Shown here one piece after another: positions 1 to 64,000 of a stretch of 64,000 nt of DNA. Position numbers and translations under genes: made by a program. This stretch comes from Candidatus Babeliales bacterium. GTDB taxonomy: Bacteria > Babelota > Babeliae > Babelales > JANWKD01. How positions within the stretch are numbered: the first letter of the stretch is position 1; the number at the start of each line of letters is the position of its first letter. Under the pieces are notes generated by a model. The model searched no databases. It had not been told where the DNA came from and saw only the letters and a program-made list of their open reading frames with translations. Where the stretch lies: positions 1,056,001 through 1,120,000 of the forward strand of contig OY969622.1 in the NCBI GenBank assembly GCA_963701665.1. Reading direction: 5' to 3'.

Positions 1-1224
1 CAGAGAAACACCGAGCAGTCGCTCAAGAAACGCATGTGATACTGATATAGTGTGAGGCTTGAGTGTTTCACCAACAACTAATAGGGTATGAGGTTTTGTG
101 TATGCAATGTCCGACTGTTGTAAAATTTTCAAAAAACGCTCTAATGCGCTCCCGGTGTTTTCTGGATCTAAACTTTTTTCAAAACGTGTTGAAGCTTCGG
201 TTCTTATTTTGTAATGCAATGATGTTGAGCGGATTGTTTTTGCTACATACGTTGCAGCTTCAACGAAGATATGATTGGTAGCAGAAGTAACGGCAGTTTC
301 TTGACCGCCCATAACACCAGCAAGTGCAATTGGTTTTTTGCCATCGGTGATAACAAGATCACCTTTTTGCAAGGTAATATCATGGCCATCGAGCAGCATG
401 AGGTTCTGGCCGGCACTCGATTCTTTTACCACCAATTGATTGGTTGCAACTTTCTGTGCATCAAAGGCATGTAACGGTTGTCCCCAATCGAACATACTAT
501 AGTTTGTGGCATCAACAAGAGCAGAGATTGGTTTACTATCAACACGAATTAAACGGTGCGCGATTGAAAGAGATGATGCATGATTCGCGCATTGCTCGAC
601 AGAGAGCGCAGCAAAACGTTTGCACGATGGCGCACGATCTATAGCAAGTTTAAAACGGTCTTGGGTAATTTCTTTTTCAGCTATTTTAACAGGAATTTTA
701 ATAATCAGTTCATCTTCAGGCACAAGATCACATTTTAAAAGAGCACCAAACTCTCGTGCTATGCCTCGATGCCCCCATAAATCGGGGCGGTGAGAAAAAT
801 TGATATTATCGATGGTAAGAATATAATCTTCCCGCTCAAAATGTTTCTTCCAGCCGCCTGCACGCTCTTTTTCAGCTACAAATAAAGGTGGAAGTATACT
901 TTCTTTGCTTCCGCCAATATCAGATTCGCGTGCCAGGTGCCATGCGCCATCACGCTGTTTGAGCATAATAAGATCATGAAGCTTAAACTGCTCATGTGAG
1001 GCAAGAGAAAATTCTTTTTTGAGCTCATCACTCGATGCTTTAAGAGTATCCGCAGAAATAGAGGTAATGCGCGCTAAGGTAAAATGGTCTGGGTTAAGGG
1101 TAAGATGCGCAAACGAATCTATTTCTGCGGTAGTAACACTAAAGCGATGGAGCAACGCAGGAATATCATGCTTTTTCCATGATGTCGTGAGATGATCAAA
1201 AATCCATGCAAGCGAGAGTTTCAT
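1..1224 (-). CDS. pheT: Phenylalanine--tRNA ligase beta subunit, N-terminal part (runs off window start)
   Basis: Not in ORF track. Manual translation from ATG at 1224 gives MKLSLAWIFDH...IDNINFSHRPDLWGHRGIAREF...LVDATNYSMFDWGQPLHAFDA, typical PheT B1/B3-4 motifs. Confidence 0.93.
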   Translation of the reverse strand, partial: MKLSLAWIFDHLTTSWKKHDIPALLHRFSVTTAEIDSFAHLTLNPDHFTLARITSISADTLKASSDELKKEFSLASHEQFKLHDLIMLKQRDGAWHLARESDIGGSKESILPPLFVAEKERAGGWKKHFEREDYILTIDNINFSHRPDLWGHRGIAREFGALLKCDLVPEDELIIKIPVKIAEKEITQDRFKLAIDRAPSCKRFAALSVEQCANHASSLSIAHRLIRVDSKPISALVDATNYSMFDWGQPLHAFDAQKVATNQLVVKESSAGQNLMLLDGHDITLQKGDLVITDGKKPIALAGVMGGQETAVTSATNHIFVEAATYVAKTIRSTSLHYKIRTEASTRFEKSLDPENTGSALERFLKILQQSDIAYTKPHTLLVVGETLKPHTISVSHAFLERLLGVSL

Positions 1225-1372
1225 CGTTGCGCTAACCTTTCCCATAAAAATATTCAGCACTCGTATGTGATATAATACGAGAAAAAGTAAAAAGCTTCAA
1301 ATTACTCCATGTATATTTTTATTCTCGATATATTAAATTTTACTGAGCAAATTTAATATTGAAAACAAAATT

Positions 1373-1478
1373 GTCATTGCGAGCGAATGCGTGGCAATCC
1401 AATTATAAAATTAGTTCCTTTGAAGAATTAAGGATTTAATTAAAGTTTGGATCCCCACGGCTAAAGCCTCGGGATGAC
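1373..1478 (+). repeat. Palindromic intergenic repeat, copy 1 (core)
   Basis: GTCATTGCGAG-cgaatg-CGTGGCAATCCA...TGGATCCCCACG-gctaaagc-CTCGGGATGAC. Confidence 0.95.
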
Positions 1479-1589
1479 ATCCTTGCTGATCCTATCGAAT
1501 TTTCGTTCAGTATTCTCTTGTGCTTAGAAATTGAATATGGGTATGGTAACGCTGAAATTTATCCTTACCATCTTCAAAGGAGTTTTGGG

Positions 1590-2015
1590 ATGAAGAATCT
1601 TTTTTTAATACATGCGTTCGTTGGTATAGTTCTTATATACACCTTTGAAAACAAAGCCATGCAATCACCACAAAAAAAAGAAGCCGAAAAACTAGTAGCC
1701 CTCTGTTTAGCAACGATAGAAAAACATAAACAGCAGTTGAAATCCAAAGTAACGGAGCAACAAGCTGATCTTTTTGGTAAATTTTTATTGGGTCACTTCA
1801 ATAGCAAGGCAATTTCAGGCTACGGGTATATGTTACATGCAGAATTATGCCCTAATAACATTGTACTTAATCAAGATATTGTTAAAGACGCTAATAATGC
1901 ATTAAAAAAAACGGTACGAGAAAAAAAGCACTTTTTTGAGCAGCTTCCCGAATTATGCAATAAATCACTGTTAGATTTTTCTCAGCAAAGACTGCGTCTT
2001 TCTTTAACCGCCTGA
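1590..2015 (+). CDS. Secreted hypothetical protein
   Basis: AAGGAG RBS before ATG 1590; hydrophobic N-terminus ending ENKA|MQ. Confidence 0.7.
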   Translation: MKNLFLIHAFVGIVLIYTFENKAMQSPQKKEAEKLVALCLATIEKHKQQLKSKVTEQQADLFGKFLLGHFNSKAISGYGYMLHAELCPNNIVLNQDIVKDANNALKKTVREKKHFFEQLPELCNKSLLDFSQQRLRLSLTA

Positions 2016-2438
2016 AAATCGGTTATCCCTCATAAAAGCTTGTTGCACACTCTTAAGCATAGTAACCTGTTGGGCACTATCTTCAGTATATTTTTGTTGT
2101 AATGCTTCATGAGCACGTCGTAGTAATTCATTTTCCTGCTTTTGTTCATTAATTTGTGCTTGTTGTTGAGTATTTTGCACTCTTAAATCAGTGATCTCCT
2201 GTTTCTGTTCATCAATCTGCACTTGTTGTTTATCACGTCCTTCTTTGAATAATTTCATCGCAAGAAAAACAGCGTTAGCCGCTTTCAAAATGTTACCCTC
2301 ACGCATATCATTTTCTAATTCTTGCCATACTGAACCGAGAGGGTCCACTATGTTTTCCCGAGAGGTAGTCGATGATTCATCAGCATATGCCAAGCGACAC
2401 ATAAGAAGACAAACAATAAGAGAGCAACGGTTTTTCAT
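2004..2438 (-). CDS. Secreted coiled-coil hypothetical protein
   Basis: Signal peptide ending AYA|D; Gln-rich heptads with an internal repeat (QIDEQKQE / QINEQKQE). Confidence 0.7.
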   Translation of the reverse strand: MKNRCSLIVCLLMCRLAYADESSTTSRENIVDPLGSVWQELENDMREGNILKAANAVFLAMKLFKEGRDKQQVQIDEQKQEITDLRVQNTQQQAQINEQKQENELLRRAHEALQQKYTEDSAQQVTMLKSVQQAFMRDNRFSGG

Positions 2439-2573
2439 AGATATATACCTTTGAAAAAAGAGGGTTAATTTCATACGGATCCAAGTATATAAAAAAGCAT
2501 ATAATTGGAAAGGATTTTAAAAAAATGATATACTGTTGCCACGTTTTTTTGTTGTTAATGCTTGGGTATATTC

Positions 2574-3506
2574 ATGGGAAAAATTCTTCTTTTTTATAAA
2601 TACGTTGATATCGTTTACCCTGAACAAATTCGAAAATGGCAACATCGTGTATGCTCTGCATTAGGACTCAAAGGCCGCGTTATCATTGCTCATGAAGGCA
2701 TTAATGGTACCGTTGGCGGTAATCCCGATGCACTCGAACTCTATAAAAAAGAAATGTTCACGCACTCGTTATTTACCGACATTGATTTTAAAGAAAGCGA
2801 GGGCGGCAAAGACTTTTTTCCTCGCATGCGCATTGTCGTAAAACAAGAAATTACTCATTTAGGGCTTGATCCACAAAAAATTCGAGCGGCTGATGGCGGC
2901 CAGCATTTAACGCCAGAGGAAACTCATCGCCTCCTTTCAAACCCTCCTGAGAACTTAGTCATTCTTGATGCGCGTAATGAATATGAATCACGCATCGGTG
3001 CATTCACTAATGCAATAAAACCACCTATCCAATATTTTCGCGAATTTCCCGCTTATGTTGATGAACACCTTAATGATTTTAAAGATAAAGAAGTGCTCAT
3101 GTATTGCACTGGTGGCATTCGCTGTGAACGCGCGTCTAGCTATTTAAAATCAAAAAATGCCGCTAAAAAAGTGTATCAGATACAAGGCGGCATTCATCGC
3201 TATGCAGAACAATTTCCCGATGGCTTTTTTCGCGGCAAAAATTATGTATTTGATGGCAGAATCGCGGTCAAAGTTAACGAAGATATTTTATCAACCTGCG
3301 AATTGTGCGCCATTTCTTATGACGAATTCACTAATTGCATAAATGCATCATGCAATAAACAGTTCATTGTATGCCCATCATGCATCATAAAAACCAGTGA
3401 GACGTGCAGCGCCATCTGCCAAAAGCTCGTTACTGAAAAAAAAGTTACCATTCGCACAAAATCTCGAAAAGTGACGAGTGTTCACGAAACGGCTTGTAAT
3501 GTATGA
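2574..3506 (+). CDS. trhO: Rhodanese-domain tRNA uridine(34) hydroxylase (UPF0176)
   Basis: LLFYKY, EGINGT, LDARNEYE, MYCTGGIRCE, GKNYVFDGR motifs. Confidence 0.92.
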   Translation: MGKILLFYKYVDIVYPEQIRKWQHRVCSALGLKGRVIIAHEGINGTVGGNPDALELYKKEMFTHSLFTDIDFKESEGGKDFFPRMRIVVKQEITHLGLDPQKIRAADGGQHLTPEETHRLLSNPPENLVILDARNEYESRIGAFTNAIKPPIQYFREFPAYVDEHLNDFKDKEVLMYCTGGIRCERASSYLKSKNAAKKVYQIQGGIHRYAEQFPDGFFRGKNYVFDGRIAVKVNEDILSTCELCAISYDEFTNCINASCNKQFIVCPSCIIKTSETCSAICQKLVTEKKVTIRTKSRKVTSVHETACNV

Positions 3507-4486
3507 AAATTTCAGCACTCGATCATACACCGCGCACGTTGCAGCCTTATATACAAGAACATGTTCCGCTCAACGATAAAAATTGGTTTCAAACGGGCGG
3601 TAATGCACGATACTTTGCAACGCCACAGACTCCTTTAGAATTCCAACAAACAATCACCTTTGCACACGAGCATCAGCTTCCATTATGTTTGCTTGGCCAA
3701 GGCGCTAATATACTTATCAGCGATGAAGGGTTTGATGGCATCATCGTGAAACCAGCTTTAAATGGCATCACACACATACCATGCGATACAACATCAGTGC
3801 TCGTTACAGCACAAACCAATGTAACTATGGATGCGCTTATTAATTATTGTTTAGATAATCAGATTTTGGGACTTGAAGAATTTAGTGGCATTCCCGGCAC
3901 TATCGGCGGATCGGTGTACATTAATTTACATTATTTCCAATTTTTGCTGAGCCAATTCCTTACTAGCGCTGTTGTTTTAGAAAAACAACATGGCACACTG
4001 CTCTCGGTTGATAATGCCTGGTTCAATTTTGGCTACAATTATTCAACGCTCCACAATGAAAATCACTATTTAATGGAAGCAACCTTTCTTTTGAAACGCG
4101 GTTCTGAACATGAAATTTCTTATGCCCGCGGCAGACGTGCTGAAATCATACGACACCGCGCAAGTCGCTATCCGAACAAAAATACGTGCGGCAGCTTCTT
4201 TAGAAATTTTTATGATAACGAAGTTGAGCTCGTTCAGCATGGCAAAAAAATTATTTTTGTTGCGTACTATTTAGATTCACTCGGCATAAAAGGAAAATTG
4301 CGCGTTGGTGATGCGATTATTTCTTATCAACATGCCAATATGATTGTTAATCTCGGCAATGCAACAAGCAGCGATATTATTGCGCTTGCAAGAAAGATGC
4401 AAACACTCGTTTTAGATGCCTACGGCATTCTCCCGCAACCGGAGTGTCGTCTTATTGGCTTTAAAGAATATCCATTATTACAATAA
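3503..4486 (+). CDS. murB: UDP-N-acetylmuramate dehydrogenase
   Basis: GQGANILISD, GIPGTIGG, GSFFRN, HANMIVN, PE motifs; ATGA overlap with trhO. Confidence 0.93.
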   Translation: MKISALDHTPRTLQPYIQEHVPLNDKNWFQTGGNARYFATPQTPLEFQQTITFAHEHQLPLCLLGQGANILISDEGFDGIIVKPALNGITHIPCDTTSVLVTAQTNVTMDALINYCLDNQILGLEEFSGIPGTIGGSVYINLHYFQFLLSQFLTSAVVLEKQHGTLLSVDNAWFNFGYNYSTLHNENHYLMEATFLLKRGSEHEISYARGRRAEIIRHRASRYPNKNTCGSFFRNFYDNEVELVQHGKKIIFVAYYLDSLGIKGKLRVGDAIISYQHANMIVNLGNATSSDIIALARKMQTLVLDAYGILPQPECRLIGFKEYPLLQ

Positions 4487-4511
4487 CATTTTTTTAAAAG
4501 AGAGGAATTCT

Positions 4512-5213
4512 ATGTACATTATATTTTTTTCATTCTTCTTATTGTTTTTTCAGCAAAACCTAGCTATGGAAGAAAAGAATCCCTGCACCAAAGCTGATAA
4601 CGTAGATCAAGTTGCGCAAGAAATAGATACCCTATCTCTACGTTCAGAAAAGCCCACAAAAACAAAAAAAGTTTCTCTTCAAGAGTGGTGGTTTCTTCAA
4701 GAAAATAAATCACCGTTCACGGTGCTCAATATAGATCCTTATACATCAAAAGAAGAAATATGTAATGCGCTATCAAGAATCCCCGATAATGAAACGGACA
4801 GAGATAAAGTATGCGCACAACTTGCTTTGACACGACATGCTTTGTTGGAAACTAGGGCTGATATAGAAATCGAAAAGTTCCGCAGTCAACTTCGTACTAA
4901 TAAACAAGACGAATCGACAATAAAGGTCATACAAGATGCCTGCAAATTCATAGAGTTATACCGTGTTACCCCTTCATTTTGTATTGCTTTTTTTCAAGAG
5001 GCAAACGACATAATACTTAAAAAATTTCCTCTCAGTACAGTGCCAGAAAAAAAAGATCTAATGGAGATAGCACTTAGGCAAAGAGTTCTTTTGGATAAAT
5101 TTGAAGAGCATAATATATCTTCAGACGATCCAAGTTACACCATGGCTGCGTGGAAAAAAGATTTAGCCGCGGTATTTAAGCACCTGCTGAAAGCACAAAG
5201 CAAAGATTCATAA
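4512..5213 (+). CDS. Secreted protein with degenerate J-domain-like segment
   Basis: RBS GAGGA; signal peptide NLA|MEE; SPFTVLNIDPYTSKEEI resembles J-domain helix I/II but there is no HPD. Confidence 0.65.
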   Translation: MYIIFFSFFLLFFQQNLAMEEKNPCTKADNVDQVAQEIDTLSLRSEKPTKTKKVSLQEWWFLQENKSPFTVLNIDPYTSKEEICNALSRIPDNETDRDKVCAQLALTRHALLETRADIEIEKFRSQLRTNKQDESTIKVIQDACKFIELYRVTPSFCIAFFQEANDIILKKFPLSTVPEKKDLMEIALRQRVLLDKFEEHNISSDDPSYTMAAWKKDLAAVFKHLLKAQSKDS

Positions 5214-5301
5214 TTAACAGGCTCCAAAATCCATTGATTACTTTGCCCATTAGGTAGTATTGTTCTCATAAATAACTCACTATTCTTGATTGAGGATTTT
5301 T

Positions 5302-6690
5302 ATGAACAATACATTAAAGATTCTATTGTTGCTTTTGTTTCTCATTTTTCGACCCTTTCCATCGGTAGGGATGGAAGAAGCAAAACCCAATTATTATGAA
5401 ATTTTAGGAGTCGAAAAAACAGCATCGTCTGCTGAAATCAAAAAAGCTTATTATAAATTGGCGCAAAAATGGCATCCTGATAAATGGACAACAGGGACAC
5501 CGGAAGAATATAATCGCGCACAAGAAAAATTTAAAGAAATCTCGGTAGCTTACGGCGTACTTGGTGATGAACAAAAAAGGGCAGCGTATGATAGTGGAGT
5601 TTCAGGCATTGATCTAAGTAATGTTATACCGGTAGAACAATTGATTGCAATGCTAAATAAAATAGATTTTTGGATTAAATTATACTCGGGAGAAAGTGCT
5701 TACGAAACGTTGCGGGTGGAAAAAAATGCAACTCAAGAAGAAATTGAATCAAGCTATCAAGCTATAAAAAAATCAACTACGGATAAAAACAACCTGAAAA
5801 AATTGGACTTAGCCAAAGAAATCCTAACCCCTCCAAGTAGATCATTATATAATTTAAAATTAGATTGGCTGCAGCATAAACAATTAAAAATTAATATTCA
5901 CCATTGGGTAAAATTATATCCTGAAGAAAATCCTTATACTATTTTACATGTTCAAGAACATGATTCGCCTGAAAAAGCAGAAGAAGAATATCAATTACTA
6001 TTAAAAAAAATAAATAGCGATGCCTCAATCTCTCAAAAAGATCGCAAACAACTTGTTGAAAAACTCAACTTAGCAAAGCAAATAGTTATTAACGATAAAG
6101 ATAAAATCTATGCTAAAGTTGCACTCACTATAAAACAAGGAAAATATCTCGAACACATAAACAAATTAATCAAAACAATAAAAGATCAAAAAGATCTTAG
6201 TAAAAAATTTGAATACATACAGAACTTATTAAAAGCCACCAAAAGATTCAACTTTAACGACGTTATCGATTTTTCTATTTTGCAAGAGAGAGTTACCCCC
6301 GAAACCATGGTTGTTGTTAGAAGGGTTCTAGCTAAGATGGATATTCTAGAAATGCTTCTTGACACTCTAGAAAGTCACATAAAAAATACCTCACCACAAG
6401 AAATCCCAATTTTAATAAAAATTAGTAAAAAAGGTCTAAAAAACTTTAAAAGATGGCAAGGTGAAGATCTTATTAAAAACTCGTATACTTTAAAAGATAA
6501 ATTAGAAAAAAAGAAAATGAGTTATCCAGATCTTCTTATGAAGTATCAAAGAGAATTAGAAAAAAGTAAACAAATGCATCCTCAAGCTCCAATAAAGCAC
6601 CCAACCCAAAAAACTTCTCAAATCCTACAAAATAATTTACATGAATTATACGGGACGTTGAGAACCTTAGAGAATATTTTGCTTGCATGA
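5302..6690 (+). CDS. Secreted DnaJ-domain protein (one intact and two degenerate J-like repeats)
   Basis: Signal peptide [14 protein letters not shown]...[13 protein letters not shown]...KRAAYD; later AYETLRV and NPYTILHV repeats. Confidence 0.85.
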
Positions 6691-6764
6691 AAGCTAGCGC
6701 TTTTAAAAGCTATGTTTATACTGTAATAAGAAACATTTTTTTATTATTTTAGTTTTTTATTACC

Positions 6765-7439
6765 GTGAATGAATTCATTTTTTTACTACAAACAGTATTT
6801 ATCACTATGTGTGCCCTCGGCGCTACAGCCTGGGGCAGAGAAGCACTCGCCTGTTTTGTATGCCTGATGAGCATCTTTGCCAACATATTTATTGCCAAGC
6901 AAATCCCTTTATTTGGCTTGCACGTCACCGCAACGGATAGTTTAAGCATCGGCGTGAGCTTGGGTTTGAACTTACTGCAGGAATACTTTGGTAGAGCTTT
7001 GGCAAGAAAAGTGATTCTTCTGAGCTTTGTCGCAGGTATACTCGTTACCCTACTTTCCCAATTGCATCTATTGTATGTCCCAAGTCTTTTTGATGTCACC
7101 CAGCATCATTACCTGGCAATCTTTGGCATGATGCCACGCATCATGCTTGCCTCATTTACCACGTATCTTATAGTTCAGTACACGGAAACTCTTGTATATG
7201 CCTGGCTACAAAAACGATTACCTGCTGCATTGCTTATGCGCAATTTTTTTTCCATTGCCTGTTGTCAATTGCTTGATACGGTTCTTTTCAGTTTCTTGGG
7301 CCTTTATGGCACCGTTGAGCATATTTGGGATATTGTTTTAGTAAGTTACACCATAAAAATGATAGTTTTATCATTATCTACACCCTTTTTGTGGTTTTGC
7401 AAAAAACATATCTTGGCAGCGCAGGTTCAACAGCTATGA
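6765..7439 (+). CDS. yhhQ: Queuosine precursor transporter (YhhQ/VUT family)
   Basis: Membrane protein with ANIFIAKQI, QEYFG, PRIMLAS, QLLDTVLF motifs; translationally coupled to tgt. Confidence 0.88.
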   Translation: MNEFIFLLQTVFITMCALGATAWGREALACFVCLMSIFANIFIAKQIPLFGLHVTATDSLSIGVSLGLNLLQEYFGRALARKVILLSFVAGILVTLLSQLHLLYVPSLFDVTQHHYLAIFGMMPRIMLASFTTYLIVQYTETLVYAWLQKRLPAALLMRNFFSIACCQLLDTVLFSFLGLYGTVEHIWDIVLVSYTIKMIVLSLSTPFLWFCKKHILAAQVQQL

Positions 7440-8566
7440 CGCCGTTTCGTTTTGAACTCATCCACTCGTCAAAAAAATCACGCGCACGCGTTGGCAGAAT
7501 TCACACAGCTCATGGGATCATCGATACGCCAAACTTTGTTGCGGTCGGCACGAACGCAAGCCTAAAGGCACTCGACAGCAGCATGATCGAGCAACTTGGC
7601 CTGCAGCTTATGTTCTGCAACACCTATCACTTAATGGTGCAACCGGGTACTGATATCATTAAGAAAGCCGGCGGATTACATACCTTTATGCATCGCAAAG
7701 CACCCATTATTACCGATTCGGGTGGGTTTCAAGTTTTTAGCTTAGCGTACGGCACCGTACATGATGAACTGAAAAGTCGAGGGTCAAAAAAACAAGATGG
7801 TTCGGTACTTAAAATTTCTGAAGAAGGCGTATTATTCCGTTCATACCGCGATGGCAGCCCACTTTTGCTCACGCCAGAATCGTCCATTGAGGCACAAAAA
7901 GATCTTGGTGCTGATATTATTATCCCGTTAGATGAACTGCCCCCGTATCATATTGATCAGCACGCGCTCGAAAAATCCCTGGAGCGTACGCATCGCTGGG
8001 AAAAACGCTCGCTTGAACATCATCTAAAAGACGCGCGACATCAAGCGATGTATTCCGTGATTCATGGTGGCGTTGATCCGTTATTGCGCAAGAAAAGCTG
8101 TGCCTTTTTGGCAGCGCTTCCCTTTGATGGGCACGCAATTGGCGGCAGTTTGGGAAAAAATCGCGAAGAGATGATCGCTATGCTCACTGAGCTTATGCCA
8201 TTGCTCCCCACTGAAAAACCAAATCATTTACTGGGGATTGGCGACTTGGCCTCGCTTGATAGTGCCGTTCGTTTGGGGATTGATACGTTTGATAGTTCAC
8301 ACCCAACTCGATGCGCTCGCCATGGCCTCTTATTTACTTCACGCGGCAATATTAAAATTACACACGGCAGTAATAAATATGCACTCGGGCCCATTGATGA
8401 TGCATGCGCGTGCTTTGTATGTAAACATCACTCGCTTGCCTATCTTCATCATTTATATAAAGCGCACGAATTAACCGGATATTCTCTTGCCACAATTCAT
8501 AATCTTCATTTTATGATACGGCGTATGCAAGAGTATCGAGAGAAAATTTTATTAGATGAAATCTAA
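7436..8566 (+). CDS. tgt: tRNA-guanine transglycosylase
   Basis: ARVG, NTYHL, TDSGGFQVFSL, HLLGIG, FDSSHPTR, Zn-binding CxCxxC and HNL motifs. Confidence 0.95.
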   Translation: MTPFRFELIHSSKKSRARVGRIHTAHGIIDTPNFVAVGTNASLKALDSSMIEQLGLQLMFCNTYHLMVQPGTDIIKKAGGLHTFMHRKAPIITDSGGFQVFSLAYGTVHDELKSRGSKKQDGSVLKISEEGVLFRSYRDGSPLLLTPESSIEAQKDLGADIIIPLDELPPYHIDQHALEKSLERTHRWEKRSLEHHLKDARHQAMYSVIHGGVDPLLRKKSCAFLAALPFDGHAIGGSLGKNREEMIAMLTELMPLLPTEKPNHLLGIGDLASLDSAVRLGIDTFDSSHPTRCARHGLLFTSRGNIKITHGSNKYALGPIDDACACFVCKHHSLAYLHHLYKAHELTGYSLATIHNLHFMIRRMQEYREKILLDEI

Positions 8567-8616
8567 AATAACGTAAAAAAATTGTTTTTTGGTATAGTGA
8601 CATATGCGAACGCAAT

Positions 8617-8716
8617 GTCATCCCGAGGAGCAAAGCGACGTGGGGATCCAAACTTTAATTAATCCTTAAAGGAACTAATTTTATAATTGGATTGCCACGC
8701 ATTCGCTCGCAATGAC
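8617..8716 (-). repeat. Palindromic intergenic repeat, copy 2 (core, inverted)
   Basis: GTCATCCCGAG...CGTGGGGATCCA...TGGATTGCCACG-cattcg-CTCGCAATGAC. Confidence 0.95.
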
Positions 8717-8746
8717 AGAATTTGATAATTTTAAAGAAAAGGCTTT

Positions 8747-9070
8747 ATGAAAATAGTATCGTCATCATTATGGTTAAGCTTGCTGTGTATCATTTTTAAC
8801 AATGCTTATTCTATGGATCCAGGAACAATGGATCGAGAAGTAGAGGGCATGATTCATCAGAGAACAATATACTATAAGTTTGAACCTTCGGCAGACCCAA
8901 AGCAAATTCGACCATTCATTACGGGCATAAAAGAAGTCTTTGTCTATGAACTGGCTAATGTAGAAAATTCTTCTCCTAATATAGTAAATGAACATCAATC
9001 TGAAAAAAATTATCTCGCAGAAATATTTTTTGCCCTTTGCTGCTATAGCAGTCAAGAACATGAGTTATGA
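8747..9070 (+). CDS. Small secreted hypothetical protein
   Basis: Signal peptide AYS|MD; ATGA overlap with the next gene. Confidence 0.65.
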   Translation: MKIVSSSLWLSLLCIIFNNAYSMDPGTMDREVEGMIHQRTIYYKFEPSADPKQIRPFITGIKEVFVYELANVENSSPNIVNEHQSEKNYLAEIFFALCCYSSQEHEL

Positions 9071-9813
9071 AAATAATCAGTTCGCTGCAAAATCCAGAGA
9101 TCAAATCTATTGCACAGCTCGCTCAAGCAAAATATCGCTATGAACAACGGCGCTTTATCGCCGAAGGTTTGCGTACGTGCGCAACACTTATCGATGCCGG
9201 TGCAAACTTGCAGATGCTCTATGTTGTTCCTAAGTTCGCTCACGAAGCACAAGAATTGTCTTCAGCTGAACACGTAACAGAAGTGTCTGAAGCGATCATA
9301 AAAAAAATAAGCACAACAAGTTCACCAAGTGGGATTGTAGGAGTTTTTTCATTGCCGCAGGAGTCTTCACCTGAACAACTTTCACCCGGTATTGTGCTTG
9401 TCGATATTCAAGATCCAGGAAACGCTGGAACGCTTATACGCACCTGTGCAGCGATGGGAAAAAAGACCGTTGTTTTTGTCGGCGGGGTTGATCCATGGCA
9501 TCCGAAAGTTATTCAAGCGTGCGCAGGAACTATTGCACTCGTTACTATTTTTCAACTTTCATGGCATGATTTGCTTGCACACAAACAACAATTATCATTG
9601 TGTGCACTCGTTGTACAAGGCGGCAACAAAGCTGAAGATTTAAAATTATCAGATACACTTTTAGTTGTTGGCAATGAAGCACATGGATTATCGGCAACAG
9701 TAATTGAACAATGTGAACAAAAACTCACGTTACCAATGCCCGGAAACACCGAAAGTCTTAATGCCGCTGTGGCAGGATCTGTTGCATTATATTTGGCATG
9801 GCACACTTCATAA
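9067..9813 (+). CDS. SpoU/TrmH-family RNA 2'-O-methyltransferase
   Basis: FIAEG, IQDPGNAGTLIR, VGNEAHG, ESLNAAVAG motifs. Confidence 0.92.
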   Translation: MKIISSLQNPEIKSIAQLAQAKYRYEQRRFIAEGLRTCATLIDAGANLQMLYVVPKFAHEAQELSSAEHVTEVSEAIIKKISTTSSPSGIVGVFSLPQESSPEQLSPGIVLVDIQDPGNAGTLIRTCAAMGKKTVVFVGGVDPWHPKVIQACAGTIALVTIFQLSWHDLLAHKQQLSLCALVVQGGNKAEDLKLSDTLLVVGNEAHGLSATVIEQCEQKLTLPMPGNTESLNAAVAGSVALYLAWHTS

Positions 9814-9866
9814 GGTAATATTGTATTTAACGCGAATTCGATATAAATTATACAATTAGCAAGAAT

Positions 9867-9975
9867 GTCTTCCCGAGGAACGTAGTGACGTGGGGATCCA
9901 GAACTTCAATACATTCCTTATATGAAATAATTTTATTATCTGGGTTGCCACGCCCTTAACAGGGCTCGCAATGAC
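9867..9975 (-). repeat. Palindromic intergenic repeat, copy 3 (core, inverted; outer inverted repeats span 9828-10034)
   Basis: GTCTTCCCGAG...CGTGGGGATCCAG...CTGGGTTGCCACG-cccttaacaggg-CTCGCAATGAC. Confidence 0.95.
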
Positions 9976-10049
9976 ATTTTTTTTCTATAATATGCGTTTC
10001 CTACGGCACAGTCATATACATCGAATTCTCATTATTTTGTAAGGTACTT

Positions 10050-11360
10050 ATGTCACACCATCATAAACTTTCTTTTTGGTCAGCATTGCTCGTCAATTTA
10101 AATGTCATGTTTGGTGCTGGCATTTTTGTTAATACGCTTTCACTCGCTCAATTAGCTGGTTCGCTCGGTTTTTTGAGTTATTGTATTGTTGGCGTCATTT
10201 TATTGCCACTCATTATTTCAATGGCACGCTTGATGCAGTATTTTCCTGATGGCGGTTTTTATGCGTACGCAACAAAAACAATGCACCCGTTTTATGGATT
10301 TTTGAGCGCGTGGGCATACTTTACTGGAAAACTCGCGTCTGCAGCATTGCTTATTCATATTTTCTCAACACTCTTTCTTTCACTTTTTCCAACACTTTCG
10401 TTGAACCCTTTTGCACTTGATGTCATTATCATCATCCTGTTTACGCTGTTGAATGCATGGCACATGAAAACAGGTAAAAACATTATGTATGCGTTTATTT
10501 TTTTTAAAATTACGCCAATCCTATTTACCATAGGATGTTGTTTATATCTTTATAAATTCTGGTCAATGCCTGCAGCGAGTTTGCAATGGAGCGGCATTCC
10601 AACAACACTTCCCCTAGTACTTTTTGCATTCTCGGGATTTGAAGCATGTTGTTCATTAAGTGGTTCTTTGGAAAATGCAAAAGTAAATGGACCGCGGGTG
10701 CTCTTTTTATCCTATAGCGTGGTCGTCGTTATAACAATCATCTATCAACTGCTCTTTTATCTAACGGCCGGTGATACGCTGCAACATCAAACTAACTTTC
10801 TTGGCATCTTCCCCGCGTTGCTTTCACATCTTTTGCCGTTAGGTTCAACCTACATGCCGCTGCTTATTTCATTGCTTTCTCTTGCCGTTGCATTCGCTGC
10901 ACTCGGCGGCAGTTATGGCATTTTGTTCAGCAATCATTGGAATCTTTATGCACTCGCCAAACATAAACACACGTTTTTTTCTGGTGCACTCGCTCGTTTG
11001 AATGCACACGCTATTCCCATGGCGTGCGTTATCATTGAAGCATTTTTTTGCTTGCTTTATTTGTTCATTTCTAAGGGAGCGGTAGTTGTGTTACAACAAA
11101 TTAGTGTTTTGGGCTGTTCAGTTGCGTATGTGCTCAGTATTATCGGGTTACTGGTTTATAACCGCGCAAATAACTATCAAATCATCCACCCGTGGATTTG
11201 CAACAGCGCCATCGCAAGCTGTTTGCTATTCATCGCACTCTGTGTACGAAACTTCTATTTAAATGGCTTTGGTGCTTTTGGCGTTTTTAGTGGTATTATT
11301 ATTTTCGGTTTGTTTATGTACTTTAGCACAAAAAATATACAGAGCACCCATAAAAACTAA
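10050..11360 (+). CDS. APC-family amino acid permease
   Basis: About 12 TM segments; GAGIF, GGFYAY, FAFSGFE motifs. Confidence 0.88.
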   Translation: MSHHHKLSFWSALLVNLNVMFGAGIFVNTLSLAQLAGSLGFLSYCIVGVILLPLIISMARLMQYFPDGGFYAYATKTMHPFYGFLSAWAYFTGKLASAALLIHIFSTLFLSLFPTLSLNPFALDVIIIILFTLLNAWHMKTGKNIMYAFIFFKITPILFTIGCCLYLYKFWSMPAASLQWSGIPTTLPLVLFAFSGFEACCSLSGSLENAKVNGPRVLFLSYSVVVVITIIYQLLFYLTAGDTLQHQTNFLGIFPALLSHLLPLGSTYMPLLISLLSLAVAFAALGGSYGILFSNHWNLYALAKHKHTFFSGALARLNAHAIPMACVIIEAFFCLLYLFISKGAVVVLQQISVLGCSVAYVLSIIGLLVYNRANNYQIIHPWICNSAIASCLLFIALCVRNFYLNGFGAFGVFSGIIIFGLFMYFSTKNIQSTHKN

Positions 11361-11397
11361 TCATGCTCCGCCACCTTATGCAATGGCCAGAGCATGA
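11361..11397. terminator. Hairpin between convergent genes
   Basis: TCATGCTC...GAGCATGA inverted repeat right after the permease stop. Confidence 0.45.
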
Positions 11398-11427
11398 AAT
11401 CAATCTATTTTCGGATGTACTCTGATT

Positions 11428-11958
11428 TTATTGAATATTAAATTCATCCTTTAATTCTGCTAATACAGCTTTGCGTTTTTCTTTCCATTGTGCTTCAGGA
11501 ATGATTATTGCTCTTGGCACATCCCCGAAAGAATCAAAGCTATAACCTTCTATATACCATAATGTATGTTGCATAGCATCTTTTTCTACTTTTTCTTCAG
11601 CCCAAGCACGTTGTTCTTGAAAGATTCGCTTAAGTTCTTCGCTCGACAAACGCCGTATTATTGTTTGAGAAAAAGGTTGTTCTTCGGTGTAACGTTTAAA
11701 ACACCCTCTTGTCCCAGAATCGTAACAACAAGCAGCATCTAGTTGTCCAACAATATAATAACGTGCGTATAAAACTGCGGCAGTATGTAAATCCTTTTCA
11801 TCAATTCTATAGGCATAAGGATCTGTTGAGCCCTTAAGAGCAATTTTCTTAATTTCATCTACCATTTGTTTTGGATCGGTTAATTGTTCTAAGTCCATTG
11901 AATAGGTGCTAGTACATAGCACCAGAGAAAAAACAGTAAATAAATTTTTCAGTTTCAT
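11428..11958 (-). CDS. Secreted hypothetical protein
   Basis: AAGGAG RBS; signal peptide TYS|MD. Confidence 0.75.
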   Translation of the reverse strand: MKLKNLFTVFSLVLCTSTYSMDLEQLTDPKQMVDEIKKIALKGSTDPYAYRIDEKDLHTAAVLYARYYIVGQLDAACCYDSGTRGCFKRYTEEQPFSQTIIRRLSSEELKRIFQEQRAWAEEKVEKDAMQHTLWYIEGYSFDSFGDVPRAIIIPEAQWKEKRKAVLAELKDEFNIQ

Positions 11959-12168
11959 ATCGACTCTCCTTTAGTAAATAGTGGTCTTGAAAATTCACCA
12001 AAATCATATCTTTAAAAAACGGAATGTCAAACCGATAAATCGTTACTTTTTGCCCCTTGTATTGCCCAATAGAAGCCATGCCCAAATAATATCTAATAGG
12101 ATTTTCAAATCATTTTTTTTATGCTATACTGCCCATAGAATATTCTTTAAAAATGGGGGTTTTTACCT

Positions 12169-12681
12169 ATGGACTTCAAGAATTGTTACGCATTGTCAAT
12201 TTTTATATGCTTGTTTTTAACAAGCATTCCTTTATATGCTGATCTGGTGCCAAAAAGAATATTGGAACCAGAAACCCTGACAACTCTCGTTCCGGAAAGA
12301 ATATTAGAACCAGAAGTAAAATCTACTAGAAGGACAGAGAAGAAAGCAGAGAAGGAAACGGCCCTTACCATGCTTGGTAAAAGCTTCGGTGGCTATGGCC
12401 TTGGCCTGGCTACTTCTGGCTTAATTCTCGCTGCATTCTGCAACGTCTCAAAAACCTCTCATGACTCAACGTCATATATAGCCCTCGGTCTTCTTTCAAG
12501 CTTTGCCGGCGGTAGCCTCGCCAATTTCTGTGTACACCGTTATCCTAAACAAACAGCCTGGACCGTCGGAGGATTGCTTTCAAGCACACTCATTGGAGCT
12601 CCAATCTGCTATAAAATCCTCGACCTTCTTCCCATTACTGACCAAGCAAGACTCTTTGCCAATTATTATCCACAACGATAA
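12169..12681 (+). CDS. Exported or membrane hypothetical protein with an internal tandem duplication
   Basis: Signal peptide LYA|D; LVPKRILEPE / LVPERILEPE repeat; Gly-rich hydrophobic helices. Confidence 0.7.
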   Translation: MDFKNCYALSIFICLFLTSIPLYADLVPKRILEPETLTTLVPERILEPEVKSTRRTEKKAEKETALTMLGKSFGGYGLGLATSGLILAAFCNVSKTSHDSTSYIALGLLSSFAGGSLANFCVHRYPKQTAWTVGGLLSSTLIGAPICYKILDLLPITDQARLFANYYPQR

Positions 12682-12740
12682 TATTGCACCCCACAAAAGC
12701 ACTGTGATAAGCTGACAGTATATTTATTAAAGGGGGAACT

Positions 12741-13205
12741 ATGAAAAAAATAATTGTATTGCTAGTAACATGTAGCTGGAGCTTTAATGCATTGAGTGCT
12801 ACGAGTGGGGTTGCACTGCGCTGGACTCAAGGAAAAATCACCAACAACACCAAAAAAAATATCGAAGTTAAGGTTAAATACACACTCAACTGTAACAACG
12901 TTACGCCAGCACCTGAAAAAACCAAATGCACGAGTTCAGGGAATGTTTTAATCCTAAGAGTGAGTGCTGGTCAAACAATAGCCATGTCAGATATTAATGC
13001 CGTTAAAAGCATATCTCCACAAACTGTATCAACAGAGCATGGCCTTAAAAACACGCTTCATGTAAAGTTCCCAGCTGAACAACAGGGTACCCTAACCTAT
13101 GCACCGCTTAGTTATGATGTACCGTATTCAGATCTTGATAAGACGCCAAAAAATTTTACTATCAGTTTAGCTCCTGGCAACGTCATGAAGATACAACCAC
13201 GATAA
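12741..13205 (+). CDS. Small secreted beta-rich protein
   Basis: GGGGG RBS; signal peptide; ITNNT...V motif; apparent paralog of the next gene. Confidence 0.75.
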   Translation: MKKIIVLLVTCSWSFNALSATSGVALRWTQGKITNNTKKNIEVKVKYTLNCNNVTPAPEKTKCTSSGNVLILRVSAGQTIAMSDINAVKSISPQTVSTEHGLKNTLHVKFPAEQQGTLTYAPLSYDVPYSDLDKTPKNFTISLAPGNVMKIQPR

Positions 13206-13218
13206 CAAGGGAAATACT

Positions 13219-13602
13219 ATGAAAAAAACAGTATTAAGCCTACTTGTGTTATTTAGTAGTGTTACTCTATATGCTAAAGAAGGCTATTCTAATCGCATTA
13301 CTAATAAAACTGGCTACCCATTAAAAGTTTCAGTCTTGTGCACCCATGTATGTGATAAAAATGATAAAACCTGTAAAGCTGCAGATGGGTATATGGTTAT
13401 CATACCGCCACACAAAACAATGTCAGTAAAAAAAGACAATATGGCGTATGAGATTGAAAACCCTAAACATGAAAATGCTCTTAAATTGGAAATACCTTCT
13501 GATCATGGCCAGATGAAAATTCCACCTAAACGAATAACTAATCCTACAAAAAAGAAATTTACCGTTACGATTGATAGCAGAAATATGCTTGCGGTCAAAT
13601 AA
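13219..13602 (+). CDS. Small secreted beta-rich protein
   Basis: AAGGG RBS; signal peptide LYA|K; ITNKT...V motif. Confidence 0.75.
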   Translation: MKKTVLSLLVLFSSVTLYAKEGYSNRITNKTGYPLKVSVLCTHVCDKNDKTCKAADGYMVIIPPHKTMSVKKDNMAYEIENPKHENALKLEIPSDHGQMKIPPKRITNPTKKKFTVTIDSRNMLAVK

Positions 13603-13621
13603 AAAATTGCTATGAAAAACT

Positions 13622-14683
13622 TTAACGCATTTTTAATGTCATTAATGCCAGTAAGCAAAGAATAAGAGAAATAATAGCAAATCGGACGGTAATTTTTGAT
13701 TCTTGCCAACCGAGTAATTCAAAATGATGATGAATGGGCGCCATTTTGAAAATACGCCTTTTTAGCAGTTTAAATGAGAATACTTGTATAATGACTGATA
13801 ATGCTTCAATAACAAATAAACCACCAGAAACTATTAAGAGTAATTCTTGCTTTGCCATCACTGCCATAAGCGCCAATCCTGCTCCAAGTCCTAATGAACC
13901 TACATCTCCCATGAAAATTTGCGCAGGATAGGTGTTATACCACAAAAAGCCTAGGCACGCGCCTACCAACGTCGTGCCAATAATCGTTATTTCTGACGTA
14001 CCCGCATACAGAATATGCAAATAGGTAGCCAACATGTAATGGCCTGCTACATAACACATGATGCTATAAAGAGCAAAGTTTGGAATCAGGGAACTAATGG
14101 CAAGCCCATCAAGCCCGTCAGTGAGGTTCACCGCATTGCTACATCCTATTAACACCAGCATAACCCATGGAATAAAGAGTACCCCTAAATACGGATTAAA
14201 GTTCTTAAAAAAAGGAAAACTGAGCCTCAAATCCGCGCCATGCAAAACCAATAAGAGAGCAATAATACCTGCTACAAGAAGCTGTAAATAAAGCTTATGT
14301 GATGCGCTTAACCCCTTTTTTTTATGAATTTTATACAGATCATCGCACAAACCAATACCCCCAAAACCAAGCAAGCATGCAAGCATAATAAACACTTCGT
14401 GATGTAGCAAATTGCACCAGAGCAAGGAATTAACCACGACAACGGTTAAAATAAAAATACCCCCCATGGTAGGCATATTATTCTTTAATTTGTGATGTTC
14501 AGGGGTATATTCACGAGCGGCTGAGCGAAAAAAAAGTTTAGATTTCTCTATGAAATAATTACCAAAAATAAATGAGGTTAATAATGAAGTGAGAAGTGCT
14601 GCCATAGCACGGAAACTCACATAGTGAATGACGTTTAACCAAGAAATATTCTGTTTGAAATAAAGCGCTAAATGATATAGCAT
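13622..14683 (-). CDS. mraY: Phospho-N-acetylmuramoyl-pentapeptide transferase
   Basis: PTMGG, SNAVNLTDGLDGL, IFMGDVGS, MAPIHHHFE motifs. Confidence 0.96.
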   Translation of the reverse strand: MLYHLALYFKQNISWLNVIHYVSFRAMAALLTSLLTSFIFGNYFIEKSKLFFRSAAREYTPEHHKLKNNMPTMGGIFILTVVVVNSLLWCNLLHHEVFIMLACLLGFGGIGLCDDLYKIHKKKGLSASHKLYLQLLVAGIIALLLVLHGADLRLSFPFFKNFNPYLGVLFIPWVMLVLIGCSNAVNLTDGLDGLAISSLIPNFALYSIMCYVAGHYMLATYLHILYAGTSEITIIGTTLVGACLGFLWYNTYPAQIFMGDVGSLGLGAGLALMAVMAKQELLLIVSGGLFVIEALSVIIQVFSFKLLKRRIFKMAPIHHHFELLGWQESKITVRFAIISLILCLLALMTLKMR

Positions 14684-14882
14684 GAAATACCTTCTTTGCA
14701 AGAAAATATCGTGAATGTGTGAAATAAATCGTCTAGTTTTTAGTCAAAAAAATCGTGAAAAACACCCGTTTTAACCTGAAAACTACCCCCTTTTGACAAT
14801 ATCAGTCAGCAGTTTAAACTAAAGATAGAGAAAAAAATAGTATAAAATTTGAAATATCCAATCTCTTAGAAAGGAAATCATC

Positions 14883-15296
14883 GTGAAATCAATTAATACT
14901 AAACTATTCTATGCAACTCTGATAAGCACCCTCATGCTTCTGAGTACAACAACGTACGCTGTTGATTCAATAGCAAGCCAAAAGCCAGAAGAAGAAATCG
15001 TTGCAGAATTCGTTGCCTGCATCAAGGATTTTAACGATAAGCGTACCTATGTACAATTTATCGATTCGGTCCTTGCAAAAGTAAAACTCCATAAAGAGTA
15101 TCTTACTGAATATTTCAAGACGAACTATCCAAAACTCAGTTTTGAAGGCTTTGTAGCAGCATTAGAAGCTGCTCGTAAAGCAACCAATCCTGCTTCCGCT
15201 GGTACTGCCTTATATAACTACAATCAACTATTACCAAAAGAAGCAACACTCGGTGTACTCTTAACTGGTATCACTCGTCGGATGAGAGTCTCGTAA
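14883..15296 (+). CDS. Secreted hypothetical protein
   Basis: AAGGA RBS, GTG start, signal peptide TYA|V. Confidence 0.75.
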   Translation: MKSINTKLFYATLISTLMLLSTTTYAVDSIASQKPEEEIVAEFVACIKDFNDKRTYVQFIDSVLAKVKLHKEYLTEYFKTNYPKLSFEGFVAALEAARKATNPASAGTALYNYNQLLPKEATLGVLLTGITRRMRVS

Positions 15297-15419
15297 TAAT
15301 ATACGCTATCAATTTTAAAAACTTCCCAAACGATATAGGGGAAATGGAGAAATTTGCAAATAGTTACTGGGTAACTGTTTGCAAATATGTTGCTATATAG
15401 CTTAGCTTTGGCTACAATT

Positions 15420-15456
15420 GTCCCTAGGATCATTAGTTTTCCTAGGGACTTTTTTT
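15420..15456 (+). terminator. Intrinsic-terminator-like hairpin just upstream of mnmG
   Basis: Perfect 10-bp stem GTCCCTAGGA/TCCTAGGGAC followed by a T run. Confidence 0.6.
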
Positions 15457-15471
15457 ACACTTACCACATTT

Positions 15472-17286
15472 ATGAACAAAAACACTTCACATGATTTTGA
15501 CGTTATTGTTGTTGGTGGCGGCCACGCCGGCATTGAAGCAGCATATGCAGCCGCACGTTTAGGCTCAAGAACGTTATTACTTACGCTTAATTTAGATAAA
15601 ATTGGTTATATGGCCTGCAATCCCGCAATTGGCGGTGTTGGCAAAGGCCATATTGTTTTTGAGATTAGTGCTTTGGGTGGCCTCATGCCACAAATGTGCA
15701 CACAAACATATCTTCAAGCACGCATGCTTAATACAAAAAAAGGGCCTGCTGTGCAGGGGCTCCGCTTACAAATTGATAAGCATGCCTATAATAAATTAAG
15801 CAAAGAAATTCTAGAAAAAACAGAAAACCTCACGCTTTTGAGCAGCATGGTCGAGCGTTTGCTCCTTACCAAAGATGGAAACGTGTGCGGTGTTGTTACA
15901 CGCGAGGGAATGTCCTATTCTGCGCCGAGCGTTATTTTAACCACCGGCACTTTTTTGAATGGTCTCATTCATATTGGCAAACATAATTATTCAGCGGGCC
16001 GTCAAGGCGATGAAGCCGTGCCACATCTTTCAGAATTTCTCGCATCCTTAGGATTAACCGTAGGTCGTCTAAAAACTGGTACACCACCCCGCTTATTACG
16101 CTCAAGCATTGATTTTTCAAAATTAGAATTTCAACAACCTGATAACCTTACCCATCTTTTTGAATTTTATCCGCACGAAGTAAAAAATTCTCGTAATTGT
16201 TATATTGCTTACACCAATGAAACAACCCATGAAATAATTCGCTCGAATCTTCATCTTTCAGCAATGTATAGCGGTAACATTAAAGGAATCGGCCCTCGTT
16301 ATTGCCCTTCGGTGGAAGATAAGATCGCTCGTTTTCCTGAAAAAACCTCGCATCACGTATTTGTTGAACCAGAAAGCGCGTCGAGTGAAGAAATATACCC
16401 GAACGGTATTTCAACATCACTGCCACTCGATGTACAACTTAAAATGGTGCGCTCAATTGTTGGGTTTGAAGAAGCAATCATTGTGCGACCCGGGTATGCC
16501 GTTGAATATGATTTTGTGCTTCCCCATCAATTACTTCATACGCTTGAAACAAAGAAAGTTCCTGGATTATTTTTAGCAGGACAAATTAACGGAACGACAG
16601 GCTACGAAGAAGCTGCGGGTCAAGGCATCATGGCCGGTATCAATGCACATTTGAAAGCGCATAACAAAGAACCCTTTATTCTTGACCGCACACAAGGGTA
16701 TATTGGAGTTATGATTGATGATTTAGTCACACTCGGTGTTGATGAGCCCTACAGAATGTTTACCTCACGCGCTGAACGACGCCTTGTCTTGCGACAAGAT
16801 AATGTCTTTCTGCGACTTGCTGATATGAGTTATAACTTAGGCTTAATCAATCAAGAGCTTTATAATTCAATCAAACAAGAAAAGGATCTTGTTCATGACA
16901 CTATTTCTAATCTGCGCGCAGGTAAAAATAGTTGTAAGATTCTTGAATTGTTGGGGAATCAAGAAGAGAACAAGCAAAAGTTAGTGGAATACACGGGGGG
17001 TACCTTGTCTGAACGCACCTTACAAACAGTCTGGGCAGATATTCGCTACGAACCTTATTTAAAGCGCGAAGAAAAAGAAATTGAGAAAACCAAACAGTAT
17101 CAAACAATGATACTGCCTTCAGAAAATTTTTATGGTGATATGCCTGGACTTTCAACTGAACTAAAGCAAAAGTTGCAAAAACATAAGCCAGCGACAATTG
17201 CTCAAGCAATGTTAATACCCGGCATGACACCAGCAGCTATTTCGTTGTTAATTTTTAAAACTAAAGAAAGTTTAAAAAATAAATAA
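15472..17286 (+). CDS. mnmG: tRNA uridine-5-carboxymethylaminomethyl(34) synthesis enzyme
   Basis: [48 protein letters not shown] motifs. Confidence 0.97.
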
Positions 17287-17295
17287 TAAAAGCTC

Positions 17296-18159
17296 ATGAA
17301 AAATAGTTTTTTTATAAATAGTATTGTTGTAATTGGCACAACATTGATACTTTTGCCACTGAGTGGCATGCAAGAGAAAACTGGTCCATCTGAATACACA
17401 CGATTCAGCACTCTCAAAAGAAAATGTCTCAATATCGTTATAAAGCAAACGCTTACAAAAGATACTCCTTTATCTCCAGACATTATTGAAGGCCTTCAGG
17501 CATTTAAAAAATTACATTCACCGCAAGATAATTATTTAATCAAAGCAATTAAAAACTTATTCTCCTCTCCTATTGGCTCTTTAAGCAATGATATTAGATC
17601 CGCATTTCAATTGTATGCACCGCCTACTCTGAAAGAAAAAGTAGAACGTATTAATAAAAAAAAAATAAAAAGATTTGATGAGCTCACCGCGCAGGACACC
17701 AATGAACCAAATGAAGTTGTTCCAAAAGCGCTCAATATCTTTGATAGCCTCGCGTGGATTCTTAACAATCATTGCCATAATGATCTCGACACGGGACTTA
17801 TTCAGCTAAGTCGCTATAGAGAGTGTAGCAAGAGAAAAGTTCTTTGCGGTATGTTGCTTTCACTTGGAGCAAATGTAAATTACTATGGTACTGCTAATCC
17901 CAACATTCGTGAAACGACACCACTTGTTACAGCAGTCATTCACAAAAAGCATAAACTTATAGAAATGTTTTTAAAGAATGACGCTAATCCAAACCAACGA
18001 GAAAAATATGGCGATACTCCTTATACCCTCGTAAAGGGATGGGAATATCCTGATTTAAAACTTTTAATGTTACTTGAACACTATGGCGCGGTTGATACAC
18101 CGCCCTGTAAAAATAATCATGCACCTTCGGAGAAATGTTCTCTGTGTATTTTGCAATAG
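17296..18159 (+). CDS. Secreted ankyrin-repeat protein with BC-box-like motif and C-terminal CaaX
   Basis: Signal peptide LSG|MQ; GANVN, TPLVTAV, DANPN, GDTP ankyrin motifs; ends CILQ. Confidence 0.8.
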   Translation: MKNSFFINSIVVIGTTLILLPLSGMQEKTGPSEYTRFSTLKRKCLNIVIKQTLTKDTPLSPDIIEGLQAFKKLHSPQDNYLIKAIKNLFSSPIGSLSNDIRSAFQLYAPPTLKEKVERINKKKIKRFDELTAQDTNEPNEVVPKALNIFDSLAWILNNHCHNDLDTGLIQLSRYRECSKRKVLCGMLLSLGANVNYYGTANPNIRETTPLVTAVIHKKHKLIEMFLKNDANPNQREKYGDTPYTLVKGWEYPDLKLLMLLEHYGAVDTPPCKNNHAPSEKCSLCILQ

Positions 18160-18225
18160 CATGACTTGGCGATACAAGATCATATTTTTTAATCTTTTAA
18201 AAAGTTTTATCACAAAAGGATTCAC

Positions 18226-18990
18226 ATGAAAAAAATAATAAGCCTATGCATATTCTTATGTGGCATAACAGCATTCGCAGTAGAAAATGAACTTCACACC
18301 TTATCTCAATCATTAGACGCTCTTGCTCAAAAGCTCTCAGGACAAGACATACCTAAGAAACGAGCTGAGGCAGTAAATTATGATACTTTTAAAGTCAATA
18401 CTATTACTATTCATTTGCTACAAGGTGATATTACAAAATTACAAAGTGAAAATGGCATTACCGTTGACGCAATCGTCAATGCTGCTAATAAGGAGTTGGG
18501 ACGCGGAAGTGGCGTCTGCGGTTCTATTTTTAAAGCTGCTGACATCAAGAGACAAGATTTTTTAACGCGTGAAATTGGAAACAGATATCCGCATGGTGTT
18601 GAACCTGGTGATGCAGTAATTACTGAAAGCTATGGCTTAAAATCTGAAGGCATCCAAAATATTATTCATGCTGTTGGGCCAATTTATAAAGATTATAAGA
18701 ATAAAAAGGAAGCCGCAACAGTATTAAGCAATGCCTATTCTACCAGTATGGATATTGCGGAAATAAATAATCTTACCTCAATTGCCTTTCCTTTTATTAG
18801 CAGCGCAATTTATGGCTATCCAAAACCTGAAGCAGCTAGAGTTGCCCTAGATACAATTATTGAGTACGCTCAAAATAATAAACGATCGCCAGTACACGAT
18901 GTATATTTTGTACTTTTCAGCACTGAAGATTTAAATATTTTTAAAACTGAGCTGAGCAAGATTATTAAAGCTAAGTTCCAGCTTAAATAA
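18226..18990 (+). CDS. Secreted macrodomain (ADP-ribose binding/hydrolase) protein
   Basis: Signal peptide AFA|V; GDIT, DAIVNAAN, GSGVCGSI, IIHAVGP, IAFPFISSAIYGYP. Confidence 0.9.
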   Translation: MKKIISLCIFLCGITAFAVENELHTLSQSLDALAQKLSGQDIPKKRAEAVNYDTFKVNTITIHLLQGDITKLQSENGITVDAIVNAANKELGRGSGVCGSIFKAADIKRQDFLTREIGNRYPHGVEPGDAVITESYGLKSEGIQNIIHAVGPIYKDYKNKKEAATVLSNAYSTSMDIAEINNLTSIAFPFISSAIYGYPKPEAARVALDTIIEYAQNNKRSPVHDVYFVLFSTEDLNIFKTELSKIIKAKFQLK

Positions 18991-19058
18991 ATAAATTCTT
19001 TTGATATCAGACCATTGTTTTTGGTAAGCTTCATAAAAACCTAATGTGTGAGGATTTT

Positions 19059-19727
19059 ATGAATATCAATAATAAAATTAAAATTTTTACTGTATTGCTA
19101 TTGTATTTGAGCGCTTTTTCACTACATTGCAAAAAAGCTAAAGAACTTATTGAAGTTGCAGAAAAAAAAGAAAAAAGTAATAACTCGCACGAAAACATCG
19201 TAGTAGTGCAATCAAATGCACAAGAAAAATCAACACCGGCAAAACCTTCCGCATGTATCAAAATCCCCGTTGTCGTTGCTCAGAATGATCCCGAGAAAAC
19301 ATCAGAGAAGTCTGATCCCTCCATTAAGGTAACGCATCTTGATGCAAAAAAAGAAGAAAAAAAATCTCCACGAACGATCGACGTTTGTAATGGCATTACC
19401 AAAAATATGATTACCTACCATTATCTTGGTGAACGAGTGCCGACTCAATTTTCAGTCAGTTTTAATAATCATCCGGTGATCAAACTGCAAGATGAAAAAA
19501 TTTGTACCCTCGATACATCGAGCATCGCCATGAATCAAGATGATACCTTACAAGTAACCTTCAGCTATCAGTTTGATGTTAAAGGGATTGTCTACCACAA
19601 GGGCACTAAAGAAATTACCTACAAAGTACCTACGAATCTTAAAGAGATTACTCCTACCTTTGATTGGAAGAAACCTGAAAAAGTGATAATTGCTCAGGCT
19701 GAATTAGTTACTTTTCGAGATATCTAA
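19059..19727 (+). CDS. Exported hypothetical protein (possible lipoprotein)
   Basis: GAGGA RBS; hydrophobic N-terminus ending SLHC; low-complexity linker then a beta-rich domain. Confidence 0.65.
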   Translation: MNINNKIKIFTVLLLYLSAFSLHCKKAKELIEVAEKKEKSNNSHENIVVVQSNAQEKSTPAKPSACIKIPVVVAQNDPEKTSEKSDPSIKVTHLDAKKEEKKSPRTIDVCNGITKNMITYHYLGERVPTQFSVSFNNHPVIKLQDEKICTLDTSSIAMNQDDTLQVTFSYQFDVKGIVYHKGTKEITYKVPTNLKEITPTFDWKKPEKVIIAQAELVTFRDI

Positions 19728-19832
19728 AGATTGTTCAATTGCTTCTTGAAAAAAATCTTATATTCTTAGAATGAGAATGTCAGTGAACCAAAATTTCTCC
19801 CAAAGGGGAAAATAAACATTGAAAACAGAATT

Positions 19833-20030
19833 GTCATTGCGAGCCCTTGTTAAAGGGCGTGGCAACCCAGCTTATAGAATTAACTCCTTAAAGGAATTAA
19901 TTAAAGTTCTGGATCCCCACGTTCCGCCTTCGCTTATCCATGTCTTCCGACTTGGCAAGCTACGTCGAACAGGCGCTTCGTTGCGGATCCTGCGAAGCCT
20001 TGGCGAAGAAGGACCGCTCCTCGGGAAGAC
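19833..20030 (+). repeat. Palindromic intergenic repeat, copy 4 (core plus inserted modules in right arm)
   Basis: GTCATTGCGAG...GGATCCCCACG-[TCCGCCTTCG...GAACAGG][ATCCTGCGAAGCCTTGGCGAAGAAGG]-CTCGGGAAGAC. Confidence 0.93.
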
Positions 20031-20100
20031 ACGGGGTTTGGTGTAAGCCTATTAAGGTCGAGGTCATATATATGCCAATTTTCATTTTTGAGAAAAAATT

Positions 20101-20874
20101 ATGTATCCAAAAATAATGCATCTCTTTGGTCCTATCTATATTAATAGCTATGGCACTATGATTGCGTGTGCGATCGGTATTTTTACATGGTTTGTCACAC
20201 GAGATCCCCGTAGAGCAAAAATTATATCAACAGAGCAACTCCATTGGGTGCTAATTATTGGCATAATCAGCGCTATACTTGGTGGCCGCATACTCTATTT
20301 TTTAATTGATGGTACGTATAGCATCCAAGATTTTTTTTCCTTTTGGCATGGCGGTTTTGCGGTGCTCGGGTCATTGATCGGCGTCCTCTGTGTTGCGCCA
20401 TGGTATTTAAAAAGAAATGGTATCGCTTTACTACCTTTTTTAGATTTAATCGCAATCTATGCTCCATTATTACAAAGTATTTCACGCATAGGATGTTTCC
20501 TTGCCGGTTGTTGTTATGGAAAACCAACGAGCGTTGCATGGGCGGTTACCTATTATCATGAAGCATGTACCGCGCCATTACATATCCCATTACATCCAAC
20601 GCAGCTGTATAGTGCACTACTATTGTTCGGTATTTTTTGTCTTCTAAAATTTCTTCTTGCACCAATCTGCAAAAAGAACGGGCAACTGGTGAGCTTATAT
20701 ATTCTTTTCATGGCAACTGAACGATATATCACCGATCTCTTTCGAGGTGATCAATCATTCGGTATCGGTTTCTTTGGTTCCCCTTATCAACTACTTGCAT
20801 GTTTTCTTATGTTCAGTGCCGCAGTCTACTTTTATTTCATCACGTTCCGGCCTTCTTCAAGCGTACGCTCATGA
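20101..20874 (+). CDS. lgt: Prolipoprotein diacylglyceryl transferase
   Basis: SYG, GGRILY, WHGG, RIGCFLAGCCYG, HPTQLY, FRGD motifs. Confidence 0.92.
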   Translation: MYPKIMHLFGPIYINSYGTMIACAIGIFTWFVTRDPRRAKIISTEQLHWVLIIGIISAILGGRILYFLIDGTYSIQDFFSFWHGGFAVLGSLIGVLCVAPWYLKRNGIALLPFLDLIAIYAPLLQSISRIGCFLAGCCYGKPTSVAWAVTYYHEACTAPLHIPLHPTQLYSALLLFGIFCLLKFLLAPICKKNGQLVSLYILFMATERYITDLFRGDQSFGIGFFGSPYQLLACFLMFSAAVYFYFITFRPSSSVRS

Positions 20875-22664
20875 GCCTCTTTAAATTTGTAAAAAGCAAT
20901 GTTGCCATCCTAGAAGTTGTCAGTGCTTATACAACGCTCAAACAAGCGGGCCATTATTGGAAAGGCTGCTGCCCACTGCACACAGAAAAAACGGCCTCGT
21001 TCACGGTAAGCCCGAATCGTAATATTTTTTACTGCTTTGGATGTCACATTGGTGGTGATGCTATCGCATTTATTGAAAAAGTGGAAAATTGCTCCGCGCT
21101 GCAAGCTTCAGAATATCTTATTGATCGGTTTTCTTTAACCGTACCTGAAGAATTGCGCTCAAAAGATCGCCAGCACAAAACGAGTGCACACACCGATGAA
21201 AAAAAACAGTACTGGGATTTGTGTGCGCACACGGCCGCGTGGTGCCACAATCAGCTCATGCGCTCGCCTCATATTCTGGAATATCTCGCTCACCGAGGGA
21301 TAGAAAAAAATATGATCGCTCATTTCATGCTCGGTTTCTTTCCGAGTGGCCAATATGCACTCAAGTCACTCGTTGATTATGCCAAAACGCAGAATTATTT
21401 ACTTGATGATCTTCTTACTGCTAACATTGTTGGCGTAACTAAAGGCACTATTTTTTCTTCATTAGAGGATCGTATCGTTTTTCCCATAAAAGATCATCTT
21501 AGTCGCCATTGTGGATTTGGGGGGAGAATTTTCAAACCGCAGGATACCCGCCCCAAATATTATAATTCCAAGGAAAATCCCTATTTTTCAAAAGGGTCCT
21601 TGCTCTTTGGCCTTGAACTTGCCAAAAAACATATTCAGCAAAGTAACAGCGCTTTCTTAGTAGAAGGCTATATCGATTGTATCGCCATGGTGCAACACGG
21701 CTTTCCCAACACGGTGGCAACCCTTGGTACTGCTTGTAATTTAGAACATTTGAAAGTCCTTTCACGCTATTGCCAAGTCCTCTATGTTCTGTTTGATGGT
21801 GATATAGCAGGCCAAAAAGCCATGCTCCGCCTTACTGATTTTGCCTGGCAGGTCAATATTGATCTTAAAATCGTTCGATTGCCTATAGGGGAAGATCCTG
21901 CCTCACTGTTGGCAAAAAAAGGCGACCTACACTCCCTTGTGAGCCAAGCTCAGGACATCTTTATGTTCTATATTCAGCACTTAGGACAGGACTTTTATCA
22001 AAAAACCTTACAAGACAAGATGCAGAGCACTAAAAATTTACTCTCGCTAGTGGCCCATCTAGAACCGCTCAAACAGGATTTTTTATTACAGACTGCATCG
22101 AAAGCGTTTGCTATACCCTGTACCACGCTCAAAACTGAGCTAGCACGCTTAAGCCACAAAGTTGAACCGGCGCCAACCCAGGATACGCCGGCGCAAACAG
22201 CTCCAAAAGCTGAGTCAATTTCCCTGAAAAGAATATCTGATTTGGAAAAAAAATTATTTTCTGTTATAGTAAATAACATAATGGAGTTACCGGCACCTAT
22301 AGATCACACCATTATTGAGTCTTTTAGTTCACCTTTACAGGAAATTCTTACGATCTTGCTTGAGAAAAAAGAAGAAGCTGCACCCTTTGATTTTGCTGAG
22401 TTTTTTGAACGTTTAACACCAGCCCAGGGGGAGCTTACCAATAAAATTTTATTCACGTATCAAACCTATGATGATACGCAAAGTTTTATGCAGCTTTTTG
22501 AGCATTTTGCCAAAAGCCAATGGAAAGCGAGGGTGAATATGCTTAAACTAAACCTCGCAAAAGCACATAAAGAAGGTAACGAGCAGAAAGTAAAAAAATT
22601 ATTAGAAGATTTCCAACATCTCAAACGTACGTTAACTAGGGGTACACATGAGCAAAAAAATTAA
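20871..22664 (+). CDS. dnaG: DNA primase
   Basis: Zn finger [11 protein letters not shown]...CFGC, FGGR, PKYYNS, VEGYID, FDGDIAG motifs. Confidence 0.96.
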
Positions 22665-24827
22665 ATCAAAAAAAGTAAAAGTAGCATCGAAAAAAGCTGT
22701 AGCAAGAAAAACAGTAGCAAAAAAAGCAGCGTCGAAAAAAGTAGCATCAAAAAAAACAAGCGCAGCCCGTTCAAAAGCGAGTATAAAGAGCCGCCCAAAA
22801 AAAGTCAGCCCAAAGAGCAGTGCAAAGAGTAGCGCAACAGCTAGTCCAAAAACCACGCTAAAAGGCAAAGCAAAAGATATTGATACTCGCAAAAAATTAG
22901 CACCGAAAAAAAAGATCGTAGCGCCGAAACCTACCGCGCAACAAGCGCATGAAGAGGAAGAAACACTCAACCCTGTCGTAGGGGAAGCGCTCGGTGTAAA
23001 ATCTGAATTTAAAAAGGGTCTTATAGAACCACTCATTGCCAAAGGTAAAAAGAGTGGATTTTTGACCTATGAAGAAGTCATGGAATTTAGTCATAAATTC
23101 CAATTGACTGATGTAGAAACAAATAATCTGATGCGCGTTTTTGATAAAGAGCATATTGAACTTCTCATGCAAGAAGAGCTTGAAGCAAACTCGCCTGATA
23201 TTGATGGTTTTGAAAAAGATGATGAGCCACTTAAAGGTAAAAATCTTAAAGAAAAACTTGAAAATTCTTTAGATATTGAAGCTGATGAAGAACTTGTCGA
23301 AGAAGAAGACGAAGCTGACAGCGATGAAGATAGAACGGCAGCAATTCGAGAAGCTGCAAGTTCTGCACAAATTGCCGACGGTGTTAAATGTTATTTGCGC
23401 GACATTGGTAAAATTCCTCTTTTAAATAAAAAAACAGAATCAATTATTGCCGAACAGATCGCATCAGGTAAACGCGAGTCAATTGAAGCTATTTCACAAT
23501 TTCCATTTATCCATAAAGAATTTGTGTCAATTGGCGAACGTATCCAAAAAGGCACCCTTCCTTTAAAGGATGTCATTCAGTTCTCTGAATTTGATCAGGA
23601 AAATTTGCCAAAAGTGCAAGAAGAAAAAGATGCTCTTCTAGCCACCATCCAAAAAATCAAAGACTTAATTGGCAATGAAGAAAAAATTTATCGCCACTAC
23701 CGCGGCAATCTCGATACTGATGCAAAAAAGAAAGAGATGCTTGATAAGGTCAAAGAGAACAAAAAGCTCATTGCCCAAACAATTCAATCAATCAAAGTTG
23801 CCAACAAATTGATCAAAAAGCTTGGCAATAGAATTGAAAAAGCTGTTTTAAAGATTCAAGAAAAACTGACCATCATCAAAGAGAACGAAGAAAAACTCGC
23901 CTATTTTAAACAAGCAAAAAACGTTGATCCGCTTGAAAAAGAAGAGTGCGAAAAAAATATTCGTGGCGCCTACAAAGCTATTAAAAAAATTGAAGGCGAA
24001 ATGGGCCTTCCTCAATCGCTCATCTTCAAATATTATGCACAACTTAGACATGGCCAAGATAAAGATAAACGTGCCAAAGATGATCTTGCCAAAGCAAACT
24101 TGCGTCTTGTGGTTAATATTGCCAAAAAATATATTAACCGCGGGTTACATTTCCTTGATTTAATTCAAGAAGGTAACTATTGGTCTTAATGAAAGCAGTT
24201 GAAAAGTTTGAATTTGAACGAGGGTATAAATTTTCGACCTATGCAACCTGGTGGATTCGTCAAGCCATAACTCGTGCAATTGCCGATCAATCACGTACAA
24301 TTCGCGTGCCAGTGCACATGGTTGAAACGCTTAATAAAATTAACAAAATTAAGCGTACGTTTATCCAAGAACATGGTCGCGAGCCAAGTCATGCTGAATT
24401 TGCAAAAGAGCTTAATATTGATGAGAAAAAGATCAAAAATATTATCAAAATCTCTAAAGAACCAATTTCTCTTGAAACACCCGTTGGTGATAGCGAAGAT
24501 GCATTCATTAAAGATTTCATTGAAAATGAAGATGAATTTTCACCCGCTGACACGGTAAGCAGCAATGATTTGAAAGAACGCGTGCGTGAAGTTCTTAAAA
24601 CATTGACGCCGCGTGAAGAAAAAGTGTTAAAAATGAGATTTGGGATTGATGTTGCTTCTGAGCATACCCTTGAAGAAGTTGGTAAGGATTTTTCTGTTAC
24701 TCGTGAACGTATTCGTCAAATTGAAGTGAAAGCATTACGTAAATTACGACATCCTTCCCGCAGTAAAAAATTAGAATCGTTTTTTGATAAAGAATTTGAT
24801 ACGATTGCTAATGACTCGATCGAATAA
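22648..24827 (+). CDS. rpoD: RNA polymerase primary sigma factor, split by a frameshift at ~24178-24188
   Basis: Region 1.2 ([11 protein letters not shown]) and 2.1-2.2 ([20 protein letters not shown]) in one frame; [20 protein letters not shown] and region 4 ([15 protein letters not shown]) in another. Confidence 0.95.
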
Positions 24828-24862
24828 TAGAGACTCGTTTAAAAAAGGATATTTAAGGAACA

Positions 24863-26170
24863 ATGGAACCAGATCAAGTTAGTTTGTTGTATGGAGAATT
24901 TGCGCTCTTTTTTCTCTCACTTCTTGGTTGTGCTCTTTTTTCATTTATTGAAACAAGTATTACCGCGCTCCGTCTTTTTAAATTAAAAGAAATTGCCACC
25001 GGAACGACACGATACGCAGCACTGCTTGATACCCTCGAAAATAATCCTCATCAAGTACTGGTCACCATTCTGATTGCTAACTGCCTAGCCAATGTAACGG
25101 CAGCTGCGTTGATTACCAACATCATGGAACGAGTGTTTGCCTCGCTGAAGTTATCGACAAGCTTAGGGTTCTCATTAGGCATCGGTATTGGTACGTTTCT
25201 TATTTTAGTAATCGGTGAAGTGGTGCCTAAAAATGTTGCAAAAGTACATGGTGAAAAGCTATTCAAATCAGTATTATGGGTCACTAATATTACCTATTTT
25301 GTCATGTATCCTTTTGTCAGTCTGCTCATCCACATTTCAAATTTCTTTGTCAGATTCATTGGCGGTTCAAGTGAGTCAACTGAAGCCGTTACTTCTGAGC
25401 GTGAGATACGATTCTTAATCGATTACATTAACAAAAAAGGTCTCATAGAAACAGAAAAGACTGAGATGCTCCAAAGTATTTTTAACTTTGGCAGCAAGGA
25501 AGTGCGGGAAATTATGGTACCCGCCGTTGATATCATTATGATTAATGCAACGGCAAGCATTCCTGATGCACTCGCCATGTTTTCAAAATATCAGTTTTCT
25601 CGTTTGCCTGTGTATGAAGAAAACCAAGAAAATATTATTGGTATGTTATATCAAAAGGATATTTTTGCCCTTCTTTCACATGATCATCATAAATCACTGC
25701 ATGATCTTGTGCGACCGATTCTTTTTGTGCCCGAAAGCATGAAAATCAATCAGTTGCTACGCAAATTCAGGCAACAACGCATGCATATGGCCATTGTTAT
25801 TAATGAATATGGTAGCATCACGGGCCTTGTAAGTCTTGAAGATGTTCTTGAAGAAATTGTTGGTGAAATTAGCGATGAATATGAAGAAGTAACTGAAAAA
25901 GTTATTCCTTTACAAGAAGGCGGTTGGCTTGTCGATGCTTCCGTTGATTTAAAAAGTTTATCAGAACTCCTTGATATTACTTTTAGCACCAACGCAGTAA
26001 CCTTGGGCGGATTTTTAACGGAACAGTTGCAACATTTACCCAACAAAGGCGAGCGCATTTTATATAAGCATTATTATTTTCAAGTGCATAAGGCGAGCCA
26101 CAAACGTATTTTACAAGTTTTGATCTTTCACGATTCTCTTCCTGAACCCACGTTAATTTCACAAGAATAA
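24863..26170 (+). CDS. Hemolysin/CNNM-family protein (DUF21-CBS-CorC)
   Basis: FSFIETS, GEVVPK, VREIMVP, FSRLPVY, INEYGSITGLVSLEDVLEEIVGEI, TLGG. Confidence 0.92.
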   Translation: MEPDQVSLLYGEFALFFLSLLGCALFSFIETSITALRLFKLKEIATGTTRYAALLDTLENNPHQVLVTILIANCLANVTAAALITNIMERVFASLKLSTSLGFSLGIGIGTFLILVIGEVVPKNVAKVHGEKLFKSVLWVTNITYFVMYPFVSLLIHISNFFVRFIGGSSESTEAVTSEREIRFLIDYINKKGLIETEKTEMLQSIFNFGSKEVREIMVPAVDIIMINATASIPDALAMFSKYQFSRLPVYEENQENIIGMLYQKDIFALLSHDHHKSLHDLVRPILFVPESMKINQLLRKFRQQRMHMAIVINEYGSITGLVSLEDVLEEIVGEISDEYEEVTEKVIPLQEGGWLVDASVDLKSLSELLDITFSTNAVTLGGFLTEQLQHLPNKGERILYKHYYFQVHKASHKRILQVLIFHDSLPEPTLISQE

Positions 26171-26278
26171 TCACAGCATCTTCCTTGACTTAGCAAATAT
26201 CAAGTTTCTAAGATTAATTTAAATAACGCCAAACGCAATCTAGCTATTCCGCAGGAAATGCGTATTAAAAACAAAGTT

Positions 26279-26376
26279 GTCATTGCGAGCGCATGCGTGG
26301 CAATCCAATTATAAAATTAGTTCCTTTAAGGAATTAATTAAAGTTTGGATCCCCACGGCTAACGCCTCGGGATGAC
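26279..26376 (+). repeat. Palindromic intergenic repeat, copy 5 (core; outer inverted repeats span ~26224-26412)
   Basis: GTCATTGCGAG-cgcatg-CGTGGCAATCCA...TGGATCCCCACG-gctaacgc-CTCGGGATGAC. Confidence 0.95.
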
Positions 26377-26442
26377 GTCCTTGTTTTATTACGTTTCATC
26401 GCATTAGCGTTAAGTTGAAATAATTTATTAGGGAGAGAGTGT

Positions 26443-26808
26443 ATGAAAATTGTTTATATATATATTTTATTGCCATTACTTTTTGGCACAGATGTTATCC
26501 ATGCCGCCAAGAAACCAAAGCAAAACGAACAAAAACCATCAACACAACAAGAAGAGGAATTGAGTGATGAAGCACGCGACGCGATGCTCATCACTTCAGG
26601 CGTGGGCATTTTAACGGCAGTCGCAAGCATTTTAATTGATCGCTACAATATTTCCCATGTTAAATCACAACTCTTTCTTATGCTCGCCGGTATTCAACAA
26701 TTTGTTTCCTATATGGTGCGCTCGCCATTGACGGAAGAACAAAAAGAAAGAATTGTTGAGGAATTAATTGCCTATTTAGAAGAACAGTGGGAACTGAACA
26801 AAATTTAA
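26443..26808 (+). CDS. Exported hypothetical protein
   Basis: GGGAG RBS; signal peptide IHA|A. Confidence 0.7.
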   Translation: MKIVYIYILLPLLFGTDVIHAAKKPKQNEQKPSTQQEEELSDEARDAMLITSGVGILTAVASILIDRYNISHVKSQLFLMLAGIQQFVSYMVRSPLTEEQKERIVEELIAYLEEQWELNKI

Positions 26809-26829
26809 TGTTGCCTAAAAAATTTTTCT

Positions 26830-27153
26830 TTATTTATTTTTTCGTTGCTCATATTCTTTTTCTAGGAAGTCAAAATATTCATCAGATATAGGCTCATAGT
26901 GCCAAGGACGTTCTTTCCAACATTTGATATCACCAGCTTTACGTTCTTCGATATCAATTTTACATTTATGAGCCACCATAATTTTAAAGCCATCTACCGG
27001 AAACAAATCCGCACTATACCATATCTCTTTTTTATTTTCCCCTCTGCGAACCGTGCTTATATTTGCTACGTCTAATTTTTGTGGAGCATCCATTGTTTGA
27101 GTATCGGTTATACACACAATGGTAAAAGCAATCATATAATAACGTAACTTCAA
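26830..27153 (-). CDS. Small secreted hypothetical protein
   Basis: AAAGG RBS, TTG start; signal peptide TQT|MD. Confidence 0.65.
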   Translation of the reverse strand: MKLRYYMIAFTIVCITDTQTMDAPQKLDVANISTVRRGENKKEIWYSADLFPVDGFKIMVAHKCKIDIEERKAGDIKCWKERPWHYEPISDEYFDFLEKEYEQRKNK

Positions 27154-27372
27154 AATCTGCCTTTCTTACTAAGATATCCGATTTCATAATGATATTGTTA
27201 TTCTACAACATCAAATTTTCGCAAACTACTTTGCCATAAAAGCACATTTTTGCAATTAAATATCAAAACTCCCCGTGGCGAAATAAAAATAAAAACAATT
27301 ATTCATATTTATTGCAATTAGAAAAGTTAATCTTGTATCATAAAGCTAGATTTACTTTTCTAAGGAAATAGT

Positions 27373-29466
27373 GTGTATAATAAAAAACTGTTGTTATTTT
27401 CAGTGTTTTCTTTTTCTGCTATAACTATGGCCCAAGAATGTCCCTTGAGCGAAAAAACATTATTATTTATTGATACGGGGTTTAATAATCCTTATTGTTA
27501 TGATTCGTTATTTACCCTCGCTCGTTCTGCGGGTTTTAACCCACTCTTTAAGCCATTTTATAACGTTAGCAAACAGGATCTTGTAGCATCCGACACGATT
27601 TTTTTTAACATTGATGGGTTATTCCTAAAAAATTATTTAGAAGCGCGATTACAAAAAAAAGAAGTCACGCATCCTGTTTTAGTGCGTATTCTCGCCCTTA
27701 TTGCAACCATTGCTCAAAGTTCCCATAAAACTATTACTTTATTGCTGCCGGAACTTAACATTAAACAAGAGGCATTTAACATCCTATTGCTTGAAGATTT
27801 AACACGGCTCTTTAACATTATCCCTCAAGAACAAGAAGCACGGATAAAACCTGCCATGAGCATTTTTTTTCATGAACTGTTACAACCAGATCATATAAAA
27901 AGTACCTCGTATAACACGGCACTATTACACACAAGAGAATCAAAAGAAATACAAAGCACGAACTTAGAGATAAAAGATCCAAATGATGATCAGATTATAG
28001 TAAAAACAGTGCCGCTATTTCAGTGCGATGGATTAAAAACATATCCTCTCGCCCTCTACACCAAAAATAATGCTATGGATAATCAGTTTTTTATAAGCAA
28101 AATAAGCTTATTAACATTCGCTGATATTAAAGAAAGTTTTGTTTATAATCCTATGGATTATCCACTAAGAACACTATTGCTTACCCAGTTACAGCAATTT
28201 TTATGTGTTGTATACCAATCGCATCTACACAAAAAATTACTCGATCCATGCCAACAAAATCTTGTATTGCCCTCGTTATTTAATCAACAGCGTGAAATGC
28301 AGCTCAAGGGAACGTTTGCAAACGAGCGTAATAAAAACACCGATCAAAAAAAATACGCGTGGGTTAATAAAGAAGAAATTTGGTGTGGCTGGGGCGGCCT
28401 TGAACAATATGAAAAAAAGGAACCTCAAGCCGTCGAGCATTTGGGTCAATCGGGCATTAATTTGTTATGGCTTGAATTAAATCCTGAATGGTATCTGGCT
28501 GAAAATGCGATGAGAAAAGATCAAAAAAATAAATTCCTCTCATCAATTGAAGCGTTCACTAAGGCATATGCTGCCTACAAGGAGAAAGAAGGCCTATCAT
28601 TGCCTCACTTTTTTGTAGGTACTGATATTACCAGTAATTTTCGAGTAACCCCCGTTAAACACCCCGTTCGTGATGTCTATGGAACGGTATATTCAAAAAT
28701 TCCCTGCCCCTTTGATGTTGAAAATTTTTGGCAACCCGAACTTTTTGATGTTTTAACCTCGTTCAAAAAAGAATGGCGAACTATTAATCATGGCGTTACT
28801 CTTGATGGCATCTTTCTAGATCTAGAAATGTATCATGCTCAGGATCAAAGCGGTCAATATACAACTGAGATGGATTTTTCAGATTATGCATGGAATTTAT
28901 ACGTTCAAGCAAAACAGAATCCCTCTTTAATGAAACTTACTTTTGAAAACCGTATCCGGTATTTACTTGATCAGCAGCAATTTGATGATTATTTTGCTTT
29001 CTTACATCATGAAGCTTTCAAAATAGGCAGGCTCATCAAAAATTATTGTCACCAAGAATTCCCACACGCCCTGTTAGGGGCATATAACATCCATCTGCCT
29101 CATGCATGGTTTTACCTAGGCTTGTTAGCAGGATTAAGCTCGCCACAAGATCCTCTCATTCTTGCTACCTTCAATAATGAATTCTATCGCCACTATAGCT
29201 GGTTACATCAGCAAAACATTTTTCTGTATCATATGCCCGTTTTATTGTTATCAAAGTTTAAAAAAATTGAGGATTTTGGGCTCATCAATGAGTTTGAAAA
29301 AACGCATGACGGTGCTTGGTTTAACCGAATATCGCGGCTTGAAGAATCACGCGACCCACAAACATGGCAATGGGATTACGGTGTTGAAACATCGCCTTTA
29401 TCAACGGAGATTGTAGTCAACCACATGAAACATGCTATTACCGAGTGTCAAAAAAATCTTAAATAA
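27373..29466 (+). CDS. Secreted protein, C-terminal half possibly a glycoside-hydrolase-like TIM barrel
   Basis: 697-aa ORF with signal peptide; DGIFLDLEMY resembles the TIM-barrel GH beta-4 motif. Confidence 0.6.
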   Translation: MYNKKLLLFSVFSFSAITMAQECPLSEKTLLFIDTGFNNPYCYDSLFTLARSAGFNPLFKPFYNVSKQDLVASDTIFFNIDGLFLKNYLEARLQKKEVTHPVLVRILALIATIAQSSHKTITLLLPELNIKQEAFNILLLEDLTRLFNIIPQEQEARIKPAMSIFFHELLQPDHIKSTSYNTALLHTRESKEIQSTNLEIKDPNDDQIIVKTVPLFQCDGLKTYPLALYTKNNAMDNQFFISKISLLTFADIKESFVYNPMDYPLRTLLLTQLQQFLCVVYQSHLHKKLLDPCQQNLVLPSLFNQQREMQLKGTFANERNKNTDQKKYAWVNKEEIWCGWGGLEQYEKKEPQAVEHLGQSGINLLWLELNPEWYLAENAMRKDQKNKFLSSIEAFTKAYAAYKEKEGLSLPHFFVGTDITSNFRVTPVKHPVRDVYGTVYSKIPCPFDVENFWQPELFDVLTSFKKEWRTINHGVTLDGIFLDLEMYHAQDQSGQYTTEMDFSDYAWNLYVQAKQNPSLMKLTFENRIRYLLDQQQFDDYFAFLHHEAFKIGRLIKNYCHQEFPHALLGAYNIHLPHAWFYLGLLAGLSSPQDPLILATFNNEFYRHYSWLHQQNIFLYHMPVLLLSKFKKIEDFGLINEFEKTHDGAWFNRISRLEESRDPQTWQWDYGVETSPLSTEIVVNHMKHAITECQKNLK

Positions 29467-29540
29467 CCCTCACATCATTCCTCCATCAATGATATGCTAT
29501 GGTAAATTCATAGCAAAATATAATGAGGTGAGGCTTTGCC

Positions 29541-29864
29541 ATGAACAAAAAAAATCTTACGCTAATCCTGGTTCTTTCTTTCCCTACTTTCAGTTTTTGC
29601 ATGTACCATCGCTTTCTAATTATTCATAACGATCAAAAAGAGAGTATAAAAATTGAATTTTTTCGACCAGATGTAGGTTTTGGTGGTTCACATACCTGCA
29701 TAAAAGATGAAATTATACTACAGCCACAAGAATGGACGTTAGCCTCCATCGGAATAGCAAAACGCAAGCCATATTCATCAATGAGGTGCATTACTTCTAC
29801 TAAAAAATTTATTCTAAGAGTTCCTGAAGACGTCTCTCAAGTTAATATAAAAAACACACCCTAA
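29541..29864 (+). CDS. Small secreted hypothetical protein
   Basis: GAGG RBS; signal peptide SFC|MY; IIHND..I.I motif. Confidence 0.6.
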   Translation: MNKKNLTLILVLSFPTFSFCMYHRFLIIHNDQKESIKIEFFRPDVGFGGSHTCIKDEIILQPQEWTLASIGIAKRKPYSSMRCITSTKKFILRVPEDVSQVNIKNTP

Positions 29865-29912
29865 TGCAGATACTTACGACAAAAATGCTTTATTAGGGTA
29901 TACTTATCTATT

Positions 29913-31784
29913 ATGATTACTATTAACAATCTTTCCCTTGAATTCGGTTCACGCAGCCTTTATAAAGGTATTTCATGCGCTATTAATGCCACTCAGCGCA
30001 TCGGTCTTGTTGGCCGTAATGGCGAGGGTAAATCAACCCTGCTTGAGCTTATTGCCCAAGCGAGTACAAAGCCCAGCTCAACGAGTGCAATCTCTGTCGC
30101 ACACGCCAAAAAAATAGTGTATTTACCACAAGAAGTCGTTTTAGCATCAGATAAAACTATCCTTGAAGAAACCTTTACGGCATTTGCCCGTGTATACGCG
30201 CTGCTTGAAGAGGCAAACAACCTTGAACTACTTCTTGAACAAGAACCAGAAAATAGTGTGTACGGGCAACAGTATAGTGATGTTCAGGCGGAACTCGCCC
30301 ATCACAATCCCGATAAAGCACGCTCAGAAGCAAAAGAAATGCTTATGGGACTCGGTTTTAGAGAAGAGCAGTTCAACCAACCCGTTGCGTCATTAAGCGT
30401 CGGTTGGAAAATGCGTATCGTACTGGCAAAATTATTGTTACAAAAAGCTGATTTTTATCTTTTAGATGAGCCGACGAACCATTTAGATATCGTTGCAAAA
30501 GATTGGTTTTTAAAGTTCCTCAAAAAGGCACCTTTCGGCTTCTTATTAGTGTGCCATGAACGGTATTTTTTGGATCAACTATGTTCCTCTATTCTTGAGC
30601 TTGAATTAGGAAACGCAAAAATGTATACCGGCAGCTTTAGCCAGTATCAAATACAAAAAGAACGTGATCGCGAACTGCTTGAAAAAGCATACCATGAACA
30701 GCAAAGAGAAATTAAAGCAAAACAAGAAACGATCGATCGATTCCGTGCAAAAGCATCAAAAGCGCGTATGGCGCAAAGTATGATCAAAGCACTCGACCGT
30801 ATTGAAAAAATTACCATGCCGCCCTCGCCTAGGAATATTCATATAACGTTCCCCCCTTTGCAAGCGTGCGCCAAAGTTGTTCTTGAAGCGCACGGATTGG
30901 CATTTGCTTTCAATGAAAAACGTATTTTTAATAATGTTTCTTTAACGATAGAACGAGGGAATAAAATTGCGCTCGTTGCAGCCAATGGTGTTGGAAAAAC
31001 TACGCTCTTTAACGTATTAACTGGCAAGTATAAACCACAGCAAGGCACTATTACCTTTGGCAACAATGTTAAGCCCGCCTTGTTTGAACAAGAGCAAACG
31101 GCCGCCCTTGAACTTGATAAAACCATTCTTGAAAACTTAGAAACTTCATGCCCTAATATTTCTTTGCAAACCATGCGAAGCTTTTTAGGAGCTTTTCTCT
31201 TTAGCGCTGAAGATAGTAAAAAAAAGGTCCGTGTATTAAGCGGTGGTGAAAAAAATAAAGTCGGTATGATAAAAGTCCTATTGCAAAACGCCAACTTTTT
31301 ACTCCTTGACGAGCCTACTAACCACCTTGATATCCCATCAAAAGAGATATTATTAAAAGCGCTTAAAGAGTATAAAGGCACTATCTTCTTCGTATCACAT
31401 GATCATAGTTTCATCAATGAACTTGCGACCCATATTATTGAACTTTCACGTGACGGTGCGCGAAAGTATGAAGGTAACTATGATTCATACCTTTATCACA
31501 AACAACTCATGCACTCCCAGACGGAGGAAACTATGGATAAACCTTCAAAAAATCTTCAAAAAAAGAGTCTTTCTACAAAAGAACAATTTGAGCGTATGAA
31601 AAAAATACGCGCCCTTGAAAAAAAAATTGAAGAACTAGAAGCAGCTATCGATTCACAAGGCTGTATTTTTGTAGAGCTTGTATTTGGGACACCAGAGTAT
31701 CAAGAAGCCGAAATTTCCCTAAAAAAGCTTAAACTTACCCTTGCAGCCTTGATGCTTGAATGGGAAGAGCTCAATGATAGGTAA
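29913..31784 (+). CDS. ABC-F family ATP-binding protein
   Basis: Two ABC domains (GRNGEGKST and AANGVGKTT; LLDEPTNHLD twice), no TM segments, C-terminal coiled coil. Confidence 0.93.
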   Translation: MITINNLSLEFGSRSLYKGISCAINATQRIGLVGRNGEGKSTLLELIAQASTKPSSTSAISVAHAKKIVYLPQEVVLASDKTILEETFTAFARVYALLEEANNLELLLEQEPENSVYGQQYSDVQAELAHHNPDKARSEAKEMLMGLGFREEQFNQPVASLSVGWKMRIVLAKLLLQKADFYLLDEPTNHLDIVAKDWFLKFLKKAPFGFLLVCHERYFLDQLCSSILELELGNAKMYTGSFSQYQIQKERDRELLEKAYHEQQREIKAKQETIDRFRAKASKARMAQSMIKALDRIEKITMPPSPRNIHITFPPLQACAKVVLEAHGLAFAFNEKRIFNNVSLTIERGNKIALVAANGVGKTTLFNVLTGKYKPQQGTITFGNNVKPALFEQEQTAALELDKTILENLETSCPNISLQTMRSFLGAFLFSAEDSKKKVRVLSGGEKNKVGMIKVLLQNANFLLLDEPTNHLDIPSKEILLKALKEYKGTIFFVSHDHSFINELATHIIELSRDGARKYEGNYDSYLYHKQLMHSQTEETMDKPSKNLQKKSLSTKEQFERMKKIRALEKKIEELEAAIDSQGCIFVELVFGTPEYQEAEISLKKLKLTLAALMLEWEELNDR

Positions 31785-31860
31785 AAAAAGGCAATTCTAT
31801 ACCTTATAATAACTACAATTAGCAAAAAACCCCTATAAAATAGCTATTTTATAAAAACCA

Positions 31861-31890
31861 TTGATTTTCATATTGGATTTTTTGTACCAT
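31861..31890 (+). promoter_or_regulatory. Putative sigma70-type promoter for the microprotein locus
   Basis: TTGATT-N18-TACCAT about 85 nt upstream of ATG 31975. Confidence 0.35.
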
Positions 31891-31974
31891 GGTAAGTGAG
31901 AGAATAGGTTCAATCCTATCTCTATACCTACTTTTGAGACCTAGACGCAAAAGAGTAAAAAAAAGGAGTTCATA

Positions 31975-32187
31975 ATGTCAAAGCATAATAATAATAAGCA
32001 TCAAGGCGGTCAGCAAAATCCGCATGAAAAACAGGCTGAACAAGGAAGAAACCATAACCCTGGTAAGCATAACCAAAACCCACAAGGTCAACACCCAAAA
32101 CATGAAGGTCACAAACCTCATGAAGGTAATAAACAACATGAAGGCAACAAGCAAGGTCAGAACCAAGGTAATTGGGAAAAAAAGTAA
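31975..32187 (+). CDS. His/Gln/Asn/Gly/Lys-rich hydrophilic microprotein (70 aa)
   Basis: Strong AAGGAG RBS; 10 His; HEG[HN]K repeated three times; almost no hydrophobic residues. Confidence 0.8.
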   Translation: MSKHNNNKHQGGQQNPHEKQAEQGRNHNPGKHNQNPQGQHPKHEGHKPHEGNKQHEGNKQGQNQGNWEKK

Positions 32188-32199
32188 AACGGTCTAATG

Positions 32200-32245
32200 A
32201 GTAGGTAATAATAAATTTTTGTTATTACCTATTTCCTATTTTTTT
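32200..32245 (+). terminator. Terminator-like hairpin between the two microprotein genes
   Basis: TAGGTAATAA/TTATTACCTA stem followed by a T-rich tract. Confidence 0.55.
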
Positions 32246-32263
32246 AAAAACCTGGAGAATACG

Positions 32264-32368
32264 ATGAAATTCTTAATTTTTCATAAACCTGAAGGCTGTA
32301 AATGCAACAACTGTAAAAACTGTAAATGCCAAGAAGGTAAAAACTGCGGCTGTTCTTGCTGCAAGTAA
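32264..32368 (+). CDS. Metallothionein-like Cys-rich microprotein (34 aa, 9 Cys); below the ORF-track cutoff
   Basis: GGAG RBS at 32254; MKFLIFHKPEGCKCNNCKNCKCQEGKNCGCSCCK*; followed by its own terminator. Confidence 0.8.
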   Translation: MKFLIFHKPEGCKCNNCKNCKCQEGKNCGCSCCK

Positions 32369-32395
32369 TAACAACATCTTTTAGTAAAAAAATTA

Positions 32396-32431
32396 AAGCA
32401 TTTGTTTGAAAAAACAAATGCTTATTTTTTT
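32396..32431 (+). terminator. Intrinsic terminator after the metallothionein-like gene
   Basis: AAGCATTTGTTT/AAACAAATGCTT stem followed by ATTTTTTT. Confidence 0.7.
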
Positions 32432-32492
32432 AATTACGCAAATTCAATACAGTGAATTTTGCTGCACAAAGGTAACATTGAAAACAAAAATC

Positions 32493-32643
32493 GTCATTGC
32501 GAGCGAATGCGTGGCAATCCAATTATAAAATTAGTTCCTTTAAGGATTTAATTAAAGTTTGGATTCTACTTCGTTAAAACTTCGTAGAACAGGTCCCCCC
32601 ACAGCCCTTCGGAGCTCATAGAGCGAAGTAGGGTCGGGATGAC
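32493..32643 (+). repeat. Palindromic intergenic repeat, copy 6 (core plus two modules in right arm)
   Basis: GTCATTGCGAG...GGATT-[CTACTTCGTTAAAACTTCGTAGAACAGG]..[CCCTTCGGAGCTCATAGAGCGAAGTAGG]-GTCGGGATGAC. Confidence 0.93.
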
Positions 32644-32655
32644 GCGAGATTCGCG

Positions 32656-33642
32656 TCATTTCACTGTTTCGAAAATCTTTTTAACGGTCGCTAAACTTCC
32701 CACAAGTGATGATGCTTCGTAAGGCACGACAATCATTTTATTATCCTTACCTTTTGTCATTTCAGGTAATGCTTTGATATAATGCATCGCAACCATATAA
32801 GGAATTGGGTCCCCTTGCGGCACAGATTTTTGGATCATATCGATCGCCGATGCTTCTGCGTGTGCAATTTTTATACGTGCTTCTGCTTCACCCTGCGCGG
32901 TCAAAACGCGCGCTTGAGATTCGCCCTCGGCACGTAAAATATCAGCCTCGCGCTCGCCTTCTGCTTCCAAAATTGCCGCGCGTTTTTTACCTTCAGATTC
33001 AAGAATGATCGCGCGTCTATCACGTTCCGCACGCATTTGTTTTTCCATGGCAATACGAATGTCGAGTGGCGGATTAACTTCTTGGAGTTCAACGCGGTTG
33101 ATTTTAACGCCCCATTTATCCGTTGCCTCATCCAAAATCAGTCGCAATTTTTCGTTAATAAGATCACGTGAAACGAGGGAACCATCAAGATCCATTGCCC
33201 CGATAACATTACGCAATGTTGTTTGCGTTAACTTTTCAATCGCTTCGGAAAGATTTGCTACTTCATAAACGGCAGATTTAGGATCAGTGATTTGATAATA
33301 AAGAAGTGCGTTAATTTCCATCGTTACGTTATCTTTAGTAATAACATTTTGCTTGGGAAAATCGTAGACCGATTCACGCAAGTCGATACGATTGGTAGAT
33401 TTTGTATAACGATAATAGCGCTTGCCATCACCTTCTGATGTAACGTAGGTCCAATGCACCATTCGTGTCGATTCAATAAATGGCACTACTATATGAATAC
33501 CTGCGCTCAAGGTACGATCATAGCGCCCAAAACGTTCAATAATGATAGTTTCTGCTTGCTTAACTAAATACACTGCTTTTGCAAGCACAATAAAAAAAAT
33601 GAATAACAGCGCAATAAGAATAATGCTAAATTCCAAAACCAT
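32656..33642 (-). CDS. SPFH/band-7 (stomatin/QmcA-like) membrane protein
   Basis: IERFG, QNVITKDNV, TTLRNVIG, WGVKINRVE, MEKQMRAER motifs. Confidence 0.93.
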   Translation of the reverse strand: MVLEFSIILIALLFIFFIVLAKAVYLVKQAETIIIERFGRYDRTLSAGIHIVVPFIESTRMVHWTYVTSEGDGKRYYRYTKSTNRIDLRESVYDFPKQNVITKDNVTMEINALLYYQITDPKSAVYEVANLSEAIEKLTQTTLRNVIGAMDLDGSLVSRDLINEKLRLILDEATDKWGVKINRVELQEVNPPLDIRIAMEKQMRAERDRRAIILESEGKKRAAILEAEGEREADILRAEGESQARVLTAQGEAEARIKIAHAEASAIDMIQKSVPQGDPIPYMVAMHYIKALPEMTKGKDNKMIVVPYEASSLVGSLATVKKIFETVK

Positions 33643-33663
33643 TTCAAGTCCCTTCAAAAATAA

Positions 33664-34107
33664 TTAGTTCGTTTGCTTAACTATGCAGTGGCACCCACGC
33701 ACAGCAACAACTTCCACATATGACCCAGCGTGAATAAGATTATCAGCATGGGCACGTGCTGACCATTCTTCACCGCCAACTTTAATACGTCCTAAAGACT
33801 GTTCTGTAATATCAGTAAGCGCAACCCCCGCTTTGCCCTGCAGCGCAAACATATTTGTTTTTGGCTCATGAGCACGGTTAAGCTGCTTGGTCACCCGTAA
33901 AAAATAATGTAACACAACTACTGCTATACATGTTCCACCGAGCATGCTCACTAACTGGTAAAAAAAAGAAGCTTCAAACAACGTCGCTACTAAAGCGATG
34001 CCTGAACCAATGCTGAACGAAAGAAAGAAGAAAAGTCCTGGATGACCTAGTTCAAGGAGTAAAAAGATAAGTGTCAGCAACAGCCAAGTCATGCAATCGT
34101 AATTCAT
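33664..34107 (-). CDS. NfeD-family protein
   Basis: N-terminal TM helices and OB-fold GRIKVGGEEWSAR; canonical partner upstream of SPFH. Confidence 0.88.
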   Translation of the reverse strand: MNYDCMTWLLLTLIFLLLELGHPGLFFFLSFSIGSGIALVATLFEASFFYQLVSMLGGTCIAVVVLHYFLRVTKQLNRAHEPKTNMFALQGKAGVALTDITEQSLGRIKVGGEEWSARAHADNLIHAGSYVEVVAVRGCHCIVKQTN

Positions 34108-34187
34108 AATAACTCACTTAGGGTTAGATAAATGAACCTAAATTTCCTGCAACTATGCCACATAAGACGCATATTGGAAACAAAGTT

Positions 34188-34286
34188 GTCATTGCGAGCG
34201 AATGCGTGGCAATCCAGATAATAAAATTAATTCCTTAAGGATTGTATTAAAGTTCTGGATCCCCACGGCTAACGCCTCGGGATGAC
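34188..34286 (+). repeat. Palindromic intergenic repeat, copy 7 (core)
   Basis: GTCATTGCGAG-cgaatg-CGTGGCAATCCAG...CTGGATCCCCACG-gctaacgc-CTCGGGATGAC. Confidence 0.95.
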
Positions 34287-34493
34287 ATTCTTATGTTTAT
34301 AGTAAGTTTCATTGAGAATGTCAGTTTTAAATAGTATAGCAAGTCACAAAAAATTGTAAAAAAAATCATAGATGAAATATACGCTTATAAAGCTGCTAAT
34401 TGCAGATTTTATTTCAAATATTGATTTTGATTTTTTAATTATTGTACTATTTAACTAGGGGAATTATTGACGCTATCACCATTATAGAAAGAT

Positions 34494-34928
34494 ATGATGA
34501 TGAAAATAGTAAAAAATATCATTATTGTTTTAGGGATATTGTGCACTTTTTCGTTACATGCTGCCAAGGAAATTTCGATAACCATTAATAATACGCTCGA
34601 TAAACCGGTAATCGTAAACTGTTATGTTGGCAATCACCCTGATACGGGTGTTTTTGGCATACTCGTTCCGGCTAACACAACAGAAGAACTTGTGTTACCT
34701 GAATTCTATTGGTTTGATAAACACCCATCAAGTGGCATTATCACAAAAGGGCAACGTTCTGAAACAAAACTTGTAGATGTCCTCAAGCATTCGCCCCCTA
34801 CGCAACTTACATTGGTTATTCCAAACGAACAACGTCAATTTGTCACGATTAAACCCGAATCATTAATGATAAAGATTTCACCATCTGGTTCTATCGCTAA
34901 GGTGACTACGCAAAAGGCTCTTTCATGA
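34494..34928 (+). CDS. Small secreted beta-rich protein
   Basis: Signal peptide LHA|A; ITINNT..PV.V motif. Confidence 0.7.
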   Translation: MMMKIVKNIIIVLGILCTFSLHAAKEISITINNTLDKPVIVNCYVGNHPDTGVFGILVPANTTEELVLPEFYWFDKHPSSGIITKGQRSETKLVDVLKHSPPTQLTLVIPNEQRQFVTIKPESLMIKISPSGSIAKVTTQKALS

Positions 34929-35191
34929 AGTTGTTCATACGAATATTCATGATAAGTGCGCTTATTCTTTGCATAACCAACATGCAAGCAATGTCATACG
35001 GCCCCGTTTTCATGGCTGAACAAGATTTATGGGCTCCTAGTGATAGCCCAGCATATCCTTATCCATATATTTATCCGCAAGACTGGGATGATACGATCCA
35101 CATCCAGCCCTTACGATGCAGAAAAGAGCGGAAATACTTTGAACAATGCAGGGCGGAACAAACAAAAGCTTTTAGGCGGGCACCTGAATAA
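34925..35191 (+). CDS. Small secreted hypothetical protein
   Basis: ATGA overlap with the upstream gene; signal peptide MQA|MS. Confidence 0.6.
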   Translation: MKLFIRIFMISALILCITNMQAMSYGPVFMAEQDLWAPSDSPAYPYPYIYPQDWDDTIHIQPLRCRKERKYFEQCRAEQTKAFRRAPE

Positions 35192-35271
35192 GCAAAGAAT
35201 CATTCGACAATCGATAAATTTTTTTTTATTGTTAGTTGTATAATCGTACAAAATATATAACAATAAAAATC

Positions 35272-36198
35272 ATGAACAAGCATTTTTTTTACAGCCTTCT
35301 GCTTATATTTACCTTGGTTGTAAGTTGCCGTTCAATCAACCTTGAAAGATGCTATTTTATCTATGGCAACGAATGCCCTCAAGCAGCCAAGCCTCTAAAA
35401 AATAGTTCGCAAAAAGGCCCTTGGATTACAATTTGGGTACATGGAACGCGCGCGTTTTTTTCACGCTATTTTTTCCAGAATTTCTTTTATTGTATTCCCG
35501 GCCTTAACGCCGCAGAAAAATTTGATAAACGGTATCATTTACGTTCAATTGCTGAGTTATTAAGCACGCAAGCGCCCGAACTTTTCTCCTTTGACACCTT
35601 TTATTTTTTTGGGTGGTCGGGGAAACTCAAACATAAAGGCCGCCTTAAAGCCGCGCAAGATCTTTTTAATGCTATTCATCTCGTGATAAAAAATTATGAA
35701 AGCACGTATAATGAAAAACCACGTATTAGAATCATTACCCACAGTCACGGCGGTAATGTTGCCCTAAACATGGCGCATATACAACAAGGCTGCAATCAGC
35801 TTATTATTGATGAACTTATCTTACTAGCATGCCCGATACAAGAACAAACTGTGCATTATGCTCATGATATATTATTCAAAAGAATTTATGCGCTCTATTC
35901 GCGCAGCGATAGCATTCAAGTTATGGATCCACAGGGATTTCATTATTGGCGCAGAAAGCATAAAATGCTCAAACCACCGACATTTTTCTCTGGGCGTTGT
36001 TTTCCAAAAGAATGCGCAAAAGTACAGCAAGTTGCTGTGCAATTAAATGGTAAAAATCTTATGCATATAGATTTTCTGTTTCATAAATTTTTGAAATTTT
36101 TACCCGATATTGTATATCGACTCAGAGAGTGGCGTAAAAAAGAAATAGATCAAAAGCCGACCGTCATTTCAATTACCACCAAAACTACATCACGCTAA
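35272..36198 (+). CDS. Alpha/beta-hydrolase-like putative lipoprotein
   Basis: Lipobox-like LVVSC; WVHGT, FGWSG, ITHSHGGN nucleophile elbow, LLACP. Confidence 0.78.
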   Translation: MNKHFFYSLLLIFTLVVSCRSINLERCYFIYGNECPQAAKPLKNSSQKGPWITIWVHGTRAFFSRYFFQNFFYCIPGLNAAEKFDKRYHLRSIAELLSTQAPELFSFDTFYFFGWSGKLKHKGRLKAAQDLFNAIHLVIKNYESTYNEKPRIRIITHSHGGNVALNMAHIQQGCNQLIIDELILLACPIQEQTVHYAHDILFKRIYALYSRSDSIQVMDPQGFHYWRRKHKMLKPPTFFSGRCFPKECAKVQQVAVQLNGKNLMHIDFLFHKFLKFLPDIVYRLREWRKKEIDQKPTVISITTKTTSR

Positions 36199-39100
36199 TT
36201 TTGCACGAAGTTCACCGATACGAGCTAATTGATCGTTATTAAGTACCAATTGTTGTATACTCTTCTCAGGATCGTAAACTTCAAAAAGTTTATTCGATGC
36301 ACTTTCTATGGCGTCCAATGTATCTAAAATTATAGCTTTAGAATCGGTAAATCCTCCAGAAGACCAAAATGCTTCATCTTGAGCAAGATTATAAAGTTTA
36401 TTGGCGTTATCCAATAACCAATCAACCAAAGATTCAATATCTCGCTTATGTTGCATAATTCCCAGCTGTGTGGTTCTGTTTGTATTTCGATCAAGTTTTT
36501 TTGTAGTATAAACATCCCTAAAAGCCAGATTACTTAAACAATCATTAATTGTCTCTTCATGGTTGTGATCTACAACTTTTTCAAAATTACGAGTAAAAAG
36601 TACTTGCATAAAATCATTAAAAACGGTTTCAGTTTCGATGCTCGCATAAGAATTTGCGAGGGTATAGGAGCGTTTTCCATTTTTCTGTTCAATATAGAGC
36701 GCTATATAATGCCCATCTCTGTGGCCACTCAAAAAATGATTCTCACTATTTTTACAATCATTGAGAATAACTGCAAATTTGCAATCGTTACCTGAGTTTA
36801 ATTCCTTTTGTATAGTTGCTATGTTTCGTGCTTCATTGAGATTAATTGTTCTATTACCTTTTAAATAACATGACAAATCAGTAATAAAAAATAGTTTTTC
36901 TTCTTGCCCGATGAGCCGAATTAGTCGTTGTTCTTCCTGGGAATCAAGCCATTGACAGTTTACCGTATCTAACTCCTTATCATCATCTCGTATTCCACTC
37001 ATAAGGGTTGCTATAGCAACATCATCATCTTCATCCAATTCTTCCCCAGCCTGCAACTTGGCACATTTTCTTTTTTGCGCAAGCCGCATCTTTTGAACAT
37101 ACAATCTGAGCTCTTCAATGCGACTATTTGTGTAATCAGGGTCTTCATCGTATAAGCTTATGCCATTGAGAATCGCATAAAGACCACATTCTGCACCGCG
37201 CTGTTGATTAAATATTTTTTTAACATTCCTATAGAGAGGTAACGTAACATGATCTTCTAATTCTGGTGTTCGACAGAAATTTCTGAAGGATAAAATTTTA
37301 CCCGTCCTTGAAGATTCATTGTCACGCTTCTTAGGTGCAATAGCAAATGCAAATAACGGTTCATATCCAGCTAAGATTTTTATTTTTTGTTCTAATAGAG
37401 GGTCAGTAATATAAGAATCGTTATTATTATATTTTTGCTTTAAGGTTTGAATCTGCTTCGATTGTTGTAGCTTCCTAATAGCTTCTTCAAGATTAGCCAC
37501 GACTACGTCAACCTCTTTTAACTCTGAATCAGATTTATGAAACCACCATTCATAATAATAGAATTGAATGCATGAAAAAATCGTAGAAAAAAAATCTCTA
37601 GCTTTACTAAAAACTCTCTGGCGTCCAGTTTCAGTAGCCTTTTTTTGAAAATATTGTTTCTGTTGAGATAGTTTTTCCCTTTTACGTAAAAATTCCTCAC
37701 GCTGTTTCTTTGAATCATCTAAAGCATTAATATAAGGTTCTGCTTCTCGATTTAATTGTGCTCGTAACAAAAATAAACATATTTGATCAGGTAAAAGTTC
37801 TAATACAGCCATTTCTTCAAATACTTTTGGCATAACCTCCTGAAATACATATTTTCGATCTTGTATAAAATGATATAGTTCAGGCTTAGTTTCACGTTCA
37901 GATCCGCATAAGTAATCTTCAGGCGCATGGTATAATCTTGATAGTTTTAAAGCAGCGTCATTCTTTTTTAATTCTTTTTCGAGTGCCTTATCAGAAGAAC
38001 TTTTTTCCTCTACGGGGAATAGGGGAAGTGGATTTATCGGAAACAAGCTGAAAATGGATTTAAAATCTAATCTCTTCGGATTTTCATGAGTTGGCTTATT
38101 GTTTTTTTGTTCTGGCAAACGGTCTTTTTCAGTACCTTCATCCGATAGCACATCAAATGTCTTTCGTCTAAACTTTTCATAAGATAGCTCATCACGCCAA
38201 TTTTCGGAAATCTTATCACCCATTCTATTCTTTAGAATATTATTAATATATCTGTTCAGAAAATATCTTGGCAGCTTGGTATCTTTTTGCTGTTTATATC
38301 TATCACGCAGATGTAACATATAGAACTCACATTCCTTCCCCAATCGTACCGCATTCGTATTGCTCGGAGATTCCTGCACTTTTTTGGAAACAAAAAAACT
38401 TGTACCTAAAAGCAGTGTATCGCGAACTAAGCCTAGTCCAAATAAACTAATTGAATTCAATGTTGGATAGTTTTTATTCAAATTTCCTTCCGTATCAAGC
38501 ATTGTATCTACAACACGAGCAACACTTTTGGGAAGAACCTTCGTTACAATTGGTTCAGTCATTAACTGCTTGTGATCATCGACTAAAGTTCTTAAAACTG
38601 CCGGTTCAGTTAATGTTTGCGCTACAGAATGGCTAAGACTAACGATATCTTCAGTAGTAATGCCTCGGGAAGTAGCTTCTTTATCTCGAGCTTCATCTAT
38701 TTTTTTTAGATTTAATGCATCATGGATTGAGTTTAAATGACTTTTTAATTTTGCTGAGACATCAAGTGATTTTTGTTTTTGTTGTTCATCATCATTTAAA
38801 AACAACGTATTTTTTATTCCTTGTGCTTTAAGTAAATTTTCAAGAGATTTTAAATAGAAATCTCTATCTTTTTCTTCTTGCCATAGTCTTAAATAAAAAG
38901 CTGCATTCATAAGTGCATGGTTATGCTGCTGTAACACATGAAAAAAGTTAAAATCAGTTTCAAATTTTTCAGAAACATCTTTTTTGGTGACACCTTTTGA
39001 ATAATCATCTCGTGACCATGAAAGCCCTTTTTCCATTTCATGAAGTTTTTTATCCTTTGAAACATTGCTTTTCCATGGCCTTGCGCCTCTTCTCAAAACT

Positions 39101-39456
39101 CTTTTCCATATTGAAATGGGTTGCTCGCACCTGATATTTGCAATTTTAGTAATGTTACTGCCAATGATATTGGTAGCTTTAATTGACTCATTAAGCTGTT
39201 TTGTAATTTTATCAACTTTAACAATTTCTAGGGTATCAGCCTCTAAAGCTTTAAACATTGTACTAAACGCTGCACGACTATACGCATCAAGACGAGCGAG
39301 GTCTCTCTCGGTTGCAGCAACAGCATTGGTATAGGCTTTTTGTTGGGTTTTGCTCAGCGCCACTTCTTTCATTCCATACGCATAGTTAAAAGAAAGAACA
39401 GCCGCGCAAACACAAGACATGCTACGAATAAAATTTAAATTTGAAAATATTGCCAC
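36190..39456 (-). CDS. Large secreted protein with a predicted C-terminal papain/Josephin-like cysteine protease domain
   Basis: 1088-aa ORF; signal peptide AYG|MK; QQRGAECGLYAILN...GHYIAL...LANS. Confidence 0.7.
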   Translation of the reverse strand: MAIFSNLNFIRSMSCVCAAVLSFNYAYGMKEVALSKTQQKAYTNAVAATERDLARLDAYSRAAFSTMFKALEADTLEIVKVDKITKQLNESIKATNIIGSNITKIANIRCEQPISIWKRVLRRGARPWKSNVSKDKKLHEMEKGLSWSRDDYSKGVTKKDVSEKFETDFNFFHVLQQHNHALMNAAFYLRLWQEEKDRDFYLKSLENLLKAQGIKNTLFLNDDEQQKQKSLDVSAKLKSHLNSIHDALNLKKIDEARDKEATSRGITTEDIVSLSHSVAQTLTEPAVLRTLVDDHKQLMTEPIVTKVLPKSVARVVDTMLDTEGNLNKNYPTLNSISLFGLGLVRDTLLLGTSFFVSKKVQESPSNTNAVRLGKECEFYMLHLRDRYKQQKDTKLPRYFLNRYINNILKNRMGDKISENWRDELSYEKFRRKTFDVLSDEGTEKDRLPEQKNNKPTHENPKRLDFKSIFSLFPINPLPLFPVEEKSSSDKALEKELKKNDAALKLSRLYHAPEDYLCGSERETKPELYHFIQDRKYVFQEVMPKVFEEMAVLELLPDQICLFLLRAQLNREAEPYINALDDSKKQREEFLRKREKLSQQKQYFQKKATETGRQRVFSKARDFFSTIFSCIQFYYYEWWFHKSDSELKEVDVVVANLEEAIRKLQQSKQIQTLKQKYNNNDSYITDPLLEQKIKILAGYEPLFAFAIAPKKRDNESSRTGKILSFRNFCRTPELEDHVTLPLYRNVKKIFNQQRGAECGLYAILNGISLYDEDPDYTNSRIEELRLYVQKMRLAQKRKCAKLQAGEELDEDDDVAIATLMSGIRDDDKELDTVNCQWLDSQEEQRLIRLIGQEEKLFFITDLSCYLKGNRTINLNEARNIATIQKELNSGNDCKFAVILNDCKNSENHFLSGHRDGHYIALYIEQKNGKRSYTLANSYASIETETVFNDFMQVLFTRNFEKVVDHNHEETINDCLSNLAFRDVYTTKKLDRNTNRTTQLGIMQHKRDIESLVDWLLDNANKLYNLAQDEAFWSSGGFTDSKAIILDTLDAIESASNKLFEVYDPEKSIQQLVLNNDQLARIGELRAKLA

Positions 39457-39566
39457 GAAATCCCCATCTTAAAGGCAAAAATTATTGATTGATGATTTTC
39501 AATAACTATGAAAACTATTTCATTCTACTATAAAAAAAGCCTTTAAAATAGGGGCATTAGCGAGTT

Positions 39567-41432
39567 TTAATGTTTTATCATTTCCTGCACCGCCTTAATA
39601 ATCGCGTAGGCATCAATCCGCTCAAATGCCATCAATTCTGCTGGCAATCCTGAACGAGGCAATTTAGTAACGGCCAAAGAGAGTATTTGGATCTTTTCAT
39701 TAACGAGCGCACAGGTAACTGCCTCTCCTAAGCCACCCTCTTTATAATGATCTTCAACCGTAATTATTTTTTTGCCGGCCTTGTTAGCAACCGATAACAC
39801 CGTCTCGCGATCGAGCGGCTTAACGCTATAAAGGTCAATCACCGCCGCGTGCACGCCTTCTTTTTTGAGCGTTTCATGCGCTTTGAGCGCTTCAAACAGC
39901 GTAATGCCCGCGCCGATAATGCACACTTGATCTTGATCACTTTGTTTGACCACGCGGCATTTGCCGATCTCAAAACGCTCGTTATCATCATAGAGGCTTG
40001 GCGTTTCCGCGCGCGTTGTGCGCAAATAGGTAATGCCCGTTGAACGTGTGGCCATTTGGCAAACGAGTGCAGCGGTACTGCGCGCGTCACACGGATAAAG
40101 GATGACGGAATCTGGAATCGCGCGCATCATGGCAATATCTTCGAGGCCCATCTGCGAGGGGCCATCTTGCCCAATTGAAACGCCCGCGTGCGAACCGACC
40201 AGCCTCAATGGCACTCTGCCGATCGCAGCCATGCGAATTTGATCATACGCGCGTGTAAAAAAGCATGCGAACGTGGAAGCAAAAGGAATTTTCCCTCGTG
40301 CGGCCAATCCTACTGCCATGCCAATCATATTTTGTTCTGCGATAAATGCTTGAATAAAACGATCGGGAAATTTATCTGCAAAAAATTCTGCATAGGTAGA
40401 GTTTTTCACTTCAGCATCCAAAGCAACAACATCAGGCATCTGCTCTCCTACTTTCACTAATGCTAATCCGTATGCTTTACGGGTTGCCATAGGAGCATTT
40501 TTAGTATCCAGATGTATGGTAGGCTTTGCATCATGGGTAGCCTTCTTTTTTTTCGCACTTGTCGAAGGTAATTTCGGCGTCCATGTATAATCAGGTTTTT
40601 TTACCGCAGATGCAAATCGCTTTTCTAATTGGCCAAGTATCTTCGGCAATTCTTCTTTAGAGAACGCTTTGCCATGAAAACCGTTTTTATTTTCTGCTTC
40701 TTGAACCCCGTATCCTTTGAGCGTTTTTGCAATGATAATGGTTGGTTTGCCTCGCATTGTTTTTGCATCATCAAGACATTCCATAATGTCGTGCATATCG
40801 TGGCCATTGACAACGAGCGTGTGCCATCCGAATGCAGCAAAACGCTCGACAAAAATGCCGACGTCATGACCTTCCATTGTTTGCCCTGTTTGGCCCAAAC
40901 GATTGCAATCAAGAATACCAATGACATGATCTAATTTATAAAAAGAGGCAAGCTCAGCAGCTTCCCAGATTGAACCCTCAGAAACTTCGCTATCGCCCAT
41001 CATGACGTACGTATAAAAATCAAGGCCATCCATACGCGCGCTCAATGCCATGCCAATGCCAATTGAAAGCCCTTGGCCAAGAGATCCTGTTGCTGCTTCA
41101 GTACGTGAGAAGTTTGGTGTAGGGTGTCCTTCTAAAGGAGAATCAAATTGGCGATACGTCATCAATTCTTTCTCTGAGATCACGCCTAATTCTTTCCAAA
41201 CTCCATACAAAGCGGGGGATGCATGACCTTTTGAAAGAATAAAACGATCATTGTTAGTATTATGAGGATCTTTTGGATCAAAACGCATCGCATAAAAAAA
41301 TAGTGCTGCAACTAAATCCGCTGCTGATAATGCTGACGTAGGATGTCCCGATCCTGCTTTGGTTGTCATTTCTAGTGAAGAAACACGCATGTTGTAAGCA
41401 ACATGTTGCAAAAAATTTTCTAAAACATTCAT
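39567..41432 (-). CDS. tkt: Transketolase (single chain, animal-TKT-like subtype)
   Basis: SGHPTS, LSKGHA, GSLGQG, GDSEVSEG, IAEQNM, GQDGPSQMGLED motifs. Confidence 0.95.
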   Translation of the reverse strand: MNVLENFLQHVAYNMRVSSLEMTTKAGSGHPTSALSAADLVAALFFYAMRFDPKDPHNTNNDRFILSKGHASPALYGVWKELGVISEKELMTYRQFDSPLEGHPTPNFSRTEAATGSLGQGLSIGIGMALSARMDGLDFYTYVMMGDSEVSEGSIWEAAELASFYKLDHVIGILDCNRLGQTGQTMEGHDVGIFVERFAAFGWHTLVVNGHDMHDIMECLDDAKTMRGKPTIIIAKTLKGYGVQEAENKNGFHGKAFSKEELPKILGQLEKRFASAVKKPDYTWTPKLPSTSAKKKKATHDAKPTIHLDTKNAPMATRKAYGLALVKVGEQMPDVVALDAEVKNSTYAEFFADKFPDRFIQAFIAEQNMIGMAVGLAARGKIPFASTFACFFTRAYDQIRMAAIGRVPLRLVGSHAGVSIGQDGPSQMGLEDIAMMRAIPDSVILYPCDARSTAALVCQMATRSTGITYLRTTRAETPSLYDDNERFEIGKCRVVKQSDQDQVCIIGAGITLFEALKAHETLKKEGVHAAVIDLYSVKPLDRETVLSVANKAGKKIITVEDHYKEGGLGEAVTCALVNEKIQILSLAVTKLPRSGLPAELMAFERIDAYAIIKAVQEMIKH

Positions 41433-41488
41433 TATACATTCTCATGTTAATCTTTGAACATAACTATCGCTAAAGTACCAAGCTGCGC

Positions 41489-41505
41489 AAACAAGTGCAA
41501 ACTTC
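41489..41505 (+). repeat. 17-bp direct repeat, left copy (partner at 43028-43044)
   Basis: AAACAAGTGCAAACTTC, exact match. Confidence 0.85.
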
Positions 41506-41541
41506 CAGACATTAAAAATTTTAAACAATGTTGTAGATTTT

Positions 41542-42861
41542 TTACTGTTGCAATAAAACTTTTGCAATCGCATACAATGGATATGAATGAAGTTTTTGAA
41601 ATATTGAATAGTTCAAAGTAGAAAACCGAATGCCATAAGGAGAATTCGGATGGCTTTCTAAGAATAATTGCATACTTTTAAGCGTTGTACCACTGCTGCT
41701 TTTTACTTCAATCGGCACAATAAAATCTTCATGCTGGATCAGATAATCGATTTCAGCTTGGCTGCTTCGTGCAGTTCTGTGCCAATAAAATAATGAACCT
41801 TTTTTATAAGGATTTGAATATGCCAGCATTTCTTGACCAACAAATGCCTCTACAATTTCCCCTTTATTAATAAATTGCTTCAATGGATTAACCATCCAAC
41901 TACTCATGCCTATTCCAAGAAAAACCTGAGCCAATGCTACATCCAAAAAAATTACTTTAAAATCATCAGGGTCTGCTTGGGCACCTAAGGGGATACCATT
42001 TCCAGAACTAAATAAAACCTTATTAACAACACCCGCAGTTGTTAGTAAATCAAGACAAGGGGCTAGTTCTCTTTTTTGATATTCCGTATCAACCTCACTG
42101 TATTTAAATTTTTTTCCCAATCGTAATGGAATATGATCATAGAGCAAATTCAAATATTTGATTTGGAACCTTTTGGCATATTTATTAAAATCTTGGCGAT
42201 ACGTATCAATAAGGGTCTGTTGCAACACAAAACATTCAAATGGGTCTTTATCTTTTTTTTCTTGCCAACATTGTACAATCTCAGGCATACCACCAATTGC
42301 TAAATATTCTCCCACAAATGAAAGGAGTTTTTGATGAATCGGATCACTTAAAGGAGCTTCTGGCGTATGCTTTAAAATTTCTTCTACTAAAAAATCTTGA
42401 TGCAATGCACCTAAAAACTCGATAAAGGATACAGGATACATATAAAGTGATGTTACCCTACCTACGGGAATCCCTATATACTCTGTAACAAAATCCAACA
42501 ATGAACCGGCGGCAATTACATGCAGTTCAGGCATAAGCTCGTAAAAATAACGCAATGAAGAAAAAGCTTTTGGCACCGATTGAATCTCATCAAAAAAAAG
42601 TAACGTTGTGCCAGGAACTATTTGTCGGCCAATAAATAAAGAGAGTTCACGTACAATTCTTTGAGGTTCAAGATCTTTTTCAAAAATTAATGCCACATCA
42701 GGGTTCAATTCAAAATTTATTTCAACAAAATTATCAAATAATCTTCCCAATGATCGAACAGCAAAGGTTTTACCTACCTGGCGAGCCCCTCTTAAAAGCA
42801 AGGGTTTCCGTGTTGTACTTTCTTTCCATTCTGCAAGATGCTTATCAATAAATCGCTTCAA
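41542..42861 (-). CDS. AAA_14 ATPase with DUF4143 / PD-(D/E)XK-like C-terminus
   Basis: GARQVGKT, FFDEIQ, AAGSLL, GGMPE, EIDYLI..PIEVKS. Confidence 0.92.
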   Translation of the reverse strand: MKRFIDKHLAEWKESTTRKPLLLRGARQVGKTFAVRSLGRLFDNFVEINFELNPDVALIFEKDLEPQRIVRELSLFIGRQIVPGTTLLFFDEIQSVPKAFSSLRYFYELMPELHVIAAGSLLDFVTEYIGIPVGRVTSLYMYPVSFIEFLGALHQDFLVEEILKHTPEAPLSDPIHQKLLSFVGEYLAIGGMPEIVQCWQEKKDKDPFECFVLQQTLIDTYRQDFNKYAKRFQIKYLNLLYDHIPLRLGKKFKYSEVDTEYQKRELAPCLDLLTTAGVVNKVLFSSGNGIPLGAQADPDDFKVIFLDVALAQVFLGIGMSSWMVNPLKQFINKGEIVEAFVGQEMLAYSNPYKKGSLFYWHRTARSSQAEIDYLIQHEDFIVPIEVKSSSGTTLKSMQLFLESHPNSPYGIRFSTLNYSIFQKLHSYPLYAIAKVLLQQ

Positions 42862-42886
42862 GAGAGTCCTTTCTCCTGTAAATGTT

Positions 42887-42966
42887 TAAAAATCAAACAT
42901 AATTTACCCTATTTTTGCCTAAAAATCAAACATAAATTTTCTAAATTATGTCAAAAATTCAAACAT
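42887..42966. repeat. Three direct repeats at ~33-bp spacing upstream of the AAA ATPase
   Basis: TAAAAATCAAACATAA at 42887 and 42920; CAAAAATTCAAACAT at 42952. Confidence 0.8.
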
Positions 42967-43027
42967 GCTGTCCATGCCAAAAAAATCTAATTTCTGAGCA
43001 ATCAGCTCTATTAGATTGCCATTACAA

Positions 43028-43044
43028 AAACAAGTGCAAACTTC
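43028..43044 (+). repeat. 17-bp direct repeat, right copy
   Basis: AAACAAGTGCAAACTTC, exact match to 41489-41505. Confidence 0.85.
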
Positions 43045-43179
43045 ATTCATAACTTCACTGACTTTTAAAAAAAATGAACAGCTTTCGATTGTTTCATAAT
43101 CTTTATTTTAATGTATTGACTTTTTTTTCAAATATTACGAGCATACATGCAATATGAGCCTTAGTAAGGAAAGCATTAT

Positions 43180-45006
43180 ATGATTCCATTAAAACTATAT
43201 GGTGTCTTTTTACTAATACTATGTTCAACAATGGGAAACATCTCGTGTATGGATGTTTTATCCCAAAAGCTCCCACCTCTTACTTCTAATGACAATCCCG
43301 TACCAATAACAATCCACATAATCGATAAAAATCAAGAACGCAAACATACTTCATATTGGAATCAACAGCAGTTAGCTCATGCAGCTTTTCTTGATAACCA
43401 GTTTAATTTTGATAGCAGTGATGCACTCATTGTACCGAGCGCACATGTGCCTATACATCAATTTCAAACGATAGAAAAAATTACGCACATGCTTTCGACT
43501 GCTGAATCAACACTATCTCCTGTAGAGCGAGAAATAAAAAAAATTTTAAAAAAAGTAAAGCGATCGCCTTATGCTCTTTATAGATTATGGTCAGCAGCAG
43601 ATTATTTAGACTGCCCATTTGTTTACAACTCCTGCCTTAACCATCTATTTGAAAAAACTAAAAATCATCTTGCTAGCAATAGAATAGGTCCTGCGCTTGA
43701 ACTCGTAAGCCCTGCCTATGGCATGCGCACTATGTACATCGGCTACAAATTACTGGAAACATACAAACCTTTAAGGAATTTTCTTACTCATGTAAGCAAA
43801 CAACAACACGTTCATGAAGAAACTAATGACTGGTACTCATGGGATGGTCAAGATACTATTATGTTTAAAACACTTGATTCTGCCCCTGAAACAAATATTA
43901 AATATTGGTTTGATGGAAAAACTTATATAATTCCCACTAAAAACAAGTCAGCTGTTTATCGTTCATACATTTGTCCAACGTCAAAAAAGTTTTTCTGCCT
44001 CTTTGAAGATCATTCACTCGAAGTATATGATCCCACCAATGCAACCTTATTAGGCACCAGCAAAATACCTAATCATTTATCAACAATTCGCTACTCTCCC
44101 AATCTTGGAAAATTATTACTGATCGATCAATTTAATCTTAGACAATATAATGTTGAGCAAAACAATGAATCAGTGGAAGATACCAAACAATCAATAAAAT
44201 TTGAGGAAGATCTAGTACAACCGTTGGATAGGATGAGAATTTTTGCTCACGATGAATCCACGGGAATATGCTATATTGTGTTTGAAAAAAAACATGGGAT
44301 ATTTAAGTATGATCCGACACAAAAAACTATAGAAAAACATTTTTTTACAAATCCAAAATCTAACCAAAGAGTTTTTTCAAGCTTGTGTTTATCGCATAAT
44401 AAAAAAATGCTTTATTCTCTCTCAATGCTGCAATATTATAAGAATGGCCAAAAACGACAACAAGTAGAACTTTGTTTTTGGAATATTAGAAAAAGAAAAT
44501 TGATTAAAAGTATTCCTTTACGACAATATTCAGTCTATGACCTGCTTATTTCTCCGGATGATTCTTTATTGGCACTCGAAGGATATCGTAAAAATAAGAT
44601 TATTTTGCATGATGCGACAACAGGAAAGAGAATAACCACGCTGCCCAACTGTTCTTTTCCAGCTGCATTTTCGTCAGATAGCAACACCTTAGCAGCAAAG
44701 ACAAAAAATGGATTTGTGGAACACACATTACATGATGAAACTCTTGAAAAGAAATTACTCACGTATTCTGCTGAACATATAGCATTATTAGCTGCCTGCG
44801 CTAAACCAAGAACACCTCATGAACCAAACTGGGATGAAATGCAGTATTATGTTAGGAACACTGAAAATACAAAACATCTCCTCTCGGAATTACCCGAATC
44901 ATTACAAAAACATCTTTCTTCATTCGCCTCAATCCCTGATGCATCGCACTCAAAACAAAAAAAATTAAAAAAATTTAGACAACGAGCACGCAAAAGATTA
45001 CATTAG
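43180..45006 (+). CDS. Secreted protein with SKP1/BTB-like N-domain, WD40-like propeller and basic C-terminal tail
   Basis: Signal peptide ISC|MD; LYRLWSAADYLDC; ISPDDSLLA..ILHDATTGK; AFSSDSNTLA; KQKKLKKFRQRARKR. Confidence 0.75.
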   Translation: MIPLKLYGVFLLILCSTMGNISCMDVLSQKLPPLTSNDNPVPITIHIIDKNQERKHTSYWNQQQLAHAAFLDNQFNFDSSDALIVPSAHVPIHQFQTIEKITHMLSTAESTLSPVEREIKKILKKVKRSPYALYRLWSAADYLDCPFVYNSCLNHLFEKTKNHLASNRIGPALELVSPAYGMRTMYIGYKLLETYKPLRNFLTHVSKQQHVHEETNDWYSWDGQDTIMFKTLDSAPETNIKYWFDGKTYIIPTKNKSAVYRSYICPTSKKFFCLFEDHSLEVYDPTNATLLGTSKIPNHLSTIRYSPNLGKLLLIDQFNLRQYNVEQNNESVEDTKQSIKFEEDLVQPLDRMRIFAHDESTGICYIVFEKKHGIFKYDPTQKTIEKHFFTNPKSNQRVFSSLCLSHNKKMLYSLSMLQYYKNGQKRQQVELCFWNIRKRKLIKSIPLRQYSVYDLLISPDDSLLALEGYRKNKIILHDATTGKRITTLPNCSFPAAFSSDSNTLAAKTKNGFVEHTLHDETLEKKLLTYSAEHIALLAACAKPRTPHEPNWDEMQYYVRNTENTKHLLSELPESLQKHLSSFASIPDASHSKQKKLKKFRQRARKRLH

Positions 45007-45046
45007 GAAATGTTTATAGTTTTTTAACAGCTCTTGTCGCACTAAT

Positions 45047-46015
45047 TTGAAAATAACTGCACAATCATGTCTTGCATGGCTTTTTAATTTTTTTCATGTA
45101 CAGATTTTTCTCACGCTTATTTCTTTACCATTTCTTGTTGCATGGGGATTACCGCTTTCGCTCATGGCTCCCATCGGCAATATTATCTTTTTACCTTTTT
45201 TAACCATATTTTTATTCGTCGCTACGCTGATTTTCTTTTTTGAGCTGTGCGCGATTCCCAATATGTTTCTCATCTACGTGCTTGAAAAAATAATTTCAAT
45301 CTGGTTGTATCTGATGAGTTTTAGCAGCAAAACATGGCTCATTAGTTTTGCAAAACCGTCATTGCTTTTTCTCGTGTGCATGCCTATTTGCGCACTCGCC
45401 ATTCTTTTTAAAAAAAAACGAGTGAGTCATTATTACACAACGCTCGCATTGCTCGCCACCTTATTATTTTTCTGCGCGTGTTTGAAATATCCATTTCTTC
45501 CCTCAACAGAATTAGTAATAACAGTTCCTTGCAATAAAGGTGAAATTATTATGGTGCGCAACAATGCGCAAATAAGCATTATCGATCCTGGCTATCTTGG
45601 GCAAACGATTTCTAGCCCGACATGGATAGAATTTACCCTTGTGCCCTTATTGAACCAACATTTTGGTTCTCAAACAATTCATCATTTAATAGTATTGCAA
45701 CCAAGCATCATGACTTTTGCGTGCGTGGAAAAACTGTGTCAACTGTGCACGGTGCGACATTGTTATATTCCTTTATGGCAAGGCAATGCCGATAAACCAT
45801 TATTGCGTTCCTATGGCTATATGAGACGTGCGCTGGAAAAAAATAAAACTGATTTGATACGTATAAAAAATACACCATTAATCGTGAATGCTAGTACCAT
45901 CTCTCCTCTTGAACAGGCCATAGTGTATAAAGATATCACGTTTCAGGCTATGCGTGTGAACGTTTTATTGAAAGAGAAAAAACTTGAAATTTATTCAGCT
46001 AAAAAGCAAAAATGA
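45047..46015 (+). CDS. Membrane protein resembling the C-terminal part of ComEC/Rec2 with a degenerate MBL domain
   Basis: SLMAPIGNIIFLP TM motif, IIDPG; no HxHxDH. Confidence 0.55.
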   Translation: MKITAQSCLAWLFNFFHVQIFLTLISLPFLVAWGLPLSLMAPIGNIIFLPFLTIFLFVATLIFFFELCAIPNMFLIYVLEKIISIWLYLMSFSSKTWLISFAKPSLLFLVCMPICALAILFKKKRVSHYYTTLALLATLLFFCACLKYPFLPSTELVITVPCNKGEIIMVRNNAQISIIDPGYLGQTISSPTWIEFTLVPLLNQHFGSQTIHHLIVLQPSIMTFACVEKLCQLCTVRHCYIPLWQGNADKPLLRSYGYMRRALEKNKTDLIRIKNTPLIVNASTISPLEQAIVYKDITFQAMRVNVLLKEKKLEIYSAKKQK

Positions 46016-46046
46016 TATACTGGAATAATAACCAAAAGGAGCCCCT

Positions 46047-47876
46047 TTGCAAAAAGTTGATGCTAAAGACACGATTCACATTGCTCAACCAAAAAAAAAG
46101 ATTAAACCGACTAAAGTTATTTTAAAACTGCTTCCTTATTTGTGGATCACTGATTGGCGACTCCGCGCACGCGTATGCTTATCAATTTTTTTTATCATAA
46201 TAAGCATGGCTCTCAATCTGAGCATCCCTTTAGTATTAAAAAAATTAATTTCTTTATTTGAACTTTCAACACGCCCAGTTTTCATCACCCAACTGTTTTT
46301 GATCGCCTATGGCGTTTTGTGGACACTCAGCCAAATCACTATTCAAATGCGTGAGATAGTTATGTTTCGCGTCATGGAACGCGGCATTCGATTATTAAGC
46401 TTAAAATTATTTCAACATTTTCAAGCACTTTCATTGCGCTTTCATGTTGCACGCAAAACGGGTGCCATCGTAAGTGCCATCGAACGAGCGCAAGATAGTT
46501 TCCCCGATATTTTTTGGGGTATTTTTCTTTCAATAATTCCGACCATAGCAGAAGTACTTATTGCCATGGCTATTTTGTGGTATATGTATGGCTTTCAATA
46601 TGGGCTCACACTTTTTTCTATTTTAGTAAGTTATATAATTTTTAGTTCCATAAGTATGGAATGGTCAACAAAAGCGCAACGAATATCTAATGAAAAAAAA
46701 TTGAATGCAGGCGCGCGTATCGTTGATAGTTTGCTCAATTTCGAAACAGTAAAATATTTTAGTAATCAAAAATTTGAAATTGAACAAACCAACAAAATTT
46801 TAAAAGAGCGTGAAGACGCAACAACCAATTATCATATCACGACGGAATTAGTGCACCTGGGTCAAGGCATCGTTTTAGGCATAGGGCTCATCACATTGAC
46901 TTGGATGGTAGGTAACAACGTTATTAAAGGTACGATGAATGTGAGTGATTTCATTTTAATTAATGGGTACCTCATTCAGTTTGTTACGCCACTCAGTTGG
47001 TTTGGTTATGTTTTGCGTAAACTGCGCAAAGGCCTCACCGATATGGAAGCGGTGTTTAATCTCTTGCAGTTAAAACCTGAAATTGTCGATGCACCGAACG
47101 CCATCTCATTGCATATCACACAAGCAACAATCAAATTCGATCATGTTTATTTTTGGTATGATGCTCGCCGTCCCATTTTAAAAGATGTCAATTTTTCAGT
47201 CCCGGTAGGGCAAACTGTTGCAATCGTCGGGCCAACCGGTTCAGGAAAATCAACTATCGCGCGTTTGCTTTTTAGATTTTATGATGTGAACGAGGGCAGC
47301 ATCAAAATTAATGATCATGATATACGCTCGATTACTCAAGAATCTTTGCAAAAAATCATGGGGATCGTTCCCCAAGATACCGTACTTTTTAATAACTCGC
47401 TGTATTACAATGTTGCTTATGGCGATATACATGCCAGCCCAGAAGATGTTGAGCATGCCATCAAACTTGCTCATTTAGATGGTTTTATTAAACGACTTCC
47501 CGAGGGTCTTAACACGCCGGTTGGCGAACGAGGGTTGAAATTATCAGGCGGCGAAAAACAACGAGTGGCGATTGCACGTGTGCTTTTGCATAAACCCGTT
47601 ATCTACATCTTTGACGAGGCCACCTCAGCACTCGACACGCACACAGAACAAGAAATCCAAAAAAACTTGGAAGAAATCTCTGCCGGATCAACGACCCTCA
47701 TTATTGCCCACCGCCTTTCGACGGTCACCCATGCTGATACCATCATTGTTCTAGAGCACGGCTCTATTGTTGAACAAGGCTCCCATAGAGAATTACTCAA
47801 AAAAGGCGGATTATATGCCCGATTATGGGCAAAACAAGCACAGGAATGCGAAGAGTTCGTTGAGTCAATTTCTTAG
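46047..47876 (+). CDS. ATM1/ABCB7-like ABC exporter (fused TMD-NBD)
   Basis: LSLRFHVARKTG, DSLLNFETVKYF, GPTGSGKST, GERGLKLSGGEKQR, DEATSALD. Confidence 0.93.
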   Translation: MQKVDAKDTIHIAQPKKKIKPTKVILKLLPYLWITDWRLRARVCLSIFFIIISMALNLSIPLVLKKLISLFELSTRPVFITQLFLIAYGVLWTLSQITIQMREIVMFRVMERGIRLLSLKLFQHFQALSLRFHVARKTGAIVSAIERAQDSFPDIFWGIFLSIIPTIAEVLIAMAILWYMYGFQYGLTLFSILVSYIIFSSISMEWSTKAQRISNEKKLNAGARIVDSLLNFETVKYFSNQKFEIEQTNKILKEREDATTNYHITTELVHLGQGIVLGIGLITLTWMVGNNVIKGTMNVSDFILINGYLIQFVTPLSWFGYVLRKLRKGLTDMEAVFNLLQLKPEIVDAPNAISLHITQATIKFDHVYFWYDARRPILKDVNFSVPVGQTVAIVGPTGSGKSTIARLLFRFYDVNEGSIKINDHDIRSITQESLQKIMGIVPQDTVLFNNSLYYNVAYGDIHASPEDVEHAIKLAHLDGFIKRLPEGLNTPVGERGLKLSGGEKQRVAIARVLLHKPVIYIFDEATSALDTHTEQEIQKNLEEISAGSTTLIIAHRLSTVTHADTIIVLEHGSIVEQGSHRELLKKGGLYARLWAKQAQECEEFVESIS

Positions 47877-47889
47877 TAGCCCCCTCGAT

Positions 47890-48053
47890 GTCATCATGAG
47901 GAGCCGTCCTACTTCGCCAAGGCTTCGCAGGATCCGCAAGAAGCGGCCTGTCCGACATAGTTTTAACGAAGGCGGAACGTAGTGATCCAGTCTTTATAAT
48001 GAAAAATCCTAATTAGACCTGGATTCCTACGGCACAAGGTGCCTCAGAATGAC
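47890..48053 (-). repeat. Palindromic intergenic repeat, copy 8 (divergent core plus two modules)
   Basis: GTCATCATGAG-[CCTACTTCGCCAAGGCTTCGCAGGAT][CCTGTCCGACATAGTTTTAACGAAGGCGGA]-CGTAGTGATCCAG...CTGGATTCCTACG..CTCAGAATGAC. Confidence 0.9.
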
Positions 48054-48237
48054 ACTTCTCCTAAACCATGCTTTTTCTTCAATTCCTTTTCTTGATAACG
48101 CTTAGTAAAAAGTGCAAATTATTCCAAGAAATCAGCTCTTAAATTTGCCAATTAAGCAATTTCATGCTACGCTGCTAGCTGTATTATTATATGTTTAACC
48201 CCTTAAACCCCTCTCACTCTTTAGGAGTCTTTTTTAC

Positions 48238-50088
48238 ATGTCAAAAGAAGTAATCAAAAGTAGTCAGTTTGCACACGTCAAACAGCAATCAATCGATGAA
48301 GCACTAAACCTAAATCAAGAACAACACAAAGAACTTGCCTCGTTATATGAGGGTATTGTAGACCTCTTTAAACCGGGCAAAATTGTTATTGGTAGAGTTA
48401 TTAAGGCTGATTCTGATGGCGTTTTAGTGGATATTGGTTATAAATCTCATGGCCAAATCCCTCATTATGAATTTTCAGAGCATGAATTTAAAAAATTAGC
48501 ACCCAACAGTGAAATTGAAGTTATCCTTGATGAGCTTGAAAACCTTGAAGGAAACTTAAGCCTTTCTTATGAAAAAGCAAAGGCACTTCGTGCTTGGGAC
48601 TCAATTACGAAACTCTATGAAGAAAATAAGCCGGTGGAAGGTATAGTCACTCATAAAGTACGTGGCGGACTTAGCGTCGATATCGGCGTTCCAGCATTTT
48701 TACCTGGCTCACAAGTAGACGTACAACGCGTTAATGACTTTGATCAATATGTTAATCAAACCATTACAGCGTATATTATTAAAATTAACCAAAAACGCGG
48801 CAACGTTATCATTTCTCGCCGTAAATTCTTAAATGATCAACGCCAAGAATCTCGTAAGAAAGTACTCGATCAACTTAAAGTTGACCAAGTTATTCAAGGT
48901 GTTGTTAAAAATATTACCAATTACGGAGCCTTCATTGATATCGGCGGTGTTGATGGTCTTCTTCATATTACTGATATGACCTGGGGACGCATTGCACATC
49001 CGAGCGAACTTCTTAAAATTGGTGATAAAATTTCTGTCAAAGTTCTTTCATTCGATCCTAATAATGAAAAGATCTCGCTTGGCATGAAACAATTAACCGA
49101 TAATCCATGGGCACACATTAGTGAAGAGTTCACCGTTGGTTCAAAAATCAAAGGCAAAATCTCAAGCATCACCGATTATGGATTATTCATTGAAATTCAA
49201 AAAGGCGTTGAAGGACTTGTTCATATTTCTGAAATATCATGGACCGATAGAATTCATGATTTGCATAAGCATTTCAAAGTAGGCGATGTCATCGAAGTGC
49301 TCATTGTCTCTATGGATAAAGAAAACAGAAGAATGTCACTCAGCATCAAGCAATTGCAGAAGAATCCATGGCAGGCTATTGGTGAACAGTTCAAAATTGG
49401 TCAAAAGATCAAAGGCAATATTAGCAACATCACTGATTTTGGGATCTTTGTTCAACTTATACCTGGCATCGACGGTTTAGTACATATTTCCGACCTTTCT
49501 TGGACTGAACATGTTACTCATCCGAGTGATATTTATAAGAAAGGTGAAGAAGTTGAAGCTGTTGTGCTTGCTATTGATGAAGCGAATAAGCGTATATCAC
49601 TTGGCATTAAACAACTGCAACCAAATCCTTGGGAAATGATTGAACAAGAATATCCTGTTGGCAAAATCATCGAAGGTGAAGTTTCAAAAATTACCAATTT
49701 TGGTGCATTCATCAAGCTTCCTATCGGCATTGAAGGACTTGTCCATATTTCTGAACTTTCAAAAAATAACGTAGAAAACGTTAATGAAATTCTTAAAGTC
49801 GGACAAAAATATCCTTTCCGTGTTATTAAGGTCAGCAGAGAAGAGCACAAATTAGGATTAAGCTTGAAACTAACTGATGACGAAGAAGTAAAAGAGAAGA
49901 AACCGAAAAGAGAAGCTTCTCAATCTTCTGAACGCTCGCCTAAGAGAGAAAAACGCTCGTCCTATGATCACTCAATGAGTTCTTCTTCGCAACAAACGGG
50001 TGCAAAACCTAAATCACTCCTGCAAATTGAGCTTGAAAAATTGGCTGCTCGAAATGGCTCTGATGATAGATCAGGAAATGAAAGGTAG
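48238..50088 (+). CDS. rpsA: 30S ribosomal protein S1
   Basis: Six S1 repeats (AFLPGSQ, YGAFIDIGGVDGLLH, EGLVHISE). Confidence 0.97.
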   Translation: MSKEVIKSSQFAHVKQQSIDEALNLNQEQHKELASLYEGIVDLFKPGKIVIGRVIKADSDGVLVDIGYKSHGQIPHYEFSEHEFKKLAPNSEIEVILDELENLEGNLSLSYEKAKALRAWDSITKLYEENKPVEGIVTHKVRGGLSVDIGVPAFLPGSQVDVQRVNDFDQYVNQTITAYIIKINQKRGNVIISRRKFLNDQRQESRKKVLDQLKVDQVIQGVVKNITNYGAFIDIGGVDGLLHITDMTWGRIAHPSELLKIGDKISVKVLSFDPNNEKISLGMKQLTDNPWAHISEEFTVGSKIKGKISSITDYGLFIEIQKGVEGLVHISEISWTDRIHDLHKHFKVGDVIEVLIVSMDKENRRMSLSIKQLQKNPWQAIGEQFKIGQKIKGNISNITDFGIFVQLIPGIDGLVHISDLSWTEHVTHPSDIYKKGEEVEAVVLAIDEANKRISLGIKQLQPNPWEMIEQEYPVGKIIEGEVSKITNFGAFIKLPIGIEGLVHISELSKNNVENVNEILKVGQKYPFRVIKVSREEHKLGLSLKLTDDEEVKEKKPKREASQSSERSPKREKRSSYDHSMSSSSQQTGAKPKSLLQIELEKLAARNGSDDRSGNER

Positions 50089-50097
50089 TATCCATCA

Positions 50098-50508
50098 ATG
50101 TTAGAAAAAACCTTTGCCATTATTAAACCGCATGCAGTTGCTGACAAACTTTCAGGCGCAGTCATAAGTCTGATTGAAGGGAATGGTTTTGAGATTCTTG
50201 GTATGCGTAAAATGCGTCTTACCAAGGAACAAGCAGAACATTTTTATGCTGTGCATAACAGTAAACCGTTTTTTGCTGATTTGGTAAAAAATATCACCGG
50301 CGGGCCTGTCATTGTACTTGTCTTACAAAAAGAACAAGGCATTAAGGCTTGGCGTGATTTGATGGGAGCGACTGATCCATCCAAAGCAGCAACAGGCACC
50401 ATCCGTAAACTATACGGAACCTCATTGGATTTCAATGTAGTGCATGGTTCTGATGCGCCAGAAACGGCAAAAGCTGAAATAAAACAGTTCTTTCCAGAAC
50501 TTGCATAA
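50098..50508 (+). CDS. ndk: Nucleoside diphosphate kinase
   Basis: TFAIIKP, WRDLMGAT, GTIR, NVVHGSD. Confidence 0.96.
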   Translation: MLEKTFAIIKPHAVADKLSGAVISLIEGNGFEILGMRKMRLTKEQAEHFYAVHNSKPFFADLVKNITGGPVIVLVLQKEQGIKAWRDLMGATDPSKAATGTIRKLYGTSLDFNVVHGSDAPETAKAEIKQFFPELA

Positions 50509-50536
50509 ATAACTTTATTTTAAATAAAGAAACTTT

Positions 50537-50570
50537 AAGGAGCAGAAAATTTTTTCTGCTCCTTTTTTTT
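50537..50570 (+). terminator. Intrinsic terminator of rpsA-ndk
   Basis: AAGGAGCAGAAA/TTTCTGCTCCTT stem plus T run. Confidence 0.85.
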
Positions 50571-50657
50571 ATACTAATCTTTAATATATTTTCATTTATT
50601 CCACTTTTATATTATAGTGATTATCACTATTCAATACGTAATATTAAAGGAAAAATC

Positions 50658-50999
50658 ATGAAATATTCTCACATAATTTTTACAGGAATTATTTTTTATT
50701 GTTCCAGTGTTCATCCTATGGAAAAACAAAACGGGTTCACAGAAAGCGAATTGAAACAACAACAGGACCGTCTTTTAGCAACGCTCAGAGAAGCGCACAA
50801 ACAACGTGGACAATATAGCCAGACACCCAATGTAGAAAAACAAGATAGCTTGGACAAAGAAGCTTTTCTAGCACGACTTAAAAACGCTCATACTGATTGG
50901 ATAACACAAGAAGCATTGGGAGAAAAGCACAACAAGAAACCTGTTGATAGCGATGAAGTCAGAGAAATACAAGGATTAGAAAAGAAGCTAAATAAGTAA
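50658..50999 (+). CDS. Small secreted hypothetical protein
   Basis: AAGGA RBS; signal peptide VHP|ME. Confidence 0.7.
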   Translation: MKYSHIIFTGIIFYCSSVHPMEKQNGFTESELKQQQDRLLATLREAHKQRGQYSQTPNVEKQDSLDKEAFLARLKNAHTDWITQEALGEKHNKKPVDSDEVREIQGLEKKLNK

Positions 51000-51064
51000 T
51001 CTTTAAGCTTTTTTGATATCCGTATTATTTCAACGGTAGGGCCATTCCTGGAAACAATTCAAGC

Positions 51065-52375
51065 ATGACTAGTTATCACATGACTAAAGCATTCGCACTC
51101 TGTTTATTTCTATTCCATTCATTGCAAGGCATGGATGGCGAAGGAAAGAAATGTTTTAATGCCTATTTTTTCATTAATACTACAGAAGTAGTCGATGATG
51201 TTCCTCAAAATGATGATCATAATTTTTCTGCAACGGAGGCATTAGCAGAACAGCTTTTCAACAAAAAAACTGATTTTATCTTTTTCCCCTATTCGATGCT
51301 CACCATCATTCATCAACATTTTCAGCAAGCAAAAAAGGTCTTATCAACATACGGAATAACAGATCCACTTGAACAAACCATCATTGAAAATAGGGGGAAG
51401 TATTACCCATCAAAACTCTATTCATTTGAGCCAACAGATCCGCTCTCTATGCAGTCTACTCAGAACGAGTTCGGTATGCGTGAAGTCGTTTATAAAAAAG
51501 CAGCATTAGTGATGCATCCTCAAGCAGTTGAGGATAAATTTTCTAGTACTCTTTCAAAGGATACTTACCGCCATTTTCTGTTAAAAACAATCAACAATAA
51601 AGAATTTTCACTTGATGTTGAAAGGTATTACAAGTTATTTTTAGGGCTTAAGCTCAACTTGTGGAGACTTTTTGATACAGCAATCGGATTATATTGTTTG
51701 ACTTCCTTAGATCAACATAAAGATTGTCCAATATTGTTGAAACATTTTATTGAAATCCCCGATTTAGAACAGGCGGAAACAAAAAAGGATTCAAATGAGT
51801 GGACAGCAAAATTAGATTCATTATTTAACTGTAGCAGTAAAGCCTATTGGTCAATGTATATTCATGGACATGGGCAAGAAGATTTTTCAGAGGAAGCAAC
51901 AATTGCTGGCCTTCCTGGTAAAAAATTAGCAAATGTATTAACGTTTTTTAATGATAATCTTGCAGTACACCATGTTACCTTTTTTTCGTGTTACACTAAT
52001 ACTGAACGCTTACATAATGTTTTAAAAAAATACACGCCATTATCATCATTAAACTATACACTACTGGCACCAAGTTCAAAGAAAGACACTGCCCGAAAAA
52101 TGATACCAGCATTACAACATTATTATCCACGATGGTTTAAGGTTCGTAATCACATAAAATTAATCGATAATTCAACCGTTCTCAAGATTGTTCCTAGTGC
52201 GCTCAAAGAAAATTATGACGATCAAACACTATTAACATTCATCTGTCGATACTCTCGAGATCACGCACATTCATTTCATCCTTTTTCAATTTTGCCGGCT
52301 CATACACAAGAACATTTAACTTTTGATAATAAAAAAGTTTTAGAAAATTACTTAAAAGAGCATCAATCGCAATAA
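51065..52375 (+). CDS. Secreted protein with a possible clan-CD cysteine protease dyad
   Basis: Signal peptide LQG|MD; MYIHGHG ... VTFFSCY. Confidence 0.6.
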   Translation: MTSYHMTKAFALCLFLFHSLQGMDGEGKKCFNAYFFINTTEVVDDVPQNDDHNFSATEALAEQLFNKKTDFIFFPYSMLTIIHQHFQQAKKVLSTYGITDPLEQTIIENRGKYYPSKLYSFEPTDPLSMQSTQNEFGMREVVYKKAALVMHPQAVEDKFSSTLSKDTYRHFLLKTINNKEFSLDVERYYKLFLGLKLNLWRLFDTAIGLYCLTSLDQHKDCPILLKHFIEIPDLEQAETKKDSNEWTAKLDSLFNCSSKAYWSMYIHGHGQEDFSEEATIAGLPGKKLANVLTFFNDNLAVHHVTFFSCYTNTERLHNVLKKYTPLSSLNYTLLAPSSKKDTARKMIPALQHYYPRWFKVRNHIKLIDNSTVLKIVPSALKENYDDQTLLTFICRYSRDHAHSFHPFSILPAHTQEHLTFDNKKVLENYLKEHQSQ

Positions 52376-52446
52376 AGTTCTTTGTAACAAGTATCCTTTT
52401 TTGGCTATACTTACATACAAAAAAACAATTTTTTGTATGAGAAAGT

Positions 52447-53223
52447 ATGATACGTAAAGCCATAGTATTAGTATTCCTCTTTTTTTCATCATATTCTTTA
52501 GCAAAGACCATTTTTATCATTGTTCCCGGCACCTGGGCGCATGATCATGGCTGGCATTCAGAAGATGGTGATTTTTTTACTGCATTAAAAAATACTGTTG
52601 ATCAAAATACAACGTCTGTCATAACCTATTATTGGTCAGGCAAAAATACACACACAGCACGAGAATATGCTGCACAAGGATTAGTAAATTTAATCTGTAG
52701 TTTTAACGAATATGATACTATATATCTGGTGACGCATAGCCACGGTTCAAATGTTGCCATTTTAGCTTCACAATTATTAGCACATCATCCTAAGAAAAGA
52801 AAAATTGAAACTATATATGCATTCGCAACGCCTGTGGATCCAGAAAGTTATTTTCCCGACATGAGCATAATACATTATTTTTTTAACTTTTTTTCTTATT
52901 CAGATTTTGTTCAAACAGTGCTGTGCACCTTCCAACGTGTTTATCCAAGGCACAAACGCATTGCCAATATTTCCGTAACCATAAATCACCTACAACCAAA
53001 TCATGATACCATTCATGATGCATTGATCGCATCATGGCTATTAAAAATTCCTGCATGTTTTGATACCTTTGATTTTCAACAACCCGGATCGATTGCTTTT
53101 TTTTCAGGCAAACGACCGGAATATTATATAGAACTTGATCGAGAAGAACGCCTTGAACATGATTTTTATTTGACGCAACAGTATTGCTTAGTGCTACAAG
53201 GAAGAAACAATGCTAAAAACTGA
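52447..53223 (+). CDS. Secreted alpha/beta hydrolase
   Basis: IVPGTW, YYWSG, VTHSHGSN, FATP; similar to 35272..36198. Confidence 0.8.
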   Translation: MIRKAIVLVFLFFSSYSLAKTIFIIVPGTWAHDHGWHSEDGDFFTALKNTVDQNTTSVITYYWSGKNTHTAREYAAQGLVNLICSFNEYDTIYLVTHSHGSNVAILASQLLAHHPKKRKIETIYAFATPVDPESYFPDMSIIHYFFNFFSYSDFVQTVLCTFQRVYPRHKRIANISVTINHLQPNHDTIHDALIASWLLKIPACFDTFDFQQPGSIAFFSGKRPEYYIELDREERLEHDFYLTQQYCLVLQGRNNAKN

Positions 53224-54019
53224 TCACAAAATCGTAGTGAACGCATCATCACGGATTGGTTTTTTTGATTCCGGCATTGGCGGGCTCACCATTCTTAAAC
53301 AATTTTTACCATGTAATGCTGCAAAATATATATACGTTGCTGACACTGCGCATATGCCTTATGGCAGCAGATCGAGACAAGAAATTCAAGCATACAGTGA
53401 AGCAATCGTACGTTTTCTTTTGAATAACGCGTGCGATCAGATCATCATCGCGTGCCATACTGCAACTGCACTCGCTTTTGAACATGTACAGACTGTTTTT
53501 AAAAACGCGCGCATCATAGGCGTTGTCGAGGGTGTTGTGCACGAAGCACTGGCTACTACAAAAACAAAAAGAATCGGCATTATTGCAACCGCAGCCACCA
53601 TAGCGAGTGGCTATCATGAACAACAGTTAAAAAATTATGATCCTGGAGTTCAAGTATTTCCCGTGCCCTGCCCCCTTTTGGCATCAGCCATTGAATTTGG
53701 CACTCATCGAGGCGAAGCGTTGCATACTCTTATAAAAGAATATCTCCAAGCTTTTGAACACACCAATATCGACACGCTTATCTTAGGATCAACGCACTAT
53801 GATATCATCAAAGATACGATACGAAGACTCGTTAGCCCTGCAATTACGATAATTAGCGCGAGCGATGTCATGCAGAAGACATTGAACAATGTTGCACCAA
53901 GTAATGAAATTGTATCGTCATTATCATGGTACGTTACGGGAAATAAGCATCTATTTCTAGCGAGTGCAAAAAAAATTCTTTCGTTGCCCGAACAAAGTCT
54001 CTCATCATTAAATCTGTAA
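53210..54019 (+). CDS. murI: Glutamate racemase (non-canonical catalytic motifs)
   Basis: FFDSGIGGL, DTAHMPYG, IACHTA, LILGSTHY. Confidence 0.88.
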   Translation: MLKTDHKIVVNASSRIGFFDSGIGGLTILKQFLPCNAAKYIYVADTAHMPYGSRSRQEIQAYSEAIVRFLLNNACDQIIIACHTATALAFEHVQTVFKNARIIGVVEGVVHEALATTKTKRIGIIATAATIASGYHEQQLKNYDPGVQVFPVPCPLLASAIEFGTHRGEALHTLIKEYLQAFEHTNIDTLILGSTHYDIIKDTIRRLVSPAITIISASDVMQKTLNNVAPSNEIVSSLSWYVTGNKHLFLASAKKILSLPEQSLSSLNL

Positions 54020-54074
54020 ATAGCCCAAATTCGACATGACTATACCTCAGCAAATGCGTATTGGAACCAAAATT

Positions 54075-54232
54075 GTCATTGCGATCCTACTTCGCTCTAC
54101 GAGCTTCGAAGGAGTTGGCAACCTGTTCTACGAAGTTTTAACGAAGTAGAAACCAGATAATAAAATTAATTCATTAAAAAAGGAATTTATTAAAGTTCTG
54201 GGTCACCACGTCACTACGTTCCTCGTGATGAC
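54075..54232 (+). repeat. Palindromic intergenic repeat, copy 9 (core plus two modules in left arm; outer inverted repeats span ~54021-54291)
   Basis: GTCATTGCGAT-[CCTACTTCGCTCTACGAGCTTCGAAGGA]..[CCTGTTCTACGAAGTTTTAACGAAGTAG]...GGGTCACCACG..CTCGTGATGAC. Confidence 0.93.
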
Positions 54233-54293
54233 ATTTCGAGATATTTTTATTCAACGATAAGTCGATAATTTTTTTTATTGAATTCGCGTTAAA

Positions 54294-54848
54294 TCACTCA
54301 AGGCGCGGTGGCATCATAACTTCATCAACACTATGAATCATCACATTGCCTGTATCAATATCTGAACGATCTGGAATTATTGATGCATTATCATCGAGTC
54401 GAATCGTACCCGCAGTCGACTTAACAGAAATTGGTGTACCTTCCAACGTGTTAAGTTTATTGCTCGTACTAATGTTTTCGACACTTTCCTTATTAGGAAT
54501 AATATGATGTTCTAACAATTTTTGTAATGATTTTGCATCGTGAATGATACGTTCATAAGCATCTTCACCCACCATACTTCTTAATTCTTCAAAAGCTTTG
54601 TTAGTGGGCGCCATGAGGGTAACCGAACTTGCTTTTTCAAGAATAGGATGCAACCCCGACTTTCTAATGAGTTCAGCTAGCGTGGATAAATCCTTTTGTT
54701 TATCAAGAACTTGAAATACGTCTTTATTATCGATAGGTTCATCAGCATCAGCAAGATCAGTCTGGTATTTAACTAATATATAGAGAAGAGCTGCAAGCAT
54801 GACACAAAAACAAATACCAATTATCGTTATTCGCTTCATACGCTTCAT
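54294..54848 (-). CDS. Fasciclin (FAS1) domain protein with N-terminal membrane anchor
   Basis: TLMAPTNKAF, LEHHII, NVMIHSVDEVM. Confidence 0.88.
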   Translation of the reverse strand: MKRMKRITIIGICFCVMLAALLYILVKYQTDLADADEPIDNKDVFQVLDKQKDLSTLAELIRKSGLHPILEKASSVTLMAPTNKAFEELRSMVGEDAYERIIHDAKSLQKLLEHHIIPNKESVENISTSNKLNTLEGTPISVKSTAGTIRLDDNASIIPDRSDIDTGNVMIHSVDEVMMPPRLE

Positions 54849-55012
54849 TCCTTTTTCAAAAATTTTAACATCAATAATATTAGAATAACAAACAGAAACT
54901 TGCGCAAGCAATAATTATAAATACGCATTAAAAGTGTTGCGCTCCTTGAAATTCTTTTTTTAAAGTATCAATAATCAGTTTTTCTATCTGATCCACAAAA
55001 AAGGGGGATTAC

Positions 55013-56875
55013 ATGAAGCATACTAGTATTTTACTGCCGATCAGTATTTTGAGCTTATTTTTTGCATTTCTTTGTCAGGGACAAGAACCAAAACCCAAAA
55101 CATCATTACGATTCAAAACTGCTTATAGCCTTGCAAAGCAACTCATAGATTTACATGAAGCTGAAAATTATCTAAATGCACCCAAAAAAGAAATCGATAA
55201 ATTACCGCAAGAATTGAAAAAGAAAGTTGAGCAACTACGCCAATTAAAAGAGCAAATTAATACACTGCCAACTGAACTTAAACACTATGTAGCTTTACTT
55301 TATAACGTTAAATTAAACCTTACTAATGCACTTTGGGCAACAATCATCTTCTCAGAGAATTATTCAATTGATATAGCAAAAGATCTTATTGAAGCTAATG
55401 CTCAATCACTTAACGATGTAGCTCCTGGGATGATTAGCCTATTTGATCCGCGAGCACAAGGCCATACTGTGTTGAGTTACACGGTTTCAAAACATTCAAT
55501 CGATCTCGTACAAATTATCTTGGATAATGGCGCTGATATTGAGCGAGAGATTCGTGGCCTATCTCTTCTAGCAATCAGCATTATTCGAAATAATCCGGCA
55601 ATGGTCAAACTTCTACTCAAAAAAGGAGCCTATCCTAATCACTTTATTCATGGCATGACTCCCCTATCACTAGCCGCACTATGCAATTTGTCGAAAGAAT
55701 ACACGGTGAATACAATCGATTATGATACCAATAAACTCTTAACGGCATTCCAATCTCTTGAAGGTTTTATTGATGCGGATGTCTCGTCGAATAAAAAAAC
55801 TATCACACTTTTCTGTAATACGCCTTATCAGATCGAAGACATCAATGAAATAATTGCTCCACTTGGCATAATTTTTGTTAAAGAACGTTTGCTCCCGCGT
55901 GATATTAACATTTTAAAATTACTCCTACACTATAAAGCAGATATTAATCTTATAGATCAAAGAGGATGGACAACGTTGATGTATGTTTGTCCATTTGGCG
56001 TTATTCCCCTCGTTAAATTTCTTGTTAACAACAAAGCAAAAATCAATATTCAAAATAATGAAGGCCAAACGCCTTTGACGCTAGCAGTACAATTTGACAG
56101 GACCGCAACTGTTAGATTTCTCCTTGATCATGGTGCACATATTAATGAACCAGATCCAGATCCTTTATTTTGGGCAGCCAGTTATAATGCCAAAAATACT
56201 GCGACGCTGCTCTTAGAACATGGCGCAGATATAAACCGCAAAAACTCAGGTGGGCTTACGAGCCTCATGCTTGCCGCAGAATACGGTTTCACATCCATTC
56301 TCAGTATACTTATCGCACATAAAGCTTCGCTCAACCTTCAAGATAATCAAGGGCTCAATGCCTTGATGTTGTCTGCAGAGTATGGCCGTATTAACTGTGT
56401 AAATATATTACTTGATGCAGGTGCTGCACTTAATATGCAAGATAGTGAAGGCTCAACTGCACTTATGCGCGCCGCGATCACCCTTATTAATATGCTTGAA
56501 GAAGGCGAAACAAATGAAGAAGTTCTTGTTGCCTCAAGAGATTCATTCCAAGAAATAACAGCCGCCTTACTTGCACGAGGAGCTCAAGTAAATATTCCAG
56601 ATAATGATGGAGCAACGGCACTTACTTTGGCCGTCCAAACTAATACCCCTTCGGTCGTTACTCAATTATTAAATACTGGCGCTCACATAAATCATCAGGA
56701 TCAGAATGGCGCAACCCCATTAATTATAGCTGCAGAACATGGATATCAAGAAGTTGTGCAAATATTACTTGCGGGCGGTGCCGATAAAAATCTTACTGAT
56801 GTTGATGGCAAAACTGCCTTAGATCTAGCAAGCGAAAATGGCCATGAAGGCATTGTAACATTGTTAAGCGAGTAA
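55013..56875 (+). CDS. Secreted ankyrin-repeat protein
   Basis: Signal peptide; many GxTPL/GADIN ankyrin repeats. Confidence 0.92.
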   Translation: MKHTSILLPISILSLFFAFLCQGQEPKPKTSLRFKTAYSLAKQLIDLHEAENYLNAPKKEIDKLPQELKKKVEQLRQLKEQINTLPTELKHYVALLYNVKLNLTNALWATIIFSENYSIDIAKDLIEANAQSLNDVAPGMISLFDPRAQGHTVLSYTVSKHSIDLVQIILDNGADIEREIRGLSLLAISIIRNNPAMVKLLLKKGAYPNHFIHGMTPLSLAALCNLSKEYTVNTIDYDTNKLLTAFQSLEGFIDADVSSNKKTITLFCNTPYQIEDINEIIAPLGIIFVKERLLPRDINILKLLLHYKADINLIDQRGWTTLMYVCPFGVIPLVKFLVNNKAKINIQNNEGQTPLTLAVQFDRTATVRFLLDHGAHINEPDPDPLFWAASYNAKNTATLLLEHGADINRKNSGGLTSLMLAAEYGFTSILSILIAHKASLNLQDNQGLNALMLSAEYGRINCVNILLDAGAALNMQDSEGSTALMRAAITLINMLEEGETNEEVLVASRDSFQEITAALLARGAQVNIPDNDGATALTLAVQTNTPSVVTQLLNTGAHINHQDQNGATPLIIAAEHGYQEVVQILLAGGADKNLTDVDGKTALDLASENGHEGIVTLLSE

Positions 56876-56886
56876 AGGAACGTTAT

Positions 56887-58758
56887 ATGAAGCATAAAAA
56901 TACTAGAATAATGATCATCGCCACCGCTTTTATTTTGTCTTGTTCTGCAATGGAAGAGCAAAAAGTAATTCAATCTAAAAAAGTTCCATCCTTACGATTT
57001 CAAATGGCATATGGCATTGCTAAAAGACTAGTTGAATCAAAAGCATCGACATCGGAAATCAATAAACAACTAGAAAAACTGCCGCCTGAACTTCAGGAAT
57101 ATGTACATATCCTTGGCTACAATCTTTTAAACCTCGTTGATGCGTTCTGGTATGTATTGGCTAAAGCCCCATACAAAATAGATATGATAATTGATCTAAT
57201 ACACGAAAATCCTGCACTTATTAATGCAATATCGCCTAAAGAGCTTAGTAATAAACCTGGGCTTCAACAAATCAGAAATCATACACCTCTCAGTTACAGC
57301 ATAGAAAAAGGATTCTATGACATCGTTGAACTTCTATTAGATAATGGAGCAGATATAAAGATGGAGGCTGGTGGCTTTCCACCATTGGCTGTAGCCATCA
57401 TGAATAATCATTCACGCATCGTTAAATTATTGTTAATAAATGATGCCAATCCTAACTATATCTTCCATGGTATAACACCTTTGACTCTAGCGGCACTTTG
57501 CAGTTTACAAATGGAATATACTTTTGATAGAGCAAATGGCCCTTCCGAACTCTATTTAGCATTAGATTCCAAAAAAATCCTCATCAAATTGGGACAAATC
57601 AATGATACTACAATCGACTTAGTAACAAAGATTCCATATAGCATCGAAGAACTCAATGAATTTATTGCTCCTGCAAAGGTAAAAATTATCAGTGAAAGCA
57701 GAAGCGTTCCTAATCTAGATATTCTGCAATTACTATTTCAATTTGGTGCCGATCCAAATCTCAAAGATGAAGTTGGATGGACGCCACTGCTATACACCTG
57801 TCAATTTTATTCTCTTGAATTAGTTAAATTGTTTGTTGAACATAAAGCTGAAATCAATGTTAGAAATAATACCGGGCAAACACCTCTGATGTTAGCATCA
57901 CAATTTGATCGCACGGCTATAATGGAATATCTCATAACCAATAAAGCCGATGTAAATGCACAAGATGCTCAAGGTGATACAGCTTTAATATGGGCAACTC
58001 GGAGAGAATATAAATCAGCTGTAGATATTCTACTACGCCATAAAGCTAACGCTAATCTTCAAGATACTTCCAGAATGACAGCATTACTGTATGCAACAGC
58101 TGCTGTAGATGACCTTCATGATATTCTTGCTGCACTCATTAATCATGGAGCAAACGTGAACATAGCAACACCGGAAGGATTAACTGCTTTAATGATAGCT
58201 GCCCTTAATGGAAAACTCGATTGCGTAAATCTTCTGTTAAACGCGAATGCTAACATCAATGTACAAGATCCCCAAGGAAAAACGGCATTGGCGTATGCCT
58301 TACAGGTTCCTCTACTGGTGGTCAATCGTGAGATGAGAAAATTAAATCAGCCGGGAATAACCCAACCTGAAGCACTTAAGATATTCAATCAAAAAGCAAT
58401 GGGAGCTTTCAACTCAGCACGTAAAAACGCTGAAGCAATAGCATCTGCCTTGTTGGATAAAGGAGCTAACGTTAACTTACAAGAAAATAGCGGCACAACA
58501 CCACTCATATTAGCCGCACAAGATAATTTGCCCACACTTGTCACTCGATTATTAACAGCAGGAGCAGCTATTAATCATGTAATGCGAAACAATATATCCG
58601 CATTAATTGCAGCGGCATTTTTTGGCAATACTGAAGTCGTAAAAATACTCTTGGCCCATGGCGCTAACAAAGATATTGTTGATCGTGATGGCTACACTGC
58701 ACTCGGTTATGCACAGCGGTATGATTATCAAGAAATCATAAAATTATTAAGCGAATAA
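56887..58758 (+). CDS. Secreted ankyrin-repeat protein (tandem paralog of the previous gene)
   Basis: Signal peptide CSA|MEE; collinear with the previous gene; both end LLSE. Confidence 0.92.
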   Translation: MKHKNTRIMIIATAFILSCSAMEEQKVIQSKKVPSLRFQMAYGIAKRLVESKASTSEINKQLEKLPPELQEYVHILGYNLLNLVDAFWYVLAKAPYKIDMIIDLIHENPALINAISPKELSNKPGLQQIRNHTPLSYSIEKGFYDIVELLLDNGADIKMEAGGFPPLAVAIMNNHSRIVKLLLINDANPNYIFHGITPLTLAALCSLQMEYTFDRANGPSELYLALDSKKILIKLGQINDTTIDLVTKIPYSIEELNEFIAPAKVKIISESRSVPNLDILQLLFQFGADPNLKDEVGWTPLLYTCQFYSLELVKLFVEHKAEINVRNNTGQTPLMLASQFDRTAIMEYLITNKADVNAQDAQGDTALIWATRREYKSAVDILLRHKANANLQDTSRMTALLYATAAVDDLHDILAALINHGANVNIATPEGLTALMIAALNGKLDCVNLLLNANANINVQDPQGKTALAYALQVPLLVVNREMRKLNQPGITQPEALKIFNQKAMGAFNSARKNAEAIASALLDKGANVNLQENSGTTPLILAAQDNLPTLVTRLLTAGAAINHVMRNNISALIAAAFFGNTEVVKILLAHGANKDIVDRDGYTALGYAQRYDYQEIIKLLSE

Positions 58759-58763
58759 AAACA

Positions 58764-59285
58764 TTAATGGGAAATATCGGGTTGAACGGTTTTGCCATAT
58801 TTTTTTAAAGCTTCATCAAGAATGCCATTAACAAACTTGTAAGAATCTTTTTCTGCAAAACCCTTGGCAAGCTCAACGGCTTCATTGATAACAATAGTAG
58901 GACTGGTATCTGATGATTGCAGTTCCCAGAGCGCATAGCGCAGAATAAGTTTTGTACACATACCAAGACGCTCAAAACGCCAGTTGCTCAACAAAGGTTT
59001 GCATTCTTGATCTAAGAGTTCACGCGCATCAATAATCGCACGCGCTGTGTGTACAACATCACTATCAAGAGGAATATCAAGGCCAAACCCTCGATTAAAA
59101 TTGTCAACGATCGATTCAAGAGAAGCTTGATATTCAAAGGCTTCGGCAGCATAGAGAAGATGAAAGATTAATGATCTTTTTTCTCGTTTTGAAAGGTCCG
59201 CAAATAAGCGATCTGATAACGATGTATTCACGGTAGACTCTTCGTTAAGGGTGGCTTGAACAGATGAAGATGAAAAAGATTCCAT
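58764..59285 (-). CDS. nusB: Transcription antitermination factor
   Basis: NWRFERL, ILRYALWEL, INEAVELAK, FVNGILD. Confidence 0.92.
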   Translation of the reverse strand: MESFSSSSVQATLNEESTVNTSLSDRLFADLSKREKRSLIFHLLYAAEAFEYQASLESIVDNFNRGFGLDIPLDSDVVHTARAIIDARELLDQECKPLLSNWRFERLGMCTKLILRYALWELQSSDTSPTIVINEAVELAKGFAEKDSYKFVNGILDEALKKYGKTVQPDISH

Positions 59286-59295
59286 GGCTATAATC

Positions 59296-59862
59296 CTATT
59301 TTTTAACACGTTCAATGTAACTTGCATCACGTGTGTCAACTTTGACTATATCACCTTCATTGACAAACAAAGGAATTTGCAACACGAGACCAGTCTCAAG
59401 GGTGGCTGGTTTTGTTGCACCGCCTTGCGCTGTATCCCCACGAATACCCGGGGTTGTTTCAACCACCTTTAACTCCATAAATAAGGGCGGATTAACGGCA
59501 ATAGGTTTACCATTGAAATTAAGTACGTTGTATACTTCTTGTTCTTTTAGATAATTTTCGACATCTGAGAGTTGCTCTTTATTGAAGGAAACTTGTTCAT
59601 AGCTCTCTTGATCAAGAAAATGATACAAATCACCATCATTATAAAGATATTGCATATCATGATATTCTAAATCAGGCTCTTCAAATTTTTCGCCAGATCT
59701 AAATGTTTCGTCATGGACAAGGCTGGTCAACATGTTTTTCATTTTGGTGCGGATAAAAGCGCCACCTTTACCAGGTTTAACCCAATGGAAATCAATCACC
59801 ATATAGGGCTCCCCTCGGAACAATATTTTAGATCCTTTTCTAAAATCAGAAGTTGAAATCAC
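59296..59862 (-). CDS. efp: Elongation factor P
   Basis: VKPGKGGAF, TFRSGEK, PGIRGDTA, KPATLETG, VDTR. Confidence 0.97.
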   Translation of the reverse strand: MISTSDFRKGSKILFRGEPYMVIDFHWVKPGKGGAFIRTKMKNMLTSLVHDETFRSGEKFEEPDLEYHDMQYLYNDGDLYHFLDQESYEQVSFNKEQLSDVENYLKEQEVYNVLNFNGKPIAVNPPLFMELKVVETTPGIRGDTAQGGATKPATLETGLVLQIPLFVNEGDIVKVDTRDASYIERVKK

Positions 59863-59900
59863 AAGTACCGCCTTTCAAACCAAAACACGTATTGTCAATA

Positions 59901-59925
59901 AGAGGTTGCTTTTGAGGCAACCTCT
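59901..59925. terminator. Hairpin between the M16 peptidase gene and efp
   Basis: AGAGGTTGC/GCAACCTCT 9-bp stem. Confidence 0.45.
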
Positions 59926-59970
59926 ACCTTTTTAGTATAAAAAAAAGAATGCAAAAAGCAATGTAGCCCT

Positions 59971-64000: not shown

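Follow-up and report, generated by a model that had tools for sequence, protein, structure and literature searches.

What are the short double-hairpin repeats that recur in a 64,000-nucleotide stretch of a Candidatus Babeliales genome (the window), and how did they spread? An earlier note, made from the letters alone, had listed nine copies in both orientations and always between genes. All nine cores were located at the start positions it gave, both orientations occur, and no core overlaps a neighbouring ORF of at least 100 aa. The copies are scattered in the window without clustering near one gene class. Below, core denotes the segment from GTC to GAC and shell the sequence outside it.

1373..1478, unstranded: copy 1 core, with an ATTGC arm and an inverted ATCCC arm on either side of an AT-rich spacer; shell homology to its left, about 1320-1372
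1494..1506, minus strand: IS982-type end belonging to copy 1, 1 mismatch to ACGYRAAYTCGAT
8617..8716, unstranded: copy 2 core, ATCCC / ATTGC; shell not detected
9824..10038, unstranded: copy 3, whole composite; core 9867-9975, TTCCC / ATTGC
9830-9842 and 10020-10032: copy 3 outer ends, IS982-type
9824-9829 and 10033-10038: bases flanking the copy 3 ends, TATTTA and TATTTT
19833..20030, unstranded: copy 4 core, second-family modules nested in the right arm
26226..26410, unstranded: copy 5; core 26279-26376, left end decayed and starting at about 26226
26398-26410: copy 5 right IS982-type end
32436..32643, unstranded: copy 6, core 32493-32643 with nested modules
32436-32448: copy 6 left IS982-type end; a right end was looked for and none was found
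34188..34286, unstranded: copy 7 core, flanked left and right by shell homology with decayed ends
47890..48053, unstranded: copy 8 core, ATCAT / ATTCT type, nested modules; shell not detected
54017..54295, unstranded: copy 9, whole composite; core 54075-54232, two nested modules
54023-54035 and 54277-54289: copy 9 outer ends
54017-54022 and 54290-54295: bases flanking the copy 9 ends, TAAATA and TAAATC

The extra length of copies 4, 6, 8 and 9 comes from nesting of a second repeat module within an arm. Our reading of gene flanks suggests a link between this module and SLX1-like genes; a strict pattern gave zero matches to the module beside four such genes.

Across the whole source genome (G000, 1.34 Mb), a search pattern with fixed anchors and free pairing, in which tag and tail are thus partly fixed, returned 175 arms, and 0 in each of five shuffles. 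Head-to-head pairs take in 152 of the 175, the genome as a whole holds 90 head-to-head hairpin dimers, and homodimers are absent among the simple ones (0/57). Each arm is built from a 5-bp stem, an asymmetric internal loop and a variable inner hairpin, the inner segment measuring 5-21 nt. The stem starts with AT in 156 arms and with TT in 19, so that the GTCA start proposed earlier holds for most arms and fails for the 19/175 that start GTCT. Pairing is Watson-Crick in 173/175 arms at stem position 3 (T-A/C-G) and in 174/175 at position 4 (C-G/G-C/A-T). All stem types that had been named are present, and the reported covariation within arms is borne out, with 170/171 pairs as against 61/171 from arm to arm in the 57 simple dimers, a count made by script over repeat copies that are not independent events. 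In the source genome the base with which the fifth stem position covaries is the purine one place further in (C-G 143, T-A 31; n=175). Relatives outside it have C opposite GAAG in 174/256 arms, so the stem register first proposed is the general one and the shifted register is local to this genome; a bulged-G register as a general rule is contradicted by the same arms. Inspected by eye, the spacer alignment revealed no clear compensatory pattern. Three of the 90 dimers fall within the 5' extension of longest-ORF calls.

The earlier note had read such covariation as the mark of a four-way junction selected for its structure; grouped with this view is an RNA role, for example as terminator or stabiliser. 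Within-arm covariation is compatible with it, GTC/GAC and CCA/TGG are complementary, and dimers are enriched in the gaps between convergent genes (23/82 versus 199/1142 gaps, p=0.015). Yet the covariation is accounted for by each arm forming its own hairpin, and since the GTC/GAC pairs outside and the CCA/TGG pairs inside vary hardly at all, covariation is uninformative on them. Folding both strands of 57 dimers gave the four-way form for 1/114 strands with DNA and RNA parameters alike, a long arm-to-arm rod dominating, under energy models that handle multiloops and G-A pairs poorly. Nor do the dimers show any bias in orientation relative to transcription (25 vs 26) or along the genome, and Rfam returned no match at gathering score, only four weak ones far beneath it (WsnRNA46, for instance, scored 29 bits, the cut-off being 65.3). 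The same arms also stand 300 bp apart around the nuclease genes described next, where a junction is impossible, and we regard this view as very unlikely.

A mobiliser acting in trans had been expected, and the partner enzymes do lie outside the window. No transposase or GIY-YIG family was found in the 53 scanned of the 62 window ORFs of at least 100 aa, the other 9 all overlapping larger genes, and genome-wide searches with PF01541, PF01797 and PF13612 gave zero matches inside the window. The idea of a RAYT or HUH gene flanked by the repeat found no counterpart: the seven PF01797 (Y1) matches belong to IS200-like copies, five of them intact and one broken, which have ends of their own. A repeat-flanked GIY-YIG gene, also suggested but missed in the first reading, exists four times in the source genome. 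These genes encode ssnA-like products of 97-102 aa and are flanked head-to-head by dimer arms on both sides in all four cases. Over 89 aa, one product shares 54% identity with a protein of Neisseria gonorrhoeae whose gene is surrounded by 8 NTS matches. Among metagenomic ssn relatives the bulged arm points toward the gene in 73/80 and lies on both sides in 44/80, while the published degenerate SRM pattern (Chenal 2025, PMC11893778, as given in its available text) matches 0/175 arms and 0/80 flanks of close ssn relatives. The Ssn subgroup found here has a bulged arm of its own. In the sister genome of the same genus (G001), 8/22 long-dimer spacers align to the ssn ORF (p<0.02 versus shuffles; the KLKLIESIN codons are one such remnant). 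G006 has 29 arms and ssn was not found there with the query used, and G013, G015, G027 and G029 have ssn and lack dimer-type arms.

Such genes could mean that the host keeps the dimers as Ssn target sites through which, as happens in Neisseria, uptake or recombination of single-stranded DNA is tuned, their arrival being secondary. The four intact ssn genes would fit, as would the almost flawless pairing of stems over 175 arms and the finding that SsnA reduces integration of NTS-containing DNA in N. meningitidis. We consider this very improbable, since 32/38 orthologous sites are empty within the same genus, just 5/30 relatives contain the arm pattern more than once, and the window copies are dispersed as described above.

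The empty sites point instead to insertion of a larger unit. The comparison of orthologous sites in relatives that the note had proposed was made against the sister genome, and the 32 empty sites lack both core and shell; the filled-empty length difference tops core length by a median of 78.5 bp. In the window, copy 3 is a composite of 203 bp and the orthologous gap is shorter by 201 bp, the gap at copy 5 is shorter by 189 bp, the copy 9 site is empty, and the copy 4 site holds a dimer with another inner hairpin and no nested module. The GTC...GAC core of the note's layout stands, but the full element is larger, and the outer layer, IS982-type ends with target duplications, had been overlooked. 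Shell homology is present on at least one side of 53/90 dimers and on both sides of 25/90, extending 30-60 bp outward to IS982-type ends, and 46/52 matches to the outer motif have an arm no more than 110 bp away. Exact target duplications of 6-7 bp border 6/27 two-ended copies (null mean 0.19; null maximum 2 in 5000 runs); within one mismatch the figure is 11/27 (null 2.8, maximum 9), and in 16/27 the best duplication has at least two mismatches. A target duplication at the core edge, tried as an alternative, occurs in 0/90 dimers. The ACGYRAAYTCGAT ends, which begin 5'-AC, are found on PF13612 elements of 986-1018 bp in four genomes (about 1 kb elements in G128, G164 and G040; a broken one in G004). 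The source genome has a single IS982, whose ends differ from the composite ends; an IS982 with matching ends was not found there, nor in the sister genome with the query used. A plasmid blastn search with copy 3 as query gave zero matches. One ssn cassette of the sister genome has IS982-type ends on both sides; none of the four in the source genome passes the shell threshold, and one of them aligns to the shell of that cassette. Among ssn relatives outside, only 1/80 has two ends within 2 mismatches, which probably arises by chance.

It might be argued that the GTC...GAC core is itself the mobile unit, moved by Ssn or a partner in the manner of RAYT and REPIN, and that cores settle in older IS982 or IS5 MITE shells, a hypothesis akin to the NTS-ssnA-NTS mobility put forward in Chenal 2025 (PMC11893778). 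Cores are 91% alike and shells 74-75%, and 16 copies show no correlation among core, left-shell and right-shell identities (Mantel p 0.17-0.84); 37/90 dimers, window copies 2 and 8 among them, have no shell homology; a few dimers are bounded by IS5-type ends instead; and IS982 shells in G128, G172 and G004 carry other hairpin cargo. Cores entering pre-existing shells are nevertheless unlikely, because empty shells are absent in the source genome (arm-less end-motif matches number 6/52, below the 9-19 of shuffles), because the empty sister sites miss the shell as well as the core, and because 13 Bacteroidaceae copies of 158-165 bp are alike over shell and core, several with exact duplications. 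GIY-YIG hydrolases, moreover, are not known to have a joining activity.

We therefore favour, at a probability of roughly 0.66, a reading drawn from sequence comparison in which the repeats are IS982-ended MITEs carrying Ssn-target dimers, gene-less products of arm-ssn-arm cassettes moved in trans by an IS982 transposase. Deletion of the ssn gene from a cassette would likely have left a head-to-head arm dimer, and most copies would likely have been spread, as miniature transposons of 180-270 bp, by a transposase of the IS982 family that works on their outer ends in trans. Ssn may bind each arm as a single-stranded hairpin and, like Neisseria SsnA, cut immediately 5' of GTC, and its cuts, or arm-arm recombination, could keep cores alike while shells decay. 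That many repeats lie between IS ends with duplicated target bases makes them likely passengers of a borrowed transposase, and the IS982 enzyme is the likely mover; the differing ends of the one IS982 in the source genome mean that this route is probably no longer active there. Several observations go against this reading: the uncorrelated core and shell identities, which simple unit transposition does not predict, the 37 shell-less dimers, the 16/27 poor duplications, the lack of a matching IS982 in either genome searched, the IS5-type ends on a few dimers, the source-genome ssn cassettes below the shell threshold, the near absence of two ends around outside ssn relatives (1/80), and the genomes in which arms or ssn were found without the other.

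The composite layout was found in other phyla too. Of the loci examined in GTDB genomes, 44/80 close with a second end; 35/44 of these hold a head-to-head pair and 28/44 have exact duplications of 6-8 bp (null 2.7, maximum 9). Five hosts were tested, of which two have an IS982 with identical ends and three an ssn relative; the cognate IS982 transposase is intact in G265 and has one stop in G262. A wider relay of two enzymes can be entertained tentatively, in which IS982 carries both Ssn cassettes and gene-less dimers and Ssn cuts swap or homogenise the cores, one kind of shell thus conveying a lineage-specific hairpin through Babeliales, Bacteroidota, Ruminococcus, Treponema, Odyssella and Calditrichia. 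If true, this would supply the mobiliser so far lacking for an appreciable part of the CGTC REP dimers.

The kinship first proposed, to non-autonomous CGTC-REP-like dimers, holds, but membership of families 1-4 does not. As the accessible text of Di Nocera 2013 (PMC3733652) describes that superfamily, it shares with the present repeats a C/TGTC tag, AT at the first two stem positions, a CCA tail and intergenic head-to-head heterodimers with a conserved spacer. Families 1-4 are characterised there by an 8-9 bp stem and a 4-5 nt loop, whereas the arms here have a 5-bp stem plus internal loop, and on that description the arms are a bulged variant outside these families; CGTC REPs are stated there to be without a dedicated transposase, whereas many dimers here lie inside IS982-type ends. 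NTS/SRM-SsnA likewise has a GTCAT start, an ATCC tail and hairpins flanking a single-domain GIY-YIG gene of ~100 aa, but its SRM pattern does not fit these arms, and gene-deleted dimers and IS982 ends are both absent from the description available in Chenal 2025 (PMC11893778). The closest layout precedent, going by the portion of Wachter 2018 (PMC5896051) consulted, is QMITE2 of Coxiella burnetii, a MITE of about 190 bp in which terminal repeats and 7-9 bp duplications frame a REP and whose shorter copies resemble bare REPs; unlike the present case it involves a GTAG REP, an IS1111 target and one genus, and the parent transposase is not named. MITECca01 (Halter 2022, PMC9769881) and the IS982 family (Fayad 2020, PMC7335449) offer a parent IS of about 1 kb with 5'-AC ends and direct repeats, and MITECca01 is a gene-less derivative of about 240 bp; in contrast to the repeats here, REP or nuclease-target cargo is not described for IS982-derived MITEs in these papers, and the intact IS982 parent is present in Cardinium (PMC9769881) and was not found in the source genome. 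Rickettsia RPE-4/6/7 (PMC3767692), likened by the description in its available text, are ATGAC-rich palindromes inside longer inserted regions (eRPE-4), yet often lie in frame inside genes. We found no literature joining IS982 ends with CGTC or SRM cargo in a search that covered sources other than subscription journals and ISfinder.

The repeats are thus known parts in combination, with QMITE2 as layout precedent, and not a new kind of system; for repeats of this class, the literature searched does not describe a spread as transposase passengers, which is the likely route here. How CGTC REPs multiply has been a puzzle, as no dedicated transposase was found for them (PMC3733652) and the nuclease to which they are tied cuts without known joining (PMC11893778), so far as the available text of both papers goes. 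For some of the dimers, the evidence from duplicated targets, from empty sites and from ends held in common leads to a named enzyme family, and the question of spreading therefore becomes testable by a standard transposition assay. The bulged arm, in turn, flags an Ssn subgroup that escapes the SRM pattern as published, and a further specificity of single-stranded DNA cleavage may therefore be on offer.

The nine GTC-tagged dimers that the earlier note had placed in the window, each consisting of two bulged hairpin arms head-to-head, were confirmed in position and as intergenic, and as blastn queries their cores identified 141 merged loci in the source genome G000 (1.34 Mb, single contig C1, window at C1:1056001-1120000). 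An arm pattern with fixed anchors and pairing left free (GTC-W-T-N-N-Y-GAG ... C-R-Y-N-G-N-N-A-Y-C-Y-R) matched 175 arms in this genome and none in five shuffles, with 152 of the 175 arranged in 90 head-to-head pairs. Watson-Crick pairs occupy stem position 3 in 173 and position 4 in 174 of the 175 arms, counts that reflect only a handful of independent compensatory changes as the copies share common ancestry. The proposed covariation of facing stem bases was borne out in 57 simple dimers, none of them a homodimer: the variable bases of the stem find their partner inside the same arm in 170 of 171 comparisons and in the opposite arm in 61 of 171, so each arm's own hairpin is what selection acts on. 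The four-way junction proposed alongside it was not upheld, as within-arm pairing does not imply a junction and only one of 114 strands folded into one with DNA and with RNA parameters, a long imperfect rod being common among the folded strands. In G000 the fifth stem base changes in concert with the purine one position further in as well; the stem register originally drawn is nevertheless the general one, since arms of outside relatives mostly carry C opposite GAAG (174 of 256).

Dimer flanks are related for 30-60 bp past the GTC, and this shell terminates in ACGYRAAYTCGAT, a motif found in 52 of 261 genomes of the phylum and adjoining an arm in 46 of its 52 G000 matches. Inverted pairs of the motif approximately 1 kb apart enclose PF13612 transposases in three genomes (G128, G164 and G040), and a pair in G004 encloses a broken one, with 6-bp duplications, judged by eye, at the G004 and G164 elements. 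These elements fit IS982 as described in the available text of Fayad 2020 (PMC7335449), namely about 1 kb long with 5'-AC ends and direct repeats. Both ends were recognized within 3 mismatches in 27 of the 90 G000 dimers, six of which have an exact 6-7 bp target duplication (permutation mean 0.19) and 11 a duplication within one mismatch (permutation mean 2.8); no duplications were found at the core edges of any of the 90. One or both flanks show shell homology in 53 of 90 dimers, including seven of the nine window copies. Hairpins of other families, too, lie between or next to IS982-type ends (L067 in G128, L068 in G172, L074 in G004, and L195), which suggests that shells of this kind take up REP-like cargo in general.

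Comparison with G001, a relative of the same genus (1.47 Mb of ~1.5 Mb covered), supplied the empty orthologous sites that the earlier note had proposed looking for. Flanking ORFs on both sides were available for 75 dimers; 38 of them have a syntenic site in G001, and 32 of these sites are empty and lack both core and flanking shell, the gap falling short by the length of the core and a further 78.5 bp in the median (excess ≥40 bp at 26 of 32). At window copy 3 the gaps differ by 201 bp, and the composite of ends, shell and core measures 203 bp. The other six sites are filled in both genomes, in some cases with arms of a different type or orientation; window 19833-20030 and G001 C6 near 521231 have the insertion site in common and different inner hairpins.

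The same layout occurs in other lineages. A GTDB scan for an IS982-type end with a GTC arm returned at least 117 stretches, of which 80 were read. Among the matches listed, a second end closes 44 of the 80 loci (104-352 bp). Of these 44, 35 contain arms paired head-to-head and 28 show an exact duplication of 6-8 bp, against a mean of 2.7 and a maximum of 9 under the null. Judging by their titles, these 28 represent 19 genomes, with hosts comprising Bacteroidaceae, Flavobacteriaceae, Gracilimonas, Ruminococcus, Treponema, Ca. Odyssella, Calditrichia and unlabelled bacteria, and arm sequence among the listed loci is particular to each lineage. Of the 36 open loci listed, 17 stop no more than 250 bp from the match, and ~11 resemble chance matches in genes. 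In two of five hosts tested there is an IS982 whose ends are identical, interrupted by a stop in one of the two; an ssn relative is present in three of the five.

The PF01541 search of G000 gave nine matches: one lies in a frame of 425 aa, and the rest are small single-domain genes, eight in all. Four of these eight, SsnA-like (ssn), answer the search for a GIY-YIG gene flanked by the repeat:

C1:166516-166824, SsnA-like gene, same arms head-to-head on both sides
C1:261468-261761, SsnA-like gene, same arms head-to-head on both sides
C1:955302-955595, SsnA-like gene, same arms head-to-head on both sides
C1:974631-974927, SsnA-like gene, same arms head-to-head on both sides

Both ends of one such cassette align to window copies, and its Ssn and a Neisseria gonorrhoeae protein are 54% identical across 89 aa; around the gonococcal protein lie eight matches to NTS, the hairpin that SsnA binds as single-stranded DNA, cutting a few bases upstream (available text of Chenal 2025, PMC11893778). 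The pattern of the Ssn-related motif (SRM) given there fits none of the 175 G000 arms. In the best 80 of 556 confirmed metagenomic relatives the same bulged arm points at the ssn gene in 73, and a published-pattern SRM lies within ~270 bp of ssn in none, so G000-type Ssn forms a subgroup with its own bulged arm. Dimers of G001 are often longer than those of G000, and because eight of 22 long G001 spacers match the ssn ORF better than shuffled sequences do, dimers are likely to be cassettes after gene deletion. One G001 cassette itself lies between two IS982-type ends.

Several results leave room for Ssn driving movement or conversion of the core. In 16 simple two-ended G000 copies cores are 91% alike as against 74-75% for shells, with no covariation among the core and two shell parts; no shell homology was detected in 37 of 90 G000 dimers, and a few have ends resembling G000's own IS5 copies. 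The sole IS982 of G000 has different ends from the composites, IS982-ended ssn genes outside number only 1 of 80 and are thus not the general case, and co-occurrence of arms and ssn is not constant among 30 relatives. As the main route, however, core-only movement is made less likely by the absence of empty shells and by uniform young copies in Bacteroidaceae. ATTCT-type dimers at G000 C1:316750, 992594 and 1190091 have an outer end like the IS5 copies at C1:225845 and 632040. In another genome (G006 C1:52439-117088) arms are tightly clustered instead of being scattered as dimers, and the query used detected no ssn.

A second repeat module (CGWAG-loop-CGAAG, short closing stem) is nested inside arms at recurring positions in 24 of 86 dimers genome-wide, including four in the window:

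19833-20030, nested second module
32493-32643, nested second module
47890-48053, nested second module
54075-54232, nested second module

Related repeats flank four small GIY-YIG genes of another type (C1:224032, 350392, 499269, 645313), one directly behind a tRNA gene. G000 also carries five intact copies of an IS200-like element, three of them directly in tandem (C1:1253004-1254495, 79824, 216174, 53104), and two copies abut a half-dimer. Elsewhere in the window, the primary sigma factor gene has lysine/alanine-rich repeats at its N-terminus (22677-22762) and is split in region 2 into two ORFs (22648-24189, 24180-24827), perhaps an assembly frameshift, and two ankyrin-repeat genes of ~620 aa lie side by side (55013-56875, 56887-58758).

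The composite appears to work like a MITE, a gene-less miniature transposon, with a REP dimer as cargo; its parts are of known kinds, and the activities of Ssn and the IS982 transposase are putative. In the text available for each, QMITE2 (PMC5896051) is a MITE that surrounds a GTAG REP and has duplications of 7-9 bp, and MITECca01 (PMC9769881) is an IS982-derived MITE described, unlike the composites here, without REP-dimer cargo; available portions of PMC10969869, PMC3767692, PMC2267715 and PMC6006769 contain nothing closer. A literature search, with subscription journals and ISfinder outside its coverage, found no paper joining IS982 ends with CGTC or SRM dimers. CGTC REP dimers without a dedicated transposase have been reported (Di Nocera 2013, PMC3733652, available text), and the composites give a testable answer to how some CGTC REPs spread.

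Follow-up and report, generated by a model that had tools for sequence, protein, structure and literature searches.

What are the short modules that enlarge some copies of a dispersed repeat in the genome of a Candidatus Babeliales bacterium (G000), a private elaboration of that repeat or a mobile unit in their own right? The window analysed here, a 64,000-nt stretch of this genome, holds nine copies of the host repeat, a CGTC/NTS-type inverted repeat of about 100 nt, and four of them carry modules. Copies 1 (1373..1478, + strand), 2 (8617..8716, −), 3 (9867..9975, −), 5 (26279..26376, +) and 7 (34188..34286, +) are module-free, copy 5 being the empty reference allele. The remaining copies all lie on the + strand. 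Copy 4 (19833..20030) is a CGTC/NTS-type inverted dimer with a configuration III cassette on its right arm, and copy 8 (47890..48053) carries a configuration III cassette with differing arm alleles and spacer. Copy 9 (54075..54232) has a configuration I cassette on its left arm, and the backbone of copy 6 (32493..32643), once freed of its modules, matches a module-free copy letter for letter. Relative to the published SRM pattern the arms form a bulged variant; the degenerate form of that pattern had one match in G000, outside the host arms (0–2 in shuffles). In the same-genus genome G001, a motif scan found no host element at the intergenic sites orthologous to copies 6 and 9, which therefore offer no filled and empty pair for the module itself.

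The initial annotation, made from the letters of the window, had described paired CTTCG modules of about 28 nt, and much of that description was confirmed. The 28-mer of copies 6 and 9 has two exact occurrences in the window, at 32566-32593 (+) and 54122-54149 (−), against 0 in 100 shuffles; the second modules of these copies agree at 87% over 38 nt in inverted orientation. Copies 4 and 8 have a different pair in common, a 75-nt inverted block (83%). The four module-bearing copies thus stand, and it is the length that had to be revised, to 30 nt (51 nt in copy 4). The 30-nt unit has a tail of 4 nt, in most cases CCTG, and a 6-bp stem that leads through a GNA/GNA internal loop to an inner hairpin. 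Unit A, which has the tail, lies at the stem foot of the right arm in copy 6 (32564..32593, −, 30 nt, site GGGA^TCC), at the same site of the left arm in copy 9 (54122..54151, +, 30 nt) and in the upper hairpin of an arm in copy 8 (47947..47976, +, 30 nt). The unit A of copy 4 (19923..19973, −), with a CCTG tail and a long loop, does contain the extra sequence reported earlier, which is not a private insertion; it is the long inner-hairpin allele found in tRNA-attached copies and in inserts of a third repeat. Unit B stands in for the apical hairpin in copy 6 (right arm; 32605..32633, +) and in copy 9 (left arm; 54085..54113, −), occurs in copy 8 at 47907..47932 (−), and in copy 4 (19988..20013, +) is a tail-less variant of the same hairpin with its tail side towards unit A.

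Cutting out the hairpin and exactly 4 nt restores an existing 14-mer and leaves no repeat, so that there is no target-site duplication of the MITE kind. When alternative boundaries were scored as a grid for 33 units of G000, the best cells lay on one diagonal, with 5–11 units per cell versus at most 4 off it, and the top cell in other genomes was the same (12 of 82). It must be noted that in unit B the tail is missing and host sequence has been replaced instead of being cleanly interrupted, which counts against an insertion model. A descriptor with free loop letters gave 463 matches, 193 of them with GNA/GNA and 192 being the mirror strand of those, while three shuffles gave none. Stem mismatches comprised at least 22 G-T and about 2 A-C pairs, in stems whose covariation is partly inherent in the search descriptor; this excess indicates that the GNA strand is the one that folds. 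Therefore, the CTTCG modules are present as described and it is their opposite strand that forms the hairpin. Thermodynamic folding energy was no better than that of shuffles in the four long and two short arms computed (z from +0.5 to −1.2).

When the module was searched for beyond the host cores, as the initial annotation had suggested, it was found in several other settings. Directly behind the CCA of 20 of the 37 tRNA/tmRNA genes of G000 there is a unit; three of the seven copies of a third repeat family are filled and four are empty; and the unit also nests in itself. Relatives carry clean insertions in other hosts, including two inverted ones 5 nt apart in L226, and 106 unrelated metagenome and viral-contig loci contain the unit (80 of 121 stretches analysed). 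The earlier proposal of a second small mobile unit in the host hairpins thus holds as regards a discrete unit with clean boundaries and copies outside the cores. Its host specificity does not, since the unit occurs in many hairpin repeats and in itself and is therefore not specific to the CGTC/NTS-type host. The in-frame peptides that had been predicted occur in other genomes, in GltX, HisH, MiaA and other housekeeping proteins. Pfam domains were recognised in 14 of 17 frames, which had been picked by peptide motif from 42 open ones; HisH shows a 7-residue gap at the unit and MiaA no net gap. There are none in this genome: 2 of 86 descriptor matches fell in ORFs of at least 120 aa, one weak and chance-like and the other in an ORF overlapping a tRNA gene. 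Searches against Rfam gave nothing but tRNA above threshold around the GIY-YIG loci and no match for the third repeat. In the reads screened for strain polymorphism, five runs contained at most 0.09 of the words, four of these yielded only short contigs, and no RNA run was among those listed. Neither the unit nor its peptides nor the tRNA-linked nuclease clade dealt with below turned up in a literature search outside subscription journals.

Small GIY-YIG genes were compared at 97 loci, UvrC-like, weak or partial matches and five further ones having been set aside. The host-type gene (clade 1, about 97 aa) matches a 94-aa Neisseria GIY-YIG protein at 54% over 89 aa (E 1e-36) and groups with it (SH-aLRT 99). 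This protein was taken as SsnA from its length and its flanks, with 8 NTS matches around the gene; judged by their sequences, the nuclease genes of the host repeat system are SsnA homologues. Clade 2 comprises 80-aa proteins nearer to Slx1/UPF0213, which reach 34% over 65 aa with the same Neisseria protein (E 4e-6, SsnA homologues being counted at E<1e-10) and form a separate group in the tree. All 58 proteins examined retain the catalytic Y, G, R and E, and 57 of them the H. Among G000 and 40 relatives, clade-1 genes have Ssn-type arms on both sides in 15 of 16 cases and a module upstream in none of the 16, whereas clade-2 genes have arms in none of 58, a GNA-strand module upstream in 25 (0.5 in shuffles) and a tRNA-like 3′ end upstream in 37. 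Across phyla, a module on either strand lies upstream of 68 of 80 clade-2 loci (2.7 expected), on the GNA strand in 60. Beside 7 of the 23 clade-3 genes, too, there are modules, inserted in clade-3 arms, which counts against an exclusive link with clade 2. Of the 27 genomes that have clade 2, 21 hold at least three modules, as do 2 of the 14 that lack it; this co-occurrence is partly trivial because the gene's own flank is counted and kin are not independent. No clade-2 gene was found in G013 (16 modules, genome 85% complete) or G018 (4 modules); G030 has 18 modules and only a broken clade-2 gene, and G019 has two such genes and no module.

The boundaries are exact, alleles occur both filled and empty, the hosts are many, the unit is found 5′ of clade-2 genes as well as following the CCA of tRNA genes, and the cassettes are scattered over host backbones. 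It is reasonably probable on these grounds that the modules represent one discrete 30-nt hairpin lodged in other hairpins with no duplication of the target, and that this hairpin is the likely ssDNA partner of the Slx1-like 80-aa GIY-YIG protein of clade 2, its candidate mobiliser. The same data have to be weighed for a less specific origin, in which the unit is mobile and the GIY-YIG enzymes of clades 1, 2 and 3 or host repair enzymes act on any single-stranded hairpin, clade 2 being merely the usual neighbour and spread occurring by template switching or ectopic repair. That the unit is found within itself and within the arms of clade-1 and clade-3 elements agrees with this, as do the module-rich G013 and G030, which lack an intact clade 2, and targets that have nothing in common in sequence but a preference for purines, with GA preceding 37 of 106 sites. 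It is nevertheless rather unlikely, since the unit belongs to the clade-2 flank as a constant, covarying component in different phyla (the 68 of 80 loci), is missing upstream of all 16 clade-1 genes and has identical boundaries in unrelated targets, which generic template switching would hardly yield.

The initial annotation had also proposed to look for co-occurrence with a nuclease or transposase family, and such a family was found in the clade-2 GIY-YIG nucleases. An HUH (Y1) enzyme, RAYT or an IS200/IS605 TnpA, that excises and inserts the unit as ssDNA would account for the absence of duplication and for the tetranucleotide tail at the stem foot, a pattern that REP/RAYT chemistry resembles, and G000 does possess Y1 genes. 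These are five IS200-like copies of equal score plus one that is broken; they have ends of their own, and no module forms part of the element. At least three modules were found in 10 of 21 genomes without a Y1 match, including G035 with 31, compared with 13 of 20 genomes with one. With no linked Y1 gene and with module-rich genomes devoid of Y1 matches, a Y1/RAYT mobiliser is not supported and is very unlikely. The strict placement at tRNA/tmRNA CCA ends would also suit a unit that acts as RNA, as a tRNA 3′ trailer or regulatory hairpin, and spreads via an RNA intermediate; 3x3 G-A loops are stable in RNA as well. This is highly improbable, as in the unit next to the CCA the GNA strand, which folds, runs antisense to the tRNA transcript, host copies occur in both orientations, Rfam matches tRNA only, and the related SsnA does not bind RNA according to the available text of its description (PMC11893778).

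The distribution over host backbones was assessed on a tree of 78 of the 87 host elements (3 long and 6 unparsed ones set aside). A single clade is rejected when all 24 module-bearing hosts are taken together (p-AU 2.8e-6), and also when only the 10 copies with configuration I are considered (p-AU 2e-4), in a test that cannot count insertion events because the host backbones are short and recombining. As the module-bearing copies do not group together, cassettes are also passed from arm to arm and from one backbone to another, and the arm-to-arm transfer suggested by the initial annotation is therefore upheld together with the discrete unit. Modules confined to the cores and a single clade of long variants were the outcomes it had set against its own proposal; what was found was the opposite of both. 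The cassettes of G000 fall into about six configurations, clearly amplified together with the arms, and configuration III-like cassettes occur in a related genus as well. All 22 arms with a unit A at the stem foot have a B upstream, and 35 of 36 adjacent pairs in G000 are tail-to-tail. The distance from the insertion point to the stem of B is 8–9 nt in 14 gaps and 4–16 nt in the others, figures that represent few independent events. Pairs are thus real in these hosts and not obligatory: 101 of the 106 metagenome and viral-contig matches have no partner unit, which counts against the course of events proposed below. That a single ancestral long host variant, or pure arm-to-arm conversion with no independent unit, explains the modules agrees with the joint amplification and the related-genus cassettes and is almost certainly wrong, being refuted as a full explanation by the rejected clade and by the units behind tRNA/tmRNA genes, in the third repeat and at the 106 unrelated loci, with conversion remaining a secondary process.

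For the discrete hairpin with a clade-2 partner, the following course may be proposed. The GNA strand would fold as ssDNA and be bound by the clade-2 nuclease as SsnA binds NTS; a clade-2 cut next to the unit would start insertion at new sites, and such cuts together with host repair would leave copies in the loops or bulges of other hairpins, for the most part at purine steps. GIY-YIG nucleases are not known to join strands, which counts against this role of clade 2. On Ssn-type arms a first unit (B) would replace the apical hairpin, a position presumably tolerated by SsnA, and a second (A) would enter 8–16 nt 5′ of B on the strand of B, giving tail-to-tail pairs. SsnA is described as cutting 8 nt 5′ of its stem, with a 20-nt product of NTS75, in the available text of its report (PMC11893778). 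Recombination of host repeat copies may then have amplified about six ancestral cassettes and exchanged them between arms and backbones.

The spread of repeats of only 20–50 bases through bacterial genomes awaits an explanation, and CGTC-type repeats had no named mobiliser as of 2013. Here the boundaries of a 30-base unit are exact, its alleles are known both filled and empty, and a candidate enzyme can be named, which makes the question testable with oligonucleotides and one small protein. Besides Ssn, the data point to a second family of nucleases that cut single strands at specific sites; they also point to the unit as a source of 10-residue insertions in annotated proteins. It is quite possible, and we advance it tentatively, that the 30-nt ssDNA hairpin and the 80-aa Slx1-like GIY-YIG nuclease form an undescribed cross-phylum mobile system, which would home to tRNA CCA ends, enter the hairpins of rival nuclease-repeat systems, Ssn among them, with no target duplication, and add 10-residue peptides to housekeeping proteins. 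If true, small GIY-YIG clades would be a general class of mobilisers for tiny repeats, in parallel to RAYT.

Several known systems resemble parts of this picture. The cyanobacterial small dispersed repeats (SDR) of Elhai et al. 2008 are reportedly very small mobile hairpin elements, from which the present unit is set apart, by description only, by a candidate nuclease clade and a tRNA-CCA home site. RPE-1 is much longer than the 10 codons of the unit, which moreover occurs in diverse metagenomes and in no gene of this genome. Rickettsia palindromic elements share with it the in-frame insertion in housekeeping proteins (for the unit, in other genomes), as far as the available text on them goes (PMC3733652). 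REP/REPIN sequences with RAYT are, in the available text (PMC3116915), likewise tagged hairpins of ssDNA type, often in inverted pairs, beside a small nuclease gene. The unit differs in having no RAYT link and in that single 30-nt units insert alone, into other hairpins. The CGTC REP superfamily (Di Nocera et al., 2013; PMC3733652) agrees with the host arms in its GTC tag, stem, CCA tail and inverted dimers, while the unit is tagged CNTG and has a GNA/GNA internal loop; the available text of that paper names no dedicated enzyme and does not mention GIY-YIG. Ssn with its NTS/SRM hairpins (Chenal et al., 2025; PMC11893778) matches the host in having GTC-tagged arms on both sides of a GIY-YIG gene of about 97 aa, although the host arms depart from the SRM pattern in its available text. 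Its main text mentions neither tRNA nor cd10449, and its available text describes no nested insertions (PMC11893778). Like the 30-nt unit, Ssn as described there has a tagged hairpin 5′ of a single-domain GIY-YIG gene; the nuclease clade of the unit is, however, distant from the SsnA-like Neisseria protein and nearer to Slx1/UPF0213.

The source genome (G000) is a single contig (C1) of 1.34 Mb, with the window at G000:C1:1056001-1120000. As the initial annotation had described, module pairs were present in the window, where four of the nine host copies carried cassettes of a tailed unit (A) and a second, tail-less one (B). Sequence comparison bore out the matching partner modules and the block common to copies 4 and 8, and the 28-mer reported with its exact reverse complement in an opposite arm occurred exactly twice, in opposite orientation, and never in shuffled sequence.

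A motif scan paired 87 host elements genome-wide. In a host arm, GTC precedes a 5-bp stem and a bulge, after which come the apical hairpin, which is variable, and a CCA tail; covariation was seen in the stems. G000 carries eight small GIY-YIG genes and one UvrC-like gene, and four of the small ones each lie between two host arms. Since the arm-enclosed protein shares 54% identity with a 94-aa protein of Neisseria, itself flanked by eight NTS matches, the host repeat belongs to the Ssn/NTS type (Chenal 2025, PMC11893778) within the CGTC superfamily of REPs (Di Nocera 2013, PMC3733652), although its arms do not fit the SRM pattern published in the former. According to Chenal 2025, SsnA cleaves only ssDNA, 5′ of its tag, and tolerates loop extensions, the latter fitting the toleration of inserts at the host apical hairpin. 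An IS200-like, tnpA-only element was located at G000:C1 79824, 216174, 1253004-1254495 and 53104, as five copies of equal score, three of them in tandem, and a broken one; two of the copies adjoin the spacer side of a host arm.

The structural descriptor of the unit gave 86 matches in G000 vs. 0–1 in five shuffles. With the loop letters left free, GNA was found on each side of the internal loop in 193 of 463 distinct matches (none in three shuffles), its middle base being A, T, G or C, and a further 192 were the mirror strand of these. Stem covariation is in part built into the descriptor. Stem mismatches read on the GNA strand were more often G-T (at least 22) than A-C (about two), which identifies this strand as the folding one. 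Conservation fell off 3′ of the stem, and directly 5′ of it TG was enriched (T 63%, G 81%). Excising the hairpin plus 4 nt recreated an existing junction better than alternative boundaries did. In G000 this was cleanest in a third repeat family, of greater length, where a single site was filled in three alleles and empty in four. Relatives carried the unit, cleanly lodged, in five or more kinds of hairpin, among them the arms of a third GIY-YIG clade; locus L226 held two inverted insertions 5 nt apart. The unit is therefore 30 nt long and inserts without target duplication, or 51 nt with a long inner hairpin, while B is a tail-less variant taking the place of host sequence. We consider it very probable that the unit is mobile.

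The third repeat family itself (200–250 nt, structured, often beside or inside Ssn-type elements) lies at G000:C1 47943-48140, 415733-415940, 1196969-1197173, 1261931-1262150, 1309650-1309880, 79500-79672 and 534592-534669; an Rfam search returned no match at threshold and no enzyme was identified for it.

The cassettes might descend from one ancestral long variant. This was examined on 78 host backbones with hairpins and modules cut out, 24 of them cassette-bearing, and the AU test rejected a single clade both for these 24 (p = 2.8e-6) and for the ten copies of configuration I, the type carried by copy 9 (p = 2e-4). The cassette label required 20 changes on the backbone tree vs. 20.3 in shuffles, in 17 of the 24 the nearest empty copy was as close as, or closer than, any filled one, and the backbone of copy 6 was identical to that of an empty copy. 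Cassettes in G000 fall into about six configurations: in 22 arms A sits at the stem foot, always with B upstream, eight cassettes are of the type of copies 4 and 8 (configuration III), and seven have B alone. Few insertions followed by arm shuffling is the simplest reading. Different unit alleles occupy the stem-foot site in relatives G001 and G003, suggesting repeated insertion or old divergence.

Modules were also found outside the host cores. In addition to the third family, 20 of the 37 tRNA/tmRNA genes of G000 run straight from CCA into a unit hairpin, read on the CTTCG strand, and copy 4 has, as its long inner hairpin, an allele of the tRNA-attached one. The remaining four small GIY-YIG genes adjoin elements of this type, two behind called tRNAs. 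Clade-2 elements at G000:C1 350764, 659362, 853501 and 224379, and loci L006, L040, L081, L095 and L114 of the same clade, start after the CCA at the end of a structured stretch that ARAGORN did not call, either a tRNA fragment or another CCA-ending RNA gene. A search with the 30-nt pattern gave at least 121 metagenome stretches (80 analysed) and 26 from viral contigs; among the 106 analysed, 101 lacked a partner unit, 37 had GA directly before the unit and 42 had it inside a frame that stays open for 60 codons or more in both directions. The proposed in-frame copies were recovered in these sequences: 17 frames were picked by their peptide motif, and Pfam domains (e.g., GltX, MiaA, HisH, dCTP deaminase) were present in 14 of them, but G000 yielded no convincing coding copy. 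The HisH alignment showed a 7-residue gap at the unit; none was found in that of MiaA.

Three groups of small GIY-YIG loci emerged from profile scores (97 loci; G000 plus 40 relatives), and a 96-locus tree agreed. Ssn-type arms flanked clade 1 (SsnA homologues) on both sides in 15/16 loci, with no upstream module, and clade 2 in 0/58. Upstream of clade 2, a strict descriptor placed a GNA-strand module in 25/58, and 37/58 had a tRNA-like 3′ end there. The usual layout is tRNA-CCA, reversed unit, AT-rich spacer, covarying 10-nt inverted repeat, second unit and gene. Clade-2 proteins match Slx1 and UPF0213 structures, retain the catalytic residues and are distant from the NTS-flanked Neisseria protein; relatives of the G000 member include Babeliales records. 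In a cross-phylum set of 80 clade-2 loci, the module lay upstream of 68, where 2.7 would be expected, and 45 had a tRNA or tmRNA no more than 450 nt away. The third clade, which we take to be UPF0213-like, has its own arms, inverted in L030-L033, L035, L037, L059-L065, L104 and L105 of relatives, and an upstream module in 7/23 loci; with these arms it is an additional nuclease-hairpin pair outside Ssn.

The suspected co-occurrence with a nuclease was observed: at least three modules occurred in 21/27 genomes with clade 2 vs. 2/14 without, counts that include kin genomes and are not independent. For Y1 transposase the figures were 13/20 vs. 10/21. Modules without an intact clade-2 gene (G013, G018, G030) and clade-2 genes without modules (G019) count against a clade-2 role. 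On balance, we lean towards clade 2 as the mobiliser of the unit. The GNA strand would fold as ssDNA, the clade-2 nuclease would bind it and cut close by, and repair would then set copies into other hairpins, at loops or bulges. Neighbouring units mostly lie tail-to-tail (35/36 in G000, 33/40 in other genomes). The distance from the first unit's stem at which the second enters is, in host arms, 8 (nine copies), 9 (five), 11 (two), 14 (three) or 16 nt (three), and in the third family 16 nt (two copies). The 8–9 nt spacing resembles the SsnA cut, 8 nt 5′ of its stem (Chenal 2025, PMC11893778), a parallel which is suggestive only, because the copies derive from few events and the joining step lacks an explanation.

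Two further features were recorded. An rpoD-like sigma-70 gene with a Lys/Ala-rich N-terminal repeat (window 22648-24827) is split within region 2 into overlapping ORFs (22648-24189 and 24180-24827); the apparent cause is a frameshift near 24175-24185, either real or due to assembly error. A 14-mer occurs 42 times in G000:C1, 40 of them in two clusters (825043-841961 and 1294158-1297234), often spaced by multiples of 108 nt; these are probably long repeat-protein genes.

Searches of the openly accessible literature turned up no account of the unit, of its peptides or of the clade linked to tRNAs. The unit falls outside the Ssn, REP/RAYT and MITE families; we place it with the known tiny mobile hairpin repeats, probably working like an Ssn-type nuclease-hairpin pair.

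Follow-up and report, generated by a model that had tools for sequence, protein, structure and literature searches.

A very likely gene for a 34-residue metallothionein-like peptide beside qmcA in one genus of Babeliales

Few or no aromatic residues are among the criteria for metallothioneins (MTs), and the vertebrate beta domain is a nine-Cys, three-metal MT domain. MTs are classed in 15 families (PMC11273490), and a large excess of Lys over Arg is described as general to them (PMC4862169). The gastropod beta domain has nine Cys for three metal ions (PMC11101346), and in ciliates the Cu-MT repeat is given as CKCX2-5CXC and the end of the Cd-MT module as CXCCX(K/Q) (PMC4862169). On the bacterial side, SmtA and MymT were, according to PMC7387436 (2020), the only MTs with a studied function before the Pseudomonas MT, which is reported there to have no metal regulator, to be induced in stationary phase and to be needed for long-term survival. 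MymT of Mycobacterium tuberculosis comes from a tiny Cys-rich ORF that had escaped annotation (PMC7558416). Environmental MT candidates number in the hundreds in published work, and of the 23 tested in the DeepMetagenome study, 20 made E. coli resistant to Cu or Cd (PMC11705764).

The peptide described here is encoded in a window of 64,000 nucleotides (contig OY969622.1, positions 1,056,001 to 1,120,000) from a Candidatus Babeliales bacterium whose genome (G000; 1.34 Mb) is 94% complete. Babeliales are likely protist-parasitic bacteria. The features of the locus and of the loci compared with it are collected in Table 1. As the earlier note had reported, nine Cys lie in the last 23 residues of the translated ORF (residues 12-34), spaced CxC-xx-C-xx-CxC-x5-CxC-x-CC, and a GGAG precedes the ATG at a suitable place for a ribosome-binding site (RBS). 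The same note spoke of clusters without aromatic residues, which is true of the Cys region but not of the leader, where two Phe are found; the orthologue described below has one Phe. The peptide is basic, with 7 Lys against 2 acidic residues, and in its 11-residue leader, short and unlike the core in composition, inspection by eye reveals neither a signal peptide nor a lipobox. The frame is closed by two TAA. One contig of short reads in a public DNA run, possibly the source sample itself, agrees with the whole of 32227-32472 (0 differences), which speaks against an assembly error as the origin of the frame. Two other readings of the region were rejected: a 49-aa version with a TTG start, which overlaps the upstream hairpin while GGAG precedes the ATG instead, and a 34-aa hydrophobic antisense ORF (32273-32377) with no RBS and no same-frame start in the same-genus relative.

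Table 1. Features of the locus and of comparison loci; positions without prefix are those of the window.
Feature	Position	Strand	Remarks
ABC-F family ATPase	29913-31784	+	Upstream neighbour
Sigma-70-like promoter site	31861-31890	+	TTGATT, 18 nt, TG just before TACCAT; by eye
His/Asn/Gln/Lys/Gly-rich 70-aa ORF	31975-32187	+	10 His, 0 Cys; AGGAG at 31964-31968
Terminator-like hairpin (32199-32234) with U-tract	32199-32245	+	Between His-rich and Cys-rich ORFs
Shine-Dalgarno-like GGAG	32254-32257	+	6 nt 5′ of ATG
Metallothionein-like ORF	32264-32368	+	34 aa, 9 Cys (26%), 7 Lys, 0 Arg, 1 His
Bidirectional intrinsic-terminator-like hairpin	32396-32423		12-bp; both strands score; fold z -6.3
Dispersed repeat copy	32426-32660		About 100 partial matches in genome (blastn); not part of the gene
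qmcA-like SPFH/Band 7 gene	32656-33657	-	Pfam PF01145 over cut-off; convergent, synteny anchor
nfeD-like gene	33664-34107	-	Pfam PF01957 over cut-off; upstream of qmcA
Orthologue in G001	L007:3395-3508	-	37 aa, 8 Cys (22%)
His/Lys-rich ORF clusters facing qmcA	L007:3572-3790, L011:2370-2567, L012:1897-2775, L013:538-747
Other Cys-rich intergenic small ORF of G000, outside the window	G000:C1:443056-443295	-	79 aa, 12 Cys, signal-peptide-like start, RBS
Free-standing Cys-rich ORFs, other Babeliales family	L091, L071, L074, L077, L078, L079, L080
Fused His/Asn-rich and Cys-rich ORF after lepA	L083:2882-3079	+	65 aa; halves with 10 His and 10 Cys
Signal-peptide-type Babeliales protein behind DUF305/CopM-like gene	L044:1393-1647	-	84 aa, 17 Cys; no family match
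Signal-peptide-type Babeliales protein	L081:2941-3297		118 aa, 13 Cys; no family match
Signal-peptide-type Babeliales proteins	L075:2804-3301, L076:2856-3353		165 aa, 18-19 Cys; no family match
Signal-peptide-type Babeliales protein	L085:2096-3862		588 aa, 64 Cys; no family match
12-Cys ORFs, Arenimonas and other proteobacterial records	L168:1893-2087, L171:1841-2057, L164:1771-1985, L157:1977-2214		36-48 aa; next to cueR
Pelagibacter-type 12-Cys ORFs	L134:1965-2084, L141:1965-2084		39 aa; between MBL-fold gene and cysE
Phage nine-Cys peptides	L262, L266, L270 and 39 more		20-22 aa
Signal-peptide Cys-rich peptides and Cys-rich Prevotella tails	L105, L137, L177, L111, L178, L109, L146, L155

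Three of the 1186 intergenic ATG ORFs of 20-99 aa in the genome have at least six Cys together with at least 15% Cys, and none of 26,883 ORFs from dinucleotide shuffles (n = 30) reaches seven Cys and 20% Cys; stop-to-stop frames with at least seven Cys in 25 aa number 58 genome-wide, the present one included, most of them apparently shadow frames. The genome has one other small intergenic ORF that is rich in Cys and preceded by an RBS, outside the window. A metal-free AlphaFold2 model of the 34-aa peptide (pLDDT 62, pTM 0.24) is too poor for fold comparison.

In one relative of the same genus (G001) ABC-F and qmcA stand next to each other as they do in G000, and between them lies an orthologue with AAGGA at its 5′ side. 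Both orthologues have Cys at positions 1, 3, 6, 19, 21 and 22 counted from the first Cys, without any gap (CxCxxC-x12-CxCC), and NNCK is kept between them as well. Most non-Cys residues differ, and one CxC of the G000 peptide is missing in G001, which has Cys at other positions instead, 2-3 Cys being movable. Conservation of the Cys pattern in relatives, proposed beforehand as a check, is thus found for six Cys and not for all nine. Two synonymous changes lie in the core, and one Cys codon has changed synonymously. Four-fold sites of qmcA and abc-F together are identical at 106 of 280 positions (38%) in the two genomes, and a rough neutral model gives a probability of about 7e-5 that at least six of nine Cys would be kept; start, RBS, open frame and six Cys have been retained although neutral sites are near saturation. 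Because six Cys stand in register at the same place in a same-genus genome, the 34-aa ORF very likely represents a genuine gene of genus level that annotation lacks. Matches to qmcA were obtained at 186 loci in 184 of the 261 genomes of the phylum, and among the best 30 of these 186 loci a Cys-rich small ORF stands beside qmcA in G000 and G001 alone (2/30), so that within this set the gene is found in one genus only. A metagenome scan gave seven matches with no further orthologue among them; one of the seven, in unrelated surroundings, was a Cys-rich ORF of 26 aa.

The designation of the gene as unannotated is borne out, since the peptide is absent from a collection of 15 billion proteins, as are nine related sequences (10/10 absent), and its orthologue is syntenic. 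It has no match in Pfam, NCBIfam or PHROG families, none by phmmer among 1.84 billion proteins at E 0.001, and none to any MT in Pfam or PDB. A word-index search gave no candidate with the 49-codon frame, and with alignment A4 none of 42 candidates scored. These blanks say little, because a direct search of 41 genomes returned weak shadow-frame matches alone and missed the true orthologue, and the A4 profile run over 261 genomes recovered just seven of its own nine members and nothing new. Atlas matches are all at or below 0.85, and the sole named one, an insect-type MT cluster at 0.80, is a lead at most; seven Rfam matches all lie far under the gathering score. A full-text literature search for 'Dependentiae' with 'metallothionein' gave no paper, within a scope mostly outside subscription journals, and none on this peptide was found among titles and abstract openings, again mostly without such journals.

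The promoter-like site upstream of the small ORFs was recognised by eye and was not called by a consensus promoter scan; by eye, too, a layout of TTG.., 18 nt and a -10-like hexamer recurs upstream of the small-ORF cluster in all five family genomes aligned. The 70-aa His-rich ORF has no family match, and a direct search with it found itself alone (1/5 genomes); ORFs of like composition, with 26-33% identity to it, face qmcA in 4/4 family relatives. The cluster that faces qmcA is specific to the family; it counts one to five small ORFs, hydrophilic, rich in His and Lys and preceded by strong RBSs, and its members may be regarded as candidates for dormancy, DNA packing or His-based metal binding. 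In two family relatives the place of the Cys-rich gene is taken by runs of small ORFs that are rich in His and Lys and free of Cys, and among the five family genomes ABC-F adjoins the qmcA slot in G000 and G001 alone. The hairpin with U-tract between the His-rich and Cys-rich ORFs (fold z -3.3) is matched in G001 by a hairpin at the corresponding place whose sequence differs (z -3.3), so that expression of the Cys-rich ORF would need read-through or another promoter. The gene had also been credited with its own terminator. A hairpin is indeed present downstream, but it is bidirectional and common to nfeD-qmcA, the gene pair that runs towards the Cys-rich ORF. G001 lacks it; there the stop of the Cys-rich ORF abuts that of qmcA, and the ORF is probably antisense to the 3′ UTR of qmcA. 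In G000 the dispersed repeat sits between this terminator and qmcA, and it is absent there in G001. No metal-related gene or operator was found at the locus.

Both orthologues have the small size and high Cys content of the MT superfamily, and its CxC/CxxC/CC clusters are present, with six Cys in register, in these two direct members. The peptide resembles SmtA/BmtA as a small bacterial Cys-rich peptide, but it is shorter, carries its one His outside the part that contains the Cys, and has no match to PF02069, which exceeds the cut-off in none of the 261 genomes of the phylum (a Synechococcus control was positive); nor was SmtB/ArsR found in its genome (no HTH_5 match in G000, 14/14 controls positive). 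This agrees with the earlier note, which had set it apart from SmtA/BmtA. Like MymT it is a very small Cys-rich ORF overlooked by annotation, but it has no NCBIfam match (the presence of a MymT model there is unconfirmed), and no CsoR/RicR-type repressor was found, the CsoR family being present in 0/5 family genomes. With the Pseudomonas MT, itself one of the SmtA/BmtA group, as described in PMC7387436, it shares the lack of a metal regulator and a position among genes of unknown function. The DeepMetagenome candidates are likewise short Cys/His-rich environmental peptides, but they were mined from called proteins, whereas the 34-aa ORF is absent from the 15-billion collection; the comparison is by description, and the sequence lists of that study could hold members of the wider class treated below (PMC11705764).

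Motifs of eukaryotic type had been noticed in the peptide, and they do match those of Tetrahymena MTs: CKC-x5-CxC fits the family 7b Cu-MT repeat and the CxCCK end fits the 7a Cd-MT module end, the excess of Lys over Arg is held in common, and 26% Cys falls within the Tetrahymena range (PMC4862169). The peptide has 34 aa, however, where the Cd-MTs listed in that paper have about 100-190 aa, and it consists of one short unit, not of tandem modules, its CKC-x5-CxC unit being absent in the G001 orthologue; it therefore lacks the repeated units in a long chain that define family 7. Since no significant sequence match exists, convergence would be as likely as kinship with the Tetrahymena MTs. The animal nine-Cys domains are alike in mass (about 3.5 kDa), in the nine Cys of the G000 peptide and in CxC motifs, but nine Cys are not conserved here and no Pfam or PDB match is found. 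The proposal that nine Cys mark a three-metal beta domain is consequently not supported, the orthologue having eight Cys with only six in register. As to a possibly new bacterial MT family, the very likely gene and the missing family match are in its favour, while the lack of a metal-related gene nearby is not.

In the 94% complete genome of G000, and with positive controls, no CDF, Fur/Zur, ArsR, CsoR, Cu/Zn SOD or HMA was found, nor any heavy-metal RND, ZnuA, ZIP or P1B ATPase; the sole P-type ATPase is without CPC and far below the P1B cut-off. Two MerR-family genes were rejected as metal sensors by sequence, one being HspR-like (just under the cut-off) and the other without Cys. The P1B, RND, ZnuA and ZIP gaps hold for all five family genomes, including those without a Cys-rich ORF in the slot, and because relatives with the same gaps carry Cys-free ORFs there, a lack of efflux pumps does not make the peptide indispensable.

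Peptides of similar style were sought by DNA motif. The first pattern was swamped by shadow frames (170/261 genomes of the phylum), and a second matched 54 of the 261, of which 44 supplied the loci examined, many again with shadow frames. Seven genomes of another Babeliales family carry free-standing ORFs of 34-53 aa with 11-16 Cys near upp or rsmG, with a hairpin downstream; synonymous change exceeds non-synonymous change in three of four pairs of these, one pair having 12 synonymous against 4 non-synonymous codons with 15/15 Cys kept. The fused ORF at L083 echoes the two-ORF arrangement (His-rich plus Cys-rich) of the window, and larger Cys-rich Babeliales proteins of signal-peptide type are also present (Table 1). 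Over all species genomes, the motif C[KN]CxxCKC-x5-CxC gave at least 120 loci; among the 120 listed, 49 have an open frame and 71 do not. Fourteen look-alike loci in other bacteria were picked by eye, and at four of these hand-picked loci a metal gene that passes its cut-off lies no more than 2 kb away: CueR (L164), CueR with CDF (L171), the CsoR family (L177) and DUF326 with a multicopper oxidase (L111). A CueR-like box, judged at L157 and L168 against what we take to be its motif, is present at these two loci besides, and the remaining ones have none. At L164, L168 and L171 such a box lies just 5′ of a 12-Cys ORF, and the 12-Cys proteobacterial ORFs are likely copper-induced mini-metallothioneins. 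A peroxiredoxin lies near the Pelagibacter-type ORFs. Signal-peptide Cys-rich peptides occur in Verrucomicrobia, Kiritimatiellales, Chlamydiae and Solibacter, two of them with CsoR or Csp/multicopper oxidase as neighbours, and in Prevotella it is longer proteins that have Cys-rich tails. A nine-Cys peptide, CxCxxCKCxxxCxCxCCxC, is encoded at 42 of the 83 loci in viral contigs, and three of its Cys and the stop go beyond what the search pattern demanded; it has 33 distinct cores and varied gene neighbours, and one Flavobacteriaceae record (L125) contains it too. When the G000 peptide was scored against phage, Babeliales and gammaproteobacterial profiles, 6, 21 and 5 of 1000 of its own shuffles reached its score, a test that is partly circular in that the three profile sets were found with patterns modelled on this very peptide; for the G001 orthologue the figures were 122, 361 and 613 of 1000, not above shuffles. 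A style common to the G000 peptide and its look-alikes is clear, and kinship with the Babeliales, CueR/CsoR/Csp-linked and phage peptides is weakly supported.

Copper and zinc are among the poisons that protists turn against the bacteria they ingest. The reading that we moderately favour is that the 34-aa peptide acts as a cytoplasmic, MT-like metal buffer or store, probably not induced by metal. A transcript starting from the promoter-like site would carry the His-rich ORF and then, through partial read-through of the intervening hairpin, the Cys-rich ORF. The peptide would stay in the cytoplasm, as the lack of a signal peptide suggests, and would be unfolded without metal; the core CxCxxC...CxCC with its 2-3 movable Cys would bind metal, and a few Cu(I) or Zn(II) ions might be wrapped in the resulting thiolate cluster. 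As for preference, our guess is about evenly balanced for and against Cu(I), with Zn/Cd somewhat less probable and the lack of any preference unlikely. Because no metal sensor was found in the genome, expression is probably constitutive or tied to a stage of the life cycle, comparable to that of the Pseudomonas MT. The peptide may serve the extracellular particle, Dependentiae particles being described as inactive outside the host, with a condensed nucleoid (PMC6561590).

The same particles, and the same slot, bear on a different reading, in which the peptide is one of several small basic disordered proteins that build or pack the inactive extracellular form, its Cys making disulfides or condensing DNA. 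Chlamydial OmcA and protamine-like proteins would be its analogues. The small His/Lys-rich, Cys-free ORFs that occupy the slot in two relatives, the excess of Lys over acidic residues and the condensed nucleoid suit it; the leader, however, would leave the peptide in the reducing cytoplasm, and its CxC-rich spacing resembles that of peptides beside copper genes elsewhere, so that we regard a packaging role as unlikely. A small thiol redox buffer, or a peptide with a single Zn or Fe-S site instead of a multi-metal sponge, would need no more than the six Cys that are fixed, and the Pelagibacter look-alikes among peroxiredoxin, cysE and cysK-like genes point in that direction, as does the sole PDB match, FeoC/YhgG. 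This match (E 0.45) is not significant, and eight or nine Cys in 22 residues exceed one site; such a function is judged distinctly improbable.

That the ORF has no selected protein function today, being in decay or barely expressed behind a terminator, is suggested by the hairpin with U-tract upstream in both genomes, by the divergence of most non-Cys residues and by the restriction to one genus among the best 30 of 186 qmcA loci. Against this stand the start, RBS, frame and six Cys kept despite near-saturated neutral sites, and a codon use that is typical (CAI 0.76 against 0.71 ± 0.03, a weak indication at 34 codons); decay is accordingly judged highly unlikely. We give hardly any credence to a precursor of a modified peptide, either a RiPP metallophore or a sactipeptide, or to a defensin-like antimicrobial. 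The short leader of different composition would fit a precursor, and a profile of nine Babeliales peptides matches plectasin variants (E 0.004-0.3), but this match is driven by Cys and is not seen with the 34-aa peptide alone. Moreover, no modifying enzyme or exporter lies nearby, MNIO/DUF692 is found in 0/5 genomes, a single distant radical SAM gene is present in G000 and none was found in G001, and a signal peptide is not apparent by eye.

The metal-buffer reading can be extended, doubtfully, to an undescribed class of eukaryote-style (CKC/CxCC) prokaryotic mini-metallothioneins, in which the G000 peptide would be the main Cu/Zn buffer with the His-rich protein as its partner and would be loaded into the dormant particle. 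Such a class would span Babeliales, CueR-controlled gammaproteobacterial genes, Pelagibacter and 20-residue phage peptides. The surprise is moderate, since hundreds of environmental MT candidates have already been published (PMC11705764) and metal binding is here predicted. Gene callers and profile searches miss such peptides, and a direct search overlooked even the same-genus orthologue. The setting is a genome with no detected Cu/Zn pump or sensor, and a peptide of 34 residues is cheap to synthesise. Loaded into a dormant infectious particle, such a buffer would aid survival of the metal attack of the host and subsequent regrowth. If the peptide binds metal, it would offer a minimal model of metal buffering in reduced intracellular bacteria, with motifs of eukaryotic type contained in 34 residues.
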